In this document: piece by piece, positions 1 through 64,000 of the stretch | Layout of the letters: every line of letters begins with the position of its first letter | How positions within the stretch are numbered: position 1 is the stretch's first letter | Origin: Lachnospiraceae bacterium | GTDB taxonomy: Bacteria; Bacillota; Clostridia; Lachnospirales; Lachnospiraceae | Assembly (NCBI GenBank): GCA_017449075.1 | Contig: JAFSKG010000044.1 | Coordinates: 4,339-68,338, forward strand | DNA length: 64,000 nucleotides | Reading direction: 5' to 3' | Translations under genes and position numbers: made by a program | The notes under the pieces: generated by a model | What the model was told of the DNA's origin: nothing | The model's database searches: none | Seen by the model: the letters and a program-made list of their open reading frames with translations, nothing else

Positions 1-837
1 AATACCATATACTGCATATCCATACTCATTAAATAAGTATGTCTTATCTCCAAGTCTAACTTTCTGATATTTTCCAACAGGCGCTGTTCTTGGTTGACCT
101 TGTCCATTGAAATAGAAAAATCTAACCTCCATGCTTGGGAGTATCTCTGTAGGCGGCTCTACAGAATACCAAGTATCAGTTACCGCCTCACCGAATTTAA
201 ACTCATCAGTAGTCTCTTCTACAAAATACATCCATCCCTTCATAGCTGGTTCAGTCTCTCTTATAAGTCTCCAACCAGTTCTCATGATGCCATTTTGATC
301 AAAGCAATATCTCCTATTTCCTATCATTTTACTAATGTAAGGATCATTTTCTGAATACACTCTTTTACAAGTATTTGTATCAAAGTAAAACCAAGCAGTC
401 TTTTCTTTTTCATTTTCAGTTGCCCAATCTCTTGGCACTTCTAATTCTTGGAATCCATTGATTAAAAATCCATCTTCTAAATCACCATAATATTCTTGGT
501 TATCTCCACACCAACCTTTTTGTAATCTTCCCATCGCATCAAGGTAATATTTATAACCATCTATGTCAAAAACTCCATCTCTCTTAAAGACTCCATCATT
601 CCCAGCATAATACATCTCTCCGTCTTTATCAATCCAAGAATTGAAAACAGCATAGCCTTCATCATTTACATAATACATTTTTCTGTCAACTTCAATTATC
701 TGGTCGCGAGCAACTGAACCGTCATCTTCAAAATAACGGTAATACTCACCTGTTTTCTCAAATCTTCCTGCAAAACATAAATTTGTCAAAGCCAATATAA
801 AGCAAAAATTAAAAGCTAGAAAAAACAATTTTTTCAT
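1..837 (-). CDS. Secreted protein with cell-wall-binding (choline-binding-like, CW_binding_1-type) repeats. The C-terminus is cut off by the window edge.
   Basis: My own translation of the minus strand from ATG (835-837) runs open to position 1 (279 codons). It starts MKKLFFLAFNFCFILALTNLCFA (signal peptide). It contains repeated aromatic/Gly motifs (YYVNDEGYAVFNSWI, GEMYYAGNDG, YKYYLDAMGRLQKGW, RYCFDQNGIMRTGW). RBS GGAGAA lies at 841-850 (rc). It is not in the ORF track because no stop codon falls inside the window. Confidence 0.75.
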   Translation of the reverse strand, partial: MKKLFFLAFNFCFILALTNLCFAGRFEKTGEYYRYFEDDGSVARDQIIEVDRKMYYVNDEGYAVFNSWIDKDGEMYYAGNDGVFKRDGVFDIDGYKYYLDAMGRLQKGWCGDNQEYYGDLEDGFLINGFQELEVPRDWATENEKEKTAWFYFDTNTCKRVYSENDPYISKMIGNRRYCFDQNGIMRTGWRLIRETEPAMKGWMYFVEETTDEFKFGEAVTDTWYSVEPPTEILPSMEVRFFYFNGQGQPRTAPVGKYQKVRLGDKTYLFNEYGYAVYGI

Positions 838-920
838 ATTTTCTCCTAAAATTTACCCACAAAAAAGGTAGACTTTTAAGTCTCCCCTCCACGACAATAT
901 TTTATCAATAAATGAGTAAA

Positions 921-964
921 AAGTAAAGAAAAAGGGGCCCTCAAAAAACTAATTTTTGGGCCCC
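921..964 (-). terminator. Rho-independent terminator downstream of the methyltransferase gene
   Basis: GGGGCCC (934-940) pairs with GGGCCCC (958-964), extended by an inner A5/T5 pairing. On the minus strand it is followed by TTTTTCTTTACTTTTT. Confidence 0.75.
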
Positions 965-987
965 AAATTTACAATTTTTAATACATA

Positions 988-1872
988 TTAACTTGCAAAA
1001 ATCGTAGTTGCACCTTCTGGAAGTATCAATCCTGTTGATGAAACCTTTAAGCCTATCTCATATGAATCTGTGCTACCTTTTATATCATTTGATGCAGCTG
1101 ACTTATTTACTATATAATCCATCACACTCGCCTGTAATCCTGTGGTATAAGAATTTAGTATCAAAAATGAATTTTTCTTTGCAAGCAGTTTCATCGTTAG
1201 TTTTACAAAATCATATATAGAATCTTCAAGCTTCCACACTTCTCCGCTTGGTCCTCTTCCATAAGATGGTGGGTCCATAATTATACCATCATATACATTT
1301 CCACGTCTTATTTCTCTCTCTACAAACTTTTTACAGTCATCAACTATCCATCTAATTTTGTCATTTGCTATCTTGCTTGACTCTGCATTTTCTTTTGCCC
1401 AGGTAAGCATTCCCTTTGCAGCATCTACATGAGTCACTTTTGCCCCAGCTATGCTAGAAGCCATAGTTGCGCCTCCCGTATATGCAAATAAATTTAGCAC
1501 CTTTAGTTCTTTGCCGCTGTCGCTTGCCTTCTTACAAAAATCATATATAAATTTCCAATTTACAGCCTGCTCTGGGAATATACCAGTATGTTTAAATGTA
1601 AATGGTTTAAGATTAAAAACCATCTTTACATTTTTAGAAACTTCATACTCAATCTTCCAAGTCTTAGGAAGATCTATAAATTCCCAAGAGCCTCCACCTC
1701 TACTACTTCTATGATATATAGCATTAACTTTATATTTTTTAAAGTTTTCAGGATGCCATATAGCCTGTGGGTCTGGACGCCTTAAGATATATTCTCCAAA
1801 TCTCTCTATCTTTTCATTGTCGCCGCAGTCAAGCACCTCATAGTCTGTGAAATTTTTTACATATTTAATCAT
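988..1872 (-). CDS. Class I SAM-dependent methyltransferase (RlmI/RlmK-like, Methyltrans_SAM type)
   Basis: 294 aa. Has a SAM-binding motif VLNLFAYTGGAT and a DPPSYGRGP motif typical of RlmI-type rRNA methyltransferases. It overlaps the upstream gene by 4 nt. Confidence 0.75.
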   Translation of the reverse strand: MIKYVKNFTDYEVLDCGDNEKIERFGEYILRRPDPQAIWHPENFKKYKVNAIYHRSSRGGGSWEFIDLPKTWKIEYEVSKNVKMVFNLKPFTFKHTGIFPEQAVNWKFIYDFCKKASDSGKELKVLNLFAYTGGATMASSIAGAKVTHVDAAKGMLTWAKENAESSKIANDKIRWIVDDCKKFVEREIRRGNVYDGIIMDPPSYGRGPSGEVWKLEDSIYDFVKLTMKLLAKKNSFLILNSYTTGLQASVMDYIVNKSAASNDIKGSTDSYEIGLKVSSTGLILPEGATTIFAS

Positions 1873-2930
1873 CTTCTATTTCCCACCAATACATTATACT
1901 GCTTACTAAATTTCTCCATCATAAATCTTGATAAATGATAATTTATTATTACGCAAACTACAGGTGATAGTATAAACACTATGCACTCGATAATTGTATA
2001 TAAGTCTATACCATTCACAATTATTCCAACAGGAACAAACTTATACATAAGGAATTTCATCATGATTATCATCGCCTTAACTATCATATAGTGTATGGCA
2101 TATAAGAAAAATGTTTGAGACATAAACTTTGGAACGCTGTCATAACTAAATATCATATCGAAAAAATAGAATAAAAACACAGCACCAAAAAGTCTCACTA
2201 TAACTATAGTAGAGATAAATGGATTAAGGTATTTTGGATTTAATGTGAGTAAATGGTAGATGTATCTATTAAATACAAATGTAAATACAAATATCAGCAG
2301 GCAAATCAATATATTTTTTTTGCTAATAAAATTTATCCTTCCACTATTATATAAGTAAGCCAAAAAATATCCACACACATAATATACAAATGCATCCTCA
2401 TTTAGATAAGGTATATCTATCCCCGTCGCGATAGCTAACTCTGCAGCTACCACTACTACGATAGTAACTAACCATTTCACAGTTTGTTTATTCTTCCAAC
2501 TCATATTAAATAGATAATACAAAATTGGCGATATAATAGACAAAAGTATAAGCTGATACATAAACCAAAAAGAAGGATTATATTTATAAGTAAATGCAGC
2601 ATCTATTATCTCTCCCATACTAATTCCATTCCCTGGCTTAAGAAGTAGATGAATGGCATAGTAAATCAAATTCCAAAGTAAATATGGTATGAGTAAGGTG
2701 TAAACCCTTCTCTTAAGTTTTGCTACAGCATCATTTACATATTTCAAGTTTCTAAAAAAAAGAAAACCACTAATAATAAAAAATAGCGGCACAGCAAACT
2801 GACCTATACCACTATCTATTGAAAAAAACTTTTCAAACCTTGTCTCATTATTAATAGAGTGTATTAGTATAACTAATACACTCATTATAAAATGCAAATA
2901 TGATATTTTATTCTTTTCCCTAGTGAGCAT
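1869..2930 (-). CDS. Acyltransferase family 3 integral membrane protein
   Basis: 353 aa with about 10 hydrophobic helices. The N-terminal region (ISYLHFIMSVLVILIHS ... GQFAVPLFFIISGFLF) is typical of the OatA/acyltransferase_3 family. Confidence 0.72.
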   Translation of the reverse strand: MLTREKNKISYLHFIMSVLVILIHSINNETRFEKFFSIDSGIGQFAVPLFFIISGFLFFRNLKYVNDAVAKLKRRVYTLLIPYLLWNLIYYAIHLLLKPGNGISMGEIIDAAFTYKYNPSFWFMYQLILLSIISPILYYLFNMSWKNKQTVKWLVTIVVVVAAELAIATGIDIPYLNEDAFVYYVCGYFLAYLYNSGRINFISKKNILICLLIFVFTFVFNRYIYHLLTLNPKYLNPFISTIVIVRLFGAVFLFYFFDMIFSYDSVPKFMSQTFFLYAIHYMIVKAMIIMMKFLMYKFVPVGIIVNGIDLYTIIECIVFILSPVVCVIINYHLSRFMMEKFSKQYNVLVGNRR

Positions 2931-4120
2931 TATTTATGCGAATTGCAATATTGCTTTACTCTTGTCTTTATCTTCTCATATGGATCAAGATACTGACTTA
3001 TAGAGCTGTCATGATTTATACTCTCTATAATTCTTGCCACATATTCAGTAATATCTACGCTTGTATACCATTTTTTATCACTTAATTCTGGCTTTTGATA
3101 TATGCAGTTTGTTGTAAATACCCCATCTATGATTCCCTCTTCATACGCCTTATCAAAGAACTCAAGTCCTTTGGTAAATAATCCAAATGTACAACAAGCG
3201 AATATTCTTTTTGCATTTCTCTCTTTGATGCTCCTTGCAGTTTCTATTAGAGAGTCTCCTGATGCTATCATATCGTCTATAACGATTATATCTTTTCCTT
3301 CTACATCAGCACCCATGTATTCATGTGCTACTATCGGATTTTTTCCGTCTACAACTCTACTATAATCTCTTCTCTTATAGAAAAATCCAAGGTCCACTCC
3401 GAGCACATTCGCAAAATAAATGTTTCTTTGCATAGCTCCTATATCTGGAGATATTATAGCCAAGTTTTCTTTGTTAATTTTTATATCGTCATATTTATTC
3501 AATATCGCATTTATAAATTGATAATAGCAACTAAGTGAGTCAAAACTTGAAAGTGGTATAGCATTCATAACTCTTGGGTCATGCGCATCTACTGTCAAAA
3601 TATTTGATACGCCAAGACTAGTAAGTTCTTGTAGCATCACAGCGCAGTCAAGTGATTCTCTCTTAGTTCTCTTATGCTGTCTTGATTCATATAGGAAAGG
3701 CATTATTACATTAATTCTTTTGGCCTTACCATTTGCCGCTGCTATTACTCTCTTTAAATCTTGGTAGTGATCATCTGGCGACATGTGATTTTCAAATCCA
3801 AACATATTATAAGTCTCAGAATAATTTACTACATCAACTATTATAAAAATGTCAGCGCCACGTATTGTACCATTTATAACACACTTTGCCTCACCAGAAC
3901 CAAATCTGTCTATCTCTGGTTCAAGTATATAAGAATCCTTTATAAAATCATCAGCAAATACATCATAAACTTTATTTTGCACCAATAACTTTCTCCACTC
4001 AAGTATGAAGTCATTTAGCTTTTGAGTGAATTTCATGGTTCCCTTAAGTGGCATCAAAAGTAAAGACCCTATAGGAAATTCTCCAAGGTATTTACTTTGA
4101 ATTTCATTAGATGTTGACAT
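2930..4120 (-). CDS. prs: Ribose-phosphate pyrophosphokinase family protein (long 396-aa form)
   Basis: Prs-type motifs are present: INVIMPFLYESRQHK, TVDAHDP, and the PRPP-binding loop IIVIDDMIASGDS. Strong SD (AAGGAGG) lies upstream of the ATG at 4120. It is about 80 aa longer than class I Prs. Confidence 0.75.
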   Translation of the reverse strand: MSTSNEIQSKYLGEFPIGSLLLMPLKGTMKFTQKLNDFILEWRKLLVQNKVYDVFADDFIKDSYILEPEIDRFGSGEAKCVINGTIRGADIFIIVDVVNYSETYNMFGFENHMSPDDHYQDLKRVIAAANGKAKRINVIMPFLYESRQHKRTKRESLDCAVMLQELTSLGVSNILTVDAHDPRVMNAIPLSSFDSLSCYYQFINAILNKYDDIKINKENLAIISPDIGAMQRNIYFANVLGVDLGFFYKRRDYSRVVDGKNPIVAHEYMGADVEGKDIIVIDDMIASGDSLIETARSIKERNAKRIFACCTFGLFTKGLEFFDKAYEEGIIDGVFTTNCIYQKPELSDKKWYTSVDITEYVARIIESINHDSSISQYLDPYEKIKTRVKQYCNSHK

Positions 4121-5057
4121 TTTTTAACCTCCTTAAATCATCGCCATACAAATACTCATTATCATAAGCATTTACCAATCTTGAATATGTTGAACTCAGA
4201 TAATTACTTTCTATCTGATCTGGCATAAGGTTAGTAGTAATTATTGTCGACTTCTTATCATTTAATCTTTTATCAATTATGTAATTAATTTCTGTATTCG
4301 TATAATCAGTAATTCTCTCAGTACCCAAGTCATCAAGTATAAATAAATCACATGCAACTGCGTAATACTTTAGTGGCTCGCCTTCATAATCTGGCTTTAG
4401 AGAATTAAGATATTCATTTACATTGACATATAACACTGACTTATTTTTCTTTAAGGCCTCAGCACCCATACATCTTGCGAGAAATGTTTTTCCAGTTCCA
4501 GTAGGTCCTATAAGCAAAAGGCTAAAAGGACTTTTACTCATTCCTTCAACTTCACTTTTAAACTTTTTGATTAGAGTTTCCATAAGTTGTTTATATGTAG
4601 TCCCGTTATACTCTAATCCACTTTGGTTATAAAAACTCATGTCAAGGTTGTCGAAATTATCATCTTTTATATAATTCTTAAAATGAGAAATATTGTCAAA
4701 TAATTCTATCTCTTTTTGCACAAAACAAGAGCACTTATGACCATCCACATATCCAGTATCCTTGCACTTATCGCATACATACTTGAGTTCCTTATAATCG
4801 TCAATAATATTGTGCTCTTTTAAATAAGTATTTCTTTCTAATTGTATATTTTCTAATTGTTTTTCAAGTTCATCAATTGGCTTATTTTCAATTCTTGCCA
4901 TTCCTATCTTGGTATAGAGCTTTATAATACTTAAGTCCAATTCTTTTAGCTTAGGGTTCTTTCCATAAATCTCATTTTTTTTATCTTCATACCTTAAGTA
5001 ATCACCCTGTCTAATATATTCATATTCTCTTTTTATGTCTTCATAACTCTTTATCAA
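4107..5057 (-). CDS. DnaC/DnaI-like helicase-loader AAA+ ATPase with an N-terminal Cys-rich zinc motif
   Basis: Walker A is GPTGTGKTF and Walker B is LFILDDLG. Zinc motif is CDKCKDTGYVDGHKCSC. TTG start with SD AGGGGA. Confidence 0.7.
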   Translation of the reverse strand: MIKSYEDIKREYEYIRQGDYLRYEDKKNEIYGKNPKLKELDLSIIKLYTKIGMARIENKPIDELEKQLENIQLERNTYLKEHNIIDDYKELKYVCDKCKDTGYVDGHKCSCFVQKEIELFDNISHFKNYIKDDNFDNLDMSFYNQSGLEYNGTTYKQLMETLIKKFKSEVEGMSKSPFSLLLIGPTGTGKTFLARCMGAEALKKNKSVLYVNVNEYLNSLKPDYEGEPLKYYAVACDLFILDDLGTERITDYTNTEINYIIDKRLNDKKSTIITTNLMPDQIESNYLSSTYSRLVNAYDNEYLYGDDLRRLKNVNI

Positions 5058-5070
5058 AATATTCCCCTAA

Positions 5071-5781
5071 CTATGAATTGGCTTTACTCTTGATAACTGA
5101 ATTCATAAACATTTTATTATACTCACTTCTATCAATTACATTTGCTTTCTTTTTTGACTTTGATTTACTATTCTTTTCAAATCCCTCAGTAAACTTCTTT
5201 GCATCATCTACAGTCTTTATTTTCTGCTCATACCATGACTCTGCAACTGCAGCCATATACTTTGCATTTCTCTGATCTTTGTTGGCGCAGTATTCTAAAA
5301 GATACTGTATAAGGCTTTCGTCAAAACCATATTCATTATAACATCTTGCTATAAGGACTTGCTGCCTCTCTGACATGGTCTGACCAAGTAATTTTTCTGC
5401 TTGGAAAAGCAAATCGCTCTCTATATCTTCATAATTCCTTTTGTTCTTATTTATCAGTTCATTTTTCTTTGTTTGAAAGTCTACAAGATTATCCACTTTT
5501 TCATTTTTAGATTTTTTCTCTTCTCTATCGTATATAAGGCAATCTTTTTTAATTAGTTTTTTTCTTATCCAATACTTAAGTCCTTTTTCAACTTCATCCT
5601 CAGTAAGAACCAATTCGTCCGAAGCTTCAGAAACAGTATATCCTTCCTTTATTCCTTTCCATAAATAAAATAAAAGAACTTTTACACACTCTGCTGGAGC
5701 ATCAGCTAAATATTTATCTAAAAACTCATTTGATATGATAGTTACATTACTGCCATATAAGCTTTCATATAGTTCTTCCAT
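5071..5781 (-). CDS. DnaD-domain (DnaB_2) replication initiation/restart protein
   Basis: The C-terminal DnaD-type region is ERQQVLIARCYNEYGFDESLIQYLLEYCA...AKYMAAVAESWYEQKI. I moved the start to M19 (MEELYESL), which sits behind SD GGGGGAGAA. The first 18 codons in the track look like read-in. Confidence 0.7.
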   Translation of the reverse strand: MEELYESLYGSNVTIISNEFLDKYLADAPAECVKVLLFYLWKGIKEGYTVSEASDELVLTEDEVEKGLKYWIRKKLIKKDCLIYDREEKKSKNEKVDNLVDFQTKKNELINKNKRNYEDIESDLLFQAEKLLGQTMSERQQVLIARCYNEYGFDESLIQYLLEYCANKDQRNAKYMAAVAESWYEQKIKTVDDAKKFTEGFEKNSKSKSKKKANVIDRSEYNKMFMNSVIKSKANS

Positions 5782-5959
5782 TCCCCATTCTCCCCCTTTA
5801 ACTTGCCAGCAGAATATAACATAAGTTTTAATCATTTGTAATAACTATATAAACAACTTTATAACAAAATATTTTTAAAATGTTTATTACTTTTTTTAAT
5901 TAAAAAATAAATAATTCATACATATTATTTTTATTATAGACGACTTGTCTAAAAATTTG

Positions 5960-7348
5960 CTATTCCCTTATTAAATCAATAATTCTGTAGACATCACCAG
6001 CGCCCATTGTAACTACAATATCGCCTGATGTTGCATTTTTTGAAACATATTCGGAAATCTCCTCAAATGTTTCAAAATATTCGCATAAATTATTTTTATT
6101 ATTTTTATCGGATTTAATTTTTTCGCTTATATCCCTAGAACTTACTATTCCTAAGTCTTTTTCTCTTGCAGGATATATTTTGGCAAGTATCACAATTGAT
6201 GTACTTCCCAAAACCCTCACAAAATCATCAAAAAGCGCCTTTGTTCTTGTAAATGTATGTGGCTGAAATATAAGATATAAATTTTTATATTTGATTTCTT
6301 TAAGAGCTTTTAGACTTGCCTCTATCTCTGTTGGATGATGAGCATAGTCATCTATATATGTTACTCCATTCACAACCTTTTTAACTTCAAGTCTTCTTCT
6401 CGCACCTTTAAAATCTTCCAAACTCTTTTTTATATCTTCAAAACTAATTCCAAAATCCATGAGCACTGCAAGTCCTGCAAGAAAATTAAGTGCATTATGT
6501 TTTCCAATAAGTCTTTGCCTCATCCTGCCTACAAACTTTTTATCATGATAGACATCGAAAGACTGATAATGTTTTTCATCATAACTTACATTATCAAAAT
6601 AATAATTTGCACTATCACTACTTCCATAAGTTACGACACTTATCTTCGCATCTTTAACCAATTCTTCGATATTTTCAATTCTATTATTGATAACTAAGAG
6701 ACCACCTTCTGGCAATAACTCTATAAACTTTTTAAATGACTTTCTTATATCATCTAAGTCTTTAAAAAAATCTAAATGGTCTTCTTCTATGTTTGTAACA
6801 ACTGCTACACTTGGGCAAAAATCTAAAAAACTATTTGTATACTCACAAGCTTCGGCTATAAATAAATCTTCCCCACCTATATAATAATTTCCACCTATCT
6901 CATCTACTATACCACCTACATTTATAGTTGGTTCAAAACCTTTATCAAGCATTACTTTTGATATTATAGAAGTAGTTGTCGTTTTGCCATGAGTTCCCGC
7001 CACACATATTCTTCTATTATAGTTTGCCATAATCTCGCCTAAAATACTTGACCTTGATACGAGCTTTATTCCAAATTCTTTCGCAGCGATTATTTCTTCA
7101 TTGTCATCGTGTATTGCCTTAGAATATACTACCATATCTAAATCCTTGGCAATATTCTCTCTTTTATGACCGATAAATACTTTTATTCCCTTTTCCCTCA
7201 GAGCCTTTACATTGTCACTTTCGCTCACATCAGAGCCTGTGATCGTAAATTCATTTTTTAATAAAATAAGCGCTATGGCACTCATAGATATGCCACCAAT
7301 ACCTATAAAATGAATTTTTAATTTTTTGTTCAAATCAAATATTTTCAT
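5960..7348 (-). CDS. murC: UDP-N-acetylmuramate--L-alanine ligase
   Basis: Motifs IHFIGIGGISMS and GTHGKTTTTS, with Mur ligase middle and C-terminal domains. The start is probably M11 (MKIFDLNKK) at 7348, immediately after the metI stop. Confidence 0.9.
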   Translation of the reverse strand: MKIFDLNKKLKIHFIGIGGISMSAIALILLKNEFTITGSDVSESDNVKALREKGIKVFIGHKRENIAKDLDMVVYSKAIHDDNEEIIAAKEFGIKLVSRSSILGEIMANYNRRICVAGTHGKTTTTSIISKVMLDKGFEPTINVGGIVDEIGGNYYIGGEDLFIAEACEYTNSFLDFCPSVAVVTNIEEDHLDFFKDLDDIRKSFKKFIELLPEGGLLVINNRIENIEELVKDAKISVVTYGSSDSANYYFDNVSYDEKHYQSFDVYHDKKFVGRMRQRLIGKHNALNFLAGLAVLMDFGISFEDIKKSLEDFKGARRRLEVKKVVNGVTYIDDYAHHPTEIEASLKALKEIKYKNLYLIFQPHTFTRTKALFDDFVRVLGSTSIVILAKIYPAREKDLGIVSSRDISEKIKSDKNNKNNLCEYFETFEEISEYVSKNATSGDIVVTMGAGDVYRIIDLIRE

Positions 7349-7349
7349 A

Positions 7350-8009
7350 TTATAATCTCTTATCACTCTTTCTAGCAATTCCCATAAATATTTCTTGCAA
7401 TATCTGGACTATTATTACTAGTAAAACAACTGTAATAAGCATTACGTCTTGATTATATCGATAGTAACCATATCTTATAGCTACATCGCCGAGTCCACCA
7501 CCACCTACTGCACCTGCCATCGCACTATAACCTAAAATTGTTGTTATTGATATGGCTGCTCCAATTAAGAGAGATGGCTTAGATTCAGAGAGAAGCACTT
7601 TTATTATAATCTGAAAATTTGTTGCTCCCATAGATTTTGCTGCCTCTATCACACCTAAATCAACTTCTTTAAGAGATGACTCCACCATTCTTGCTATGTA
7701 TGGGCTTGCAGAAATTACGAGTGGTGGTATGACTGCTTTAGCACCGATAGTTGAACCAACTATTGCCTTTGTCACAGGCAACACTAAAATTAAAAGTATT
7801 AAAAATGGTATAGACCTAAATATGTTTACTATAAGTGACAGTACATTATATATGCCTGCATTTGGTGTCAGACCATCTTTGGCAGTTGAATACAAAAGTA
7901 CTCCAAGTGGAATACCTATCAGATATGATATTAGAGATGACACAAAGGTCATAAAAAAAGTTTCAGCTATTGCTGTCGTATATAAAGATATATCTATTGC
8001 TATAAACAT
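7350..8009 (-). CDS. metI: Methionine ABC transporter permease
   Basis: MetI-type permease with five TM helices and an EAA-like loop (IEAAKSMGAT). The ATG at 8009 sits behind SD GGAGGTG and overlaps the metN stop (TAATG). The track start is an upstream TTG. Confidence 0.85.
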   Translation of the reverse strand: MFIAIDISLYTTAIAETFFMTFVSSLISYLIGIPLGVLLYSTAKDGLTPNAGIYNVLSLIVNIFRSIPFLILLILVLPVTKAIVGSTIGAKAVIPPLVISASPYIARMVESSLKEVDLGVIEAAKSMGATNFQIIIKVLLSESKPSLLIGAAISITTILGYSAMAGAVGGGGLGDVAIRYGYYRYNQDVMLITVVLLVIIVQILQEIFMGIARKSDKRL

Positions 8010-9016
8010 TATACCACCTCCCAATATGTCACTTCATTTTCATCTAAATACTCTTTTATTTGATACTGCACTTTTTTGTCATTTGGCATTTCTATTATTA
8101 GTTGCCCAACAACTTTTCCTTCTATAACTTTTGTATTTGCATACATTATACTTACCGGCATACCAATCTTAAGTATCATATTGGCGAGTATAGGCTTATC
8201 AGTGATGGAACCGTCAAATGCCAGTCTCAAATAAGTCTTATCATCTATTTTCACAAATTCTTCTTCTTTATTGACAGTCGCTCCAAATATAAGTTTCTTT
8301 CCTATACTTGACTTAGGTGCCTTAAATACTTCTTTCACATTCCCTATCTCTGCGACCCTACTATTTTCAAGAATTGCAACTCTATCGCAAATGCTCTCAA
8401 TTACTGACATCTGGTGAGTTATGATAACTACTGTAACACCTAATTCCTTGTTGATTTTTTTCAAAAGATCTAAAATTTGTTTTGTTGTTTTTGGATCAAG
8501 AGCGGATGTTGCTTCATCGCATAAAAGAACTTTTGGATTTGTCGCAAGAGCTCTCGCAATTGCTACTCTCTGTTTCTGTCCACCCGAAAGTTTACTTGGA
8601 TACTCTTTCTCCTTTTCACTCAAATCAACTAGTTTTAATAATTCTCTTGCTCTATCTATTGCTTTTGACTTTTCAACTCCAGATATTTCAAGTGGGAACA
8701 TTATATTTTTAATAACATTTACCTGTTCAAGCAAGTTAAAGTTTTGGAATATCATTCCAATCTCTTTTCTCACCTGTCTCAATTCATTTTCTTTAAGATC
8801 TCCAAGGTTCTTTCCCTCAAATATTACTTTACCTTCACTTGGCTTCTCAAGATAATTAATCATACGAACAAGTGTTGATTTTCCAGCACCAGAAAGACCA
8901 ATGATTCCAAAGATTTCACCTTTTTCAATATCGATATCAATGTCTTGTAATGCTGTAACTTCTACCGCTTGATTATTGAATATTTTTTTTAGATTTTTGA
9001 TTTCTATAATTGCCAT
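8009..9016 (-). CDS. metN: Methionine ABC transporter ATP-binding protein with a C-terminal NIL domain
   Basis: Walker A is GLSGAGKST, the signature is LSGGQKQRV, and Walker B is LLCDEATSALD. A NIL-type C-terminus is present. Confidence 0.9.
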   Translation of the reverse strand: MAIIEIKNLKKIFNNQAVEVTALQDIDIDIEKGEIFGIIGLSGAGKSTLVRMINYLEKPSEGKVIFEGKNLGDLKENELRQVRKEIGMIFQNFNLLEQVNVIKNIMFPLEISGVEKSKAIDRARELLKLVDLSEKEKEYPSKLSGGQKQRVAIARALATNPKVLLCDEATSALDPKTTKQILDLLKKINKELGVTVVIITHQMSVIESICDRVAILENSRVAEIGNVKEVFKAPKSSIGKKLIFGATVNKEEEFVKIDDKTYLRLAFDGSITDKPILANMILKIGMPVSIMYANTKVIEGKVVGQLIIEMPNDKKVQYQIKEYLDENEVTYWEVV

Positions 9017-9017
9017 A

Positions 9018-10607
9018 TTAGTTCCTCGAAAATTCTTGTAACTTTAGATTTTTATTTCGCTCTAGCACCATATTGATACTCCAGTCATGTGCAAATAGCA
9101 AAAGTGGCCTATCTTTCATATCACTAACTATCTTCATATCAGATGTGCCTGAGATTTCACTCAATTTAATCTCTGTATAATTCTCTATCCATCTTATATA
9201 CTCATATGGTAGTATATCAAGTTTCACATCCACATTGTATTCATTCTTTAATCTATAAGTCAAAACTTCAAACTGCAGTTCTCCTACCACGCCGACTATT
9301 ATCTCTTCCATACCACTATTCACATCATGAAAGATTTGTATTGCTCCCTCAAGTGCTATCTGCTCTATACCTTTCACAAATTGCTTTCTCTTCATCGTGT
9401 CAACCTGCTTACATCTTGCAAAATGTTCTGGCGCAAATGTAGGTATGCCCTCATAAAGTAGTTTATCACTTTTTGCTGATATAGTCTCACCTATAGAAAA
9501 TATTCCTGGGTCATAAAGTCCTATTATGTCTCCAGCATAGGCCTCATCAACTATCTTTCTCTCTGATGCAAACATAAGGTCAGCTTGATTAAGCCTTATC
9601 TTTCTTTTTGCTACATTTATATTTACGTCAATACCTTTTTCAAATTTGCCAGAGCATATTCTCATAAATGCAATTCTATCTCTATGCGCCTTATTCATGT
9701 TGGCCTGTATCTTAAACACAAAACCTGTAAAGTCATCTGAGGTAGGCTCAATATCGCCAAGATTACTTGTTCTTTTTAGTGGTGGCAAAGTCATATCAAT
9801 AAAAGCATCAAGAAACTCACCTACTCCAAAATTTGAAAGAGCTGATCCAAAAAACACTGGAGTGAGTTCACCTCTATCTACTTTTTCTTTATCAAATGCA
9901 TCAGTAGCACCATCAAGCAAATCCAAATCTTCTTTCAATTTTGTGATATATTGTTCACCTATTATCTTTTTGATGGTTTCAGTATCATTGATAGAATACT
10001 TACTAGTTTCAAGTTCCTTTGCTCCAGAATCTTTTGCAACATAGGTAGTAACCATCTTATCTCTTCTATCGTATATGCCCTTAAAAGTTTTTCCACAACT
10101 GATTGGATAGTTTATAGGGCAAACTTTTATCCCCAAAACTTTTTCTATCTCATCTAAAAGTTCAAATATATCCTTCGCCTCTCTATCTAGCTTATTAATA
10201 AAAGTAAATATAGGTATATGCCTCATAGTACATACCTTAAAAAGTTTTATAGTCTGCGGTTCTACGCCCTTTGCCGAATCTATAACCATGACTGCCTGAT
10301 CAGCTGCCATAAGTGTCCTATAAGTATCTTCTGAAAAGTCTTGGTGCCCAGGCGTATCAAGTATATTGATGCATTTACCCTTATAGTCAAACTGCATTGC
10401 AGAAGAAGTGACCGATATTCCTCTTTCCTTTTCTATTTCCATCCAGTCAGAAGTTGCCATCCTTTTTGCCTTCCTACCCTTTACAGTTCCAGCAAGATTA
10501 ATGGCACCCCCATAAAGCAAAAACTTTTCTGTGAGTGTGGTCTTACCTGCATCCGGGTGACTTATTATGGCAAAAGTTCTTCTTCTATTTATTTCCTCAT
10601 CAAACAT
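9018..10607 (-). CDS. prfC: Peptide chain release factor 3
   Basis: 529 aa. GTPase motifs are AIISHPDAGKTT, DTPGHQDF and NKLD, with RF3-type C-terminal domains. Confidence 0.92.
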   Translation of the reverse strand: MFDEEINRRRTFAIISHPDAGKTTLTEKFLLYGGAINLAGTVKGRKAKRMATSDWMEIEKERGISVTSSAMQFDYKGKCINILDTPGHQDFSEDTYRTLMAADQAVMVIDSAKGVEPQTIKLFKVCTMRHIPIFTFINKLDREAKDIFELLDEIEKVLGIKVCPINYPISCGKTFKGIYDRRDKMVTTYVAKDSGAKELETSKYSINDTETIKKIIGEQYITKLKEDLDLLDGATDAFDKEKVDRGELTPVFFGSALSNFGVGEFLDAFIDMTLPPLKRTSNLGDIEPTSDDFTGFVFKIQANMNKAHRDRIAFMRICSGKFEKGIDVNINVAKRKIRLNQADLMFASERKIVDEAYAGDIIGLYDPGIFSIGETISAKSDKLLYEGIPTFAPEHFARCKQVDTMKRKQFVKGIEQIALEGAIQIFHDVNSGMEEIIVGVVGELQFEVLTYRLKNEYNVDVKLDILPYEYIRWIENYTEIKLSEISGTSDMKIVSDMKDRPLLLFAHDWSINMVLERNKNLKLQEFSRN

Positions 10608-10624
10608 CTTTTTATTCCTTATCT

Positions 10625-10655
10625 ATAAAATAATAGTCGCCGTAATAGGCGACTA
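10625..10655 (-). terminator. Rho-independent terminator after ftsZ
   Basis: TAGTCGCC (10634-10641) pairs with GGCGACTA (10648-10655). On the minus strand it is followed by TTATTTTAT. Confidence 0.65.
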
Positions 10656-10682
10656 TAAAATTATAACGCTATCGTGCAAAAA

Positions 10683-12005
10683 TTACTTTTTGTTAATATT
10701 GTCTGTTATAAAACTAGGTAACAAGTCCTTTGAATCATTTGCTTTTTTATTAAAACCAATCTTACTGAGATCAACATTTAAACTATCAAGACTAACAGAA
10801 TCACTTGCAGGTCCAACTGTATCTTTAACTTCTTGGCTTTGTTTTTTCTTTGGGCTAAAGAAAAAACTACTTGGTGATTCTTCATGTGGCGCAGTTTGTG
10901 GTCTAATTGGTTCTTGACTATAAGAAGGTACTGTTGGACTTACATATTGAGTATTATAGTTATAGTTCTGCATAGGTCTATATGTTGGATACGAATTTAC
11001 AGTATCTCTAATACCAGTAGCGATCAAAGTTACAGTAACTGCGTCTTTCAAATTTGCATCTTCCCTTGCGCCAAAAATTATATTTGCATCTGTACTTATC
11101 TTTGGTTCCATCTCTCTCATTGCTGCATCTACATCTATAAGAGATACTTCACCACATATACTTACTATAAGGTCTGTTGCGCCTTCTATAGTTGTATCAA
11201 GAAGTGGTGACTCCATTGCCTTCTTAATTGCTTGACTTACTCTATTCTCACCCTGACCTTCTCCTACAGAAATATGTGCAAGACCTTTGCCTCTCATTAC
11301 AGTAGCAACATCTGCAAAATCAAGATTTACAAGTGCAGGTAAGTTTATAAGATCAGTGATTCCTCTTATACTTTGTTTCAATATCTCATCTGCTTTTGCA
11401 AATGCTTCTTTAAATCCATCTTTCACATCTACAATATTCAAAAGTTTATCATTTGCGATGCTGATAAGTGTATCAACATTTGGATATAATTTATTTATTC
11501 CAGCAAGTGCTCTTTGCATACGAACCTTACCTTCAAATCTAAAAGGTTTAGTTACTACAGCAACTGTGAGTATTCCTTCTTCCTTAGCAATGCTTGCAAC
11601 TATAGGAGCAGCTCCAGTTCCTGTACCACCACCCATTCCACAAGTGATGAAAACCATATCTGCTTTTTTCTGTGTCTCTGTCTCACGAAGTATTGCTCTA
11701 ATTGCTTCTTTAGATTCATTTGCAGCACTCTCACCAATTTCAGGTATAGCACCACATCCTCTGCCACCAGTAATTTTTTCTCCAATAGTAACTCTCTTTG
11801 AAGCACGGCAGTGTCTCAAATCTTGTATATCAGTGTTAACTCCAACAAATTCCACACCTTTAACACCATCATCAATCATACGATTAACTGCATTATTTCC
11901 TGCTCCACCAATACCTAAAACTACAATCCTAGCTACTGGATCATAGATATTTTCTTGTATTGGTACTACAGGTCTATTATTAGGGTATGTTTCAAATGTA
12001 TTCAT
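10683..12005 (-). CDS. ftsZ: Cell division protein FtsZ
   Basis: Tubulin signature GGGTGTGAAP and N-terminal motif VLGIGGAGNNAVNRM. A long Q/P/S/Y-rich linker leads to a C-terminal peptide DLLPSFI. Confidence 0.95.
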   Translation of the reverse strand: MNTFETYPNNRPVVPIQENIYDPVARIVVLGIGGAGNNAVNRMIDDGVKGVEFVGVNTDIQDLRHCRASKRVTIGEKITGGRGCGAIPEIGESAANESKEAIRAILRETETQKKADMVFITCGMGGGTGTGAAPIVASIAKEEGILTVAVVTKPFRFEGKVRMQRALAGINKLYPNVDTLISIANDKLLNIVDVKDGFKEAFAKADEILKQSIRGITDLINLPALVNLDFADVATVMRGKGLAHISVGEGQGENRVSQAIKKAMESPLLDTTIEGATDLIVSICGEVSLIDVDAAMREMEPKISTDANIIFGAREDANLKDAVTVTLIATGIRDTVNSYPTYRPMQNYNYNTQYVSPTVPSYSQEPIRPQTAPHEESPSSFFFSPKKKQSQEVKDTVGPASDSVSLDSLNVDLSKIGFNKKANDSKDLLPSFITDNINKK

Positions 12006-12080
12006 TTTAACCTCTCCTAAGCATACTTTATTACATATTTTATATATTTTAATACATATTGCTTAATTATACAAGCATTT

Positions 12081-12791
12081 TTAACTCGCTTTTTTAAATA
12101 TATACTGCTCATCAAGCATATTTTCCCTTGCATTTGAAAGATCTAAAGTGCCTTTTAAGTGCGAAATATTGGGGTATATATCATTCAGGCGCAAAAGCTT
12201 AGTCTCCATATTGTCGGTATTTCCCATATTTACAATTATATTGCCTATGTATATGTAAAATTCTTCCTCTTTTCTTATCTCAAGAAGCTCTGAAACAAGC
12301 CCTTTCTCCTTCAAAAAACTCGTGATGTTTAATATTGCCTTTAAAGTCTTAGAGTTAGCAATTTCAAGTTTAGACCCTTTTTCAAAATTTTTAAAACTCA
12401 CTCCGATAACTTCCACTATATCTGGCTTACGGTCTTCAGTGATCTCATTTATTACACCATTTTTATCAAAATAGACATTTTTCAATTCTCTCTTTACAAA
12501 TGCAATTGGCGGATTCTCATTTACTTTGATAACTATGCTAAAAGGTGTTACCCACTTAACATCATAAGAGTCTACAAGCAATATATCTTTCTTTTTTCCG
12601 AAGTTAGATTTTATATAGAACACTAAACTAATTCTATCTACATCACTATCAAAAAGCGAGGTAACTATTTCTGTGTCACTAACATTATTATTTCCAACTA
12701 TATCAATATTTTTAATTTTTATTCTAATAATAATGTTAAAACAAATAATTACAACAAGTACTGCTATTAAAATTTTGATTGCATTTCTCAT
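12081..12791 (-). CDS. FtsQ/DivIB-like cell division protein (single TM plus POTRA-like region)
   Basis: 236 aa with an N-terminal TM helix (ILIAVLVVIICFNIII). It sits between ftsW and ftsZ. The assignment rests on position and architecture. Confidence 0.55.
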   Translation of the reverse strand: MRNAIKILIAVLVVIICFNIIIRIKIKNIDIVGNNNVSDTEIVTSLFDSDVDRISLVFYIKSNFGKKKDILLVDSYDVKWVTPFSIVIKVNENPPIAFVKRELKNVYFDKNGVINEITEDRKPDIVEVIGVSFKNFEKGSKLEIANSKTLKAILNITSFLKEKGLVSELLEIRKEEEFYIYIGNIIVNMGNTDNMETKLLRLNDIYPNISHLKGTLDLSNARENMLDEQYIFKKAS

Positions 12792-13912
12792 TCGCTCTCT
12801 ATCTTTTCAAATCTTACAACAGACATCACTATACCAATTTCTATAAATAACACAATTAATGATGATCCGCCATAACTGACAAAAGGAAGTGTAACTCCTG
12901 TATTTGGAATAAGATTAGTTACAACTCCAATATTAAGTATTACCTGTGTGGCTATATGAACTCCTATCCCGAATGTCAAAAGCAATGAGTTGAGATTTTT
13001 TTGTCTGAAACTGATTGTAAATATTCTATAAATCAAAATTATATAGAGTATAAAAAACAATCCCGCTCCGACTATCCCAAGCTCTTCACACAGAATAGTA
13101 AATATCATATCATTTTGTGCTTCTGGTATAATTGCTTTTTGTATAGAACTTAGATATCCTCTTCCACTTATTCTACCAGAACCTATGGCATATAGTCCTT
13201 GCATAGTCTGGTAAGCAATATCAGGATAATTATCAGGATCTTTCCATGCAAATATTCTTCCCACTTGATAAGTTTTCAAAAGCCCAGCAGTTTGTAAAAC
13301 CTTAGACATAGGATATGCAAAAATATAAAATAGAACTACAAGAGTTATAATAAATATAAATATCAATTTCTTTTTAGATACTGCAAAAATCATCGTAGTT
13401 GCAATTATGAATAGTATTATTCCAGTTGATAAATTGCTAAGTGCAATTACAAATGTTGGTACATAGGCAACCATTATCACCCTCAAAAAATTATCTTTCC
13501 TATCAAAGTCACCTTTTATCTCTGTCAATACTTTTGCTAGATATACAATCATCGCGAGCTTCATAAGTTCTGATGGCTGAAATATGATTCCTCTAAGCAT
13601 GATCCATCTACTTGAACCTCTGCTTATTCTTCCAGCAAAAGCAGTCATCACAACAAGCATGAGGCATCCCAAAAATACATATTTTGAAAAACTACTATAC
13701 AATTTATATGGAATAAAAGAAAAAAGTAAAGCTAACATTAGCCCTACTCCACAAAATATTGCCTGCCTAATAAATAGATAGTATGAATTATCATAAATTC
13801 TACTTGCTGAAACCGATGACGCAGAATAAAGCACAATTAGCCCAAATACTACTAAAAATATCACACAAGTAAATATAGTATATTCAAATTTTTTTGTTCT
13901 TACTTCTGTCAT
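12788..13912 (-). CDS. ftsW: FtsW/RodA/SpoVE-family peptidoglycan glycosyltransferase
   Basis: 374 aa polytopic membrane protein with SEDS motifs (PSELMKL, LPFVSYGGSS). It lies in the dcw cluster and overlaps both neighbours by 4 nt. Confidence 0.85.
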   Translation of the reverse strand: MTEVRTKKFEYTIFTCVIFLVVFGLIVLYSASSVSASRIYDNSYYLFIRQAIFCGVGLMLALLFSFIPYKLYSSFSKYVFLGCLMLVVMTAFAGRISRGSSRWIMLRGIIFQPSELMKLAMIVYLAKVLTEIKGDFDRKDNFLRVIMVAYVPTFVIALSNLSTGIILFIIATTMIFAVSKKKLIFIFIITLVVLFYIFAYPMSKVLQTAGLLKTYQVGRIFAWKDPDNYPDIAYQTMQGLYAIGSGRISGRGYLSSIQKAIIPEAQNDMIFTILCEELGIVGAGLFFILYIILIYRIFTISFRQKNLNSLLLTFGIGVHIATQVILNIGVVTNLIPNTGVTLPFVSYGGSSLIVLFIEIGIVMSVVRFEKIESE

Positions 13913-15270
13913 TTTATACTCATTACTTTTTCTTTGAACTTTTCTCCCCTATCCTCATAACTCTTAAACATATCAAATGATGAGCAAGCTGGAGATAGCA
14001 GTACATTATCTCCCACGTTCGAATAACTATTTGCTATGTCCACCGCTTCATCTAGAGTATCCGCAAATATCAAACTATTGTAATTCAAACTTCTTGCCTT
14101 AACTGCAATTTTTTTCTTTGCCTCACCTATAAGTATCATATATCTGACTTTTTCTTTAACCTTCATTATGAAATCGCCATAATCGATACCCTTATCTCTG
14201 CCACCAGCAATAAGTAATATCTTTCCCTTCATGGCATCTATAGCCTTTATAGCTGCATCAGGATTTGTTGCTTTTGAATCATTAAAGTATTTCACACCAT
14301 TCTTTTCTCTTACAAATTCTATACGGTGTTCAAGTCCCGAAAACTCTTTACAAGCATCAACTATATCGACAAATGATACTCCCATATAGTAACCGATTGC
14401 CATTGACGCCATAACATTTTCGTAATTATGATTCCCAAATAATTTTAATTCGTCTACATTAACAAGTTTTATAGTCTTTGTTTTATCTTTATAAAATATA
14501 GCATCATCATATAAATAAAAACCTTCAGTGAGTGTTCTCTTACTACTGAAGAAAATTACTTTACACTTAAATAGATTTTTTTGAAGAGCAAGATCTCTAA
14601 GTATCTGGTCTTCGTAATTTATCACAAGCACATCTTTATCATCCATATTAATTGCTATATTGAGTTTAGCATTGATGTAGTCCGTATAGTTGTCATATCT
14701 ATCTAAATGATCAGGGCTAAAATTCAAAATAGCGGCCACCTTAGGCTTAAATTTCACTATATCTTCCAACTGAAATGAACTACACTCTATAACATATTCC
14801 ATTTCTTTATCTTCATTTGCAAAAACTTTTTCACAATAAGGTATACCAACATTTCCTACCACATTTACACTTTCACCATACTTTTTTCTCATAATACAAC
14901 CTGTCAATTCAGTAGTGGTTGTTTTTCCATTAGAACCTGTTATTGCGCAGACCTCCCCCTTTCCATACAAATAGCCCAACTCTAACTCTGAAATTATAGG
15001 AATCTTTTTCTTTAACACCTTTAAATATACTGAATTTGTCTTAGGAAATCCCGGACTTATGACGCAAAGATTTACATCATGTATATCTTCATCACTTACT
15101 TTTTCCAACAAAATTTTAATTTTTACTTTTCCATAGATACTCTTCTTGATTTTGTCAACACTAATCTTAGGGTTGTTATCAAATAACAACACTTCAATAT
15201 CATTTTTAATTAGTAGTTTAGAAGCTGCGATTCCGCTAATTCCAGCTCCAAGCACAATAGCCTTAGCCAT
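13909..15270 (-). CDS. murD: UDP-N-acetylmuramoylalanine--D-glutamate ligase
   Basis: Motifs LGAGISGIAA and GSNGKTTTT, with Mur ligase architecture in dcw context. Confidence 0.9.
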   Translation of the reverse strand: MAKAIVLGAGISGIAASKLLIKNDIEVLLFDNNPKISVDKIKKSIYGKVKIKILLEKVSDEDIHDVNLCVISPGFPKTNSVYLKVLKKKIPIISELELGYLYGKGEVCAITGSNGKTTTTELTGCIMRKKYGESVNVVGNVGIPYCEKVFANEDKEMEYVIECSSFQLEDIVKFKPKVAAILNFSPDHLDRYDNYTDYINAKLNIAINMDDKDVLVINYEDQILRDLALQKNLFKCKVIFFSSKRTLTEGFYLYDDAIFYKDKTKTIKLVNVDELKLFGNHNYENVMASMAIGYYMGVSFVDIVDACKEFSGLEHRIEFVREKNGVKYFNDSKATNPDAAIKAIDAMKGKILLIAGGRDKGIDYGDFIMKVKEKVRYMILIGEAKKKIAVKARSLNYNSLIFADTLDEAVDIANSYSNVGDNVLLSPACSSFDMFKSYEDRGEKFKEKVMSIK

Positions 15271-15274
15271 CCTA

Positions 15275-16225
15275 TCACCTTACAATATAATATGTTATTA
15301 TACAGCCTACTAAAGTAACCGTTGTAAACATTAGCACAACTTGATTTTCACTAAACCCACACTTTTCAAAATGATGATGAATTGGAGCCATTCTGAAAAA
15401 TCTCTTTCCGCCTGTCGCCTTAAAGTATAAAACTTGAATTATAACTGATAGCACTTCACACATGTATACAAATCCGAATATTGGCAAGTAGTACTGCATG
15501 TTAAGTGCTATAGCCATAAATGCCACATACGCACCAAGGAATAGTGATCCAGTATCTCCCATAAATATTTTTGCCGGATAATGATTAAAGATTATAAATG
15601 CAAGAAGTATCGCAAGTATCAATAGGTTGATGTAGAGTAACTCATTGTTACCTCTCTCAAATGAAACTACGCAGAATAACAATGACACAACTATGGTAAC
15701 CATAGTGCACAATCCATCAAGCCCATCTGTAAAATTCACACCATTATTTGTTCCTACTATGATAAATATCAAAAACAGGAAAGCAAAAATATTTGACATC
15801 GTATTATAGTTGAAACAAATAATGAGTCCAAATCCAGCAAATAAAATTTGTAGTATTAATTTAAATATACCAGGAAGCCCCTTTGTATTCTTCTTTGACA
15901 CTTTTAGATAATCATCGATAAGTCCAATAAATCCAAATATTATAATGAATATATTTATCTTAAGCGCCAAAGTTCCATTCACATAATCTTTTAATATCAA
16001 TAAAAATAACTCAACTATTAAAAAAATAATTATAAACACCACCCCAGCCATCGTTGGAGTACCAGATTTTTTAAGATGTGTTTCCGGGCCATCATCTCTC
16101 ACAACCTGTCTGAATTGTAAAACGCCAAGTTCAACCCATGCTGCATAAAAAAGAATTACTGATACTAAAAATACCAGAAAAAATAAGAAAACCGGATTAA
16201 ATAAAATGTTATAAAGACTATGCAT
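15275..16225 (-). CDS. mraY: Phospho-N-acetylmuramoyl-pentapeptide transferase
   Basis: Motifs KKSGTPTMAG, NGVNFTDGLDGL and MGDTGSL, plus APIHHHFE. Confidence 0.92.
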   Translation of the reverse strand: MHSLYNILFNPVFLFFLVFLVSVILFYAAWVELGVLQFRQVVRDDGPETHLKKSGTPTMAGVVFIIIFLIVELFLLILKDYVNGTLALKINIFIIIFGFIGLIDDYLKVSKKNTKGLPGIFKLILQILFAGFGLIICFNYNTMSNIFAFLFLIFIIVGTNNGVNFTDGLDGLCTMVTIVVSLLFCVVSFERGNNELLYINLLILAILLAFIIFNHYPAKIFMGDTGSLFLGAYVAFMAIALNMQYYLPIFGFVYMCEVLSVIIQVLYFKATGGKRFFRMAPIHHHFEKCGFSENQVVLMFTTVTLVGCIITYYIVR

Positions 16226-18086
16226 TTCCCTCTAATACTTCTTTCATAATATCGTGAAATATCGTTGTGGCGAATGTCGCACTCGCCTGTTCTTCTCCTT
16301 CGAGATTTGGTTGATCAACTACTACATAGCACACAAGGCTTGGATTATCTTTATCATCAAAACCTATAAATGACACAAGATAATTTTTATCCTCTCTTGG
16401 AAGTTTTTCTGCAGTTCCAGTCTTGCCACCGATATTTCTATTTCTTATTTGTGCAAACTTTCCAGTTCCAGTCTCTACAGTTTCAAAAAGTGATTCTCTT
16501 AAATATTTTGAAGTACTTTCTGAAATTGTCTTTCTAAGAACCGGTTTAACAATTTGCTTTATATAAGTGCCACTTGCATTTTCAATTCTCTTTACAAGAT
16601 GTGGTTCATAGTACTTTCCACCATTAATTGCTGATGAAAATGCTGCTGCAAGTTGAACCATAGTACAGTTAAAGTTTTGACCAAATGAGTTTGTAGCCAA
16701 GTCAGTTCTTCCCATATTTTTTTCATTATAGACGTACTTACTTGTATCAGCCTCGTTTGGCAAATCTATATTTGTATACTCTCCAAAGCCAAATGTCTTT
16801 TGATACTTTACAAAAGAATTTGTTCCAAGCATTTCTCCAAGTTCTGCCATGCTCATGTTACAAGATTTGGTAAGAGTTTCCATAAGTGAAAGTTTTCCGT
16901 GCCCATTTCTATTATTACATCTTATTCTCCACTTGTGCTCACCATCATCAAGCTCTATATATCCTTTACAGTCAAATGTCGCATCAGCACCCACTAAATT
17001 TTCATCTATTGCTGCAGAAAAGGTAACTATCTTGGCAGTAGATCCAGGCTCATACATATCCTGAACACATAAATTCTTCCATCTACTAAACCAAATATTT
17101 TCTTTTCCAACTTCTTTCACATATTCTTCATCAAGACCTGTCAAGTCTCTTGGTTCATTTAAGTTAAAGCTATTTGTAGATGCCATCGCATATATCTCAC
17201 CGTTATTTGGATTCATTATGATAGCACTAGCTGATTTAGATCCTATCTCACCTGTAGACCATGCAAGTAATTTTTCTTCACAAATCTTTTGCATTCTTGA
17301 ATTTAATGTAGTTACAATATTGTAACCATCTATAGCTGGCTTTTGTACACTTTCAAGTTCAAAACCATCTCCAAGATAACCATATTTTCTTCCATTTAAT
17401 CCCGAAAGTTCAGTATCATAATATTCTTCTAGTCCCATCACGCTTTCACCTGCATTGTTCACAAAGCCTATCACGTTTGAAGCCAGACTGTCATTTGGAT
17501 AAAACCTTTTATACTCTTCTTCAAACCATATGCCGCTTACTCTATCATTTACTCCGAGATTTTTATATTCTTCATTCTTCTTTTCTTTATAGCTTTCAAA
17601 CTTGTCTTTTTCTTCTTTAGAAAGCTGTCTAGCATATCTCACATATGCTTTATCTTTTTTTGACTCAATTACATCTCTCAATTCCCATCTATTATACTCA
17701 TATACATCAGACAACGCATCAATAGTTGCATTTACATATCTATTATCTTTATAAGAAAGTATTACTTTTGGATCTATTATCAAGTTATAAACTTTAACTG
17801 ATGTGGCAAGCAGATTTCCATCGCTATCAAGTATATCTCCTCTCCTACTTGGTATAACCTCTGAAGTATAGCTAGTCTGTCTTTGGCTTAGCACTATCCT
17901 ATTATAGTAATCACCTTCTACTACCATCAGATAGTAAATTCTTAATGCTAACAATACAAAAATTATTGCTATGAGAACTCCCACAAGCAATAATCTCCTC
18001 TTTATATAACTCTCACTAGCATTTTCTTTTTTATCCTTAGCGAATATTTTCATACTGACGAACAAATCCGTTATCACTTTTATCAA
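16218..18086 (-). CDS. Class B penicillin-binding protein (FtsI/PBP2B/SpoVD-like transpeptidase)
   Basis: SxxK (STAK), SxN (SCN) and KTG (KTGT) motifs, with an N-terminal TM helix. The start is ambiguous: TTG at 18086 or ATG at 18053 (MKIFAKDKK). Confidence 0.85.
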   Translation of the reverse strand: MIKVITDLFVSMKIFAKDKKENASESYIKRRLLLVGVLIAIIFVLLALRIYYLMVVEGDYYNRIVLSQRQTSYTSEVIPSRRGDILDSDGNLLATSVKVYNLIIDPKVILSYKDNRYVNATIDALSDVYEYNRWELRDVIESKKDKAYVRYARQLSKEEKDKFESYKEKKNEEYKNLGVNDRVSGIWFEEEYKRFYPNDSLASNVIGFVNNAGESVMGLEEYYDTELSGLNGRKYGYLGDGFELESVQKPAIDGYNIVTTLNSRMQKICEEKLLAWSTGEIGSKSASAIIMNPNNGEIYAMASTNSFNLNEPRDLTGLDEEYVKEVGKENIWFSRWKNLCVQDMYEPGSTAKIVTFSAAIDENLVGADATFDCKGYIELDDGEHKWRIRCNNRNGHGKLSLMETLTKSCNMSMAELGEMLGTNSFVKYQKTFGFGEYTNIDLPNEADTSKYVYNEKNMGRTDLATNSFGQNFNCTMVQLAAAFSSAINGGKYYEPHLVKRIENASGTYIKQIVKPVLRKTISESTSKYLRESLFETVETGTGKFAQIRNRNIGGKTGTAEKLPREDKNYLVSFIGFDDKDNPSLVCYVVVDQPNLEGEEQASATFATTIFHDIMKEVLEGNA

Positions 18087-18483
18087 AATGTATTATGTTC
18101 TTTTCAGTAGGAGTAATCATATTGAGTTCAAGATATGCAATCATCTTTATATCATCAAACCTCATTTCATTCTTTAACGATATAACTGCATTTTTATTGT
18201 CATATACTTTTTTTTCTAATAGCTTTTCTAACTTTTTTATATTAGATTCTTTATTTTTTATAGCTAAACTTCTATATGCGACAAGCCCTGTAATAGACAA
18301 AAATACTATAGATAGTACTATAGTTATGACAGCAAGTAATTTATCAACAATTCTGAGTTTTCTTCTTCTACTAATTCGTTTCTCTCTTATGCTCACTCTA
18401 TTGTAGATGCTGTCTTCAAATTTTTGCATATCAAAGTATGGTCTGAATGCCGTTCTTCCATACAATACTTCGCTTGTCATCAT
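18037..18483 (-). CDS. ftsL: FtsL-like septation protein (single TM, coiled-coil)
   Basis: 148 aa with TM helix LLAVITIVLSIVFLSITGLVAY. It sits between rsmH and the PBP gene. The start overlaps the rsmH stop by 4 nt. Confidence 0.5.
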   Translation of the reverse strand: MMTSEVLYGRTAFRPYFDMQKFEDSIYNRVSIREKRISRRRKLRIVDKLLAVITIVLSIVFLSITGLVAYRSLAIKNKESNIKKLEKLLEKKVYDNKNAVISLKNEMRFDDIKMIAYLELNMITPTEKNIIHFDKSDNGFVRQYENIR

Positions 18484-19430
18484 TCTCCTTTCTCAAAAAT
18501 CCGAAGTTTAGCCGGTTTTGATCTTCTATTATTTGCCAACTCTACATCGTTAGCCACTATCACTTTTCTATTTACTACTCTTCCTAGACTCTTCTTCCCA
18601 CACACACAAGGGTATCCCTTTGGACATGTGCAAGGATTTTCAAAAGTTTTAAACTTTTCCTTTACGAGCCTATCTTCTAAAGAGTGAAATGTTATGACAC
18701 ACACTCTGCCACCAGGCTTCACCCTATCTATAACTTTATCAAGCGCGGTATCTATGACATCCAATTCTCTATTAATATAAATTCTAAATGCTTGAAAAGT
18801 TCGTTTAGCTGGATTCTTTTCTTTGCCATCTCCCCATCTAAGTTTTGCAGGAATTGCAGATTTTATAATCTCCACTAACTCGGTAGTTGTCTCGATTGGT
18901 CTCTCTTCTCTTGCGCGCACTATATGCTTCGCAATATTTTTTGCAAAACTGTCTTCTCCATAATCTTCTATGATGTGATAAATATCATTTTCAGAAAATG
19001 TATTGACTAAAGTTTTGCAGCTAAGCGGATTATCACTGTCCATTCTCATATCTAGTTTTGCTTCCTTACGATACGAGAAACCCCTATCCCCTTCATCAAA
19101 TTGAAAACTTGAAACTCCTAAGTCAAAAAGTATTCCATCAATCTTATCGGTATTTAAATCATCAAGTACGTCTGTTACATTTTCAAAATTATTTTTTACT
19201 ATGAATAATTTTTTATTATCAATATACTTTTTTAGTCTTTCTGTTGATGCTTTTATGGCGTCTTTGTCTTGATCTATACCTATGAGATATCCTTTGCCCT
19301 TCGAAAGTTTCTCTAAGATTTTTTCACTATGACCGCCACCACCTATTGTCGCATCAACATAGATGCCATCTTTATTAATATTTAATCCATCTATTACTTC
19401 GTTCAACAAAACTGGAATATGATTAAACAT
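18480..19430 (-). CDS. rsmH: 16S rRNA (cytosine1402-N4)-methyltransferase
   Basis: Motifs HIPVLLNEV, DATIGGGGHS, FDLGVSS and ITFHSLEDR. Confidence 0.93.
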   Translation of the reverse strand: MFNHIPVLLNEVIDGLNINKDGIYVDATIGGGGHSEKILEKLSKGKGYLIGIDQDKDAIKASTERLKKYIDNKKLFIVKNNFENVTDVLDDLNTDKIDGILFDLGVSSFQFDEGDRGFSYRKEAKLDMRMDSDNPLSCKTLVNTFSENDIYHIIEDYGEDSFAKNIAKHIVRAREERPIETTTELVEIIKSAIPAKLRWGDGKEKNPAKRTFQAFRIYINRELDVIDTALDKVIDRVKPGGRVCVITFHSLEDRLVKEKFKTFENPCTCPKGYPCVCGKKSLGRVVNRKVIVANDVELANNRRSKPAKLRIFEKGE

Positions 19431-19855
19431 TAGATTCCTAATCCTTCCATCTTTCTTGACATCTCATCTGAATCATCAAAATTATTTTTCTTTTTAAACA
19501 TCTCGGTATCCCAAAGTTCTATGTGATCACCAACTCCTAAAAATGTTATGTCTTGTTTAAGACCTGCAACATTTCTAAGTGCGATAGTTAGTTGGACTCT
19601 TCCCATCTTGTCAGGTGATACATCTGTTGCTCTACCAATAAATATTCTTTTAAACTCTCTTGCACTTGGATTTGAATAAGGTAACGCATTTATTTTTTCA
19701 GAAAACTTATCCCAAGTTTCTTTATCATATATCTCAAGGCATTCATCTATTCCTTTTGTAATCACAAAAACTTCTCCAAGTAAGTTTCTAAACTTATTTG
19801 GAATAATTAGTCGACCTTTTTGATCAATTGTGTGATTGTACTCACCTGTAAACAT
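19430..19855 (-). CDS. mraZ: Transcriptional regulator MraZ
   Basis: Starts MFTGEYNHTIDQKGRLIIP, with a second SpoVT/AbrB-like half (DKMGRVQLT). It is the first gene of the dcw cluster. Confidence 0.93.
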   Translation of the reverse strand: MFTGEYNHTIDQKGRLIIPNKFRNLLGEVFVITKGIDECLEIYDKETWDKFSEKINALPYSNPSAREFKRIFIGRATDVSPDKMGRVQLTIALRNVAGLKQDITFLGVGDHIELWDTEMFKKKNNFDDSDEMSRKMEGLGI

Positions 19856-19968
19856 AAACTGATTTTTAATGAATTGACTTATATTTTAAAAATTAAAATA
19901 ATAAAAATAATATTTTAGATAAAATAAGGAGGGATGTGAAAAGCGGCACATGGAGGGCATGTTATTTT

Positions 19969-20108
19969 GCCACTTTTTTACACTATCCCCCACTTATTGA
20001 GTATATTTTACCACTTTTTTGTAAAAAGTCAATACTTTTTTTCATTAAAATTAAAAATATTTGCTCCTTTAAAATTAGCCACTTTTTGCCCATTTTCAGC
20101 CATTTTTT
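19969..20108 (-). promoter_or_regulatory. Two arrays of direct repeats resembling MraZ boxes
   Basis: Read on the minus strand. The proximal array is AAGTGG at 20011-20016, 19990-19995 and 19970-19975 (spacing 21 and 20 bp). The distal array is TGGCT-N5-TGGGC-N6-TGGCT within 20078-20108 (period 10-11 bp). Confidence 0.5.
20005..20032 (-). promoter_or_regulatory. Predicted sigma-A promoter of mraZ (Pmra)
   Basis: On the minus strand: -35 TTGACT (20027-20032), a 16-nt spacer, then an extended -10 TGGTAAAAT (-10 at 20005-20010). Confidence 0.55.
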
Positions 20109-20116
20109 GGCATTTA

Positions 20117-20125
20117 TGGTATAAT
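20117..20125 (+). promoter_or_regulatory. Extended -10 element (TGGTATAAT) for the divergent lipoprotein gene
   Basis: A TGnTATAAT match ending 6 nt before the ATG at 20132. No SD lies in between. Confidence 0.45.
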
Positions 20126-20131
20126 AACATC

Positions 20132-21208
20132 ATGTATAAAATATTTAGAAAACTAATCTCTATATCTTTTGTATCCATTATTCTATTTGCATGCTCAAGT
20201 AACCCAGATTCTACACTGAATCACCCACCAAAAAATAATGATAAAAACATATTAATGCAATCTGAAGCAAGCAAAGAAAGCAGGGATTCATCTAGTGATA
20301 AATCAATAATTATAGATAAGGACTATGGCAGAGGTGATAAAGATATAGTTATATTTTCTACCAATGACACTCTCTCTTCATTTAACGATAATCTTGGTGT
20401 CGCTAGCATAAAATATTATATTGATCACTTTGATAGAGATGAAAATTTTGTAACATTAGTTGACACTGGAAATTTTTCTGCAGGAACTGAAGAAGCTATA
20501 AAATCAAAAGGGAAGGTTTCAATAGAGATTATGAATGAACTCGGATACGATATAGTAGTTCCAGGAAGTCTTGAGTTCAATTACGGAATAGATACGTTTT
20601 ATGAGAATATGAAGTTGCTTAAATCGCATATTGTATGCTGCAATATGTATGATGTAAAAAGAAAATCGTTTCCTTTTCTACCTTATGTCATTTACAAATA
20701 CAATGACATCAATATTGCATTTGTAGGTGTCACAAGCCCAGAGGCTCTTTTGATAAAAGATAACTATGAGAAATTTTTTGACGAAAATGGAAATCAATTA
20801 ATATACTTTTTTGAAGACGAAACAGGTGATGCATTATACAAACAAGTGCAGACTGCAGTAGATACTGCAAAAGCAGAAGGTGCTGACAAGGTTATTCTTC
20901 TCTCCCATTTGGGTATAGAAGGAATTACAGAAAAATGGTCGACTACAAAAGTTGTAGCCAATACAAAAGACATAGATGCAGTAATAGATGGTCATTCAAT
21001 GGAAGTTCTCGATAATGGTTTAATGATAAATAAAGTTGGAGCATTTATACCAATGGTTCAAGCAGGATCAAAATACAAATATCTTGGAGCTATGAATATA
21101 ACAAATGAAGATTATATCTATCCTGCAGTTATGAAAGAGAGATCTGTAAACAAACGAGATGAAGCATTTCAAGAATTAGTAGATAAAATTTTAGAAGAAT
21201 ATAAATAA
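20132..21208 (+). CDS. Lipoprotein with a 5'-nucleotidase/metallophosphatase-like fold but degenerate catalytic motifs
   Basis: Lipobox signal MYKIFRKLISISFVSIILFAC. It aligns by eye to the UshA/YfkN N-domain motifs, but the metal ligands are substituted (NDTLS, TGN, GSLEFN, GHSM). I chose the start at the internal ATG. The 55-aa N-terminal extension in the track overlaps the mraZ promoter. Confidence 0.7.
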   Translation: MYKIFRKLISISFVSIILFACSSNPDSTLNHPPKNNDKNILMQSEASKESRDSSSDKSIIIDKDYGRGDKDIVIFSTNDTLSSFNDNLGVASIKYYIDHFDRDENFVTLVDTGNFSAGTEEAIKSKGKVSIEIMNELGYDIVVPGSLEFNYGIDTFYENMKLLKSHIVCCNMYDVKRKSFPFLPYVIYKYNDINIAFVGVTSPEALLIKDNYEKFFDENGNQLIYFFEDETGDALYKQVQTAVDTAKAEGADKVILLSHLGIEGITEKWSTTKVVANTKDIDAVIDGHSMEVLDNGLMINKVGAFIPMVQAGSKYKYLGAMNITNEDYIYPAVMKERSVNKRDEAFQELVDKILEEYK

Positions 21209-21245
21209 GAGCCTTGCGGCTCTTATTTAATTGATTTTGATTTTT
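21208..21245. terminator. Terminator between convergent genes
   Basis: AGAGCC-TTGC-GGCTCT hairpin (21208-21223). T-rich tracts follow on both strands. Confidence 0.65.
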
Positions 21246-21253
21246 ATACTAAA

Positions 21254-21886
21254 TTAGTCTTTCTTCTCTCTTTCCTTATTAACAAATGCTTCCATAGATA
21301 CTACTGTCAAAGCATAGAGCATAGTAGGTATTCCATTCATGATTAAAGACATCTGTAATTTATAAGGCATTGCACTATATAGAGGCATATTTCTAGATAC
21401 AGTAACTACTAGTCCAATCTTAGAAACTACAACTAACAAGAAATAGATAGTCATTACTGCTTTATTAATGTTAATTGCAACTTTGCTTGCTTTTCCTGTA
21501 AAGTTGATAACAAAATGATTGATGTACAATATCAAAAGAATAACAGATGTAACAATCAGTGTAATGCCCCTAAATGTAATATTATTAACATTTAAAAAAT
21601 CAAGTGCATGTTTCATATCAGAGAAAACCGGCTCAATTATAGCGCTATACTCTGCTAAGTTTTTTCCTAAAACTAATTGCAAAAGTGACGCAGTCAATAC
21701 TTTCATCAATTCTTTATGCTCAACTCTGTTGAAAATAATCATTAACAACAAAAATATAACTATTAACACATTGCCAAAAATAGATACAACACTGTGGCTT
21801 AATAAATTGGCTGACATCACAGTGACAACTACAGATAGTGCAGCACATGCATAAAAGAATCTCTTATTCTCAATAAAACTAAACAT
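21254..21886 (-). CDS. Hypothetical polytopic membrane protein
   Basis: About 210 aa with 5-6 hydrophobic helices and no recognisable motif. The start is set at the ATG at 21886, behind a strong SD (GGGAGG). Confidence 0.55.
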   Translation of the reverse strand: MFSFIENKRFFYACAALSVVVTVMSANLLSHSVVSIFGNVLIVIFLLLMIIFNRVEHKELMKVLTASLLQLVLGKNLAEYSAIIEPVFSDMKHALDFLNVNNITFRGITLIVTSVILLILYINHFVINFTGKASKVAININKAVMTIYFLLVVVSKIGLVVTVSRNMPLYSAMPYKLQMSLIMNGIPTMLYALTVVSMEAFVNKEREKKD

Positions 21887-22037
21887 ATACTTTCCTCCCA
21901 ACATGCCCTAAATATTATATCAAAATTATCCATAAAATACAAGAATTATGCTAACTTTGGAATATTTTTTTTACAACTACGTATTCTGTAAGAAATATTT
22001 GTCTCGCATGCATTTTTTTTCTTTAATTCCTATTATA

Positions 22038-22787
22038 CTAATACGCCATCGCCTCTTCTGGTGTCAGCCAAAAATGAATCCCATGCGTAGATTCCATCCA
22101 TCTATCAGGATTAAAACTATCTGGAAAAACATATTCACCTAATGTATATTTAAAATCAGTTGATGCACATAGTGACCAAGCTTCAGTGTAATGCTCCTTA
22201 TAGTCAAATGATGTAATATTTATCACTTTTGCTTTGTCACATCTACAAGGTCTAGTAGTAGAACATACTCTTCTCGCATCAGCCGGTATCAATAAAGTTA
22301 CAAGCAAGTCATTAAAACATTTTTTATATCCAAGAAAAGCTCCAGTCTCAGGACAATGCATTTTATAATTTTCAGTCTTATCGTCAATTATTATGCCATC
22401 ATGATTAGATCCTTCCATAATGGTGCATGAAAACTTTGTTCCTCTACAATCTGCCTTATGGAAATTAGCAAATCTCATATCACAATTTTTTAGTATGGCA
22501 CCTTGCAAGTTAGCACTATCAAAATTTACATTTTCAAATCTAGTCCCTGTAAAATCACAGTTTGATAAATTAGAATTTGCAAAATTTATGTTGTCCCCAA
22601 TCGCATCTGTAAAGTCAATTCCATGCAAATCAAGATTTGATAGGTCTGTGCCTTTATCAAACTCTGCTTTTATTAACTTACGATTGAAATCTTTACTGTT
22701 TATTAATTTTTCTAATTCGTCTCTATTCATAAGTTGTTCAAAAATAATTATAGTTTTATCTTTTAAAGCTGTTATTTCCCATACCAC
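22038..22787 (-). CDS. Pentapeptide-repeat protein with a Cys-rich C-terminal domain of unknown function
   Basis: The central region (about residues 45-125) is built of A(D/N)LxX-type pentapeptides (DLSNLDLHGIDFTDAIGDNINFANSNLSNCDFTGTRFENVNFDSANLQGAILKNCDMRFANF). The C-terminal ~110 aa contain HCPETG...CSTTRPCRCDKAKV...GIHFWLTPEEA. The start is uncertain: GTG at 22787 or ATG at 22730, neither with an SD. Confidence 0.65.
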   Translation of the reverse strand: MVWEITALKDKTIIIFEQLMNRDELEKLINSKDFNRKLIKAEFDKGTDLSNLDLHGIDFTDAIGDNINFANSNLSNCDFTGTRFENVNFDSANLQGAILKNCDMRFANFHKADCRGTKFSCTIMEGSNHDGIIIDDKTENYKMHCPETGAFLGYKKCFNDLLVTLLIPADARRVCSTTRPCRCDKAKVINITSFDYKEHYTEAWSLCASTDFKYTLGEYVFPDSFNPDRWMESTHGIHFWLTPEEAMAY

Positions 22788-22912
22788 TAATTTAGCATAT
22801 TTGTAAAAATTGTCAATGCAATAATAAAAATATTATTAACACATTGATAGGAATTTTAGCACCCACCATCTTATTCTCATATAAAGATAGTCATAATTGC
22901 GAGGGCATCCGA

Positions 22913-23800
22913 TTATTCCACCCTCCTATAATAGTTATTAATTGTCATCTCTATAAAACCATTTAGTTCAAGAGACATTATTACATTTAGACATTTTGTT
23001 ACTGGCAGCTTTACTTTCTCAACTATCTGGTCAATATGTAATGTATCTTTTTGAAGCGTATCATATATGACTCTTTCAAAATAATCCAATGTGCTTATGT
23101 CCTTTTCTTTCTTTGGCAATATGCCATCGACAACAAGCCCAAGATGTTCTAAGACATCATCAGCAGATGTAAGAATATATGCGCCTTGTTTTATAAGATT
23201 ATTTGTTCCTCGACTAAGCGAGTCCCCTACTCTTCCCGGGCATGCAAATATAGTTTTACCTTGCTCAAGTGCATAGTCTGCTGTAATTAGCGACCCACTT
23301 TTGTCTCTAGCTTCTACAACTATAACCACATCAGAAAGACCTGATATAATTCTATTTCGAAGCGGGAAATTATATGGTAGTGGTGGCATGCCAATTTCTA
23401 GTTCTGAAATTATTCCCCCTCCATAATCAAGTATTCTCTCATACACATTTGAATTATGAGATGGAAAGCAAATGTCAACTCCACAGCCTAATACTGCAAA
23501 TGTCGGCTTTTCGACTTCTATTGACCCAATATGTCCTGCAGTATCTATTCCCATCGCAAGACCTGATATAACTTGCACATCATTAAGGGACAATATTCTC
23601 GCTATAGTTTTCGCAAGTGTCAAACCATAGTCAGATGCATTTCTTGCACCGACTATTGCTACAGTTTTCTTATTTGGGTCTGGTAGCTTACCTCTCAAAT
23701 ATAATTTTTCAGGTGCACCTTTAATTTTCACTAATCTTTCCGGGTAATCAATATCACCCTTACTTACAATTCTATAATCACTAAAACTCTTTCTATTCAT
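22913..23800 (-). CDS. dprA: DNA-processing protein DprA (Smf)
   Basis: Motifs VAIVGARNASDYG and GLAMGIDTAGH, a Rossmann-type DprA core and a C-terminal winged-helix-like tail. SD is AAGGAG. Confidence 0.9.
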   Translation of the reverse strand: MNRKSFSDYRIVSKGDIDYPERLVKIKGAPEKLYLRGKLPDPNKKTVAIVGARNASDYGLTLAKTIARILSLNDVQVISGLAMGIDTAGHIGSIEVEKPTFAVLGCGVDICFPSHNSNVYERILDYGGGIISELEIGMPPLPYNFPLRNRIISGLSDVVIVVEARDKSGSLITADYALEQGKTIFACPGRVGDSLSRGTNNLIKQGAYILTSADDVLEHLGLVVDGILPKKEKDISTLDYFERVIYDTLQKDTLHIDQIVEKVKLPVTKCLNVIMSLELNGFIEMTINNYYRRVE

Positions 23801-23823
23801 AATACTCCTTGACTAATAAATAC

Positions 23824-24396
23824 TTATGTGATAGAATCATTAAAAGTAGGAACAACGTCTTGCTTTCGCAAGGCGGCGGTTCCTATTTTTTTGCGTTGAA
23901 ATACTTTTAATATTTCAGTTTCTTTAAAGACAATACATAATGTCATAAAATTACATTGTATATCGTAGAATAGCTTCTCAACTTTATTTAATATAGCATT
24001 ATTACTTATGTTTAAACTGCTTACATTAATCATTATGTTTGTAGATTGACCCTTTGCCGAATTTATAGCATGTTTAAATGTCCATTTACTACATCTTATA
24101 GGTGATTTAATCTCAATTAATTCCCCATCTACCATTATATCAGCTAGTTTAATATTTGTATTGCTTCCAGATATTTCTGGCAATAGTACTACATCTTTTC
24201 CATACTTTAATGATAATATTGTAGCTATTCTTATCTCTTCAATTCTAGATTTTTTATGAATATAAGTACCATTATCTCCAACAAAATATTGTTTGCCATT
24301 AATAATAATTCCATCACAAATTGAATATGAACCTTTTTTCGTTTTTCTTATCCATAAATTTGTAATATCACTATACACTTTTTTCCTATTAGACAT
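23824..24396 (-). CDS. Hypothetical protein with a PD-(D/E)xK-like nuclease motif
   Basis: 190 aa. The motif order is helix E (IEEIRIATIL), strand VVLLPE, then LADIMVDG followed by ELIEIK (D...ExK). It is visibly more AT-rich than its neighbours, and only 5 nt separate it from the comM stop. Confidence 0.45.
   Translation of the reverse strand: MSNRKKVYSDITNLWIRKTKKGSYSICDGIIINGKQYFVGDNGTYIHKKSRIEEIRIATILSLKYGKDVVLLPEISGSNTNIKLADIMVDGELIEIKSPIRCSKWTFKHAINSAKGQSTNIMINVSSLNISNNAILNKVEKLFYDIQCNFMTLCIVFKETEILKVFQRKKIGTAALRKQDVVPTFNDSIT
23848..23892 (+). terminator. GC-rich hairpin plus T7 tract, canonical in the plus orientation, embedded in the 3' end of the minus-strand ORF
   Basis: AGGAAC (23848-23853) pairs with GTTCCT (23879-23884). 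An inner stem pairs CGTCTTGC with GCAAGGCG. T7 follows at 23886-23892. Confidence 0.45.
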
Positions 24397-24401
24397 AATA
24401 T

Positions 24402-25943
24402 TTAGTGATATACCTTGTCTTCCAGGCTCCTATAATTGCATGCCTCTACTAAATGCTCAACTTTTATTGTATCGGACTTCGCCATATCCGCTATAGTTCG
24501 TGCCACTTTTAACACTTTGTGATATGTTCTTGCTGAAAGTTTTTTTACATTAAAAATCTTTCGTAGATATTCTTTCTCTTCCGCCCCTACATCACAAAAC
24601 TTTTTAATCTCTTTAGTCGTCATCTGTGAGTTGAATTTAATATTTTTATAATTCTTAAATCTCTCTTTTTGTATTTCTCTGCACTCTTCAACTCTCTTTC
24701 TTATCACTTCAGATTTTTCCCCATTACCTTCTCCACTACTAAGCTCACTAAACTTTATTGGTGAACTTTCAACGCAGATGTCTATCCTCTCTAAGATCGG
24801 CTTGCTGATACTTCTTTGATATCTCTCTATCGCCATCTCACTACAATTGCATTTATTTCTATCAGGAAAGTGCCCGCATGGACATAGGTTCATAGCCGCT
24901 ACAAGCATAAAATTTGCCGGATAGGAATACGAACCTTGAAGTCTTGATATTGTTATCGCTTTTTCTTCAAGTGGCTCTCTCAAAGTTTCTATAGCCATCT
25001 TTGAGAAATGCGGCAGCTCATCAAGAAACAAGACACCATTTGAAGCGAGTGATATTTCCCCAGGTCGCGGATAGATGCCTCCACCAATCAAGCTTGTAAT
25101 AGAAATCGAATGATGGGGATTTCTAAAAGGTCTAACTGTCATAAGAGTTTTATTTCTAAGTTCACCAGCCACTGAATAAACTTTAGTAATCTCTATAGCC
25201 TCATCTATAGAAAGTTTGGGCATGATAGTAGGTATTCTTTTGGCAATCATTGTCTTACCCGTTCCCGCAGAGCCTGAGATAATTATGTTGTGAAATCCTG
25301 CGACTGCAACTTCGCACGCTCTCTTCAAAAATGTCTGACCACTTACATCAGAAAAATCCAAATAATAATTGTCAACTTCTTTAATTTCTTCAAACTTAGG
25401 TCTTTTAAAATTTGAAAATGACTCTTCGCTTTCCAAAAGACACAACAATTCATTCAAGCTTTCTACCGAAACTATATCGATACCATCAACTACAAGTGCT
25501 TCCTGTTCATTTTCTCTCGGGACTACAACTCCTCTTATACCTTGTTCTTTGAGACCTGAAATCATAGAGAGCATTCCTTTCACGCCTACAATTTCACCAC
25601 TCAAATTTAATTCACCTATAAAGGCATACTCTTCAATCAAGTCACAGACTACTGGCTTAATCATCTCAAGTGATTTGAGTATTGCAACTGCTATAGGCAA
25701 ATCAAAAGCGGTCCCATCCTTCCTGATGTCGGCTGGGGCAATGTTAATTGTTACTTTCTTTGCTGGGATTTCAATATTAGAATTTTTTAGAGCTGTGCGG
25801 ACACGATCGCCCGCTTCTTTGACAGAACCTGCAAGGTTTCCAACCATGGAGAAGTTGGGCAAACCATTGCTACTATCAGCTTCCACATAAGTGAGTACTC
25901 CGTTAATACCCCTTATGGTTTCGCATAATACTTTTGAATACAT
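24402..25943 (-). CDS. comM: YifB/ComM family Mg-chelatase-like AAA+ ATPase (competence helicase ComM)
   Basis: N-terminal Lon-protease-like domain (VEADSSNGLPNFSMVG), Walker A GSAGTGKT and Walker B LFLDELPHF, plus a Cys cluster CPCGHF...CNC. The start is probably M15 (MYSKVLCE). Confidence 0.88.
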   Translation of the reverse strand: MYSKVLCETIRGINGVLTYVEADSSNGLPNFSMVGNLAGSVKEAGDRVRTALKNSNIEIPAKKVTINIAPADIRKDGTAFDLPIAVAILKSLEMIKPVVCDLIEEYAFIGELNLSGEIVGVKGMLSMISGLKEQGIRGVVVPRENEQEALVVDGIDIVSVESLNELLCLLESEESFSNFKRPKFEEIKEVDNYYLDFSDVSGQTFLKRACEVAVAGFHNIIISGSAGTGKTMIAKRIPTIMPKLSIDEAIEITKVYSVAGELRNKTLMTVRPFRNPHHSISITSLIGGGIYPRPGEISLASNGVLFLDELPHFSKMAIETLREPLEEKAITISRLQGSYSYPANFMLVAAMNLCPCGHFPDRNKCNCSEMAIERYQRSISKPILERIDICVESSPIKFSELSSGEGNGEKSEVIRKRVEECREIQKERFKNYKNIKFNSQMTTKEIKKFCDVGAEEKEYLRKIFNVKKLSARTYHKVLKVARTIADMAKSDTIKVEHLVEACNYRSLEDKVYH

Positions 25944-25999
25944 ACGCCTTTCTGATAGTTTCCGCTGTGACTTATATTGTAGCATATATTCTGTAAAAA

Positions 26000-26008
26000 T
26001 GCTATAAT
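26000..26008 (+). promoter_or_regulatory. Extended -10 (TGCTATAAT) directly upstream of the activase-fusion gene
   Basis: A TGnTATAAT match at 26000-26008, with the ATG at 26017 and no SD. A second TATAAT lies at 26011-26016. Confidence 0.45.
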
Positions 26009-26016
26009 ATTATAAT

Positions 26017-29000
26017 ATGTACAGATTAGGTATAGATATCGGCAGTACAACAGTCAAAGTTGTCATTACCGATGATAGAAATCAAATATTATATGGTGAA
26101 TACCAAAGGCACCTTGCCAACATTCAAAACTGTCTTGCAGGGCTTCTTAAAAATGCTCAGGAAAAACTCGGCGACATAGATGTCAATACTTGCATCACAG
26201 GCTCTGGTGGCCTTTCACTTTCAAATGCACTCGGAGTCAACTTCACTCAGGAAGTTATAGCCGTCTCTACATCACTTAAGACATTAAATGGCAAATGTGA
26301 TGTAGCTGTTGAGCTTGGCGGAGAAGATGCAAAGATTATTTATTTTGATGGTTCATCAGTTGACCAAAGAATGAATGGCATATGTGCAGGTGGCACTGGT
26401 TCATTTATAGATCAGATGGCTTCGCTCTTAAAAACTGATTCAGAAGGATTAAATGAATATGCCAAAAATTATAAAATGCTCTATCCTATAGCAGCACGAT
26501 GCGGTGTATTTGCTAAATCTGATATTCAGCCTCTGATAAATGAAGGTGCAACCAAGGAAGATCTCGCTGCATCAATTTTCCAAGCTGTAGTAAATCAAAC
26601 TATATCTGGACTTGCTTGTGGTAAACCTATAAAGGGTCATGTAGCATTTCTTGGCGGACCACTTCACTATCTTTCTGAACTTAGAAATGCATTTATAAGA
26701 ACTCTAAAACTAACTGATGAGACAATTATAAATCCAGACAACTCACATCTCTATGCAGCGATTGGATGTTGTCTTTGTGATTTGAAAGAAGAAACTGTTT
26801 TATCACTCTCTGATTTGATTGCAAAACTTGAAGCAGGAATCAAATTAAATACTGAGATAAAAAGACTTGATCCACTATTTAATGACGATAAAGAATACGA
26901 AGATTTTAAATATAGACATTCACTTGCTACAGTTGGCAAGATGGACATAAAAGATTATGAAGGCGAATGTTTCCTTGGAATAGATGCTGGTTCTACTACT
27001 ACTAAATTTGCTCTCATATCAAAAGATGGAAAACTTCTTCATAGTTTCTATGACAACAACAATGGCTCTACTATAGATACAGCAAAAAGAGCAATTAAAA
27101 ATTTAAAAGACCTACTTCCTAAAAACTGCAAAATTGCCGCAAGCTGTTCTACTGGTTATGGAGAACAACTTTTAAAATCTGCATTTTGTCTTGACTATGG
27201 CGAAGTAGAAACTATAGCTCACTACTATGGTGCTACATTCTTCAATCCAAATGTTGATGCCATACTAGACATCGGTGGTCAAGATATGAAGTACATAAAA
27301 ATCAAAGATGGCTATGTGGACAATGTTTTATTAAATGAAGCTTGTTCATCAGGCTGTGGTTCTTTTATAGAGACATTTGCTAAAAGCCTTGGATATCAAG
27401 TTAAGGAGTTTGCAAAAGTAGCATTATTTTCAAAAACTCCTATAGACCTCGGAACAAGATGTACTGTATTTATGAACTCAAATGTAAAACAGGCTCAAAA
27501 AGAAGGTGCTACAGTTTCAGACATAAGCGCTGGTCTATCATATTCAGTTATAAAAAATGCATTATATAAAGTTATAAAAATCACTGACCCACAACTTCTT
27601 GGCGACAACATAGTTGTGCAAGGTGGCACATTCTACAACGACTCAGTTCTTCGCGCACTTGAAAAGATAACTGGTAGAACAGTAGTTCGTCCAGACATCG
27701 CCGGTATCATGGGTGCCTTTGGTGCAGCACTTATAGCAAAAGAAAGATACTATCTCACACTTGAGAAAGAAGGAAAGTTCACTTCTTCTATGCTTTCACT
27801 TGATGAGATTATAAATCTTGACTATAAGACCACTATTGCAAGGTGTGGCAAATGTCTAAACAACTGCGTACTCACTGTCAATGCATTTGCTGATAGCGAG
27901 GGCAAATTTACAAGGCGATTTGTATCAGGAAATAGGTGCGAAAGAGGACTAGGTCTTGAGAAAAAAGAAAATAAGGTTCCAAATCTATTTGAATATAAAG
28001 CCAATAGAATGTTTGACTACGAGCCACTACCAATTGACAAGGCTCCTCGTGGAATAATCGGCATACCAAGAGTTTTAAACATGTATGAAAACTTCCCATT
28101 CTGGGCAGTCTTCTTTAAAGAACTAGGTTACTCAGTTTTACTCTCTCCTATCTCTAGTAGAAAAATTTATGAGATGGGTATAGAGTCTATACCATCAGAA
28201 TCAGAATGTTATCCTGCAAAACTTGTTCACGGACATATAGAGTGGCTTATAGAAAATGGAGCTAACTTTATTTTCATGCCTTGCGTTCCTTTTGAGAGAA
28301 AGGAAATTGAAGGCGCACAAAATCACTACAACTGTCCAATGGTTACATCTTATGCAGAGAATATAAAAAATAATGTTGAAAATTTACATTTAAAGAAAAT
28401 AAAGTTTTATAATCCATTCTTGCCTTTCACTGACAAAGATTCGCTGACAGGTTCGCTCGAAAAAGCAATTAAAAATCTAAACTATTTCCCTGACGACATA
28501 AAAATTTCTGACATAGACCATGCTTGTGATGTCGCGTGGGATGAATTAGAGAAATCAAGAAATGACTTAAGAGTTAAAGGCGAAGAAACTATTAAATGGA
28601 TAAAAGAAAATAAAGGACATGGCATAATCTTAGCCGGTCGTCCTTATCATGTTGATAGTGAAGTTCACCACGGAATACCAGATTTAATTCAGAACTATGG
28701 TTATGCAGTTCTCACAGAGGACTCAGTGTCGCACCTCGGCCAGATAGAAAGACCTACTATAGTTACTGACCAATGGATGTATCATAGTCGACTTTATGCC
28801 TGCGCAAATCTTGTAAAGGGTAGAGATGACTTAGACTTAATTCAGCTCAATTCATTTGGCTGTGGTCTTGATGCAGTAACAACCGACCAAGTTGCAGATA
28901 TACTTTCTGGATCTTCAAAAATTTACACTCTTTTAAAAATCGACGAGGTAAATAACATAGGTGCTGCCCGTATCCGCATTCGCTCTCTTATCTCAGCAAT

Positions 29001-30294
29001 AAATATAAGAAAAGATAAGACAAGAGTTATAATGCCATCAAATTACAATCGTGTAATATTTACTGAAGAAATGAGAAAGACTCATACTATCTTAGCTCCG
29101 AATATGAGTCCTATTCATTTTGATTTGTTGGAGCCTGCAGTCAACTCTTGTGGATATAAAATTAAAATTTTACAAAATAACAATAGAAATGTTATAGATA
29201 TGGGTCTTAAATTTGTTAATAATGATGCCTGCTACCCATCTCTAATTGTTGTCGGTCAAATAATGGATGAGCTCATCAATAATAAATCACTCGACTTAAA
29301 TCACATTGCAATTATGATGACCCAAACAGGTGGAGGCTGTCGTGCGTCAAATTATGTAGGATTCATTCGCCGTGCACTTAGAAAAGCTCACATGGAACAG
29401 ATTCCAGTTGTTTCTATAAACTACAATGGAATGGAAAAAAATCCTGGCCTCACTTACAATCTCTCAATGATTATGAAAATATGCTATGCTATAATATTTG
29501 GCGATATCTTCATGAGAGTTGTATATGCAACAAGACCTTATGAAAAAAATCCTGGTGAAACAAATAAACTACATAGTGAATGGAAAAAGAAGTGCACTGA
29601 GTTTTTAACCAAAAAGAAAGTTTCATTCTTTACATTCCAAAAAATGTGTAGAGATATTGTAAAAGATTTTGATAATATAGAAAGACTTAATATTAAAAAA
29701 CCAAGAGTTGGCATCGTCGGAGAAATCTTGGTTAAGTTCTCAAGTCTCGCAAATAACAATATAGTTGAACTTCTTGAAAAAGAAGGCGCTGAGGCAGTTA
29801 TGCCAGACCTTATGGACTTCATGCTCTACTCTCTCTACAATGCGAATTTTAAATCAAAATATCTTGGATTTGAGGCCGCATCAAAAATCTTATCAAATAT
29901 AGGTATATCGTTTATAGAGTTTATTAGAAATGCCGCAAGAAAAGCACTTAGAAATTCAAAACACTTTAGTGAGCAGGCTCACATAAGAAATCTTGCTCAT
30001 ATGGCAAAAAAATATGTATCAATCGGAAATCAAACTGGAGAAGGTTGGTTCCTAACCGGAGAAATGCTTGAACTAATAGAAACTGGTGTGCCAAATATTG
30101 TTTGCACTCAGCCATTCGGCTGCCTACCTAATCACATAGTTGGAAAAGGTGTTATAAAAGAACTCAAAAAAGATTTTAAAGATGCAAATATCGTGGCAAT
30201 TGATTATGACCCTGGGGCATCAGAAGTAAATCAGTTAAATAGAATTAAATTAATGCTCTCTACTGCATTTACCAACTTAAAAGAAAAACCATAG
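26017..30294 (+). CDS. Fusion protein: two BcrAD/BadFG-type (HgdC-like) activase ATPase domains plus DUF2229 and a 2-hydroxyacyl-CoA-dehydratase (HgdAB)-like C-terminal module
   Basis: 1425 aa. Two GIDxGSTTxK starts (residues 5 and ~322). Each ATPase half keeps the paired Cys positions (ICAGGTGSF/ARCGVF and ACSSGCGSF/TRCTVF). The C-terminal part carries conserved Cys motifs: CGKCLNNC, ECYPAKL, FGCGLD, DACYPS, GGGCRASNY and PFGCLPNH. Confidence 0.85.
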   Translation: MYRLGIDIGSTTVKVVITDDRNQILYGEYQRHLANIQNCLAGLLKNAQEKLGDIDVNTCITGSGGLSLSNALGVNFTQEVIAVSTSLKTLNGKCDVAVELGGEDAKIIYFDGSSVDQRMNGICAGGTGSFIDQMASLLKTDSEGLNEYAKNYKMLYPIAARCGVFAKSDIQPLINEGATKEDLAASIFQAVVNQTISGLACGKPIKGHVAFLGGPLHYLSELRNAFIRTLKLTDETIINPDNSHLYAAIGCCLCDLKEETVLSLSDLIAKLEAGIKLNTEIKRLDPLFNDDKEYEDFKYRHSLATVGKMDIKDYEGECFLGIDAGSTTTKFALISKDGKLLHSFYDNNNGSTIDTAKRAIKNLKDLLPKNCKIAASCSTGYGEQLLKSAFCLDYGEVETIAHYYGATFFNPNVDAILDIGGQDMKYIKIKDGYVDNVLLNEACSSGCGSFIETFAKSLGYQVKEFAKVALFSKTPIDLGTRCTVFMNSNVKQAQKEGATVSDISAGLSYSVIKNALYKVIKITDPQLLGDNIVVQGGTFYNDSVLRALEKITGRTVVRPDIAGIMGAFGAALIAKERYYLTLEKEGKFTSSMLSLDEIINLDYKTTIARCGKCLNNCVLTVNAFADSEGKFTRRFVSGNRCERGLGLEKKENKVPNLFEYKANRMFDYEPLPIDKAPRGIIGIPRVLNMYENFPFWAVFFKELGYSVLLSPISSRKIYEMGIESIPSESECYPAKLVHGHIEWLIENGANFIFMPCVPFERKEIEGAQNHYNCPMVTSYAENIKNNVENLHLKKIKFYNPFLPFTDKDSLTGSLEKAIKNLNYFPDDIKISDIDHACDVAWDELEKSRNDLRVKGEETIKWIKENKGHGIILAGRPYHVDSEVHHGIPDLIQNYGYAVLTEDSVSHLGQIERPTIVTDQWMYHSRLYACANLVKGRDDLDLIQLNSFGCGLDAVTTDQVADILSGSSKIYTLLKIDEVNNIGAARIRIRSLISAINIRKDKTRVIMPSNYNRVIFTEEMRKTHTILAPNMSPIHFDLLEPAVNSCGYKIKILQNNNRNVIDMGLKFVNNDACYPSLIVVGQIMDELINNKSLDLNHIAIMMTQTGGGCRASNYVGFIRRALRKAHMEQIPVVSINYNGMEKNPGLTYNLSMIMKICYAIIFGDIFMRVVYATRPYEKNPGETNKLHSEWKKKCTEFLTKKKVSFFTFQKMCRDIVKDFDNIERLNIKKPRVGIVGEILVKFSSLANNNIVELLEKEGAEAVMPDLMDFMLYSLYNANFKSKYLGFEAASKILSNIGISFIEFIRNAARKALRNSKHFSEQAHIRNLAHMAKKYVSIGNQTGEGWFLTGEMLELIETGVPNIVCTQPFGCLPNHIVGKGVIKELKKDFKDANIVAIDYDPGASEVNQLNRIKLMLSTAFTNLKEKP

Positions 30295-30341
30295 GGAATG
30301 ACATTCTGTCACCCCATATAGTGACGAAACTTTGATTTCAC

Positions 30342-30374
30342 AAAAAAAACTTTGGCATAAGCCAAAGTTTTTTT
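30342..30374. terminator. Bidirectional rho-independent terminator between convergent genes
   Basis: AAAAAAAACTTTGGC-ATAA-GCCAAAGTTTTTTT, a perfect stem flanked by A8 and T8 tracts. Confidence 0.85.
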
Positions 30375-30393
30375 ATATCATTTTTTTGTCAAA

Positions 30394-33300
30394 TTATTGA
30401 TTTAAATTTATCCATTTACCATCGGCACCTACAAAATATCCATCAGGAGTCATAGTATTTATATACATTTCTCCATCTATTCCAAAGTAATACCAATCGC
30501 CTAAGATTTGTTTCCAACCAGTTGCCATCGTGCCTTCTCTTACCGTCATAGAATTATCAAAGAAATATATTTTACTATCTATAGTATGTATCCATCCCTT
30601 ATACATATTTCCAGCTGCATCAAAATAGTATGTACTTCTAGCAACATTTCCTGTTATTGGATTATTTGCACCTTCAACAATTCTCTGTATTACATAAAAA
30701 CCATCCAGAGCTGTAGTTTTACCCCAGACGCCTGTACCTTCTAATTGCCACTTGTCATTTCTTGGATTGTAATTCCAAGTACATGTGTCCGCATTCAAGA
30801 AATCTTTTACTGATTTTATAGTAAGCAAATTGATTGTAGTCAGTGGCTGATTGATGAGTGGACCGGTTCCACTGCCTCCTCCACTACTTCCTCCACTACC
30901 AGATGGATTATATGGTCCAGGAGTTGGTCTTGGTGGGGTTGGTGGCGTTGGTGGAACTGGTTCTGGCGGTACTGGTTTTGGTTTAGGAGTTCCATAAATA
31001 AAGTATCCTGGTAAACTTTCAGCATCCAATCTAGCGTATGTACTATCATATACATGACTTGGATCAATCTCAGATATACTTGCAAGGGTTGTCCCATACT
31101 GTCCTGTTAGACTATTACATCCACTAAACATAGAACTGTCACTTGTAACTGATGTAGTTACAAATGCATCAGTTGTATATATGCGCTTAAGATTAGTACA
31201 ATTAGCAAACATATTTCTCATGTTTGATGCACTTGCAGTATTAAACCATGTTAGTATAACTTCCTCTAATCCACTACAGCCATTAAACATATAACTTAAG
31301 TCAGTAGCATTAGTTGTATCTACTTTAGCCACATTTACTGTAGCAAGTCTTACACAACCATCAAACATATGTGACATATTATTAGTTGATATAGTAGATA
31401 CATTTTCAAAATTAGTAATTGTTTCAAGATTTGTAAATCCACTAAATAAACCAGAAGCATCTTTTGCAGTACATATGTCTATATCTTTAGGTGCACTTAT
31501 ATATGCCTTATTGCCTACTCTATAACCCTTTAATCCTCTTGAATTAGGAATATCCCACTCTGCATCAACAGTTAAAGGTGTAGCATCACCATATTTAAGT
31601 ATTTTAATTTCTTCAATATTAGATTTTGCATATGTATCTTGATACCAGTTGCCATCAAGTAAATAAGATTTATAAGTAAAATATCCTGGTCTTTCACTTC
31701 TTGGACCCCAATCTATATAAGCATAATTTACTCCCTTTGCATTACTTGGGTCTTCTAATATTTTATCAGCATACCTTGTTCCATTTCCACCTACTAAGCT
31801 AGTACAGTCATTAAACATATCATTGTTATATTGAATATTTGATACACCAAAATCTTTTGACATATAAATAGTTTTAAGTTTATAGCATCTATTAAACATC
31901 AAATGCAAAATAGATACCTTTGTACTTTTAAGCATAGAAAAATCTATTTCTTCTATTTCTTGGCAATCTTGGAACATTTCATAACCTTGCCATAAATTTT
32001 CAAAACTAAAACTTTCAGGGAATAATATTTTTTTAGTTTTTCTTCTATCTTCAAACATGCAGTATGCATTAACAAGAGAATTGCTCCATTTAGTTTTGCT
32101 TAAGTCAATAGCATCATTTGTCACATCATCAATTCGAGGACAAAACATATAATCTGCATATCTTACTGAAGAAAAATCAGCTCCATCAAAATTCCACCCT
32201 CTTAAATCATCACAGCAAAACATACGCTCAGCATTTCTTAACCTATGCCAGTTAAATCTTCCGATATTAACAGGACCTCCTTTCCAATGCTCAAACATCC
32301 ATCTAGCCAATAAAGTTAGTCTTGTATCAAGATATTCAAGCCCATTAAACTCAACAAGTTTCGGTGCTTGAATTCCAAACAGATGGTCGCAACTTTGACG
32401 CGTATATATAGGTCTACGCTTTTTTGCATATATAACTAGCTCGGTGTTGTTAATTCGATATGTGACAAGACCGTTCATATCTTCTCTCACACCCACCTTA
32501 TCATAAGTTGTAGGTATATCATTTTCATCATAAGTCAATGTAATTTTTGTAATTTCTCTACAATCAAGATTTACAAATGCTGCCCAATTTTTTATGTCAC
32601 CAGAATATGCATAATTGTAATTGGCTAAATAACCATGATTAACTCCTTCAACCTCAGTAACAATTACATATGCATCCTCTATTACTGCCATAGACTTATC
32701 AGTTTTTGTAGGATCGAAACCAGTAATATCATCTCTATTAATATTTCTACCAAATATACTTACACAGTTACCAAACATATTAGTAGACTCTATTACATTA
32801 GTTACATCAAATGAATCAGATGCTTTTATAGTTCTAAGTGTAGAACAATTATTAAACATATAACTCATGTCTGAAACTGATGCTGTTTCAAAGTACCTAA
32901 CATCAAGCTCTTTAATTTTATTTGCATCTTCAAACATATGTGACATATTTGTTGCTTTAGATGTATCTAATAAATCCAAGTTTACTATTTCTACAAGTGA
33001 AGTAAATTTTCTTTCAGGTGTAGTTCCACTAAATAAGTAAGATGAGTCCTCAGGTATATAGATAGGCACATCTCTTGTTGTATGCACGTCAATTATCTTA
33101 TCACTTCCATTAAGATAATAATAAACTTTAAGACCACCACTATTTGGAAGCTTTGTTACATTTATAGGATTTGAAGAAATTGACATATCAGGAGTTGAGA
33201 AAATTATCTTTTTAACTTCTGAAGGGTTGACACCTATTCCATCATACCAATTAACATCAAGGAAATATTTATCTTCTGTAAAATATCCCGGTGTTCCATC

Positions 33301-36300
33301 TTTATCAATTCGTGCATAACTACCGTCTCTATGTGAACCTGTATAACTTGTACCATTTCCGCCTTTAAGATTAGTTGCATTATTAAACATATTGTTACTT
33401 GCGGCAGTGCCACTTACTTCAAAATGTTTTGTAGCATATATAGTAGTAAATGTCACATTTTCAAACATTGATGAAAAATCAGTAACTGCAGAGGTTTTGA
33501 AACTACCTACAGATAATTCATTTCCACCTGTATATATGCCTTTAAACATGCCGTTCATATTAGTTACTTTACTCGTATCAAAATTATCAATATTAAATAT
33601 AAAGTCACTTATACGAGATTCACTAAACATATAACTCATGTCTGTTACATTTGATGTATTAATTGTCTCAAGTCCTGATAAATCAATATAATTAGTGCCT
33701 GCTAGACCACTTCCAATTTTACTAAACATATAACTCATGTCAGTAATCTTTGAAGTGTCAAAAGATCTAATATCAAGTGCAGCTAAACTTCTCATACCAT
33801 AGAATAACATATCCAATTTTTCGACTTTGTCTATATTAAGACTTGACACATCAAGATTTGTCATTGACTTTGCACCAGCAAACATTCCTGAAATTGAAGT
33901 TACTTTACTTGTATCAAGTAAATGAATATTTTCTACATTGGTTAAATTAGTCATACCACCAGAGAAACTTATACTCTTAACATAAGCATCAGAATCACTG
34001 AATAAGGCTGTACTATCTTTATATGCATATATTGTTTTATTTATGACTTTATATATTTCCACAGTATCATCAAGTCTGCAAGCTCTTAATCCAAACGAAT
34101 TTGGAAGTACTGTATCATAGTCACAAATACTCATAGTAGCTTCTCCATATGGTACAAACTTTATAGAACCTATACCAGAAGCAGGATAATTATCTGTATC
34201 ATTTAAATATTTATACCATCCTGGTCTTAAAATATAATTACCATCTGATAAAAGTCCCATTTTATTTATATCATCATTTCCTCTATCAATTCGTGCATAC
34301 TTTGAAGTATTACTTTCTGCTTCAGATGAGCTTGCTGCTATAGCTTCTTTAGTTGTTCCTTCTTCACCTATAAGACTCGTACAAGCAGTAAATACTTCAA
34401 CGCTTGTACTATCTATTAATTTCCAAGTATCTGATACATACACTTTTTCAAGTGCTTCACAATATGCAAATAAACCTTTATAACTAGTTATATTCTTTGT
34501 ATCATATGTTGATAAATCTAATCTTTCAATTTCTTTACAGCCATAGAATAGATACTCCATCGCAGTTCCAGTGAGTGATGAAATATCAAAATTTATAGCA
34601 TCAATAGTGTCTATATTATATGCATTTGCAAATAGAGCTTTTATATTTGTTACATTTGAATTAACAAAATTTTCACTATGGGTTATGCTTCTAAAACCTA
34701 CATTATTAAACATTCCCATCATATTTGTAGCACTACTTGTATCAAAATTAGTTATGTCTAAATCAACACTTTCATTATGTCCTTGAAGTTCAGCTGTTAT
34801 AGGTGTAGGATTAACTGTGTCAGTAATTGCGATAGGACCACTTCCAAACATATTTGAAAAATCAGATACTCTACTCGTCTCAAATGTTTCAAAAGAAATA
34901 TTAGGTTTAAACTCTACATATTTAAATGCAGAAGCAAAATTTAAAACCTTACTTGTATCAAACATATCTATGTTTTCAAACTCAACACCACCTACATTCC
35001 ACCCAAAACCTTTTTTGTAGCTAGAATTATAGAAGTTTGCAAATAAATTTTGGGAATTTTGAGATGCATAAATAGTCCTTGCTTCAGGAGCATATATTGT
35101 AACTATATTACCATCCCTAAGTCCTATAAGACCATTACTACCATCTATTTGCCACCAATCATCATGTAATGTATGAGTAGGATCTACAGCACTTGCTGAA
35201 GCAAATACAATTTTACTTATATTCTCAGGAGAATATGCTGCCCCTTCTGTACCACATTGATTATACCAATTAGATTTAAGTCTATAATTTTTATCTGATA
35301 AATATCCATGGTGCCCTTCAAAATTTTCTTCTATGATTGCAATAGTCTTGTCTTTTGGATTTGAATTATTGTAACGAGAATAAGTTCCTGTACCCTCTAT
35401 GTCATCAATATCTCTTCCAATAAGACTTGCACAACCATCAAACATATTTTCGCTACTTGTGACATTTGATAGGTCAAAGTTATCATTTACATATATGGCT
35501 GTAAGACCATAGCATCCACTAAACATGTAACTAGTGTTTGTCAAATTATGTGTGTCAAAACCTGTCAAATCAATATTATTTAATCTATATGCACCACTAA
35601 ACATGTAACTCATATTAGTTACATTACTTGTATCTATGCCACTAAAACTTAAGTATCTAAAACCTGCATTACTAAACAAATGACTCATATCTGTTACTTT
35701 ACTTGTATTAAGGCCCCTTATATCAAGTTCTGTAATATTATATCCTCCACCTGGGAATACACCACTAAACATATAACTCATATCTGTTACATTTCTTGTA
35801 TCAAGTCCTCTTAAATCAATACTTATAGAACCAGATGTACCATTAAATGCTCCACAGAACATATGACTCATGTTAGTTACATTTGAGAAATTAGCACCGG
35901 TGAAAGTGAGATTTGTAAGTGATGATGCTCCATTAAACATGTAACTCATATTAGTGACATTTCTTATATCAATATCATTCATATTAAAGCTAGTAAGAGA
36001 TGAAGCTCCATCAAACATATGGGATGTATCAAGTAATCTACTTGAATCTAAAACATTTAACCCTGTTACACTTGTAAGAGAAGAATACCCGCTAAATACA
36101 TACGCTGCACTTGTTCCAAGTGTCATAGCTTTATCATCATTTGGTCTAAATATGGTTATTGCAGTTCCATTAACACTGCCTTTAAGACCATTTGAATAAG
36201 GTATATCGTAAAGATTGCTAGCCCCCGGATTATAATCATATATAGTCACACTTGTAATTTGATTTTGATTAAGTCCTGATCCAATGTGCCATCCCTTAGT

Positions 36301-39300
36301 TAATCTATAAACTGGTCTTGAGAAATATCCTAGTTCAGAAGGACCATTAAATTTATCTTTTTTAGCATAACGCTTACCTTGTTCACCACGTGCAGTATAT
36401 GTTGTTCCTTGATCACCAGAAAGGTTAGGGCAATTAGAAAATACTATAGGATCATCATAACCACCTTGAGCCATATTAAAATTATAATCACAATATATAG
36501 TTGTAAGTCTTGGAAGATTATTAAACATACGCTCTATATTTGAATTATAAGCATAGAAATTAGTAATGTCTATAACTTCAAGGTTATCTAAACCATCAAA
36601 CATTTTATAAGCATTCTTAATAGTTAAATAATCATTTCCATCTTTAAAAGTTGATAAATCAATGTAGGTTATGGTATCCATATCAGTAAACATACCTTCA
36701 AAAGAAGGAGCTTGTGATACTACAAATCTACTTAAATCTATGTTTTCTAAGTTCGTCATAGATTTAAACATATAAGACATGTCCATAACCTTACTTGTAT
36801 CAAACATGCTTAAATCGATTTCCGCAAGTGCTGATACGCCATCAAACATATGTGACATATTAGTTACATTTGAAGTATTGAGATTCTTTAAGTTTAAGCT
36901 AGTTAAACTACTAGTATTAGCAAACATATATGACATGTTAGATACAGCACTAGTATTGAATGCACTTAAATCGAGATTGCTTAATGCACTAGTTCCATAG
37001 AACATGTATGACATGGTAGATACACGAGTAGTATCAAACTTACTCAAATTTACACTTGTAAGTTGACTAGCATTGTAAAATAAACCTGTCATATTAGTTG
37101 TTCGTTTTGTAAGCACTATATCCAATGAACCAAACTCAGTAAGTGAAGTAGCATCTTTAAATACATTAGTAGCATCATTTGTTAAGTATATTGATCTTCT
37201 ATTATTTCTAGCATAGACTATGAGTTCTGTTCCATTTATATATCCTTCTAATCCATTTCCATCTTTTATAAAATATGTATTGTCATAAGAACTAGGTGCA
37301 TTTCCACCTTTTATAAAAGTTATTTTAGTTACATTTGATCTATCAATTATTACACTATCATTTATATCTTTATTCCAATCTTTACCTACATTATAATTAG
37401 CATCCGTAAGATATCCATGCTTATCTTCATAGTTTTCTTCTAACTTTGCGCAAGTTATATCTTTTGGATTTGATTCACTGTAGCGAGAATAAGTGCCAGC
37501 TCCTTCATTGCCACTTGAATCTTTTCCCACAAGACTTGTACATCCCTCAAACATATTTTCGCAACGATTTCCTACTTCGTCTAAAGTGAAAATATCAGAT
37601 GCCTTTATAGTAGTAAGACTACTACAATTAGCAAACATATATCTTGTATTTCTTAAAGTTTCAGTAAAGAAATTTGATAAATCTATCTCTCTTAAATTAC
37701 TTGCACCATCAAACATATGATCTGCATCGTCTACTACAATAGCATTTAATGAAGTAAGATTCACAATTTTTTCTAAACTTGTAAACTGAAGCGCTGGATC
37801 AGGATTACTAAATAGATATCTGATATTTGTAGGTAGGTATAGTTCTAGATTATTACTTCTATGTATATAGACTTTAGTACCTACTCGATAGCCTACAAGC
37901 CCAAAACTTTTTGGCAACTCCCAAGTATAATCATAAGTTGTAGGTGCAGGAGCTCCTTGGTTTAAGAATTCTATTTCTGTAATATTTCGAACATCATAAT
38001 TACTTTGCGCTGGCTCATACCAACCTGGTCTAAAGAGTAGTCTATATTCAGTATAAAATCCAGGTCTTCCATTACGCCCATCTATACAAGCACTCCAAAA
38101 GTTAGTTTGACTTCCCCATGTAAGTCTTGTTCCTTGTCCGCCAATTATACTATGACAATTATTAAACATATCCCAACTACTCTGTGCAATAGCATCAAAT
38201 GTTTTATTCTTTATATAAATACTACTTAGATTAATACAATCTTCATACATAGAAGTAGTATAATATATATGATAATATAAATTTCCTAAGTCTAACTCTT
38301 TAAGTTGCCTACAATTTTTAAAAGCATAAGAACTAAGCCAAACCCAACCTGTGTTCCAAGAACCCGTACCATTTATTTCTTTTAAGTTTGTGCATCCTTC
38401 AAACATACCATATAAGCTTGTTATGTGGTCTGTAACAAATTTTGACACATCAATAGTTTCAAGACTTCTTAAACTTGCAAAAGCATATTTGAAAGTGGCA
38501 GCATGGCTTGTATCTAGATAAGTTAAGTTTTCAAAACTTGTAAGATTATAAAAATCTGCAAAGTATCCTTCTTCATTTCCGCCATTTAAACAAATAGGTT
38601 TATCCCTATCAGGATGGAAAGTAATAGTCTCGCCGTCATAGTATAAGGCAAGTCCATACGAATCTGGCAAAATATATCTTGTACCAGATGGTATAGGATC
38701 ATCATACCTATCAAATCTAATTGTTATAACATCATCTTTGTTGCCACCTGGAATAACATTAAACCAGTCGCCCTTTATTCTATAATTGTTATCAGTAAAA
38801 TATCCTTTGTTGTTATATTTTCTCTCAAGTGAACCACCATAGTCTATATCAAAAGCTATCTTACAAAAAGCTCTCTCTTTATCTATCTTGGTCGAGTCAT
38901 ATATAAATTCATCAAAACCACCATTCATCTCTTTTGATCTTAGTTTTAAACAATCATTAAACATGTTTTGAGAATCTGTTACATTATTTACATTGAAAAT
39001 GTCTGATGCATATATGTAAAGCAAGTCACTACATCCATTAAACATATATGATGTATTAGTTACATTTCTTGTGTCAAAATTTACTGCATTAATTTCAAGA
39101 ATTGAACTTGCACCATCAAACATATGTGACATATTAGTTGTCTCATTGGTATAAACTACATCAAGATTATTTATAGCTGCAAGACTTGTAAATTTATCAT
39201 CACCAGCATCACTAAAGAGATAAGATGCATCATCTGGCAAATATATATCTTTATCATCCGCCGCCCATATATAGATATTAGTTCCATTTTTAAAACCTTT

Positions 39301-40329
39301 AAGACCATTACTACTTTCTAAATCCCAAGTATGATCATAACTAGAAGGTGACGCAACTCCATATGGAAGAATATCTATATTAGTAATACTATTTTTATTA
39401 ATACTTGCACCATTTAACCAATTTGGATTTAATATATATTTACCTCCTGCTCCCAATAAAGTATTGCTGCTACTTGTAAGCTCTTCAACTAGTTTTAATG
39501 TATTTGATTGGGTAGATTCATCTACTTCTAAAGTTTCACTTGCAGTAGATAATTTTTCTTCTACAACAAATTTAACAAATTCTGAATCAGTTGCTATTAA
39601 ATTATGATTATTATTTGAAACTTCACTATCAGTAGATAGTTTAGTATTTACTTCGCCATTTTCATTTACATCGCTATCTGTTGCAATATCATTATTTAAT
39701 TTTTCTTCATCAGTTTCATTTTGATCTTCGCTTGGAGCAATGTCAGAAGTAGTCGCTGCGGGCTCGCGGTGCTTCGCCCCTACAGAGTTGCTCTCACATA
39801 CAGAGTCATCTGAATCTTCATTTGTGCTCGTAGAAGTATCATCTACACTTTCACTCGCACCTGTAGAATCAATTGTTCCATCTTCAATGCTAACACTTAT
39901 AGAATCACTCTCTTCTTCTTTACTTATATCGCTACTTTCATTTTTATCACTTTCTAAAATTTCTTCACTATTATCCCTACTATCTATACTATCAATACTT
40001 TCACTATTTTCTACAGTTGATTCTTCTGAATCATTACTATCATTTTCATCATTATCAGAACTTTCGATAGTTGTATCTCCTTCTGGTTCTTCTTCAATAG
40101 GGATTGCAAGCTTCGCCCCTGCAAAGTCGCTTTCCCCTTCGCCATCACCTTCAATCTTTTCTTTTAATAAATCTCCTTCATAATAGTTATGATTATTATT
40201 TCCATTAGCAGTACTTGCACCACTCACCACATCATCTACCGATGAAGCAAAAGTCATCATTCCAGCATTTGAAAACACCATTGAAATGACTAAAAATATT
40301 GCTATTTTTCTTTTTAAAACATTCACCAT
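30394..40329 (-). CDS. Giant (~3312 aa) surface protein: signal peptide, acidic low-complexity region, ~10-11 modules of DUF285/BspA-type leucine-rich repeats, Pro-rich linker, C-terminal cell-wall-binding repeats
   Basis: A 9.9-kb uninterrupted ORF in AT-rich DNA. The start is set at MVNVLKRKIAIFLVISMVFSNAGMMTFASS (ATG 40329, SD GGAGG). Roughly 55-60 units of the type NVTNMSYMFxGCSSL. Modules end in (G)YFT/YLS...NW. The linker is PKPKPVPPEPVPPTPPTPPRPTPGP. The C-terminus is GWKQILGDWYYFGIDGEMY...DGYFVGADGKWI. Confidence 0.85.
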   Translation of the reverse strand: MVNVLKRKIAIFLVISMVFSNAGMMTFASSVDDVVSGASTANGNNNHNYYEGDLLKEKIEGDGEGESDFAGAKLAIPIEEEPEGDTTIESSDNDENDSNDSEESTVENSESIDSIDSRDNSEEILESDKNESSDISKEEESDSISVSIEDGTIDSTGASESVDDTSTSTNEDSDDSVCESNSVGAKHREPAATTSDIAPSEDQNETDEEKLNNDIATDSDVNENGEVNTKLSTDSEVSNNNHNLIATDSEFVKFVVEEKLSTASETLEVDESTQSNTLKLVEELTSSSNTLLGAGGKYILNPNWLNGASINKNSITNIDILPYGVASPSSYDHTWDLESSNGLKGFKNGTNIYIWAADDKDIYLPDDASYLFSDAGDDKFTSLAAINNLDVVYTNETTNMSHMFDGASSILEINAVNFDTRNVTNTSYMFNGCSDLLYIYASDIFNVNNVTDSQNMFNDCLKLRSKEMNGGFDEFIYDSTKIDKERAFCKIAFDIDYGGSLERKYNNKGYFTDNNYRIKGDWFNVIPGGNKDDVITIRFDRYDDPIPSGTRYILPDSYGLALYYDGETITFHPDRDKPICLNGGNEEGYFADFYNLTSFENLTYLDTSHAATFKYAFASLRSLETIDVSKFVTDHITSLYGMFEGCTNLKEINGTGSWNTGWVWLSSYAFKNCRQLKELDLGNLYYHIYYTTSMYEDCINLSSIYIKNKTFDAIAQSSWDMFNNCHSIIGGQGTRLTWGSQTNFWSACIDGRNGRPGFYTEYRLLFRPGWYEPAQSNYDVRNITEIEFLNQGAPAPTTYDYTWELPKSFGLVGYRVGTKVYIHRSNNLELYLPTNIRYLFSNPDPALQFTSLEKIVNLTSLNAIVVDDADHMFDGASNLREIDLSNFFTETLRNTRYMFANCSSLTTIKASDIFTLDEVGNRCENMFEGCTSLVGKDSSGNEGAGTYSRYSESNPKDITCAKLEENYEDKHGYLTDANYNVGKDWNKDINDSVIIDRSNVTKITFIKGGNAPSSYDNTYFIKDGNGLEGYINGTELIVYARNNRRSIYLTNDATNVFKDATSLTEFGSLDIVLTKRTTNMTGLFYNASQLTSVNLSKFDTTRVSTMSYMFYGTSALSNLDLSAFNTSAVSNMSYMFANTSSLTSLNLKNLNTSNVTNMSHMFDGVSALAEIDLSMFDTSKVMDMSYMFKSMTNLENIDLSRFVVSQAPSFEGMFTDMDTITYIDLSTFKDGNDYLTIKNAYKMFDGLDNLEVIDITNFYAYNSNIERMFNNLPRLTTIYCDYNFNMAQGGYDDPIVFSNCPNLSGDQGTTYTARGEQGKRYAKKDKFNGPSELGYFSRPVYRLTKGWHIGSGLNQNQITSVTIYDYNPGASNLYDIPYSNGLKGSVNGTAITIFRPNDDKAMTLGTSAAYVFSGYSSLTSVTGLNVLDSSRLLDTSHMFDGASSLTSFNMNDIDIRNVTNMSYMFNGASSLTNLTFTGANFSNVTNMSHMFCGAFNGTSGSISIDLRGLDTRNVTDMSYMFSGVFPGGGYNITELDIRGLNTSKVTDMSHLFSNAGFRYLSFSGIDTSNVTNMSYMFSGAYRLNNIDLTGFDTHNLTNTSYMFSGCYGLTAIYVNDNFDLSNVTSSENMFDGCASLIGRDIDDIEGTGTYSRYNNSNPKDKTIAIIEENFEGHHGYLSDKNYRLKSNWYNQCGTEGAAYSPENISKIVFASASAVDPTHTLHDDWWQIDGSNGLIGLRDGNIVTIYAPEARTIYASQNSQNLFANFYNSSYKKGFGWNVGGVEFENIDMFDTSKVLNFASAFKYVEFKPNISFETFETSRVSDFSNMFGSGPIAITDTVNPTPITAELQGHNESVDLDITNFDTSSATNMMGMFNNVGFRSITHSENFVNSNVTNIKALFANAYNIDTIDAINFDISSLTGTAMEYLFYGCKEIERLDLSTYDTKNITSYKGLFAYCEALEKVYVSDTWKLIDSTSVEVFTACTSLIGEEGTTKEAIAASSSEAESNTSKYARIDRGNDDINKMGLLSDGNYILRPGWYKYLNDTDNYPASGIGSIKFVPYGEATMSICDYDTVLPNSFGLRACRLDDTVEIYKVINKTIYAYKDSTALFSDSDAYVKSISFSGGMTNLTNVENIHLLDTSKVTSISGMFAGAKSMTNLDVSSLNIDKVEKLDMLFYGMRSLAALDIRSFDTSKITDMSYMFSKIGSGLAGTNYIDLSGLETINTSNVTDMSYMFSESRISDFIFNIDNFDTSKVTNMNGMFKGIYTGGNELSVGSFKTSAVTDFSSMFENVTFTTIYATKHFEVSGTAASNNMFNNATNLKGGNGTSYTGSHRDGSYARIDKDGTPGYFTEDKYFLDVNWYDGIGVNPSEVKKIIFSTPDMSISSNPINVTKLPNSGGLKVYYYLNGSDKIIDVHTTRDVPIYIPEDSSYLFSGTTPERKFTSLVEIVNLDLLDTSKATNMSHMFEDANKIKELDVRYFETASVSDMSYMFNNCSTLRTIKASDSFDVTNVIESTNMFGNCVSIFGRNINRDDITGFDPTKTDKSMAVIEDAYVIVTEVEGVNHGYLANYNYAYSGDIKNWAAFVNLDCREITKITLTYDENDIPTTYDKVGVREDMNGLVTYRINNTELVIYAKKRRPIYTRQSCDHLFGIQAPKLVEFNGLEYLDTRLTLLARWMFEHWKGGPVNIGRFNWHRLRNAERMFCCDDLRGWNFDGADFSSVRYADYMFCPRIDDVTNDAIDLSKTKWSNSLVNAYCMFEDRRKTKKILFPESFSFENLWQGYEMFQDCQEIEEIDFSMLKSTKVSILHLMFNRCYKLKTIYMSKDFGVSNIQYNNDMFNDCTSLVGGNGTRYADKILEDPSNAKGVNYAYIDWGPRSERPGYFTYKSYLLDGNWYQDTYAKSNIEEIKILKYGDATPLTVDAEWDIPNSRGLKGYRVGNKAYISAPKDIDICTAKDASGLFSGFTNLETITNFENVSTISTNNMSHMFDGCVRLATVNVAKVDTTNATDLSYMFNGCSGLEEVILTWFNTASASNMRNMFANCTNLKRIYTTDAFVTTSVTSDSSMFSGCNSLTGQYGTTLASISEIDPSHVYDSTYARLDAESLPGYFIYGTPKPKPVPPEPVPPTPPTPPRPTPGPYNPSGSGGSSGGGSGTGPLINQPLTTINLLTIKSVKDFLNADTCTWNYNPRNDKWQLEGTGVWGKTTALDGFYVIQRIVEGANNPITGNVARSTYYFDAAGNMYKGWIHTIDSKIYFFDNSMTVREGTMATGWKQILGDWYYFGIDGEMYINTMTPDGYFVGADGKWINLNQ
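39758..39783 (-). repeat. GC-rich repeat copy inside the giant CDS
   Basis: The minus strand reads GTAGGGGCGAAGCACCGCGAGCCCGC, which translates as VGAKHREPA. Confidence 0.6.
40100..40143 (-). repeat. GC-rich repeat copy inside the giant CDS
   Basis: The minus strand reads GGCGAAGGGGAAAGCGACTTTGCAGGGGCGAAGCTTGCAATCCC, which translates as GEGESDFAGAKLAIP. Confidence 0.55.
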
Positions 40330-40537
40330 ATGAACCTCCAGAAAAACAAAATGGCTAGCAAGGCTGTCCTTTAATACTACTATCATATATCCTGTTTGCA
40401 AACAAAAAGTGCTACTTGCATATAAATTGTATAATAAATTACTATTTTTTTCAATAAAATTAACTAATTTAAGCCATTTATATAGAAAAAAACATTTAAT
40501 AATGTTATAATTATTTAAATTGTAACTAGGAGTAATT

Positions 40538-41092
40538 ATGGGAAAGTTTAATGTTATAGAAACAGGGATCAAAGATTTAAAGGTCATAAAATTTGACCCA
40601 TTCTTAGATGCCCGCGGATATTTTTACGAATCTTATAACAAAAATGATTTTATCAAAATGGGTATAACTGAAGAGTTTGTGCAGGACAACCAATCTATGA
40701 GTAGTAAGGGCGTACTTCGAGGACTTCATTTTCAGATAAACTACCCTCAATCTAAACTTGTCCGCTGTCTTAAAGGCAAAGTTTTCGATGTGGCAGTTGA
40801 TATAAGAAAAGATTCTCCTACTTATGGTAAGCACTATGGCGTAGAACTCACAGAGGACAATAATACAATGTTTTATGTGCCAAAAAATTTCGCTCATGGA
40901 TTTTTAGTTTTGTCAGACACTGCTATCTTCTCTTATAAAGTTACAGATTTTTATCATCCAAATGATGAAGGCGGCATAATGTATAACGACCCGGATTTAA
41001 ATATTAAGTGGCCAATACCTGATGATCCGAATTTTAAAATCTTGTTATCTGATAAGGATACAAAGCATCCACTATTTAAAGATTTAAAATAG
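40538..41092 (+). CDS. rfbC: dTDP-4-dehydrorhamnose 3,5-epimerase
   Basis: 184 aa with RmlC cupin motifs (FxDxRGxFxE, LRGLHFQ, VFDVAVDIRKDSPTYG, FAHGF). SD is AGGAG. Confidence 0.9.
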   Translation: MGKFNVIETGIKDLKVIKFDPFLDARGYFYESYNKNDFIKMGITEEFVQDNQSMSSKGVLRGLHFQINYPQSKLVRCLKGKVFDVAVDIRKDSPTYGKHYGVELTEDNNTMFYVPKNFAHGFLVLSDTAIFSYKVTDFYHPNDEGGIMYNDPDLNIKWPIPDDPNFKILLSDKDTKHPLFKDLK

Positions 41093-41100
41093 GGCTCGTA

Positions 41101-41133
41101 AAAAATGGATGGGTTTTCACCATCCATTTTTTT
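41101..41133. terminator. Bidirectional terminator between rfbC and the pseudouridine synthase gene
   Basis: AAAAA-TGGATGG-GTTTTCA-CCATCCA-TTTTTTT. Confidence 0.8.
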
Positions 41134-42058
41134 ATCTTATTATTTCATTTATATCATCCGGTATCTTCGCATCAAACCTCATCATCTCATGAGTTATCGG
41201 ATGGTTCATTAGTAGTTCACTTGAATGTAACGCCTGCCTTTTTATTAGTGTGTAATCAGGATTATATAGGAAGTCGCCTATAATCGGAAAACCAATGTGT
41301 TTCATATGAACTCTTATTTGATGAGTTCTACCCGTTAGCAATATGAATTTGCAAAGAGACACATCATAATTTTCTATGTATCTTATAGCAAATACTTTTG
41401 TAATTGCCACTTCACCATCTGGAGCTACGCACCTTTCTATGGTAGAGTCGTCAACCCTTTTTATAGGAGAGTCAATTACCAGTTCGAGATCAGTTAGTTC
41501 ATTTAAATGTTCTATTGATTTGAGGTTTGGGTTTATGTGAAGAGCATTGTAGACATTACCTTTTACAACACCGAGATAGGATCTTTTTATTAAATTTTTT
41601 GCTATATGTTCTGAAAATATTGCTGCAGAGAATTTATTTTTTGCTATAAGGCATACACCACTTGTATCTCTATCAAGTCTTGTTATTGGTCTATATACAA
41701 AGTTTCTATTGTTGAAGTGAGCTGCGAGTGCATTTCCGAGTGTATTTAAATGATTGCCCTGAGATGGATGGATAGGCATGTCAGCAGGTTTATTTACGAC
41801 GATCATATCTTCATCTTCAAATAGTATCTCATATTTCAAGTTTGGATTTGGTTCTATATCAGAACTCTCATCTTCAATAATATCAATTTTTATTTCTTCT
41901 CCAACTGACAATATATGGAACATATCAAGACCTAGAGTTTTCTTTATATGCTTTATGAGTTCTTGAGAAAAACCTTGAGCGGTCAAAAAATCTTTGAGGT
42001 ATTTGCCATCAAAGTTTCTTGGTACCACATATAATAATTTTCTCACACTGCTTTCCAT
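41132..42058 (-). CDS. RluA-family (RluD-like) pseudouridine synthase
   Basis: Catalytic motif TRLDRDTSGV, with GRTHQIRVH near the C-terminus and an N-terminal S4-like region. Confidence 0.85.
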   Translation of the reverse strand: MESSVRKLLYVVPRNFDGKYLKDFLTAQGFSQELIKHIKKTLGLDMFHILSVGEEIKIDIIEDESSDIEPNPNLKYEILFEDEDMIVVNKPADMPIHPSQGNHLNTLGNALAAHFNNRNFVYRPITRLDRDTSGVCLIAKNKFSAAIFSEHIAKNLIKRSYLGVVKGNVYNALHINPNLKSIEHLNELTDLELVIDSPIKRVDDSTIERCVAPDGEVAITKVFAIRYIENYDVSLCKFILLTGRTHQIRVHMKHIGFPIIGDFLYNPDYTLIKRQALHSSELLMNHPITHEMMRFDAKIPDDINEIIR

Positions 42059-42069
42059 ATATTTGTTGA

Positions 42070-42097
42070 GTGGGGCTCTGCAAGAATTCGCCCCTAC
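42070..42097 (-). repeat. GC-rich repeat copy that fills most of the 41-nt spacer
   Basis: The minus strand reads GTAGGGGCGAATTCTTGCAGAGCCCCAC. It is a GGGGC/GCCCC hairpin lying directly after the stop of the upstream gene. Confidence 0.6.
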
Positions 42098-42099
42098 TA

Positions 42100-43179
42100 T
42101 TATTTTTTCTCTTCTTGATAGAATTCTACTTCTACTTCATCTTCTTTTGCTCTATCTTTATCATCACTTTTAATTTTTTCATTTTCACTACTCTTAACAA
42201 TACTATTATCTAACTCAATCTCATTTTTCTTACCAAACAATGCCTTAAATATTGCTGAGATTATCACAATCAACAGTATTGCCACAAGTCCAAGAATAAT
42301 CCATGGTATGTGAGTAAATATATTTGCTCCAAGTCTCATAACAAAGAGCTTTGCCTCAGTTAGATTTTTCTTTAATTGTTTTATAAGCGTCTCTTTAGAG
42401 AAATCATCTTCTGATACTTGAGGTTCAGTCAAATCTTTTACTTCTGATATATTGATATGAACAGTTGAGTATGTCACTTGCTTATCATATCTATTAAGTC
42501 TTCTTGTGATATTTTCTATCTCTGTTCTTACAGACGAAAGTTTATCCTCAACCTTTATCATCTCTTCTACAGTTTTAGCCTTCTTAAGCATAGCATTGAG
42601 ACTTTCCTCTTCTATCTTAAGGCTCTTAAGTCTTGACTCAGTATCAGAATATTCATCAGTAATATCAGATATATTTTCTTGTCTAAATGTTACATTTAAC
42701 TTATCTCCAATTTTACTTAAAAACGAATCAAGTTTAATGGCCGGTATTCTTACATTGAAATTTGCATTCTTTCTATAATTTTTATCATTGATATTTCCAC
42801 TATCAACATAAGAACTATCAATAATGCCATCAAAACTTGCCACATAAGACTTTAGCCATTCTATCGACTCATCAAATGTCTTTGTCTCTGTATTTAAATC
42901 TACAGTTTTTATTATTTTTCTATCACTTGTACTGCCACTACTATCAGCCGTAGTATATTTTGCTCCATCAAAGGTCATCTCCTCTACCGCAATGTCATTC
43001 ACAGCAGCCATCTTAGCATTTGCCCTTCCAAATCCTGCCCCAGTATACATTGCTGCCGCAGTAGTCTCTGTTCTAAGCATCATAGACTGAGTTGAAGAAT
43101 TATTGACTCCACACGAAATTAAAGTTAAAATAGTAATAGCACAGATTAACAATGAAAACACTTTTCTAAATTTTTTCAT
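42100..43179 (-). CDS. DUF4349-like lipoprotein (coiled-coil, C-terminal TM helix)
   Basis: Lipobox signal MKKFRKVFSLLICAITILTLISCG, a coiled-coil centre and a C-terminal TM helix IPWIILGLVAILLIVIISAIF. The start is set at the ATG at 43179, behind SD GGAGG. Confidence 0.6.
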   Translation of the reverse strand: MKKFRKVFSLLICAITILTLISCGVNNSSTQSMMLRTETTAAAMYTGAGFGRANAKMAAVNDIAVEEMTFDGAKYTTADSSGSTSDRKIIKTVDLNTETKTFDESIEWLKSYVASFDGIIDSSYVDSGNINDKNYRKNANFNVRIPAIKLDSFLSKIGDKLNVTFRQENISDITDEYSDTESRLKSLKIEEESLNAMLKKAKTVEEMIKVEDKLSSVRTEIENITRRLNRYDKQVTYSTVHINISEVKDLTEPQVSEDDFSKETLIKQLKKNLTEAKLFVMRLGANIFTHIPWIILGLVAILLIVIISAIFKALFGKKNEIELDNSIVKSSENEKIKSDDKDRAKEDEVEVEFYQEEKK

Positions 43180-43201
43180 GATTACCTCCAAGGAGTTTTA
43201 T

Positions 43202-43903
43202 ATGAATAAAAAATTTAACAATATATTTTTAATATTATTTTCACTTTCAATAATATATTTTATGCTGTTTGCCGCTTTTTATCTAGTATGCTTTATAGAT
43301 AAGGATGGGCTATATAAACTGATAATTAAAAATGAAACTTACAAAAACTTGCCATTTACTCTATCCTATTTTGATCTAAAAAACCTATCAAGAGAACTCA
43401 TGCAGTACATCTCCGGAAAACTTCCATTTCTTGAAACCAAAGTTACAATTAACAATGTGCTTACTGAATTTTATAGTCTTAGGTCAAAAATACATATGGC
43501 TGATGTTAGAAATCTAATAATAAATTTTAGAAATGTTTCCTTCGCTGCAATTATAATATGTATCTTTTCATTATTTAAAGTTCAAAAACTTGATGACCCT
43601 ATAAAAAAACTGAAGTCAACATATCTCAAGACGCTATCGGTTATTGCTATCTTTCTTATCGCCCTAATCATATTTGCAAGTAATAACTTTGATGTATTCT
43701 TTACTAAATTTCATGAAACATTATTTACAAATGACTTGTGGTTGCTTGACCCAAATGAAGACTATATCATTTGTCTACTACCAGAAAAAATATTTATGAC
43801 TTATGGCCTAAGGATTGCTATAACTATGCTTATTGCTTTGGTTCTTCCTTACCTTTTTCTTCAAATTTTGTCAAGAATTCAACTTCGCCAAGAAGCCAAA
43901 TAA
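43202..43903 (+). CDS. TIGR01906/DUF1461-type integral membrane protein (Lit-like family, tentative)
   Basis: 233 aa with 4 TM helices and a conserved-looking segment FHETLFTNDLWLLDPNEDYIICLLPEKIF. The start is set at the ATG at 43202, behind SD AAGGAG. Confidence 0.5.
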   Translation: MNKKFNNIFLILFSLSIIYFMLFAAFYLVCFIDKDGLYKLIIKNETYKNLPFTLSYFDLKNLSRELMQYISGKLPFLETKVTINNVLTEFYSLRSKIHMADVRNLIINFRNVSFAAIIICIFSLFKVQKLDDPIKKLKSTYLKTLSVIAIFLIALIIFASNNFDVFFTKFHETLFTNDLWLLDPNEDYIICLLPEKIFMTYGLRIAITMLIALVLPYLFLQILSRIQLRQEAK

Positions 43904-44837
43904 CGCCTCTAAATCTTCTGCCAGGAAGTGGCTCTCCATCCAAATCTTTCTCATTGATCATGAGATTAAATTGTAATCCCATAGTATCTACTCTCATCTC
44001 AACCATGGTCTCATTAGTATATTGGTTTACTTTTCTATTTACGCTTATAATCTCTGCAACGATCTGATACTTGTCGCATTCTATCCCATATGGCACAAGG
44101 CTTGTCTCAACTATAGAATACAAATCTTCATTCTTCAATCTACTCTCTTGATATCCGATTGGATTTCTTGGAAGCTTTATGCCAATGCCAATACTTATAG
44201 GTTTACCGCCAATGCCTTCAGAAAAATCATCCATATCACCGATTATTCTTGTAGTAATTGGCGAGTCATCGTAATCTTCATCGTCTTCGTCATCATCAGC
44301 ATCATCATATTCATAACTTGGATTTATCTTACTTTTATCATTGAACTCATTCCCTGATATTTCTTTCTTGTCGATAGGAAGTATAATTCTTCCACTCACA
44401 GAAAGAGCAGACAAATATATTTTATCAATTTTAATATCACTGATTTTATGTTTCTTAATCAAGCTATTGTACACATTTCCATTTGTGAGGTAAAAAATAA
44501 GTGCTATACCAAGTCTATAGTCATCAATAATACCTGCATATGATTCTTTATCACTATGTTTTTCTATAGTACATTCTTGAATCAAAGTATAATCATATCC
44601 TTTAAGATATGGGTAATAAAAATCAATGAGTGCTAATTGATCCCTCTCCTGCTCTCCAATCACTGATATGCCTGCGCCATTACAAACTGGCAAATTATAC
44701 TGCCCACAGAGTCTCATATCTTGTGTAATATAAGTGCTTATTAAATTTTCATCCTTCAAATTTTCCTTGAAGAAATCGTCAACCTGCGATTTCCTTACGA
44801 ATTCGCTAAAGCCAACTGCTCTTAAATATTTGTGCAT
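43830..44837 (-). CDS. Conserved hypothetical protein with an acidic central tract (possibly DUF3881-like)
   Basis: 335 aa starting MHKYLRAVGFSEF, with the tract DDADDDEDDEDYDD. No catalytic motif was recognised, and the family name is from memory only. Confidence 0.45.
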   Translation of the reverse strand: MHKYLRAVGFSEFVRKSQVDDFFKENLKDENLISTYITQDMRLCGQYNLPVCNGAGISVIGEQERDQLALIDFYYPYLKGYDYTLIQECTIEKHSDKESYAGIIDDYRLGIALIFYLTNGNVYNSLIKKHKISDIKIDKIYLSALSVSGRIILPIDKKEISGNEFNDKSKINPSYEYDDADDDEDDEDYDDSPITTRIIGDMDDFSEGIGGKPISIGIGIKLPRNPIGYQESRLKNEDLYSIVETSLVPYGIECDKYQIVAEIISVNRKVNQYTNETMVEMRVDTMGLQFNLMINEKDLDGEPLPGRRFRGVIWLLGEVEFLTKFEEKGKEEPKQ

Positions 44838-44857
44838 AATTTCCTCTTATATATATA

Positions 44858-45211
44858 TTATATATCAACTCTCCTAAACTTTCTACAATCAATAAGTCCT
44901 TCAAAATACCATTTAAAATACCTATTATCTTCAATTAATAACTCTTTACTTCTTTTATCCAACTGCTTTAGCCTTGCCTCTAGTTTTGACGCGTCACTTC
45001 TGGTTTTTGTTTTCCAGACCGCCACTATTTTCTCTGGTTTATGACTTTTTGTAAACTTAGCACCTTTTTTAGAGTTATTAATCCTAGCGTGTTCATCAAA
45101 ACGTCTTTTATAATCAGTTGCTATGCCTGTATATAAAACATTTCCATCACAACGTAAAATATATATATAGTATTTCTGTAGGGTTGTTTGATCATACATT
45201 TTACTTTGCAT
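44858..45211 (-). CDS. GIY-YIG nuclease-domain protein (UPF0213-like)
   Basis: YYIYILRC...LYTGIATDYKRRFDEH...GAKFTK matches the GIY-(x10)-YTG layout. The start may instead be M5 at 45199. Confidence 0.75.
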   Translation of the reverse strand: MQSKMYDQTTLQKYYIYILRCDGNVLYTGIATDYKRRFDEHARINNSKKGAKFTKSHKPEKIVAVWKTKTRSDASKLEARLKQLDKRSKELLIEDNRYFKWYFEGLIDCRKFRRVDI

Positions 45212-46124
45212 CTTTCGTTGCTAAATAATTTTGAATTGACGTAATCGCATTCGCTCCATCAGCGCAAGCAGTTATAACCTGTCTAAGCTGCTTTTTTCTC
45301 ACATCACCTACTGCATAGATGCCTTTAATGCTGGTTTCGCAAGTTTCATCAGCCTTTATATATTCACCATCCATTTCAACTTTTTCTTTTAAAAGCATTG
45401 AAGATGGATTCATTCCTATTCCAACAAATACTCCATCAACTGTTAATTCAGACATTATAATATCATTTTTTCCTTTTATCAGTATTCCTTCTATCTTATT
45501 TTCTCCAATGATTTCCTTCACAACAGTCTCATAAAATATTTCTACATTTTTTTCACTCTTAACTTCTTCCTGCAGCACCTTGGTAGCTCTTAATTCATTT
45601 CTCCTTACTATCAAATATACTTTTTTAGCAATTCTTGATAAAAATATTGCATCTTCCACCGCTGTATCTCCTCCACCTATTACTGCAACCTCTCTATTTT
45701 TAAAAAATGCTCCGTCACAAGTCGCACAGTATGACACTCCATTTCCTACAAATTCCTCTTCTCTTTCAAAGCCACCATGTTTTGGGCTACCACCTGTCGC
45801 AAGAATTATAGTTTTAGTTTCATACTCTGCATTTGCAGTTTTTACTTTTTTTATATCTAAATAAATATCTGTTATCTCTGTGACTTTTTCACCTTTCATC
45901 TCGACATTTAATTCTTTTGCATGTTTCTTAAAACTATCATGAAGCTCTTGACCAGATACATTGTTGAAACCCGGATAATTGCAAACTTCGTAAGTGTTAC
46001 ATATCTGACTTTCAACAGCATATGGGTCATACAAAAGTAGAGCATTTAGACATGCTCGCTTTGCATATATGGCTGCTGTAAGACCAGCAGGGCCAGAGCC
46101 AATTATTATTATATCGTAAACCAT
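45201..46124 (-). CDS. trxB: Thioredoxin-disulfide reductase
   Basis: FAD motif IIIIGSGPAGLTAA, redox centre CATCDG and NADPH motif VIGGGDTAVE. Confidence 0.9.
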   Translation of the reverse strand: MVYDIIIIGSGPAGLTAAIYAKRACLNALLLYDPYAVESQICNTYEVCNYPGFNNVSGQELHDSFKKHAKELNVEMKGEKVTEITDIYLDIKKVKTANAEYETKTIILATGGSPKHGGFEREEEFVGNGVSYCATCDGAFFKNREVAVIGGGDTAVEDAIFLSRIAKKVYLIVRRNELRATKVLQEEVKSEKNVEIFYETVVKEIIGENKIEGILIKGKNDIIMSELTVDGVFVGIGMNPSSMLLKEKVEMDGEYIKADETCETSIKGIYAVGDVRKKQLRQVITACADGANAITSIQNYLATKDAK

Positions 46125-46130
46125 GATAAC

Positions 46131-46823
46131 CTATGAGAGCCCATTGTTTAGTTCGATTATATCTCCTGTATTATACAACTTGCTTGTGATAATATTATGT
46201 ATTTTTTCTGCAGTTTCATCGCAGTCCCACATTCTTCCGCTGTCTAATGTTTTAATAAAATCTTTCATCTCATCATCACTCAAATGCTTATTCATATCTG
46301 TGTCAACTGCACCTAATGCAATTGCTATTACATCGACATTAGAATCTTTAAATTCTTTTGCGAGTGATTTTGTAAATGCATTTATTCCGCCTTTAGTCAT
46401 AGAATAGACTGACTCCATGGCAGAACCAAGTATTCCCCACATCGACGAGATATTGACAATGATTCCTTGCTTATTTTTTATCATTTGCTTACTTACTAAT
46501 TTTGTAGTAAGAAATGTGTAATCAAGATTTGAATAAACTATCTCTTTATATTTTTCATAACTTACATCTTGAATTAAATTGTAGTCACACTTGCCAGCGT
46601 TATTTATGAGTATGTAAATATCGCTTGGTATGTCGCTCTCTTTTATTTCGCCTTTTATAGTTATAACTTTTCTTTTAAATTTATTTTCTATATCTGATTT
46701 AATTTCGTTCAACAAATCTATGTTTTTTTCACAAGTTAAAAGCAAATCATAATTGTGTTCTGCAAATTTATAGGCGAGAGCTTTCCCAATGCCTCGGCTC
46801 GCGCCAGTAATTACTATATACAT
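46131..46823 (-). CDS. SDR-family oxidoreductase
   Basis: TGASRGIG cofactor motif, NNAG, and the YSMTK (YxxxK) active site. Confidence 0.8.
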   Translation of the reverse strand: MYIVITGASRGIGKALAYKFAEHNYDLLLTCEKNIDLLNEIKSDIENKFKRKVITIKGEIKESDIPSDIYILINNAGKCDYNLIQDVSYEKYKEIVYSNLDYTFLTTKLVSKQMIKNKQGIIVNISSMWGILGSAMESVYSMTKGGINAFTKSLAKEFKDSNVDVIAIALGAVDTDMNKHLSDDEMKDFIKTLDSGRMWDCDETAEKIHNIITSKLYNTGDIIELNNGLS

Positions 46824-46830
46824 GATTCCT

Positions 46831-46924
46831 CCGGGCTCGCAATGCTCGCCCCTACAAATTCAGTTATACAATCATTTGTTGGTCATATACCTCACTTAAG
46901 AAAACAATTGGAGCAGTGAGGTAT
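46831..46924 (-). repeat. Composite repeat: GC-rich core plus a hairpin whose loop matches part of the 48850-49035 palindrome
   Basis: The minus strand reads GTAGGGGCGAGCATTGCGAGCCCGG (46831-46855). The hairpin pairs ATACCTCAC (46887-46895) with GTGAGGTAT (46916-46924). The loop segment TAAGAAAACAATTGGAGCA (46897-46915) matches TAAGAAAATAGTTGGAGCA (48863-48881) at 17 of 19 positions. Confidence 0.6.
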
Positions 46925-46932
46925 AAAGCTAA

Positions 46933-47706
46933 TTATATGATGTGTAATAATTCCAATGTTATTCTTATGATGAATATTATCATAACTGCAATCATGATTG
47001 GCCTTGCAATATCCACGCCCTTTTTCATAAATAGGTTTGATCCAAGATAGTTGCCAAGCATATTAAATAGACCGCACACTATGCCAAGTGATATTAAAAC
47101 TCTTCCAGATGATATAAATAGCACCAGAGCTCCCATATTAGTTGCCCAGTTTATTGCTTTTGCAATGCCGTTCGCATCTTTTATGTTCATACCAATTATT
47201 TTTACAAAGAAGATTAGTAAAAATGTTCCAGTCGCTGGTCCATATAAGCCATCATAGAATCCGATTACCATTGCAATGATTAATGCTTTTATAAATACTT
47301 CTTTAGTTAGTTTCGCGCTAAAAAATATTTTTGGTTTTAGAGCTTCCTTGTTTAATACTATTACAAGTGTAACTGGCAGTGCTATGAGCATGAATATTTT
47401 TAAAAAATGCTCTGGTATCATCATTTGCACTCTTGCACCTAATGAAGAAAAAATCATTGCAACAATTACACATGGCACAGAAAGTTTCAAATTTACTAAA
47501 CCATTTTTCAAATAGTTTCCAAATGCAATAGTGGCGCCCATTCCAGCTGATAATTTATTTGTAGCTGAAGCCGTAATCGGTGGAAGCCCTGCTATGAGAT
47601 AACCAGGCAGCGATATAAGACCACCACCGCCTGCTATAGCATCTACAAATCCCGCCAAAAACACAAGCGGGCATGCAATTAAATATGTAAATAAATCTAT
47701 TTCCAT
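46933..47706 (-). CDS. TauE/SafE (TSUP) family anion exporter
   Basis: 257 aa with ~8 TM helices and Gly-rich repeats (DAIAGGGGLISLPG). Confidence 0.78.
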   Translation of the reverse strand: MEIDLFTYLIACPLVFLAGFVDAIAGGGGLISLPGYLIAGLPPITASATNKLSAGMGATIAFGNYLKNGLVNLKLSVPCVIVAMIFSSLGARVQMMIPEHFLKIFMLIALPVTLVIVLNKEALKPKIFFSAKLTKEVFIKALIIAMVIGFYDGLYGPATGTFLLIFFVKIIGMNIKDANGIAKAINWATNMGALVLFISSGRVLISLGIVCGLFNMLGNYLGSNLFMKKGVDIARPIMIAVMIIFIIRITLELLHII

Positions 47707-48821
47707 TATTTACTCTCTTTTGGCACTTGATAAGACTTTATTTTCTTATAGCACTCATTGTAATTTTCTTCAAAGCGTCCTAGATCCTTATACAACTCAT
47801 ATTTATCTATTTCATCAAGATTTGGGAATATCGCTTCATCCTTTAATATTTCTTCTCCATCTCTATCTCTTATCAAGTCAATAGTTTTTAAATTTGCTAT
47901 TCCATAATGCATTTCATCATAATTCATAAGTGCGATTTCTGGATCAAGCATGAAGTCAATCCATTTTTTTGCAAGTTCCTTATGCCTTGCACCCTTTGGT
48001 ATAACCCAAGCATCTATAGTAAAGTTCACACCTTCTTCTGGTAAGATGTATTCATATTTATAGTTTGACCCATTCTCTTTTATGTATTCCACTTCTCCAC
48101 TATACATAACTGCTATGCTGCCATTACCTGCAACCATTTTATCTCTAAGGTCATCTATCATATATGAATTGACTAAATGCTTTTGTGCAATCAAATCTTC
48201 AGTCGCCTTATCTAGCTCATCTTGTTTTAATGTGTTAATTGAAAAATTATTTTTCTTAAGTCCCACCATCATCAAATCTCTCATAGCATCCTGCATCAAA
48301 AGTTCGCCTTTATAATCTTCATTCCACATATCATCCCACTTCTTTGGATATGGCACACCCAAATCGTCAAGTTGAGTTTTATTGTAAATCATGCCAAGTG
48401 TTGAATGAACATATGGGACTACATAAGAATTATTTTTATCAAACGAACTTATAATTTTCAAAATTTTTGGATCAATATTGTTGTAATTAGGTAATTCTCT
48501 TATATCATATTCATATAGCATACCTTTATTAATCATCTTTTCTATCATATAGTCAGTCGGACACAAAACATCATACATCCTCCCATTTGACGAAACAACT
48601 GCATACATTTCTTCATTTGTGTCAAATTCATCATATACAACTTTGCAGTCGTACTTTTCTTCAAACTTGCCGATTACATTTTCATCCAAATAAAGACCCC
48701 AGTTGTAGACAAAGAGTTTGTTCGTCTGATCATCCTCTCTGTTGCCACAGCTAGATGCTATAAATATGGTTAAAAGTATTACTAAAAATATTTTTAATTC
48801 TTTTTTCATTAAATACGACAT
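47706..48821 (-). CDS. Spermidine/putrescine-type ABC transporter substrate-binding lipoprotein (PotD-like)
   Basis: Lipobox LTIFIASSCG and PotD/PotF-like features (VYNWGLYLDE, VPYVHSTLGMIYN). No SD lies before either candidate ATG (48821 or 48809). Confidence 0.78.
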   Translation of the reverse strand: MSYLMKKELKIFLVILLTIFIASSCGNREDDQTNKLFVYNWGLYLDENVIGKFEEKYDCKVVYDEFDTNEEMYAVVSSNGRMYDVLCPTDYMIEKMINKGMLYEYDIRELPNYNNIDPKILKIISSFDKNNSYVVPYVHSTLGMIYNKTQLDDLGVPYPKKWDDMWNEDYKGELLMQDAMRDLMMVGLKKNNFSINTLKQDELDKATEDLIAQKHLVNSYMIDDLRDKMVAGNGSIAVMYSGEVEYIKENGSNYKYEYILPEEGVNFTIDAWVIPKGARHKELAKKWIDFMLDPEIALMNYDEMHYGIANLKTIDLIRDRDGEEILKDEAIFPNLDEIDKYELYKDLGRFEENYNECYKKIKSYQVPKESK

Positions 48822-48849
48822 TATTATTTATTCACAATTAATATTCTAT

Positions 48850-49035
48850 CAACTATTTCGCATAAGAAAATAGTTGGAGCAAGTTCCACATTTTCTACAA
48901 ACTTTGCTAAGTTTGAACCTTAGAACTTTAGCACTGTCTGAGCGAAGCGAGTTTGCAAAGTTCTTGGTGAAAACGAGCAAAGGCTTGTATAGAAAATGTA
49001 GGGTTTTGCGACCTATTTTCAATGCGAAATAGTTG
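48850..49035. repeat. 186-bp imperfect palindrome (arms ~90 nt, about 75% complementary by eye) with hairpin termini. A MITE/REP-like element or a structured RNA.
   Basis: Perfect 14-nt termini: CAACTATTTCGCAT (48850-48863) and ATGCGAAATAGTTG (49022-49035). Matched inner blocks are GAAAATAG, ACATTTTCT, TTTGCT and AGAACTTT. The centre contains GCGAAGC. Each end is itself a small hairpin (CAACTATTT/AAATAGTTG). Confidence 0.7.
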
Positions 49036-49056
49036 TAAAAGTATAAATTTTGATGA

Positions 49057-50868
49057 TTATTCGGCATCGAGTTTGAGCACCGCCATAAATGCCGACTGCG
49101 GTATCTCCACCGCCCCAAACTGTTTCATTCGTTTCTTTCCTTCTTTTTGTTTTTCAAGAAGCTTTTTCTTTCGGGTTATATCACCACCATAGCATTTCGC
49201 AAGCACGTCTTTCCTAAGAGCTTTTATTGTTTCTCTTGCTATGACTTTGCCACCTATTGCAGCTTGAAGAGGGATTTCAAAAAGCTGCCTTGGTATTTCT
49301 TCTTTCAGTTTCTCGCACATCTTTCTTCCGCGCTCTTCAGCAGAGCCTCTAAACACTATGAAAGATAGTGCATCGATGTTCTCTTTATTTACAAGAATAT
49401 CAAGCTTACAAAGATTTGATTTTTGATAACCTTTTAAATTATAGTCAAGTGATGCATAGCCCCTACTTCTTGACTTTAAGGCATCAAAAAAATCATATAT
49501 TATCTCATTTAATGGCAATTCATATTTTAATACTGCTCTATTTTCTTCTATATAATCTATATTTAAATAGACACCTCGTCTCTCCTCGCAAAGTTTCATT
49601 ATGGCTCCGATATAATCTTTCGTTACCATAATCTCTGCATTTACAATCGGCTCTTCCATATGATCTATGTAAGATGGGTCTGGCAGATTCGACGGATTAG
49701 TGAGTATCTCCATCGTGCCATCAGTTTTATACACATGATATACAACCGATGGTGATGTAGTCACCAAATCTAGATCGAACTCTCTCTCCAATCTTTCTTC
49801 TATGACATCAAGATGTAAAAGTCCTAAGAAGCCACATCTAAATCCAAATCCAAGTGCAACCGAAGTCTCAGGTTCATACTGAAGTGAAGCATCATTTAAT
49901 TGTAATTTTTCAAGTGCATCACGAAGGTCAGGATATTTCTGACCATCACTTGGATAAAGACCACAGTACACCATTGGTGTAACTTTTTTATAACCAGGTA
50001 ATGCCTTTGCTTCATTTCCAACCTCTGTCACTGTGTCGCCAACACGAGTATCTTTTATACTTTTAATAGATGCTGTAATATAGCCAACATATCCAGGATA
50101 AAGTGCATCACATGGTATGAATTTACCTGCTCCAAATACTCCAACTTCCACAGTTTCAAACGAAGCACCTGTAGCCATCATTTTAATTTTAGTTCCTTTC
50201 TTTACTATACCATTAAATACTCTAACAAATACTATTACACCTTTATACGAATCATATATAGAATCAAATATCAATGCCTGAAATGGATCTTCCTCTTTTC
50301 CATTTGGTGGTGGTATATGCTTTACAATTGCTTCAAGTACTTCGTGAACATTTTTTCCTGTCTTCGCGGAAATCTTTGGCGCAATACTGCAATCTATACC
50401 GATCACATCTTCAATTTCTTTACAAACTCTATCAGGTTCTGCAGAAGGTAAGTCTATCTTATTGATAACTGGCACTATATCAAGATTGTGATCAAGTGCA
50501 AGATATACATTTGCAAGGGTCTGCGCTTCTATCCCTTGTGCTGCATCAACTACAAGAAGAGCTCCTTCACATGCTGCAAGTGACCTACTTACTTCATAAG
50601 TGAAGTCAACATGTCCAGGAGTATCAATCAAATTAAATATATACTCTTCGCCATCATCTGCTTTATAAGTGATACGAACAGTTTGTGATTTGATTGTAAT
50701 TCCTCTTTCTCGCTCAATGTCCATGTTATCAAGTACTTGCTCTTTCATCTCTCTGTCTGTGAGAGTTCCTGTAAGTTCAAGTATTCTATCAGCCAAAGTA
50801 CTTTTTCCATGATCGATATGGGCGATGATTGAAAAATTCCTTATTTTATTTTGGTCAATCTTCTGCAT
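49057..50868 (-). CDS. lepA: Elongation factor 4 (LepA)
   Basis: Motifs [25 protein letters not shown] and NKID, with the LepA-specific C-terminal domain. Confidence 0.95.
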
Positions 50869-50895
50869 ATTTATAAAAAGGGGCTCGCAAGCCCC
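50869..50895 (-). terminator. Rho-independent terminator after pgk, abutting the lepA start
   Basis: GGGGCT-CGCA-AGCCCC (50880-50895). On the minus strand it is followed by TTTTTAT, and the lepA ATG comes 11 nt later. Confidence 0.7.
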
Positions 50896-50913
50896 TTCAA
50901 TTTTTATTTACAA

Positions 50914-52128
50914 TTACTTATCTGTAAGACACTCAACTCCCGGAAGTGGTTCACCTTTTAAGAAATCAAGAGTTGCGCCACCACCTGTAGATACATGTGT
51001 CATCTTTGAAGCAAGACCGAATTGATTAACAGCTGAGGCAGAATCACCACCACCAACTATAGTAACTGCGTCCTTTCTTAAAGACATACACTTAGCTATA
51101 CAATATGTGCCAACTGCGAATTTTTGATTTTCAAAAAGTCCAACTGGTCCATTCCAAAGAATTGTTTTAGCTTTCATAATTTCTTCCATTATGAGTTTGC
51201 TTGTCTTTGGCCCCGCATCGTATCCTGAATAATTCTTATCAAGTTTATCTATATCAAAAACTTTAGTCTTAATATTTGGGTCAGTAAGTGGATCTGGGAA
51301 ATGATCTGCACCAACACAGTCAACCGGAAGAAGCAATTTCTTTCCAAGCTTCTTTGCCTTATCGACCATCTCCATACAATAATCGATCTTACTCTCATCT
51401 AAAAGAGATTTTCCAATCTCATATCCGAATCCCTTCATAAATGTATAAGACATACCACCTGCAACTATAACCACATCTGATCTATCAAGTGCCTTGTCTA
51501 TAACTTTTAACTTGTCAGCAATTTTAGAACCACCAAGTATGGTAACGAATGGTCTCTTAGGATTATCTATATAATTGCAAAGTTTATCAAGCTCTGCCTT
51601 TATAAGGTAACCAGCTACAGCTGTATCAACAAATTTAGTTACCCCATAATTAGAACAATGTGCTCTATGACAAGTTCCAAATGCATCACCTACAAATATA
51701 TCGCAAAGTGAAGCAAGTTCTTTTGAGAAGTTATCATCGTTCTTGCTTTCCTCATCTCTCCACCTTGTATTTTGAAGCATAGCAATTTGTCCATCTTTCA
51801 TCTTGCCAACTTCTGCCTTAACATTTTCATCAACTACTTTATCACTTCCAATAAACTTAATTGGCATCTTTAGAGCTTTTGATAATGCCTTACATACTGG
51901 CTCAATATCTTGGTGCTTTTCTGGTTTACCAAGGTGTGAGCAAATTACTACTCTTGCACCATGAGTTGCAAGATATTTAATTGTAGGAATTGATGCCTTT
52001 ATTCTTTGGTCGTCAGTAATTTTTCCATCATGAATTGGAACATTTAAGTCGCATCTTAAAAGGACTCTTTCCCCTTTAAAATTCTTTACATCCTCAATTG
52101 TTTTCTTGTTGAACTTATTCTTTGCCAT
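50914..52128 (-). CDS. pgk: Phosphoglycerate kinase
   Basis: Motifs RCDLNVP, ILGGSKIADK and STGGGATL. Confidence 0.95.
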   Translation of the reverse strand: MAKNKFNKKTIEDVKNFKGERVLLRCDLNVPIHDGKITDDQRIKASIPTIKYLATHGARVVICSHLGKPEKHQDIEPVCKALSKALKMPIKFIGSDKVVDENVKAEVGKMKDGQIAMLQNTRWRDEESKNDDNFSKELASLCDIFVGDAFGTCHRAHCSNYGVTKFVDTAVAGYLIKAELDKLCNYIDNPKRPFVTILGGSKIADKLKVIDKALDRSDVVIVAGGMSYTFMKGFGYEIGKSLLDESKIDYCMEMVDKAKKLGKKLLLPVDCVGADHFPDPLTDPNIKTKVFDIDKLDKNYSGYDAGPKTSKLIMEEIMKAKTILWNGPVGLFENQKFAVGTYCIAKCMSLRKDAVTIVGGGDSASAVNQFGLASKMTHVSTGGGATLDFLKGEPLPGVECLTDK

Positions 52129-52138
52129 ACTATTCTCC

Positions 52139-53158
52139 TTATTTTATAAGACTTGCAAAATATTTTCCAGTTCTTATCATTTGAGAAGTATATGAATTCT
52201 CATTATCATACCATGAAACCACACAAACCTCATAGAGATTATCATCTACTTTGTTTACCATAGTTTGAGTAGCATCAAAAAGTGATCCATAAGTCATGCC
52301 AACGATATCGCTTGATACAAGTTCATCTGTTGTATATCCAAAACTTTCATTTGAAGCTTTCTTCATAACTTCATTTATTTTTTCTTTCGTAATATCTTTT
52401 CCTTCAACTACTGCAAAAAGCATAGTTGTTGATCCTGCTGGAGTTGGAACTCTTTGAGCAGAACCTATTAATTTGCCATTTAACTCTGGTATAACAAGCC
52501 CTATTGCCTTTGCAGCGCCAGTTGAATTTGGAACGATACTCAAAGCAGCTGCACGAGAACGACGAAGATCGCCCTTCTTATGTGGTCCATCTAGAAGCAT
52601 TTGATCTGGAGTATAGGCATGAATTGTTGACATAATTCCTGACTTAATTGGATAAGCGTCATTAAGTGCCTTAGCCATAGGTGCAAGACAATTGGTTGTA
52701 CAAGATGCTGCTGATATAATTTGATCATTCTTGTCAAGGATTGTATGATTTACATTATAAACAATAGTCTTTAAGTCATTTCCTGCAGGTGCATTGATTA
52801 CTACGTGTTTTGCTCCAGCATTGATGTGAGCCATTGATTTTTCTTTGCTTGCATAAACACCTGTACACTCAAATACAACATCTACGTCAAGTTTTCCCCA
52901 TGGGAGATTATTTGCATCTTTCTCTTTGTAAATCTTGATAGTTTTTCCCTTTACTGTGATTGAATCTTCCCCAAAACTAACCTCATCAGCATATTTATAT
53001 CTACCTTGAGTAGAATCATACTTTAATAAATGTGCTAATGTCTGTGGCTCAGTCAAATCATTGATTGCCACTACCTCAAAATCCTTATCGTCAAACATTT
53101 GACGAAATGCAAGTCTACCAATTCTTCCAAATCCATTTAATGCTACTTTTACTGCCAT
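52139..53158 (-). CDS. gap: Type I glyceraldehyde-3-phosphate dehydrogenase
   Basis: NGFGRIGR motif and the [10 protein letters not shown] active site. Confidence 0.95.
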
Positions 53159-53209
53159 AATATTTTCCCTCCAAACATTTTATTTTATATTAATTTAGTT
53201 AAAACAATT

Positions 53210-54904
53210 TTATTTCTTAATTATAATTACTTTATTGATATCTTCTGCCTCTCTATAGTCTGCAAGATTATTTGCATGGTCTGTAACTCTCTCAAGATTT
53301 CCTATTATATCGAGAAATACTATTCCGGCTACAGTATTACACTCTCCAGCACTCATTCTCTTTATATGATTATCTCTGTACACATCTTCAAGTCTATCAA
53401 CTTCTTCTTCAAGCTTTCTAACATTGGCGATTGCCTCTTTGTCGTCACCATTGATACACTTGATTGCACTCTCTACAGATTCAAGAGTTATATTGATTAT
53501 GTTTTCCATCTCTTCAGCACCGCGCTTTGAAAATGCCACTTCATCGGTTAGCATCTGAGTTGCATTTTCAGAAATATTTTCAGCATGGTCGCCTATTCTC
53601 TCTATATCACTACAGATAGACATAAGATGTTCTACTTCCATATGTTCTTTTTCATTAAGACTTAAATTATTTATCTTAGCAAGATAAGTTACTATAATAT
53701 TAGTAGTTTTGTCTATCTGCTCTTCATGTGTGACTACATCTCGAATCAATTCTTCATTTCTTTCTTTTATAATTAAATTAGTTGCCCTCTTTAAATTCTT
53801 AAGCACATAATTTGCATAGAACACAACTTCGTTTCTAACTGTAGATATAGCAACTGCAGGTTGATTTAAAATTCTCTCATCAAGTATCGCCTGCGTCTTC
53901 TCAGAAAGATTGAAATCTTCTTCTTCCTCACCATTATCTGGAATTATCTTTTTAGTTATGTCAACCATGAGATTTGAAAGCGGTAAAAGTATAAGTGTAT
54001 TTCCTATGTTAAACCCAGTATGGAAAAGTGAAATTTCAAAAAGTGTAATGCGAGTTGCCAAGAAGTCTTTTACAAATGGATAAGCTATAAGTACCAATAG
54101 AGAAAAGATAAGTCCGCCCAATACGTTAAATAATAAGTGAAGAAGTGCCGTCCTCTTACCATTCTTGCTACTATTTGCTGATGAAATAATAGTGGTAACA
54201 CAGGTTCCTATATTTTGTCCCACAGTTATAAAACAAGCTGCTGATTTTGAAATACTACCAGTTAGGGCAAGTGTTTGAAGAATAGATACCGATGCTGAAG
54301 AGCTTGATAATATAACAGTTACTATCGCACCAATTAGTATTGCAAGTATAGGTATCTTTCCCATTATTTCAAACGAATCAATAAATATTTTTGATTTTGC
54401 ATATGGTAAAACACCTGTTGACATAAGTGTTAACCCTAAAAACAAAAGTCCTACTCCTGCAAATATATTTGCTTTTGTTTTTACTTTTTCTTTTTTTGTA
54501 AATACGAATATCAAAGCACTAATTCCAAAAAGAACTGGTGCAAAAAAGTCTGGTTTAAAAATATCTATAGCAGAACCAAGTTCTGCAAGAGCAACAATCC
54601 AAGCAGTAGCCGTAGTACCAATATTTGCTCCCATTATCACTCCTACAGCATTTGACAAACTCATCAAACCTGCATTTACAAATCCAACAACCATTATAGT
54701 TGTAGCCGCTGAACTTTGAATAACTGCCGTTACAATGGCACCTACTGCAATTGCTGTAAATTTATTTGCGGTAAGAAGTTTTAATACATTTCCAAATTTT
54801 GGACCTGCAACTTTTTGGAGTCCGTCCGACATGGTTTTCATGCCGTAGAGGAACATTCCTACTCCGCCAACAAATGTAAATAGATTTCTAAAATGCTCTA
54901 TCAT
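53210..54904 (-). CDS. Na/Pi cotransporter family protein with C-terminal PhoU-like repeats
   Basis: Two NptA-type membrane repeats (QSSAATT and SSSASVS motifs), plus a soluble C-terminal half with duplicated ERIGDHAEN/ERVTDHANN motifs. Confidence 0.85.
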   Translation of the reverse strand: MIEHFRNLFTFVGGVGMFLYGMKTMSDGLQKVAGPKFGNVLKLLTANKFTAIAVGAIVTAVIQSSAATTIMVVGFVNAGLMSLSNAVGVIMGANIGTTATAWIVALAELGSAIDIFKPDFFAPVLFGISALIFVFTKKEKVKTKANIFAGVGLLFLGLTLMSTGVLPYAKSKIFIDSFEIMGKIPILAILIGAIVTVILSSSSASVSILQTLALTGSISKSAACFITVGQNIGTCVTTIISSANSSKNGKRTALLHLLFNVLGGLIFSLLVLIAYPFVKDFLATRITLFEISLFHTGFNIGNTLILLPLSNLMVDITKKIIPDNGEEEEDFNLSEKTQAILDERILNQPAVAISTVRNEVVFYANYVLKNLKRATNLIIKERNEELIRDVVTHEEQIDKTTNIIVTYLAKINNLSLNEKEHMEVEHLMSICSDIERIGDHAENISENATQMLTDEVAFSKRGAEEMENIINITLESVESAIKCINGDDKEAIANVRKLEEEVDRLEDVYRDNHIKRMSAGECNTVAGIVFLDIIGNLERVTDHANNLADYREAEDINKVIIIKK

Positions 54905-55734
54905 TTAATCAACCTAGATAACATATTAAGTGATTCATCAAGTTCTTTTACATCTATATCCTCTATCATGCCCTCATCAACCATCTTAGAATATTCAACC
55001 CTGAGTGGTATCTTGGCAATTACTTCAGTATCATTTTCATCTGCCACTTCATCTATATTACTCTTGCCAAATATCTCTATCTTAGTCTCACAATTTGGGC
55101 AAACAACGTAAGACATATTTTCTACAACGCCAAAAATATCTATGTCCATCTTGTTTGCCATATTGATAGATTTAGTGACTATCATTGACACAAGACTTTG
55201 AGGTGATGTTACAATTATAACTTTGTCTATTGGGATTGATTGATATGTAGTTAGAGGAACATCTCCTGTCCCTGGTGGCATATCTATAAATAAAAAATCC
55301 AAATCGCCCCAGTCAACTTCTTGATAAAATTGTTGGAGAAGTCCAGCTATAAGAGAACCTCTATAGATTATAGGTTGTGTGTCTTCTTCAAGTAGAAGAT
55401 TTGAAGAAATAATTTTAACTCCAGTCCTTGATACTTTTGGAATCATGAGACCTTTTTCATTTGCCAATAAATCTCTTTCTAAAATGCCAAATGATTTTGG
55501 AATAGATGGACCTAAAATATCTGCGTCCAAAATTCCAACTTTAAATCCTTTTTTTTGAAGTCCAGCTGCAAGAAGCGATGTAACAAATGACTTGCCTACA
55601 CCACCTTTACCAGATGAGATACCAATAATTTTTTTAATTTTAGATCCCTCACCTAGTTTTAATTTTTCTATATTATGTTCCTTGCTCGCACAATTAGCCG
55701 AACAAGTATCACAATTATGTGTGCACTCGCTCAT
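54901..55734 (-). CDS. Mrp/NBP35/ApbC-family iron-sulfur cluster carrier ATPase
   Basis: Deviant Walker A SGKGGVGKS, a CPNC motif, and N-terminal Cys-rich CTHNCDTCSANC. Confidence 0.85.
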   Translation of the reverse strand: MSECTHNCDTCSANCASKEHNIEKLKLGEGSKIKKIIGISSGKGGVGKSFVTSLLAAGLQKKGFKVGILDADILGPSIPKSFGILERDLLANEKGLMIPKVSRTGVKIISSNLLLEEDTQPIIYRGSLIAGLLQQFYQEVDWGDLDFLFIDMPPGTGDVPLTTYQSIPIDKVIIVTSPQSLVSMIVTKSINMANKMDIDIFGVVENMSYVVCPNCETKIEIFGKSNIDEVADENDTEVIAKIPLRVEYSKMVDEGMIEDIDVKELDESLNMLSRLIK

Positions 55735-55855
55735 ATATTCCCTCCATATTTAACATTATAATTATACTATAATAAAAACTATTTTACAACAATTAAAAAA
55801 TATGATAAACTATAAAAAATCAAGTATTTTAAAGCATTTTAAGATGGGGGAATGT

Positions 55856-56791
55856 ATGCAACAATCACTAACGCAATATAAAACATTTTATGAAGTTGCA
55901 AAATCAGAGAATGTCTCAAAAGCTTCAAGAATTTTGCTAATATCACAGCCGGCTGTGTCTAAATCTATCAAAAAACTCGAAGACTCTTTGGGGGTAAAAC
56001 TTTTTGATAGGACGACAGTTGGTCTAAACCTAACCTCTGAAGGCAAGTTACTTTACGAGCACCTAACTACTGCATTCAACTATATTAATGATGCAGAACT
56101 TAAACTTAAGACATTTAGCAATATTAATTTTGGACATATAAGAATTGCTGCTTCTCAAAGCCTTGTGAAACATCTTCTTATGTCATATATAAGTATCTAT
56201 GCAAGAGAGCATCCAAATATTAGGCTTTCTGTGACAACTATGCATACAACTAAATGCTTTGAAAAATTGACTGAGAAAAAGATTGACCTAGCTTTCCTGC
56301 ATAAAGGTGATGTAAGCTACAAGGAAATAGAATATATTCCACTACTTGATATTCACTACTGCTTCGTAGCGTCTAAAGAATATATGTCATATTTTTCAAA
56401 AGTATTTCCTAATAATCCTGACTATTTTGCAAATGGTAACATCTTGCTTCTTGATAAAAAGAACACGACTCGCGACTACATAGATAAGATTTTTGAAAGC
56501 AATAAGATAATCCCAAGGCAGATTATGGAAGTTAATAATACCGAATCTATGATTGACTTTGCAAAAAATGGTGTGGGAATTGCCTGCGTCATAGAGGAAT
56601 TTGTACAGGACGAACTTGACAAAAAGCAGCTTGTGAAAATACCAATCAAATTCAAGATTCCAAAATATTCTGTTGGTTACGCTTACAACAAGACAAATAT
56701 TAGTAAAGAGCTAAACGACTTCCTCTCTGTAATAAATGGTGGGAATGTCCTAATTAGTAAAACAGAAAATAAAAAGAAAAAGAGTAAGTAA
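55856..56791 (+). CDS. LysR-family transcriptional regulator
   Basis: N-terminal wHTH FYEVAKSENVSKASRILLISQPAVSKSIKKLE. The start is set at the ATG at 55856, behind SD GGGGGA. It is divergent or adjacent to the purine catabolic genes. Confidence 0.85.
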   Translation: MQQSLTQYKTFYEVAKSENVSKASRILLISQPAVSKSIKKLEDSLGVKLFDRTTVGLNLTSEGKLLYEHLTTAFNYINDAELKLKTFSNINFGHIRIAASQSLVKHLLMSYISIYAREHPNIRLSVTTMHTTKCFEKLTEKKIDLAFLHKGDVSYKEIEYIPLLDIHYCFVASKEYMSYFSKVFPNNPDYFANGNILLLDKKNTTRDYIDKIFESNKIIPRQIMEVNNTESMIDFAKNGVGIACVIEEFVQDELDKKQLVKIPIKFKIPKYSVGYAYNKTNISKELNDFLSVINGGNVLISKTENKKKKSK

Positions 56792-56801
56792 AAAATAAAT
56801 T

Positions 56802-56831
56802 AAAAACAGCAGCTAGTAACTGCTGTTTTTT
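56802..56831. terminator. Bidirectional terminator
   Basis: AAAA-ACAGCAG-CTAGTAA-CTGCTGT-TTTTT. Confidence 0.8.
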
Positions 56832-56842
56832 ATGTCTTCTAT

Positions 56843-58111
56843 TTAAACAATCTTTTTGCCTGCTATAAACTTTGCATATACATTTGTATGCGACCTATAA
56901 ATGTATCTTTCAAATCGTTCTAATAGATTTAATTCTGACATTAAAACTGTTGGTATATCTCTCTCATTTAAAACTATCGCATCAAATTCATAACCTTTAT
57001 CAAAACTTCCCACTTTCCCAAAAAACTCTCCACCGCCAAGCGTAGCAAGATATAATGCTTGCTCTATAGTAACATTATAATACTCTGAATCAAATAAACA
57101 ATTTCTAACCTTTGAAGTTGTTATAGTATCTTCAATCGCCCTAAACATAGATAGATAAGATCCTCCAGCAACATCTGTAGCAAGACCGACTTTAATTCCT
57201 TCTCTCAAATATCTTCCTATCGGAGCCATACCTGAAGACAAATTTCTATTAGAAGCTGGACTATGTGCAACCCACACATTTCCATTCTTCATAAGTTCTA
57301 TACCCTTTTCATCCGGCCACACATAATGAGCCATTATAGACTTTGTCGTTGTACCAAGCATACCATATTTATTGTAGCCTTCCTCATAGTTTTTTACTTT
57401 TGGCATCAACTCTTTTACCCATTCTATCTCAGAACGATTCTCTGACAAATGTGATTGAACAGGTAAATTTTTATCAATCATTATCTTAGACAACTCTTTC
57501 ATAAGTTTGTCACTGCATGTCGGTATAAAACGTGGAGTTATAATAGGCTTAATATTCTTAAAATCTTCACAGGCATCAAGCCACTCTAAAGTATTTTTTA
57601 CTGATTTATTTGTAGTCTCAATTAGATACTTTGGTGAATTTCTATCCATGTTGACTTTTCCAACATAACCCTTAAATCCAGTCTTCTCAAGTTCGTTCAT
57701 AAGATAAAGTGTTGCTTCGTTATGTATTGTAGCAAACATAGAAAACCTTGTAGTTGATGACAAAGTTAAGTCATGAACAAAAATATCATAAGCCTTTTTG
57801 GCAAAACTCAAATTTTTATATTTGGCTTCAGCTGGAAATGTATAGGTGTTTAACCAATCAAGCAACTTCAAATCCATATGAAGTCCAACAAATATATACT
57901 GTGGTGCATGCAAATGCATATCTACAAGTCCAGGTATTATAAGATAGCCACTATAGTCATACACTTTTATTCCTTTATACTTTGCCGGAAGTTTCTTGTA
58001 TACACCTTCACTTTTCCCATCCACACAAACCAAATAAGAATTCTCATGTTGAGAAACTTTATTTAAACTCTTTGAATATAAAATATCACCTTTTAGTGCA
58101 AAATCTTTCAT
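56843..58111 (-). CDS. Amidohydrolase, guanine deaminase-like
   Basis: HxH metal motif in PGLVDMHLHAPQY, followed by LLDWLNTYTFPAE, typical of guanine deaminases. Purine-cluster context. Confidence 0.62.
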   Translation of the reverse strand: MKDFALKGDILYSKSLNKVSQHENSYLVCVDGKSEGVYKKLPAKYKGIKVYDYSGYLIIPGLVDMHLHAPQYIFVGLHMDLKLLDWLNTYTFPAEAKYKNLSFAKKAYDIFVHDLTLSSTTRFSMFATIHNEATLYLMNELEKTGFKGYVGKVNMDRNSPKYLIETTNKSVKNTLEWLDACEDFKNIKPIITPRFIPTCSDKLMKELSKIMIDKNLPVQSHLSENRSEIEWVKELMPKVKNYEEGYNKYGMLGTTTKSIMAHYVWPDEKGIELMKNGNVWVAHSPASNRNLSSGMAPIGRYLREGIKVGLATDVAGGSYLSMFRAIEDTITTSKVRNCLFDSEYYNVTIEQALYLATLGGGEFFGKVGSFDKGYEFDAIVLNERDIPTVLMSELNLLERFERYIYRSHTNVYAKFIAGKKIV

Positions 58112-58123
58112 ATTGTGTGATAA

Positions 58124-58504
58124 CTATTCCTTTACTGCTAAAACTTCTACTTCGCAAAGAACACCCTTTGGTATTGCTTTTACAGCTACGCAACTTCTTG
58201 CTGGCTTTACACTTCCATTAAAGTACTTTGCATATACTTCATTAAACTTAGCGAAGTCTCCCATATCAGCAAGAAAGCAAGTTGTCTTAACTACATTTGA
58301 ATAATCCATGCCATTTGCTTTTAAGATTGCTCCTACATTTTTGCAACTTTGCTCAGCCTGTGCCTCGATACCTTCTGGTGCATTTCCAGTTGCTGGGTCT
58401 ACAGGTATTTGACCTGAAGCAAATAAAAAGTTTCCTACTGCAACTGCTTGACTATATGGTCCTATAGCAGCTGGTGCGTCGTTTGTCTTAATTTCTTTTA
58501 ACAT
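58124..58504 (-). CDS. ridA: RidA/YjgF-family reactive-intermediate deaminase
   Basis: 126 aa with AIGPYSQAV...SGQIP...ARSCVAV. Confidence 0.85.
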   Translation of the reverse strand: MLKEIKTNDAPAAIGPYSQAVAVGNFLFASGQIPVDPATGNAPEGIEAQAEQSCKNVGAILKANGMDYSNVVKTTCFLADMGDFAKFNEVYAKYFNGSVKPARSCVAVKAIPKGVLCEVEVLAVKE

Positions 58505-58540
58505 AATTTATCTCCTTTTTAATATAACATACTACCTAAT

Positions 58541-58559
58541 GGGCGAGTTACACGAGCTC
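58541..58559 (+). repeat. Diverged GC-rich repeat copy in the ade-ridA spacer
   Basis: GGGCGAGTTACACGAGCTC aligns with GGGGCGAGC-ATT-GCGAGCCC. It abuts the ade stop codon. Confidence 0.4.
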
Positions 58560-60328
58560 TAGAATATCGCATCTACAACTTTCTGCTCACTTACTCTTAC
58601 TAAACCTTTTGGTATAATCTTAAGTTCTGGTATAACAGGGAGTTGCATAAATGCAAGAGTCATGAATGGATCGATATCTCTCTTGACCCCTAAATCATAA
58701 TATGCAATATCTTTTAATTTTTCAAGATTGCTAATAACATAATTTTCATCATTTTCTGTCATGAGTCCTGCTACTTCAAGTTTTAAATCTCCAAGCAATA
58801 CGCTATCACAGACTATCGCAATTCCACCATTGTTATTTTTTACTGTATTGACCGCCATTGCCATGTCCTTGTCATTGACACCTACAACTATTATATTGTG
58901 TGAATCATGACCTATACTTGAAGCAATAGCACCCTGTCTTATGCCGTATCCTTTTAAAAATCCTATGCCAATATGTCCTGTATTGTGATGCCTCTCAACA
59001 ACTGCAATCTTAGCAATGTTTCTGTCTATGTCAACGCCATATGGCATATCTTTATTTTCTATAATATCAAGAGTTGATTCTTTAGTCAAAACTCCACCAG
59101 GTATTAACTCAATAACTCTCTCTTTATTACCAACTTTATTAATTTCAAAATCTGATTCTTTTACACTATCTAAATTAAATGAATGGTATACTCTACTAAA
59201 TACTTCCTTGTCCAAGGTATTCATATCCTCTGAACTTTTATGAAGAGTCCTATTGTATTCTGATACTTTCTTTCCAGCCAAATAGCAAGAATGAATTTTA
59301 AATGTCTCAAGATCATCAAGAACAATTAAGTTAGCCATATATCCAATTCCGATTGCGCCCACATGACCTAACCCATAGTGAAGTGCCGGATTTAGACTTC
59401 CCATCTTTATAGCTCTTATAGGGTCAGCACCTTTTGCAATTGCTTTTCTAACAATTCTATCTATATGTCCTTCATCTATAATTGTGTCTGGATGACTGTC
59501 ATCAGTCGCAAGCATACATCTATTGTGATATGGTGCTTTAAAAAGATCCATAAGTGCATCTAAGTCTTTACAAACTGTTCCCTCGCGAATTTGTATCCAC
59601 ATTCCTCGATCAAGTTTTTCCATTGCCTCTTTTATATTAGAACACTCATGGTCGCTTGAAATGGCAGATGTTAAATACGCATTTAATTGTTTTCCATAAA
59701 CACTTGGTGCGTGACCATCTATTAGTTTTCCTGCATTAATGGCATCAACACATTTTTTTACACACTGTTCATCAGAATGTATCAAACCATATGCATTCAT
59801 CATCTCAGCAAGCCCATATATTCTGTCATTATCATATAGTGGTTTTATATCATCAGCAGTTAAAGTTGCACCCGACTCATCAAGAGGCGTCGATGGGACG
59901 CAAGATGGCACCATTACTCCTACAAATAAATCCAAATCTTCAGTCATCTTAAGTATGTAATTAATTCCATCGATTCCTGCTACATTTGCGATCTCGTGTG
60001 GATCAACAATCACACCAGCTGTACCATGGCATACAACCAAATCCCTAAAGCTTCTCGGACTAATCATTGCTGATTCAAGATGTATGTGACTATCTATAAA
60101 TGATGGTACTACAACTTTATTTGTACAGTCCACCTCTACTTCACCCTCATACTCACCTATGCCCACTATATGCCTTCTACAGATGGCTATATCAGCTACT
60201 TCTATTCTCTCAGAAAACAAATTAACAAAACTTGCATTTTTAAATACAAGATCTGCCTTACGTTCACTCATCGCAACTTGCACTCTGTCTTTGAGACGCT
60301 CTTCAGTTGTCATGAAATATCTTTTCAT
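58559..60328 (-). CDS. ade: Adenine deaminase
   Basis: 589 aa with metal motif PSFIDSHIHLESA and a two-domain Ade architecture. Confidence 0.88.
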   Translation of the reverse strand: MKRYFMTTEERLKDRVQVAMSERKADLVFKNASFVNLFSERIEVADIAICRRHIVGIGEYEGEVEVDCTNKVVVPSFIDSHIHLESAMISPRSFRDLVVCHGTAGVIVDPHEIANVAGIDGINYILKMTEDLDLFVGVMVPSCVPSTPLDESGATLTADDIKPLYDNDRIYGLAEMMNAYGLIHSDEQCVKKCVDAINAGKLIDGHAPSVYGKQLNAYLTSAISSDHECSNIKEAMEKLDRGMWIQIREGTVCKDLDALMDLFKAPYHNRCMLATDDSHPDTIIDEGHIDRIVRKAIAKGADPIRAIKMGSLNPALHYGLGHVGAIGIGYMANLIVLDDLETFKIHSCYLAGKKVSEYNRTLHKSSEDMNTLDKEVFSRVYHSFNLDSVKESDFEINKVGNKERVIELIPGGVLTKESTLDIIENKDMPYGVDIDRNIAKIAVVERHHNTGHIGIGFLKGYGIRQGAIASSIGHDSHNIIVVGVNDKDMAMAVNTVKNNNGGIAIVCDSVLLGDLKLEVAGLMTENDENYVISNLEKLKDIAYYDLGVKRDIDPFMTLAFMQLPVIPELKIIPKGLVRVSEQKVVDAIF

Positions 60329-60354
60329 AATTTCTCCACAAATGAAGCACTATC

Positions 60355-60393
60355 AATTTATAACAAAATTGGATGGGCATATAGCCCATCCAA
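60355..60393 (-). terminator. Rho-independent terminator after the permease gene
   Basis: TTGGATGGGC-ATATA-GCCCATCCAA (60369-60393). On the minus strand it is followed by TTTTGTTAT. Confidence 0.8.
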
Positions 60394-60402
60394 AAAACAA
60401 AA

Positions 60403-61785
60403 CTAAATCATTATATACTTTAGTATAAATAGTAATGCTATAACAAATAACGTAGGTGTAATTTTCTTTCCGTTTCCAGAAACTAAATTGATAACTACAT
60501 AAGAAATTATACCAAATGCAATACCTTCAGAAATACTATAGAAGAAAGGCATAGCAAGAATTGCAAGGAATGCTGGAACTGATTCAGTCGCATCATCCCA
60601 AGGAATGTCTACAACGTGCTTCATCATGAGATATCCAACGATAACAAGTGCTGGAGCAGTTGCAAATGAAGGTATAACGCTGAAAATTGGCCAGAAGAAC
60701 ATTGCCACCAAGAACAATATTCCTACTGTAATAGCAGTAAGTCCTGTTCTACCACCAGCTTCAATACCAGATGCTGATTCTACGAATGTAGTAACAGTTG
60801 ATGTACCACAAACTGCACCTACTGTTGTACCAACTGCATCTGCAAAAAGAGCATACTTAACATTGTGGAGACGTCCTTTCTCGTTTAACATACCGCCAGC
60901 TTTTGCACAACCTATAAGTGTACCAAGAGTATCAAATATATCTACGAACAAGAAAGAAACTACAACTACTATGAAATTGATTAAACTTATAGACTTTATC
61001 TCTCCAAAACCTTTCACAAATGCACCAAAGGTTGGCGCCATAGATGCTGGCATTGCAAATACACCACTAGGTATTACAGAATAGAAACCTGCTTCTGGAT
61101 TTGGTCTATAAATTCCAAATATTTGTGCAATAATTCCTAATACCCAAGTAATAAGAATTCCAAGAAGTATATTTCCTTTTACTTTTTTGTGAACTAAGTA
61201 AGCTGTAACAACAATTCCAATTAAGCAAAGAACTGCAGAGCAAACTTGTAAATCCATTACATTGTACTCTTTGTCAAATGCTGAATGGAAAGAAATAAGT
61301 GAAACAACAGTACTATCACTTGCTTGTAATACTTTAGCATTAATAAGTGCAATAATAGTAATGAAAAGTCCGATACCTGCTGAAACTGCACTCTTAAGTG
61401 AAAGTGGGATAGCCTCAAACATAGCCTCTCTTACATTTACAACTGACAATAAAAGGAATATAACACCCTCTACAAATACAGCTGCAAGTGCAACTTGCCA
61501 TGAAACTCCAAGTCCAAATACAACTGAGTAAGTAAAATAAGCATTAAGACCCATACCAGCTGAAAGTGCAAATGGGAAATTACCAATTAATCCCATAAGG
61601 AAACATGCAATTGCTGATGAAACACCAGTAGCGCTAAAGACTGATCCTGCATCCATACCAGATGCTGATAAAATGCTTGGGTTAACTGCTAAAATATAAG
61701 CCATTGCCATAAAAGTTGTTAATCCAGCAATTAACTCAGTTCTTACATCTGTGCCTTTCTCTTTAAGTTTGAAAAGTTTTTCCAT
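60403..61785 (-). CDS. NCS2/AzgA-family purine permease (adenine/guanine/hypoxanthine)
   Basis: 460 aa. The N-terminus FKLKEKGTDVRTELIAGLTTFMAMAYILAVNP is typical of PbuG/AzgA-type permeases. Confidence 0.88.
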   Translation of the reverse strand: MEKLFKLKEKGTDVRTELIAGLTTFMAMAYILAVNPSILSASGMDAGSVFSATGVSSAIACFLMGLIGNFPFALSAGMGLNAYFTYSVVFGLGVSWQVALAAVFVEGVIFLLLSVVNVREAMFEAIPLSLKSAVSAGIGLFITIIALINAKVLQASDSTVVSLISFHSAFDKEYNVMDLQVCSAVLCLIGIVVTAYLVHKKVKGNILLGILITWVLGIIAQIFGIYRPNPEAGFYSVIPSGVFAMPASMAPTFGAFVKGFGEIKSISLINFIVVVVSFLFVDIFDTLGTLIGCAKAGGMLNEKGRLHNVKYALFADAVGTTVGAVCGTSTVTTFVESASGIEAGGRTGLTAITVGILFLVAMFFWPIFSVIPSFATAPALVIVGYLMMKHVVDIPWDDATESVPAFLAILAMPFFYSISEGIAFGIISYVVINLVSGNGKKITPTLFVIALLFILKYIMI

Positions 61786-61876
61786 AGAAACCCTCCTAAA
61801 ATATTTTTATAAGATTACTCACATTCTTTAGGAATCTATAGTCTTCCTAAAAAAAGAGCAAAATTATACATGATTA

Positions 61877-61885
61877 ATTATAACA
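61877..61885 (-). promoter_or_regulatory. Extended -10 (TGTTATAAT) for the permease operon
   Basis: The minus strand reads TTTATA-N17-TATAAT with a TGn extension, about 90 nt upstream of the ATG. Confidence 0.4.
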
Positions 61886-61908
61886 TTTTTCTATCATAAT
61901 ATAAAGCA

Positions 61909-63333
61909 CTAAAAACTCTCATGCAACTTTCGTTTAATAAATTTTCCGGTATTTTCAACTATATTCTTATCTTCGTCTACAACCTGTCTTCCTCTAAGAA
62001 AGACTTTTTCTATCTTTCCCTTAAGTTTCTTTCCTTCAAATGCGCAGTAGTCTGATTTAGACACTTGACTCTTTATGCTTAAAACAGTCGTCTTTTTTGG
62101 GTCTATTATAACAAAATCTGCATCATAACCTTCTTTTATAAATCCTTTTCTGTCCCAAAGTCCAAATAGTCTTGCTGTATTTTCAGAGAGCAGCTCACAC
62201 ATTCTTTCTATTTTTAGTTTCTTGTTTTGACATGCATCAAAAAGTAAAATGCCTCTTTGTTCCACTCCATTTAAGCCACCTGGTATTTTCCTAAAATCAT
62301 CTTTGCCGAGTGCTTTTTGCTCTTTAGTAAATGAGCAGTGATCAGTAGAAACTATATCTATACTTCCATCATTGATTGCTTTCCATAGAGCTTTAATATC
62401 TTTCTTCTTTCTAATTGGTGGTGCACATACATACTTACTCGCTTCATCAAATTTTTTCTTATAGACACTATCATCAAAGTATAAATACTGAGGACATGTT
62501 TCCCCATAAACTTTATATCCCTTTTCTTTAGCTATCTTAACTTCGTTAAGTGCTTCTTCACAAGTAACATGAACTGCCAAAAATGCTGCGCTAGTTATAT
62601 GCGACATATAGGCAAGTCTATTTACACAATCAGCTTCTGCCACAGCTGGTCGAGTTAAAGCATGCGAAATAACTTTTTTATTATCATCGCCAACTACATT
62701 AGCTCGAAGTTCTTTTATTATTCCATCATTTTCACAGTGAACTCCTGTTATGCCTTTACACTTTGCAATTTCTGTAAGTGCATCAAGTAATTTATCATCA
62801 TCAAGTTTAATGTCATAAGTAGTATATAATTTAAATGAAGTTACACCCTCTTTTATCATTTCCTTAATTTCAGAACGAACTTTATCATTCATTTCTGATA
62901 TAGACATGTGAACTCCGAAATCACAACTCACACCATCTTTTGCTTTGTCAAGCCAATTTTTAAGTCCTTGCTTTAAAGTCTCTCCGTGATACTGCGTTCC
63001 ATAATCTATTATAGTTGTTGTGCCGCCAGATACCGCTGCCTTAGTTCCACTTGCAAAATCATCAATAGTAGTAGTGCCTGCAACTGACAAATCAAAGTGA
63101 GTATGTCCATCTATGAAGCCTGGGAAAATATATTTACCTTTGCAGTCAATAACTTGTACGCTTGAGTTCTGCGATCCCTTTGGCGAAGCCAATCGTAGGG
63201 GCGAGCTTTGCGAGCCCGGCACTTTTATATTCTTTGCAACTCTCTTTATCTTCTCGCCTTCAATTAAAATGTCAGCAACAAAAGACTTTTTGCTATTAAC
63301 TACTATTCCGTTTTTTAACAATATTTTTTTCAT
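61909..63333 (-). CDS. D-hydantoinase/dihydropyrimidinase-family amidohydrolase carrying a 20-codon GC-rich insertion
   Basis: Motifs PGFIDGHTHF, carboxylated-Lys region TSFKLY, and STDHC. The insertion PGSQSSPLRLASPKGSQNSS lies between the first beta-strands. Confidence 0.8.
   Translation of the reverse strand: MKKILLKNGIVVNSKKSFVADILIEGEKIKRVAKNIKVPGSQSSPLRLASPKGSQNSSVQVIDCKGKYIFPGFIDGHTHFDLSVAGTTTIDDFASGTKAAVSGGTTTIIDYGTQYHGETLKQGLKNWLDKAKDGVSCDFGVHMSISEMNDKVRSEIKEMIKEGVTSFKLYTTYDIKLDDDKLLDALTEIAKCKGITGVHCENDGIIKELRANVVGDDNKKVISHALTRPAVAEADCVNRLAYMSHITSAAFLAVHVTCEEALNEVKIAKEKGYKVYGETCPQYLYFDDSVYKKKFDEASKYVCAPPIRKKKDIKALWKAINDGSIDIVSTDHCSFTKEQKALGKDDFRKIPGGLNGVEQRGILLFDACQNKKLKIERMCELLSENTARLFGLWDRKGFIKEGYDADFVIIDPKKTTVLSIKSQVSKSDYCAFEGKKLKGKIEKVFLRGRQVVDEDKNIVENTGKFIKRKLHESF
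63160..63219 (+). repeat. GC-rich repeat inserted in-frame in the hydantoinase gene
   Basis: The plus strand reads ...TTGGCGAAGCCAATCGTAGGGGCGAGCTTTGCGAGCCCGG. It is exactly 60 nt (20 codons) and strongly GC-rich against an AT-rich flank. The core differs at only 1 position from the copy at 46831-46855. Confidence 0.7.
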
Positions 63334-63341
63334 TGATATAA

Positions 63342-64000
63342 TTATTTAGCATATGGAGTATTTTTGAGTGGCAATTCAGTTTGAAACTCGCCATCTTTTC
63401 TATAATATGCAAGTGCTATTGCTGGTGCAGTTGGTATAGCCGTAATTTCTCCACAACCTATAGCACCATTTGCAAATTTCATTCCGTCTTTTTCAACTAC
63501 AATAGAAGTAAGTTCTGGAACTTTATTAGCTCTAAAGAGTCCGTAAGTTCCATACTTTGCATTAACTTTTCCCTCTACGACCTTTAAATCTTCAGTTAGA
63601 GCATAGCCCATGCTCATTACCATGCCGCCTTCTATCTGTCCCTCTACTCCAAGTTTATTTACTGCTTTTCCAATTTCATGAGCGCCAACCATCTCTTTTA
63701 TAGTGCCATCATCATTTAATATACAAAGTTGAGTAGCAAATCCATATCCTATATGAGAAACTGGGAACTCTTTCTCTGCTCCTAATTTATCAGTTGGCTC
63801 AAAGAATTCAGCTTCATAAATTTTTCCATTTAATTTATTTAAATCTTTTCCATTTGCATTGTAATCTTTATTAAGTTCGCGTGTTGCACGAAGGCATGCT
63901 TCACCTGTTATAAGAGTGTGACGGCTTCCAGAACTACATCCGCTATCAGGATCAGTTCCGCTATTTGAGTTTTTCCAAACTATCTTATCTATAGGAAGTT
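63342..64000 (-). CDS. Xanthine dehydrogenase/aldehyde oxidase molybdopterin-binding subunit, C-terminal part. The N-terminus lies beyond the window.
   Basis: My own extension of the track ORF: the frame stays open to position 64000 (...GYGFATQLCILNDDGTIKEMVGAHEIGKAVNKLGVEGQIEGGMVMSMGYALTE...). This pattern is typical of XDH Mo-subunit C-termini. Confidence 0.7.
   Translation of the reverse strand, partial: LPIDKIVWKNSNSGTDPDSGCSSGSRHTLITGEACLRATRELNKDYNANGKDLNKLNGKIYEAEFFEPTDKLGAEKEFPVSHIGYGFATQLCILNDDGTIKEMVGAHEIGKAVNKLGVEGQIEGGMVMSMGYALTEDLKVVEGKVNAKYGTYGLFRANKVPELTSIVVEKDGMKFANGAIGCGEITAIPTAPAIALAYYRKDGEFQTELPLKNTPYAK

Follow-up and report, generated by a model that had tools for sequence, protein, structure and literature searches.

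GTAG repeats and related systems

The repeats described here are closest in kind to the GTAG REPs and REPtrons of E. coli (REP/BIME), Pseudomonas (REP/REPIN) and Stenotrophomonas (SMAG), which, together with in-frame intragenic REPs, have been described and classified by Di Nocera et al. 2013 (PMC3733652) and Quentin et al. 2018 (PMC6006769). Biochemical studies, carried out for E. coli, S. maltophilia and Marinomonas, report that single-stranded REPs are cut and rejoined by TnpA_REP, which depends on both the GTAG motif and an imperfect hairpin (PMC3333891, PMC8266576). RAYTs are usually single-copy, and Group 1 RAYTs have been mentioned from Clostridia (PMC5581495).

The DNA analyzed is a 64-kb stretch (the window) from an uncultured rumen Lachnospiraceae bacterium, a member of the Bacillota with ~33% GC. 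Its GC-rich motif, for which the original prediction offered REPs among several likenesses, is a genuine REP family of GTAG-headed short hairpin repeats: a 5' GTAG head stands at the foot of a 20–30-nt GC-rich hairpin, and related genomes carry the repeat at the flanks of TnpA_REP-like RAYT genes. As in other GTAG REPs, the imperfect stem contains a conserved non-paired purine motif (compare the unpaired GA residues of P. aeruginosa GTAG-24; PMC3733652), sub-families are set apart by compensatory stem changes, inverted REPs surround RAYT genes, and copies are mainly intergenic, near an upstream stop codon and with co-directional or convergent neighbors, with occasional in-frame copies inside genes. 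No paper on this sequence, or on REPs in Lachnospiraceae, was found in a literature search; the original view of an undescribed family holds in this narrow sense, its kind, GTAG REPs with RAYTs and also with copies inside genes, being well known from earlier work (PMC3733652, PMC6006769). The family is a new member of this kind. What is unusual is the Bacillota host (no Firmicutes are listed in PMC3733652), the tandem arrays and the frequent coding insertions. Head-to-tail arrays are common in the present family of repeats and rare elsewhere (PMC3733652), ~15–25% of the copies lie within ORFs, and the RAYTs are short, scoring just below the NCBIfam cutoff. Classical REPs usually move as an inverted dimer (REPIN), and neither arrays arranged head to tail nor numerous copies within genes are typical of them.

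Other systems resemble the family in part. The Rickettsia palindromic elements (RPEs) also occupy a low-GC genome, where they sit in frame in coding sequences and are translated along with them. Two of these, RPE-4 and RPE-6, are counted by Di Nocera et al. among the REPs, in the CGTC superfamily, which has no dedicated RAYT, and RPE-1 is a longer palindromic insertion (PMC3733652). Membership of the RPEs was rejected, the Lachnospiraceae unit being GTAG-tagged rather than CGTC-tagged, 23–30 nt long and different in host, sequence and associated enzyme, so that of the likeness proposed originally only the in-frame insertion into genes stands. A BOX/Correia or MITE type was also rejected, since the shared part is only ~25 nt with unrelated flanks, and neither boxA/B/C modules nor terminal inverted repeats are present. 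IS200/IS605 elements share the recognition of a single-stranded hairpin by an HUH/Y1 enzyme, TnpA, at their subterminal hairpins; unlike them, REPs do not consist of a transposase gene bounded by two distinct ends, and RAYTs form a distinct clade rather than a multi-copy IS. Finally, a genome scan with the window motif also matched, among the matches listed, MAGs of the Thermomicrobiales (another phylum, the genome having 70% GC), in which the core of the CGTAGGGGCGACGCTTGCGAGCCCGGCCGCCGC units almost equals the Lachnospiraceae GTAGGGGCGAACGCTTGCGGAGCCC variant. Thermomicrobium roseum (Chloroflexi) harbors GTAG-23 (PMC3733652), which is described there as clustered in blocks within CCGSSCC...GGSSCGG palindromes; the Thermomicrobiales matches fit this description and are candidates for that family.

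The repeat unit and its copies in the window

The motif is far more frequent than expected by chance. With up to one mismatch, GTAGGGGCGA gave 7 matches in the window (0.5 expected) and GGGCGA-N7-GAGCCC gave 3 (0.03 expected), one of them at 58541–58559, and exact GYAGGGGCG gave 6 (0.06 expected). A covariance model (R1), seeded exclusively with copies from other genomes and run on the window with filters off, recovered the family independently and identified four full copies; altogether, seven REP-derived sites were found in the 64 kb. Extending the search to relatives, as the original prediction had proposed, R1 was applied to the window together with related low-GC loci, 735 kb in all, and gave 290 matches at E<=0.001, a density biased upward by the choice of these loci with the motif itself. 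Hundreds of copies of the unit occur in related rumen Lachnospiraceae MAGs, often arrayed head to tail at a period of 26, 30, 39 or 47 nt, the largest arrays comprising about a dozen units.

The unit, 23–30 nt long, consists of the GTAG tag followed by a hairpin, GGGC-GA(A)-NN-loop-NN-GA-GCCC, in which a 4-bp GGGC/GCCC lower stem, a conserved internal loop of purines (GA or GAA facing GA), a variable 2-bp upper stem and a 3-nt loop can be distinguished. GTAG is invariant across the seed alignments of the models, with the exception of one GCAG in A2, and is kept in all four full copies of the window, whereas decayed copies show GCAG, GAAG or TAAT. The lower stem is essentially invariant and the upper stem covaries, being GC:GC in 133, CC:GG in 32 and GT:AC in 27 of 222 copies found by regular expression. 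Pairing is preserved in 95.8% and 99.1% of the alignment cells, with double-sided changes in 11 and 47 cells; none of 500 shuffles matched the observed covariation, and slid controls were only 19–52% paired. Support for the hairpin rests on this covariation because single REPs fold no better than shuffles with nearest-neighbor DNA parameters (z -0.7 to +0.3), and in an element that multiplies, covariation may partly mirror a few master copies. The GCGAAGC heptamer, known for a stable mini-hairpin and originally counted in four copies, occurs at three REP-related places (39771, 40110 and 63183); the fourth occurrence (48942) belongs to a MITE-like element. In the aligned sequences it is the long hairpin that covaries, whereas the bases that would form the mini-hairpin change with no compensating partner, 11 of 28 sequences being unpaired; the family conserves neither the heptamer nor its mini-hairpin.

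Two copies lie on the minus strand, in one shared frame, in the gene of a giant DUF285/LRR surface protein (called from 40329, with the ORF ending at 30394). The first, at 39757–39786 (R1 E 2e-13), is a full GAA-type REP, GTAGGGGCGAAGCACCGCGAGCCC, translated as VGAKHREP in the acidic low-complexity N-terminal region of the protein. The second, a degenerate REP, GCAGGGGCGAAGCTTGCAATCCC, at 40100–40122 with a GGCGAAGGGGAAAGCGAC segment ahead of it (whole site 40100–40143), reads AGAKLAIP and is tentative: its head agrees at 12 of 13 bases, and R1 gave no significant match (it fails E=10).

Three further minus-strand copies occupy spacers. At 42070–42100, a variant with one upper-stem mismatch, GTAGGGGCGAA-TTC-TT-GCA-GAGCCCC (R1 E 3e-6), starts 2 nt past the TAA of a DUF4349 gene, upstream of a RluA-family gene. 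A full REP of the GA type, GTAGGGGCGAGCATTGCGAGCCC, is located at 46830–46858 (R1 E 4.6e-9), 75 nt past the TauE stop codon, and its 3' end touches the GGAGG Shine–Dalgarno sequence found 6 nt upstream of the SDR ATG. This GGAGG is outside the repeat consensus, and the proposal that the repeat supplies part of the SDR ribosome-binding site was not upheld. Between pgk and lepA, at 50878–50901, we found a decayed REP that the original prediction had missed, GAAGGGGC^TTGCGAGCCCC followed by T5, which carries GAAG in place of GTAG and has an internal deletion of 6 nt. R1 reached only E 2.7 for this site, which was assigned by orthology, its flanks aligning to full REPs at the same spot in three relatives (L126, L127 and L128). 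It is a perfect 8-bp hairpin with a T-run, resembling an intrinsic terminator and flagged by a terminator scan, with a DNA fold of -9 kcal/mol (z -3.8).

The remaining sites are on the plus strand, antisense to genes. A headless decayed REP, GGGCGAGTTACACGAGCTC, found by the motif with at most one mismatch at 58541–58559, shares one base (58559) with the TAG stop of an adenine deaminase gene. Its upper stem is a compensated GT:AC variant, and GTAGGGGCGAGTTACACGAGCCC is found as a REP variant at related loci; the orthologous spacer in L092 is without a REP. Within the D-hydantoinase gene, a partial REP (the 3' half, TGCGATCCC) and a 16-nt linker, TTTGGCGAAGCCAATC, together at 63160–63191, are the opening part of a head-to-tail array fragment that continues with a full REP of the GA type, GTAGGGGCGAGCTTTGCGAGCCC, at 63192–63220 (R1 E 1e-7). 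GGCGAAGCC occurs once in the window. In UBA3866 (L017), several sites have a GGCGAAGCCAATC linker, once in the form AATGGCGAAGCCAATC, ahead of their REPs. The cores at 46831–46855 and 63195–63219 are one base apart (25 nt, 96%), as originally noted. Among the main sites first listed, four hold full copies according to R1, whereas 40100–40143 is degenerate and 63160–63191 partial; of the two diverged forms, 58541–58559 stands as a headless decayed copy and 48998–49013 (R1 E=1.5) does not. The latter lies inside the MITE-like element, and its GTAGGG-like bases are not conserved in the other copies of that element. Overall, the copies in the window are mostly single or decayed relics.

Separately, a palindromic MITE-like element of ~205 nt was observed at 48840–49048.

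RAYT genes, turnover and copies inside genes

No RAYT gene was found in the 64-kb window by regular expression or tblastn, and the link to RAYTs is drawn by homology to relatives. In L126, the closest syntenic relative (SDR 92% identical), the spacer between lepA and an SBP gene contains three tandem GTAGGGGCGAAGCACCGCGAGCCC units, a 144-aa RAYT gene and then an inverted REP, and a 24-mer of the 39757 copy is identical to the three tandem REPs. RAYT genes with adjoining REPs are also present in L114, L046 and L098, with inverted flanking in L114 and L046. The proteins are short (142–172 aa) and match Pfam Y1_Tnp (PF01797) and NCBIfam NF047646 REP_Tyr_transpos, at E 1e-16 to 5e-22 as against 2e-4 to 2e-3 for IS200, with scores of 61–78 bits, slightly under the curated NCBIfam cutoff of 80. 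In the PDB, the L126 protein matched a single entry, TnpA_REP from E. coli (4ER8), to which its HUH and Y motifs are aligned (PNHIH with PEHMH, YINENP with YIYINP), and its homologues are named RayT by JGI. Judged by these matches, the associated protein is a RAYT, nearer to TnpA_REP than to IS200 TnpA. Two REP types go with two RAYT lineages, which are 30–34% identical to each other. Outside the family, and among the matches listed, clustered CGTAGGGGCGACGCTTGCGAGCCCGGCCGCCGC units flank a RAYT in the Thermomicrobiales locus L030, only ~31% identical to that of L126, and a RAYT-like ORF stands beside nearly the same REP core in an Acidaminococcales MAG.

Comparison of orthologous loci, another of the checks suggested at the outset, revealed filled and empty sites at the same positions. 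The REP load of the same syntenic 20 kb is 0, 1, 3, 5 and ~15 copies in five relatives, and the spacer after the SDR stop codon, empty in the window, holds two REPs in L126. The 42070 copy is orthologous to GTAGGGGCGAATGCTTGCAGAGCCCC in L126, with a 3' flank that agrees almost base for base over ~30 nt; L126 has three further REP units at this site, and L127 and L129 have none. At the 46830 site there are three REP-like units in L126, one in L128, none in L129 and other, degenerate GTAG-headed hairpin sequences in L127. Where genes were called on both sides, the neighbors of a REP are co-directional in 109 cases, convergent in 10 and divergent in 7, and a preference for the first two arrangements is also reported for known REPs (PMC3733652); copies between co-directional genes are sense in 100 cases and antisense in 9. 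The hairpin-bearing strand is on the G-rich strand (lagging-strand template) in ~90% of copies.

A rough ORF call places 172 copies in intergenic DNA and 61 within ORFs, some of these ORFs being artifacts of GC-rich arrays; the intragenic share, which includes housekeeping genes, is ~15–25% and unusually high. The unit has no stop codon in five of its six frames, and REPs are found inside recG, mnmG, mnmA, hisS and other genes of related MAGs. That some copies in the window are translated, as first proposed, is confirmed by the two in the surface-protein ORF, whose L126 orthologue has several VGAS/VGES REP-head repeats in the same region, and by an in-frame 18-codon insertion in the D-hydantoinase gene (ORF 61909–63333, minus strand). 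This insertion, at ~63169–63222, is made of partial REP, linker and full REP, reads ...PGSQSSPLRLASPKGSQN... on the minus strand, and coincides precisely with an 18-residue gap against PDB 1k1d and 1yny. Coding length varies unit-wise at this point: orthologues have 0 to ~3 REP units, and a near-identical hydantoinase (P0001) differs by exactly 13 residues, that is, 39 nt or one unit.

Proposed mobility and alternative readings

Taken together, these data make it very probable that the elements are non-autonomous REPs of the GTAG superfamily, processed as folded single-stranded hairpins by a cognate RAYT. The RAYT (TnpA_REP) belongs to the HUH/Y1 enzymes and is a relative of the IS200/IS605 transposases; it would cut and rejoin REP hairpins, and units would multiply singly or as head-to-tail arrays in which REP plus linker is the repeating unit, the arrays later expanding, contracting and decaying. 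Mobilization of the units by such an enzyme is inferred, as are any role at the RNA level and any present activity in this genome. The three operon-spacer copies, right after a stop codon or right before a ribosome-binding site, would be transcribed as hairpins and probably serve as 3'-end or stability elements, one of them having decayed into a terminator-like hairpin. On the antisense strand, the headless relic at 58541–58559 abuts the stop codon of the adenine deaminase gene, and the other copies have been tolerated in frame, in a D-hydantoinase loop and in a low-complexity linker of the surface protein.

An extension of this reading, which we consider speculative and rather unlikely, is that a REP/RAYT lineage reached low-GC rumen Lachnospiraceae horizontally and became there a generator of protein-length variation. 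It is suggested by the nearly identical REP core flanking Thermomicrobiales RAYTs and by the RAYT-like ORF of the Acidaminococcales MAG. Head-to-tail units that are multiples of three (39 nt) would expand and contract in frame in housekeeping enzymes and build low-complexity linkers of surface proteins; coding polymorphism would then arise to a significant extent, and perhaps under selection, from REP arrays, as a Firmicute parallel to the Rickettsia RPEs.

Solely on present-day activity does a second account depart from processing by a cognate RAYT: the REPs of this genome could be immobile relics whose RAYT has been lost, with copies that now only decay or are put to use as terminators or stabilizing hairpins. 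We lean against it while granting it appreciable weight. Three of the seven window copies are decayed, three significant copies compare with ~15 in the syntenic, RAYT-bearing L126, one copy is now a clean terminator-like hairpin, and the MITE-like element takes the place of the REPtron in the syntenic lepA spacer, where L126 keeps its RAYT. However, the survey spans 64 kb and a gene that is usually single-copy (PMC5581495) may sit elsewhere in the genome; the two copies one base apart are 16 kb distant, which suggests a fairly recent common origin; and the whole-unit difference between near-identical hydantoinases points to recent array dynamics, which slippage without a RAYT could also produce.

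A hairpin selected by the host as a terminator, mRNA stabilizer or protein-binding site, and spread or kept without transposase mobility, would explain the sense bias between co-directional genes (100 to 9), the sites just past stop codons and ahead of a Shine–Dalgarno sequence, and the copy with a T-run. This is improbable, given the in-frame and antisense copies within conserved enzymes, the arrays of up to about a dozen units, the inverted flanking of RAYT genes, the lack of a T-run in most copies and the orthologous spacers that function without REPs. More improbable still is a peptide module selected as protein (VGAKHREP, GSQSSPLR), with the non-coding copies as formerly coding fragments: VGAK and VGAS repeats do share one frame in the linkers of the surface proteins, both in the window and in L126, but this reading is contradicted by the use of at least five frames or orientations of the same DNA unit (VGAS.., RRGEHCEP, GSQCSPL, GLAKLAPT, RARSARPY), by the intergenic position of about three quarters of the copies and by a covariation that preserves base pairing and not codons. 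Stray repeats of CRISPR-like loci can be dismissed as the least credible origin, for although hairpin repeats of ~24 nt recur in L087 at regular distances, set apart by segments of ~23 nt, these segments themselves repeat as two alternating types there and vanish in the 26-nt arrays of L035, the spacing is shorter than a CRISPR array allows, single copies (the only form in the window) are dispersed over genes and spacers, and the genes that were found adjoining the repeats are RAYTs.

The repeat unit and its copies in the window

The window has about 33% GC. The minus strand is the G-rich one and carries nearly all of the genes. The proteins of the window are of Firmicute type and include LepA, a PotD-like binding protein, a YmfI-like SDR, adenine deaminase, a D-hydantoinase and a 3311-residue DUF285/LRR/choline-binding surface protein. 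The exact LepA sequence was found in metagenome contigs only; these are 99.9–100% identical to the window and thus represent the same strain, so that the corresponding loci (L001–L006) are uninformative on the presence or absence of repeats. Orthologous stretches from named MAGs, which come from rumen Lachnospiraceae or Clostridia, are 72–82% identical to the window.

When up to one mismatch is allowed, the decamer GTAGGGGCGA occurs seven times in the window, where 0.5 occurrences are expected; GYAGGGGCG occurs six times, where 0.06 are expected. Alignment of the copies in the original prediction together with their flanks showed that about 25 nt are common to them and that the flanks are unrelated. 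Read on the GTAG strand, the unit is composed of GTAG, GGGC, GA(A), NN, a 3-nt loop, NN, GA and GCCC, forming a hairpin with a lower stem of 4 bp, a purine internal loop and an upper stem of 2 bp. REPs are recognised by a 5′ GTAG that precedes an imperfect GC-rich hairpin (PMC3733652; PMC6006769). The upper stem is entirely Watson–Crick or wobble in 199 of 222 regex copies, the main pairs of dinucleotides being GC:GC (133), CC:GG (32) and GT:AC (27). Across 28 distinct seed sequences, 95.8% of the cells are paired, with 11 double-sided changes; none of 500 shuffles reached as high a value, and slid-structure controls gave 19–52% paired. The 150 best model matches are 99.1% paired with 47 double-sided changes, in an alignment that was fitted to the model and so flatters the structure. 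The structural claim rests on this covariation, since nearest-neighbour folding of single units gave a stability no greater than that of shuffled sequence. The heptamer GCGAAGC, originally singled out as an exceptionally stable mini-hairpin, is not a conserved feature: it shows no covariation, it is unpaired in 11 of the 28 sequences, and it is lost in the CC and GT variants.

A covariance model (R1), of the kind proposed with the original prediction, was seeded only with copies from other genomes and run on the window with filters off. It yielded four significant copies, three on the minus strand (39757–39786, 42070–42100 and 46830–46858) and one on the plus strand (63192–63220). Three decayed copies rest on other evidence. 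The first, at 58541–58559 (+), already taken for a diverged copy, is retained as a headless hairpin on the plus strand, one of three pattern matches against 0.03 expected; the adjacent GTAGATGCGA corresponds just to C-terminal codons of adenine deaminase, as shown by the orthologue in L092. The second, at 50878–50901 (−), sits where three relatives have full REPs, as alignment of its flanks shows; a 6-nt loss has left it a perfect hairpin with a T-run. The third, at 40100–40122 (−), is degenerate and its assignment tentative. The other supposed diverged copy, 48998–49013, is rejected: it lies inside a separate palindromic MITE-like element of about 205 nt, which has its own copies in other loci.

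The window contains neither of two other REP types, B (GGCGGAT...ATCCGCC) and C (GGACGACA...TGTCGTCC). The head of the relatives' perfect-hairpin type, GTAGGGGCGG, is present at 24581–24590 on the minus strand, near the C-terminus of a 527-residue ORF (24402–25985), with no hairpin there; it may be a chance match (about 0.5 one-mismatch matches expected) or a fragment of a REP head. The whole window gave no Rfam match at gathering thresholds and no tRNA or tmRNA genes, and a permissive Rfam scan of 48700–49200 returned only a spurious MIR821 match to a long palindrome. No earlier description was found in a literature search with the sequence itself and for REP/RAYT in Lachnospiraceae.

The family in other genomes and its RAYT transposase

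The pattern GTAGGGGCGA-N4-8-GCGAGCCC was found at no fewer than 115 loci in species-representative genomes. About 80 of the matches listed are low-GC and belong to a small number of MAGs of rumen Lachnospiraceae or Clostridia, namely RGIG6119, RGIG9190, RGIG9292, UBA3866, UBA3633, RUG816, two SRR1208 bins and one SRR1091 bin. These MAGs carry the unit in great numbers, often as head-to-tail arrays, with periods of 47 nt in L087, 26 nt in L035 and 30 nt in L126, the closest syntenic relative; opposed arrays are found in L046. Such arrays are frequent in this family and rare in other REPs (PMC3733652). Viral contigs gave four stray matches, in keeping with chance.

The fetched loci were screened for RAYT genes by motif and tblastn, with approximate probe sequences serving as leads only and the matches then checked against NCBIfam. 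RAYT-like ORFs adjoin the repeats in these loci. They match the NCBIfam REP-associated tyrosine transposase with E values of 1e-16 to 5e-22 at 61–78 bits, below the cutoff of 80; the IS200 match is far weaker, and Pfam Y1_Tnp is also matched. The most telling case is the REPtron of L126, a locus found via its SDR protein (92% identical). Directly after the lepA stop, it carries three GTAGGGGCGAAGCACCGCGAGCCC units in tandem, with the same sequence as the window copy at 39760–39783, then a 144-residue RAYT and then an inverted REP. The sole solved structure matched by this RAYT is E. coli TnpA_REP (4ER8), with which the HUH and Tyr motifs align, and its protein-database homologues are labelled RayT by JGI. 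Elsewhere, inverted GTAGGGGCGGATATCATCCGCCC units stand on both sides of the RAYT gene of L114, inverted arrays of the window's REP type on both sides of that of L046, and a GTAGGGGCGAGCACTGCGAGCCC unit about 15 nt upstream of the start codon in L098. RAYTs beside imperfect-hairpin REPs share 62% identity with one another and only 30–34% with the RAYT that has perfect-hairpin REPs on its flanks, a split in line with the rule that each REP family has a single RAYT (PMC6006769). No RAYT was detected in the 64-kb window by motif and tblastn. On all features tested, the repeats fit the GTAG REP/REPtron kind, the RAYT being known here from the loci of relatives.

The RAYT gene of L046 (6901–7331, minus strand; MAG SRR12081292_bin.91) contains an in-frame TAA (ICT* against ICTK in relatives) and is either a pseudogene or an assembly error; this MAG has the largest arrays seen among the genomes examined. 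In Thermomicrobiales MAGs of about 70% GC (L030, L015, L088 and L103), clustered CGTAGGGGCGACGCTTGCGAGCCCGGCCGCCGC units match the window REP pattern, and in L030 they flank a RAYT (3671–4120) that is about 31% identical to that of L126. A RAYT-like ORF also adjoins the motif on L058, a contig of an Acidaminococcales MAG. An almost identical REP core is thus found in three distant lineages, which may reflect horizontal transfer or convergence; in Thermomicrobiales the units probably correspond to GTAG-23, a published family.

To our knowledge, REP/RAYT work so far has been almost all in Proteobacteria. The phyla listed for GTAG REPs in PMC3733652 do not include Bacillota, to which the present host belongs, and PMC5581495 noted only Group 1 RAYTs in Clostridia.

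Copies inside genes and turnover at orthologous sites

Compared with solved homologues, 18 residues are inserted in the D-hydantoinase ORF, and the insertion coincides exactly with the repeat. The inserted DNA consists of a partial REP, a 16-nt GGCGAAGCC linker, which also precedes REPs at several UBA3866 sites, and a full REP, all antisense to the gene. Among 53 orthologues this site ranges from no unit (456–460 residues) to about three (494 residues, ...GSHSSPLRKASSEGSQCSPLRKASSVGSHSSPLR...), with decayed remnants in L079 and L092. The orthologue P0001, identical to the window protein across most of the N-terminal half, differs from it by exactly 13 residues (39 nt), that is, one REP-plus-linker unit.

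REPs are extragenic by name. Of the six frames, just one meets a stop codon in the GTAG head, and five are used in the observed translations. Intragenic REPs in related MAGs were found in RecG, MnmG (two MAGs), MnmA, HisS, a TagH-like ATPase, a TPP enzyme, ManC and a VirB4-like ATPase, and in surface proteins of the window and L126 the REP heads (VGAK, VGAS) recur in an acidic linker. In-frame copies are known from Opitutus, Rickettsia and the interior of some RAYT genes (PMC3733652; PMC6006769); the intragenic share of copies sets the present family apart from known GTAG REPs. The surface protein of the window (30394–40329, minus strand), 3311 residues long and secreted, contains 13 DUF285 repeats and LRR segments and has choline-binding repeats at its C-terminus. 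Its internal repeats make up the bulk of the window's direct-repeat families, and its orthologues differ greatly in length between strains and relatives.

Comparison of orthologous loci, also proposed originally, revealed REP sites that are empty or filled depending on the relative. Over the same 20 kb or so of conserved gene order, R1 copies number about 15 in L126, five in L128, three in the window, one in L127 and none in L129. Downstream of the SDR stop codon, L126 has two REPs in a spacer that is empty in the window (CATAGGTTATCATGG). The TauE–SDR spacer contains one unit in the window, three REP-like units in L126, one in L128, no REP in L129, and other, degenerate GTAG-headed hairpin sequences in L127. 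The DUF4349 spacer has one unit in the window and four units of mixed types in L126.

The RluA-family gene (window 41132–42058) is co-directional with DUF4349 in the window and L126 and inverted in L127, L128 and L129, where a bidirectional terminator (window 41100–41132) is found on its other side. In L126 this gene lies between inverted REPs (14911–15011, plus strand; 15977–16039, minus strand), and recombination between such repeats is a possible route of the inversion. The pgk–lepA spacer of L126 carries an extra insertion (3876–5296), absent from the window, which comprises a 165-residue ORF and an rve-family integrase/transposase and has REP-containing sequence on both sides. This spacer is a hot spot of REPs and IS, with the REPtron one spacer further.

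Orientation, proposed mobility and neighbouring elements

Between co-directional genes, the GTAG strand is sense in 100 copies and antisense in nine. Gene direction agrees with GC skew in every usable case except one, so that the same bias also places the hairpin on the lagging-strand template, and in these data a transcriptional bias is inseparable from a replication-strand bias. According to PMC3333891 and PMC8266576, TnpA_REP of E. coli and other bacteria recognises a single-stranded REP that is folded and carries GTAG, then cleaves it and carries out strand transfer. By analogy we infer, as the favoured mechanism, that the RAYT would recognise the folded single-stranded REP via GTAG and would then cleave it and carry out its strand transfer; the arrays may also grow or shrink by slippage. 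RNA-level roles are plausible from the position of some copies: a 3′ hairpin that immediately follows a stop codon, one that adjoins the ribosome-binding site of the SDR gene, and a terminator-like relic.

A clade of uncultured rumen Lachnospiraceae with low GC carries an abundant family of GTAG REPs, along with cognate RAYTs; the repeats stand in head-to-tail arrays and are often translated within conserved genes. For annotation, the family accounts for odd GC-rich islands, spurious small ORFs and length-variable enzyme loops in these MAGs. In mobile-element research, its compact RAYT (142–146 aa) and simple putative substrate of 23–24 nt make a pair suited to tests of recognition of GTAG and the G·A internal loop. 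The syntenic copy series (0, 1, 3, 5 and about 15 over the same 20 kb) provides a natural series for REP gain, decay and terminator co-option, and is also useful for unit-wise indels in proteins.

The syntenic lepA spacer is occupied by a MITE-like element in the window where L126 has the REPtron. In the window, this lepA–SBP element (48840–49048) forms a long, imperfect palindrome whose terminal inverted repeats are CAACTATTTCGCAT...ATGCGAAATAGTTG, and it has 75–85% matches in the related MAG loci L113, L101, L114 and L069. The palindrome family is MITE-like and separate from the REPs; no transposase was identified for it. A related full-length element with other terminal repeats (TACCTCACT...AGTGAGGTA) is found in the TauE–SDR spacer of L126 and L128 and in the lepA spacer of L129. 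Only its two ends are left in the TauE–SDR spacer of the window (about 46885–46926, TATACCTCACT|GCTCCAATTGTTTTCTTAAGTGAGGTATA), which looks like the product of an internal deletion.

Follow-up and report, generated by a model that had tools for sequence, protein, structure and literature searches.

The dihydropyrimidinase gene and its insert

The window analysed here, a 64,000-nt stretch of DNA from a Lachnospiraceae bacterium, carries at 61909..63333 on the minus strand a gene of 474 aa, which its open reading frame and its matches to TIGR02033 and to PDB entries identify as encoding a dihydropyrimidinase / D-hydantoinase. The gene is placed within a conserved cluster for purine/pyrimidine catabolism. 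Its match to the TIGR02033 dihydropyrimidinase model is full-length (E 1e-149, 499 bits; curated cut-off 393), and D-hydantoinases from the PDB match the protein at E 1e-94. In the alignment to 1k1d, the metal-ligand motifs DGHTHF, FKLY, VHCEN, AVHVT and STDHC align with their counterparts, and the catalytic His/Lys/His/His/Asp set (His-x-His, carbamylated Lys, His, His, Asp) is entirely in place. Comparison with five orthologues gave dN/dS values of 0.04-0.09, with dS of 1.3-1.7; furthermore, the identical 474-aa protein was found on 17 contigs of several assemblies, and those four of the contigs that were listed belong to four ENA assemblies. The low dN/dS and the recurrence of the exact protein indicate that the gene is not a pseudogene. 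Judging by its sequence, it is under strong purifying selection, and the enzyme appears to be intact.

According to the sequence, the alignments and an AlphaFold model, this gene is the host of a 60-nt, 20-codon insertion at 63160..63219 (minus strand). The coding strand of the insertion reads CCGGGCTCGCAAAGCTCGCCCCTACGATTGGCTTCGCCAAAGGGATCGCAGAACTCAAGC, and its translation is PGSQSSPLRLASPKGSQNSS. The GC content of the insert is 61.7%, compared with 34.9% for the host gene and about 33% for the window. The initial annotation had described it as GC-rich and exactly 60 nt long; the first of these properties holds, whereas the length depends on how the insert is bracketed, with a net gain of 54 nt (18 aa) relative to empty-site orthologues and a repeat-derived stretch of 64 nt (63156-63219). 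The solved D-hydantoinases 1k1d, 1yny and 4kir show an 18-residue gap exactly at the insert. In orthologues of 54-74% identity the loop is 9-13 residues long, compared with 27 residues in the window protein.

The insert has no catalytic role in the dihydropyrimidinase. In the AlphaFold2 model, pLDDT is below 50 for residues 42-56 and residues 34-58 have no secondary structure, while confident beta-strands (residues 28-33 and 59-63) flank the loop. The insert is thus predicted to form a disordered surface loop between two beta-strands, as expected from the earlier suggestion that the protein tolerates it as a loop, for which a structure prediction had been proposed as a check. Tryptic peptides spanning the insert, as predicted from the sequence, are VPGSQSSPLR, LASPK and GSQNSSVQVIDCK.

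The insert consists of about one and a half tandem REP units and a 16-nt linker bearing its own small hairpin, all read on the plus strand, antisense to the gene. Unit A (63195..63217) is intact: a GTAG head at 63195-63198 is followed by GGGC-GA-GC, a TTT loop and GC-GA-GCCC, and both of its mismatches to the 23-nt consensus fall in the loop. The linker (63179..63194) contains the hairpin TTGGC-GAA-GCCAA at 63180-63192, exactly as it had been annotated. The hairpin is not private to the insert, since the linker is a recurrent module located 5' of GTAG in a subset of the family: it was found at 17 of 274 copies, in 13 cases at a distance of 3 nt, and its presence results in an array period of 39 nt. 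Unit B (63156..63178; GTACGCTTGAGTTCTGCGATCCC) is degenerate, matches the consensus at 16 of 23 positions and overlaps with its end the Val-Gln codons. By comparison with the three-unit array of locus L005, which has a 39-nt period, we read it as a second, decayed tandem unit.

A dispersed repeat family with a GTAG head

The consensus of the family, derived from 304 copies, is GGGCTCGCAGTGCTCGCCCCTAC, and conservation drops to background at both of its edges. The 23-nt unit (single strand, GTAGGGGCGAGCACTGCGAGCCC) consists of a GTAG head and a GC-rich, imperfectly paired hairpin in which GGGC-GA-GC and GC-GA-GCCC enclose a loop of 3 nt. The head lies on the strand opposite the consensus and is 83-97% conserved per position (G in 314, T in 320, A in 324 and G in 276 of 333 copies). 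At stem pair 12-16, 285 copies have CG and 28 have TA, and at stem pair 8-20, 266 have CG, 25 TG and 15 TA; the TA pairs at both places are compensatory changes. The tandem G.A/A.G mismatches hardly vary at all. The folding energy of the unit and of the whole insert, on either strand, was no better than that of shuffled sequences (z -0.5 to -0.9). The hairpin structure of the family is therefore supported by stem covariation and not by thermodynamics. A search of the whole window gave no Rfam family at its gathering score, and the repeat is therefore not among the curated RNA families.

In about 900 kb of MAG DNA from related rumen Lachnospiraceae, a sample biased by the choice of its loci by pattern, the 12-nt core was counted 310 times, compared with a single occurrence in shuffled sequence. 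Together with the 18-residue gap in the solved structures, these counts bear out the proposal that a member of a dispersed repeat family was inserted in frame. In a BLAST comparison, insert positions 2-40 matched intergenic copies at 89-95% identity. A scan of GTDB species genomes for the exact pattern returned at least 112 stretches, and those listed were almost all from rumen Lachnospiraceae / Clostridiales MAGs. The family belongs to the genomes of a clade of rumen and gut Lachnospiraceae with about 33% GC. In GTDB, the loci closest to the window species, L041 (SRR10912540_bin.12) and L008, are only about 82% identical in DNA.

Most copies lie between genes: 72% of the cores are outside ORFs of at least 150 aa, although such ORFs make up 85% of the DNA. 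The remaining 86 of the 310 cores (about 28%) are inside such ORFs, 85 of them in open frames, and the sole copy in a stop frame has a mismatch. The REP unit is open in five of the six frames. Neighbouring units within 150 nt form 98 direct and only 8 inverted pairs, and direct repeats are spaced genome-wide at 29-30 and 39-42 nt. We also considered a CRISPR array, as the periods of some such arrays are 60-70 nt, and rejected it: the periods are a mixture of 29-30, 39-42, 59-61 and 70 nt, what would be the "spacers" is repeated as well, and the units have degenerated.

Four further copies, all on the minus strand, were found in the window. The 23-nt core recurs between genes at 46833..46855, where shuffles expect none; this copy is of the same subfamily, has one mismatch to the consensus and abuts the ribosome-binding site of the ORF at 46131..46823 (minus). 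A second subfamily is represented by the intergenic copy at 42072..42097, which reads GGGGCTCTGCAAGAATTCGCCCCTAC on the plus strand and is nearly identical to the repeat flanking a RAYT-like gene in L125. The other two are in frame within the ORF of a giant DUF285 protein (30394..40587, minus): a degenerate copy at 40100..40122 encodes ..FAGAKLAIP.. in the N-terminal acidic region, and a copy with one extra base at 39760..39783 (GTAGGGGCGAAGCACCGCGAGCCC), in which the GTAG strand is the coding one, encodes ..SVGAKHREPAA.. A further in-frame copy from the same species as the window encodes VGASSASP in a neighbouring 1000-aa Fer4_20/Pyr_redox_2 protein and is absent in L008.

RAYT-like genes and comparison with known elements

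Small genes of the RAYT/TnpA-REP type (HUH/Y1) are flanked by this type of REP in related genomes. ORFs in L052, L114 and L062 have both the HUH motif (NHLHI/M) and the motif WQKxxYExxIRD, and the best family for them is NF047646, "REP-associated tyrosine transposase" (E 1e-16 to 5e-22). Their scores on this model, 61-78 bits, are just below the NCBIfam curated cut-off of 80, and with 27 bits on PF01797 the RAYT-like proteins exceed the gathering score of that model (23). In L114 the layout is that of a full REPtron, the units on one side of the ORF being inverted relative to those on the other. In L052 (UBA3866), and likewise in L124, one family unit lies immediately upstream; in L062 a second REP type is present on either side, and the flanks of the RAYT relatives in L125 and L126 are subfamily variants. 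A metagenome scan for RAYT relatives gave 80 loci, of which just three are close; the distant relatives (30-44% identity) mostly have no flanking repeat and therefore add nothing to the association. A screen of all ORFs of at least 90 aa for the HUH motif revealed no RAYT, either in the window or in L001, which covers 21 kb of the same species. Based on the flanking arrangement, we suggest that the repeat may be mobilised by RAYT.

Separately, the in-gene unit of L007 (GCCCGTAC) resembles the L126-type flanks. The idea that an in-gene unit tracks the REP variant of its own species was dropped, as other L007 copies have the standard CCCCTAC.

The closest counterparts are the GTAG-REPs (Nunvar 2010, Di Nocera 2013, Quentin 2018), which likewise have a 5' GTAG at the foot of their hairpin; the hairpin is 19 nt long, GC-rich and imperfect, and its internal mismatches are conserved. 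They too number in the hundreds, dispersed and mostly intergenic, flank single small HUH/Y1 genes for which the RAYT model is the best match, and form several subfamilies, each beside its own RAYT-like gene; intragenic in-frame copies of about 20-30 aa are also known for them. The family described here differs in its low-GC Bacillota (Lachnospiraceae) host, in the presence of about 28% of its cores in long ORFs, in the scores of its RAYT-like proteins just under the NCBIfam cut-off and in its arrangement as direct tandem repeats instead of inverted doublets. The latter (REPINs, BIMEs) are thought to be the mobile form in proteobacteria; the family does not match their pattern of inverted pairs at a short fixed distance, as the 98 direct and 8 inverted pairs indicate.

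Intragenic GTAG-REPs encoding 20-30 aa have already been described (PMC3733652), as have in-frame REPs within tnpA-REP genes (PMC6006769). The TnpA-REP of E. coli is the only case in which cleavage and rejoining of the repeat are on record (background in PMC6006769). In Clostridia only Group 1 RAYTs have been noted, a group not tied to abundant repeats (PMC5581495), and neither PMC3733652 nor PMC2817692 mentions Firmicutes / Clostridia. We found no earlier report of intragenic REPs for rumen Lachnospiraceae.

Several other elements behave in a comparable way. Rickettsia palindromic elements (RPE) are also small palindromes inserted in frame in conserved functional genes, where they encode surface peptide segments, and their copies likewise occupy orthologous sites and decay between species. 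RPEs are known from Rickettsia and have no GTAG head, and RPE-1 is about 100-150 bp long. In contrast, the unit described here is 23 nt long (39 nt with the linker), has a GTAG head, forms tandem arrays of varying number and shows no sequence similarity to RPEs, so that only the behaviour, in-frame insertion, is common to both. The GC clusters of yeast mitochondria, short GC-rich palindromic mobile elements, one of which is in frame in var1, resemble the present family as GC islands in an AT-rich genome with an in-frame gene copy; however, they belong to a eukaryotic organelle and are mobilised in an unrelated way, in which no tyrosine transposase takes part. Coding-region VNTRs of the contingency-locus style share copy numbers that differ among close strains in multiples of three and indels bounded by direct repeats, but the unit described here is not confined to the gene and belongs to a genome-wide family, frameshifts do not switch the gene on and off, and nothing indicates that the variation is used. 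RPE-4 and RPE-6, which are shorter than RPE-1, have been equated with CGTC-tagged REPs (PMC3733652).

Origin and maintenance of the intragenic array

Nearly all orthologues of at least 80% identity bear a version of the insertion at the same left junction. This contradicts the view of the insertion as recent and absent from close relatives, while the orthologues of 54-74% identity, with their 9-13-residue loops, do lack it; a comparison of orthologues, the check that had been proposed, thus gives a different answer for the two groups. Among orthologues of at least 80% identity, the number of tandem units at the site ranges from 0 to 3, repeated every 30 or 39 nt, and decayed remnants also occur; the length added varies from 0 to 36 residues. 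Seven REP-bearing loci were examined (the window, L005, L006, L007, L008, L041 and L047), in which one to three units or remnants are present, and all of them share one left junction, one orientation and one frame. Between the genes of L121 and L122, which have 96% identity, there is a clean indel of 63 nt (21 residues) bounded by GCTCGC(A/T)GTGC. Outgroups have short loops at this site. Inside the clade, L123 has an empty-looking site (KALNADVID), and the loops of L204 and L205 are long and AT-rich; these loops may be decayed REP arrays, but they have no recognisable unit and no cores are present in 7.4 kb of their DNA. Four-fold degenerate sites are 43-52% identical between orthologues, whereas the first REP unit is identical at 20-22 of 23 positions (P 1e-4 to 1e-7).

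Overall, the insert is very probably a REP copy that lies in frame in an exposed loop, with an ancestral entry, a later change of the array and an intact enzyme. In an ancestor of the clade of at least 80% identity, one copy would have been inserted where a beta-turn in the enzyme's N-terminal beta-sandwich domain is encoded. With five of its frames open and a solvent-exposed turn as its site, the unit could have survived, in versions that keep the frame, as a disordered loop rich in Gly, Ser and Pro. The array may then have grown, shrunk and decayed by lineage, likely through slippage or unequal recombination of the direct repeats, with only lengths in multiples of three expected to persist. 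Because the first unit is closer to the consensus than neutral sites allow, it may have been homogenised against the genomic REP pool, by gene conversion or by re-cutting and joining by the transposase, or the motif may have been selected at the DNA or RNA level. The empty site of L123 and the AT-rich loops of L204 and L205 imply that a single ancestral insertion would need later precise losses and complete decay.

These exceptions bear on another scenario, in which the turn is an insertion hot spot that units entered independently in several lineages. Lineages indeed differ strongly in what the loop contains, which may be 39-nt or 30-nt units, a composite element of 58 nt or AT-rich sequence, and empty-looking sites are nested within the clade, albeit in an NJ tree of orthologues without support values. 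In addition, the extra 63 nt of P0014 hold a 58-nt run that is 100% identical to an intergenic composite repeat of UBA3866 (L052, 4562-4619), which looks like a recent acquisition or conversion. Nevertheless, the uniform junction, orientation and frame of the seven loci argue against repeated entry, and the short forms GSQVQ, GSLCE and GSQSLIVK look like collapse products that keep the first codons of the unit. We consider independent insertions unlikely.

The conservation of the first unit could also reflect a DNA or RNA motif with a function in the gene, such as a site bound or cut by RAYT or some other protein, a point at which replication or transcription pauses, or an mRNA-stability element, and not a passenger. 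Such a role would be consistent with the excess of identity over four-fold degenerate sites, with the near invariance of the G.A mismatches and the GTAG head throughout the family and with reports of REPs as protein-binding and RNA elements (PMC3733652, PMC6006769). However, unit number and spacing vary freely, some orthologues have lost the repeat while the gene is intact, the hairpin is weak in the mRNA, at -3.3 to -3.5 kcal/mol, and gene conversion from hundreds of copies would give equal conservation. A functional motif therefore seems rather improbable.

Adaptation at the protein level, with the loop serving as a flexible Ser/Pro-rich regulatory or interaction segment, is highly improbable. 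The loop is kept in some form across most of the clade and GS(Q/H)(S/C)SP(L/V/I)R recurs in it, but the same nucleotides occur intergenically and in both orientations and several frames of other genes, which makes the peptide motif no more than the repeat in translation. The wide range of added residues, the lack of structure in the model and the difference of 21 residues at the loop between orthologues of 96% identity also argue against it. Finally, the GC-rich block in an AT-rich gene is the only oddity that would speak for a recently disrupted, still-open pseudogene, as raised in the initial annotation, or for an assembly artefact, and both are practically negligible in view of the dN/dS values, the alignment of the catalytic motifs with 1k1d, the identical protein on 17 contigs and the conserved catabolic cluster.

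The REP family offers one explanation both for the GC-rich islands between and inside the genes of an AT-rich genome and for length differences between otherwise near-identical orthologues in metagenome catalogues. Almost all work on GTAG-REP/RAYT systems concerns Proteobacteria; the present family extends them to rumen Lachnospiraceae, where their layout is unusual, with direct tandem arrays and about a quarter of the copies in genes and in frame. Strains could be told apart by the variable loop, and annotators should not call such inserts frameshifts, pseudogenes or chimeras.

The series of orthologues with empty sites, one, two or three units and decayed versions provides a view of the tolerance of a protein to insertion and of the persistence of REPs, and the conservation of the core above the neutral level gives a handle on whether REPs are homogenised. 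There is also a slim chance that in this Lachnospiraceae lineage REP/RAYT is actively maintained inside coding sequence and generates loop-length variation. If so, a transposase or conversion would keep intragenic units intact and drive their in-frame expansion and contraction, and it would thereby produce loop variation in otherwise conserved proteins, among them housekeeping enzymes and a surface protein of giant size.

Hydantoinase gene and its insert

According to our analysis, the initial annotation was correct in describing a 60-nt in-frame insertion (63160-63219) in a minus-strand hydantoinase gene, and this feature is well explained as part of a repetitive extragenic palindrome (REP) family. 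Along its entire length, the host ORF (61909..63333, minus strand, 474 aa) matched TIGR02033, the equivalog for dihydropyrimidinase (E 1e-149; 499 bits against a cut-off of 393), and solved D-hydantoinases matched it at E about 1e-94. In the alignments with the PDB D-hydantoinases, the metal-site motifs HxH, Lys, His, His and Asp were all in place, and the single 18-residue gap in the PDB sequences fell exactly at the stretch marked as inserted. The GC content of the insert is 61.7%, versus 34.9% for the gene and about 33% for the window, and the TTGGC-GAA-GCCAA hairpin noted at 63180-63192 was found to be exact.

The alternative reading of the gene as a recent pseudogene was rejected on the basis of dN/dS values of 0.04-0.09 (dS 1.3-1.7) against five orthologues, the identical protein on 17 contigs (the four shown originating from four ENA assemblies) and a conserved cluster of neighbors, including xanthine dehydrogenase, a xanthine/uracil permease, adenine deaminase and other amidohydrolases. 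The insert may instead be a tolerated loop, as was also suggested initially, and the AlphaFold2 model built on a 53-sequence alignment (mean pLDDT 87, pTM 0.90) supports this reading: residues 34-58 are predicted to have no secondary structure, with pLDDT <50 at residues 42-56, and the disordered stretch lies between the confident strands 28-33 and 59-63.

Structure and distribution of the repeat family

What defines a REP is a short, imperfect, GC-rich palindrome that has the tetranucleotide GT[AG]G at its foot (PMC3733652, PMC6006769). On the strand antisense to the hydantoinase gene, the unit of the insert is made up of GTAG, then GGGC-GA-GC, a loop of 3 nt and finally GC-GA-GCCC. The consensus from 304 copies was GGGCTCGCAGTGCTCGCCCCTAC, with conservation at background level beyond both ends and 83-97% conservation per position in the GTAG head. 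The predicted folding energies were unremarkable (z -0.5 to -0.9), and the stem structure is therefore argued from covariation. At stem pair 12-16, 285 copies have CG and 28 the compensatory TA; at pair 8-20, CG occurs in 266, TG in 25 and TA in 15; and the two G.A/A.G mismatches in the center show essentially no variation. No Rfam family reached its gathering score anywhere in the 64-kb window.

A search of the GTDB species genomes with GGGCTCGCNNNGCTCGCCCCTA as an exact pattern gave at least 112 stretches. Among the matches listed, nearly all came from rumen Lachnospiraceae or Clostridiales MAGs of about 33% GC, the source MAGs being RGIG6119, UBA3866, RUG816, RGIG9292, RGIG9190, UBA3633, SRR10912540_bin.12 and SRR12081300_bin.40. 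The 12-nt core occurred 310 times in about 900 kb of the pattern-matched loci, compared with once in the shuffle. Within the window, a further copy of the 23-nt core lies between two genes (46833-46855), whereas shuffled sequence gave no matches to this core. An intergenic copy at 42072-42097 (GGGGCTCTGCAAGAATTCGCCCCTAC) belongs to a second subfamily and differs very little from the inverted repeats around a RAYT-like (REP-associated tyrosine transposase) gene of the metagenome locus L125; at least two REP subfamilies are thus present in the window. The GTAG strand is the minus strand at four of the five window REP loci, the hydantoinase copy being the exception. The GC skew on the plus strand is negative almost throughout 1-64000, and minus-strand orientation predominates among the ORFs examined (39-47 kb and 60-64 kb).

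Genome-wide, direct repeats predominate among neighboring units (98 direct versus 8 inverted), and spacings of 29-30 and 39-42 nt are favored; the arrays inside genes therefore represent a frame-compatible subset of the usual arrays of the family. The 39-nt period results from the linker hairpin noted initially (TGGCGAAGCCA), which precedes GTAG by 3 nt in 13 copies and is present in 17 of 274 copies when spacings of 5-6 nt are also counted. Composite units, with a second hairpin seemingly nested within the REP (e.g., GTAGGGGG-AAAACAGTCCAGTGGACTGTTTTCC-ACTGCGAGCCC), were observed in L052, a UBA3866 locus (4562-4700).

Repeats at the orthologous site and in other genes

Among the 52 aligned hydantoinase homologues, the loop comprises 9-13 residues at 54-74% identity and 9-46 residues at ≥80% identity; these close orthologues have no other internal indel hot spot. 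Seven loci compared as DNA share the left junction, the orientation and the frame, and the content varies: one unit in L008, a decayed half unit in L041, a damaged unit in L047, one unit with the linker and a degenerate unit (16/23) in the window, three units in L005 (period 39 nt) and in L006 (period 30 nt), and two units, the second decayed, in L007 (period 30 nt). What separates the genes of L121 and L122 (96% identical) at this site is a clean indel of 63 nt with GCTCGC(A/T)GTGC at its borders, and an intergenic composite repeat in UBA3866 (L052) matches 58 nt of the extra segment (in hydantoinase P0014) at 100% identity. In L006, 2.5 tandem intergenic units with a 32-nt period (11448-11510) immediately follow the hydantoinase stop codon.

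In the L204 and L205 hydantoinases, codons 36-60 at this site encode long loops that are AT-rich (SELQKNNSKKNKFDKTIISNE and SSKKKTLVSSKIDKD); no REP is recognizable in them, and the 7.4 kb around them contain no REP cores. Since empty-looking sites and AT-rich loops are nested in the clade, the loop repeats may reflect either one ancestral gain followed by losses or an insertion hot spot.

The first REP unit (63195-63217 in the window) is 20-22/23 identical between the window and L008, L006, L005 and L007, versus 43-52% identity at four-fold degenerate sites (P 1e-4 to 1e-7). Such conservation could come from homogenization against the genomic repeat pool, from re-insertion at the site or from selection on the motif.

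Only 86 of the 310 cores lie well inside ORFs ≥150 aa, which make up 85% of the DNA, and the family therefore prefers intergenic space; all the same, coding copies make up a quarter of the total. The GTAG strand is the coding strand in 67 in-ORF copies (frames V-G-A-S in 41 and R-G-E in 25), and the other 19 run the opposite way, 13 of these sharing the S-P-L frame of the hydantoinase copy. The stop-creating frame was found in one in-ORF copy only, which carries a mismatch. Just beyond the right end of the window, in the same species and gene cluster, an antisense in-frame unit (L001 5795-5817) encodes VGASSASP in the neighboring 1000-aa Fer4_20/Pyr_redox_2 protein; this insert is absent in L008, and the length there differs in L005, L007 and L122. 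Two degenerate copies (39760-39783 and 40100-40122) lie inside a giant minus-strand ORF (30394..40587, 3397 aa), whose product, probably a cell-surface protein, has 13 DUF285 repeats, LRR-like segments and choline-binding repeats at the C-terminus; the two segments derived from these REP copies are in its acidic N-terminal region. The internal DNA repeats of this ORF dominate the repeat list of the window.

RAYT-like genes and comparison with known REP systems

An HUH-motif screen over all ORFs in the fetched loci revealed three small proteins (144-172 aa), all above the Pfam Y1_Tnp gathering score. Their best NCBIfam match was NF047646, "REP-associated tyrosine transposase" (E 1e-16 to 5e-22), at 61-78 bits and thus below its cut-off of 80. 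The flanks of these genes fit a REPtron (a RAYT with its REPs). In L052, a REP unit lies directly upstream of the RAYT-like start codon; L114 (SRR12081300_bin.40) has the classic REPtron arrangement, with arrays of GTAG units upstream and inverted units downstream; and the third gene, in L062, has a different GTAG repeat on both sides (GTAGGGGCGGAT..ATCCGCCC). The metagenome scan added two closer RAYT relatives, each flanked by subfamily variants, and the repeat was mostly absent from the flanks of relatives at 30-44% identity. The HUH-motif screen found no RAYT-like gene in the window or the same-species L001.

In L052 (4560-5920), the RAYT-like gene lies within the same purine-catabolism neighborhood, in the order xanthine dehydrogenase, REP cluster, CAT-type acetyltransferase, REP unit, RAYT, zinc-ribbon protein and HicA/HicB pair; the otherwise syntenic L122 lacks the REP cluster and the RAYT. 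A distant RAYT-like protein on a 59% GC metagenome contig (L143 2501-3019) carries three copies of an in-frame peptide repeat, GDGRQ[IV]AAI, between its HUH and Tyr motifs, which recalls the in-frame REPs described within tnpA-REP genes (PMC6006769).

Intragenic GTAG-REPs encoding 20-30 aa are known in Opitutus, Thauera and others, and the classic example of in-frame insertion is that of the RPEs of Rickettsia (PMC3733652); the hydantoinase insert is therefore a further case of a known phenomenon. The REP surveys PMC3733652 and PMC2817692 make no mention of Firmicutes, and one RAYT group, without association to abundant repeats, has been noted in Clostridia (PMC5581495). The present family stands out for its low-GC Gram-positive host, its arrangement in direct tandem arrays instead of inverted doublets, its high coding fraction and the conservation of its core above the neutral level. 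The wider repeat family is worth a dedicated study.
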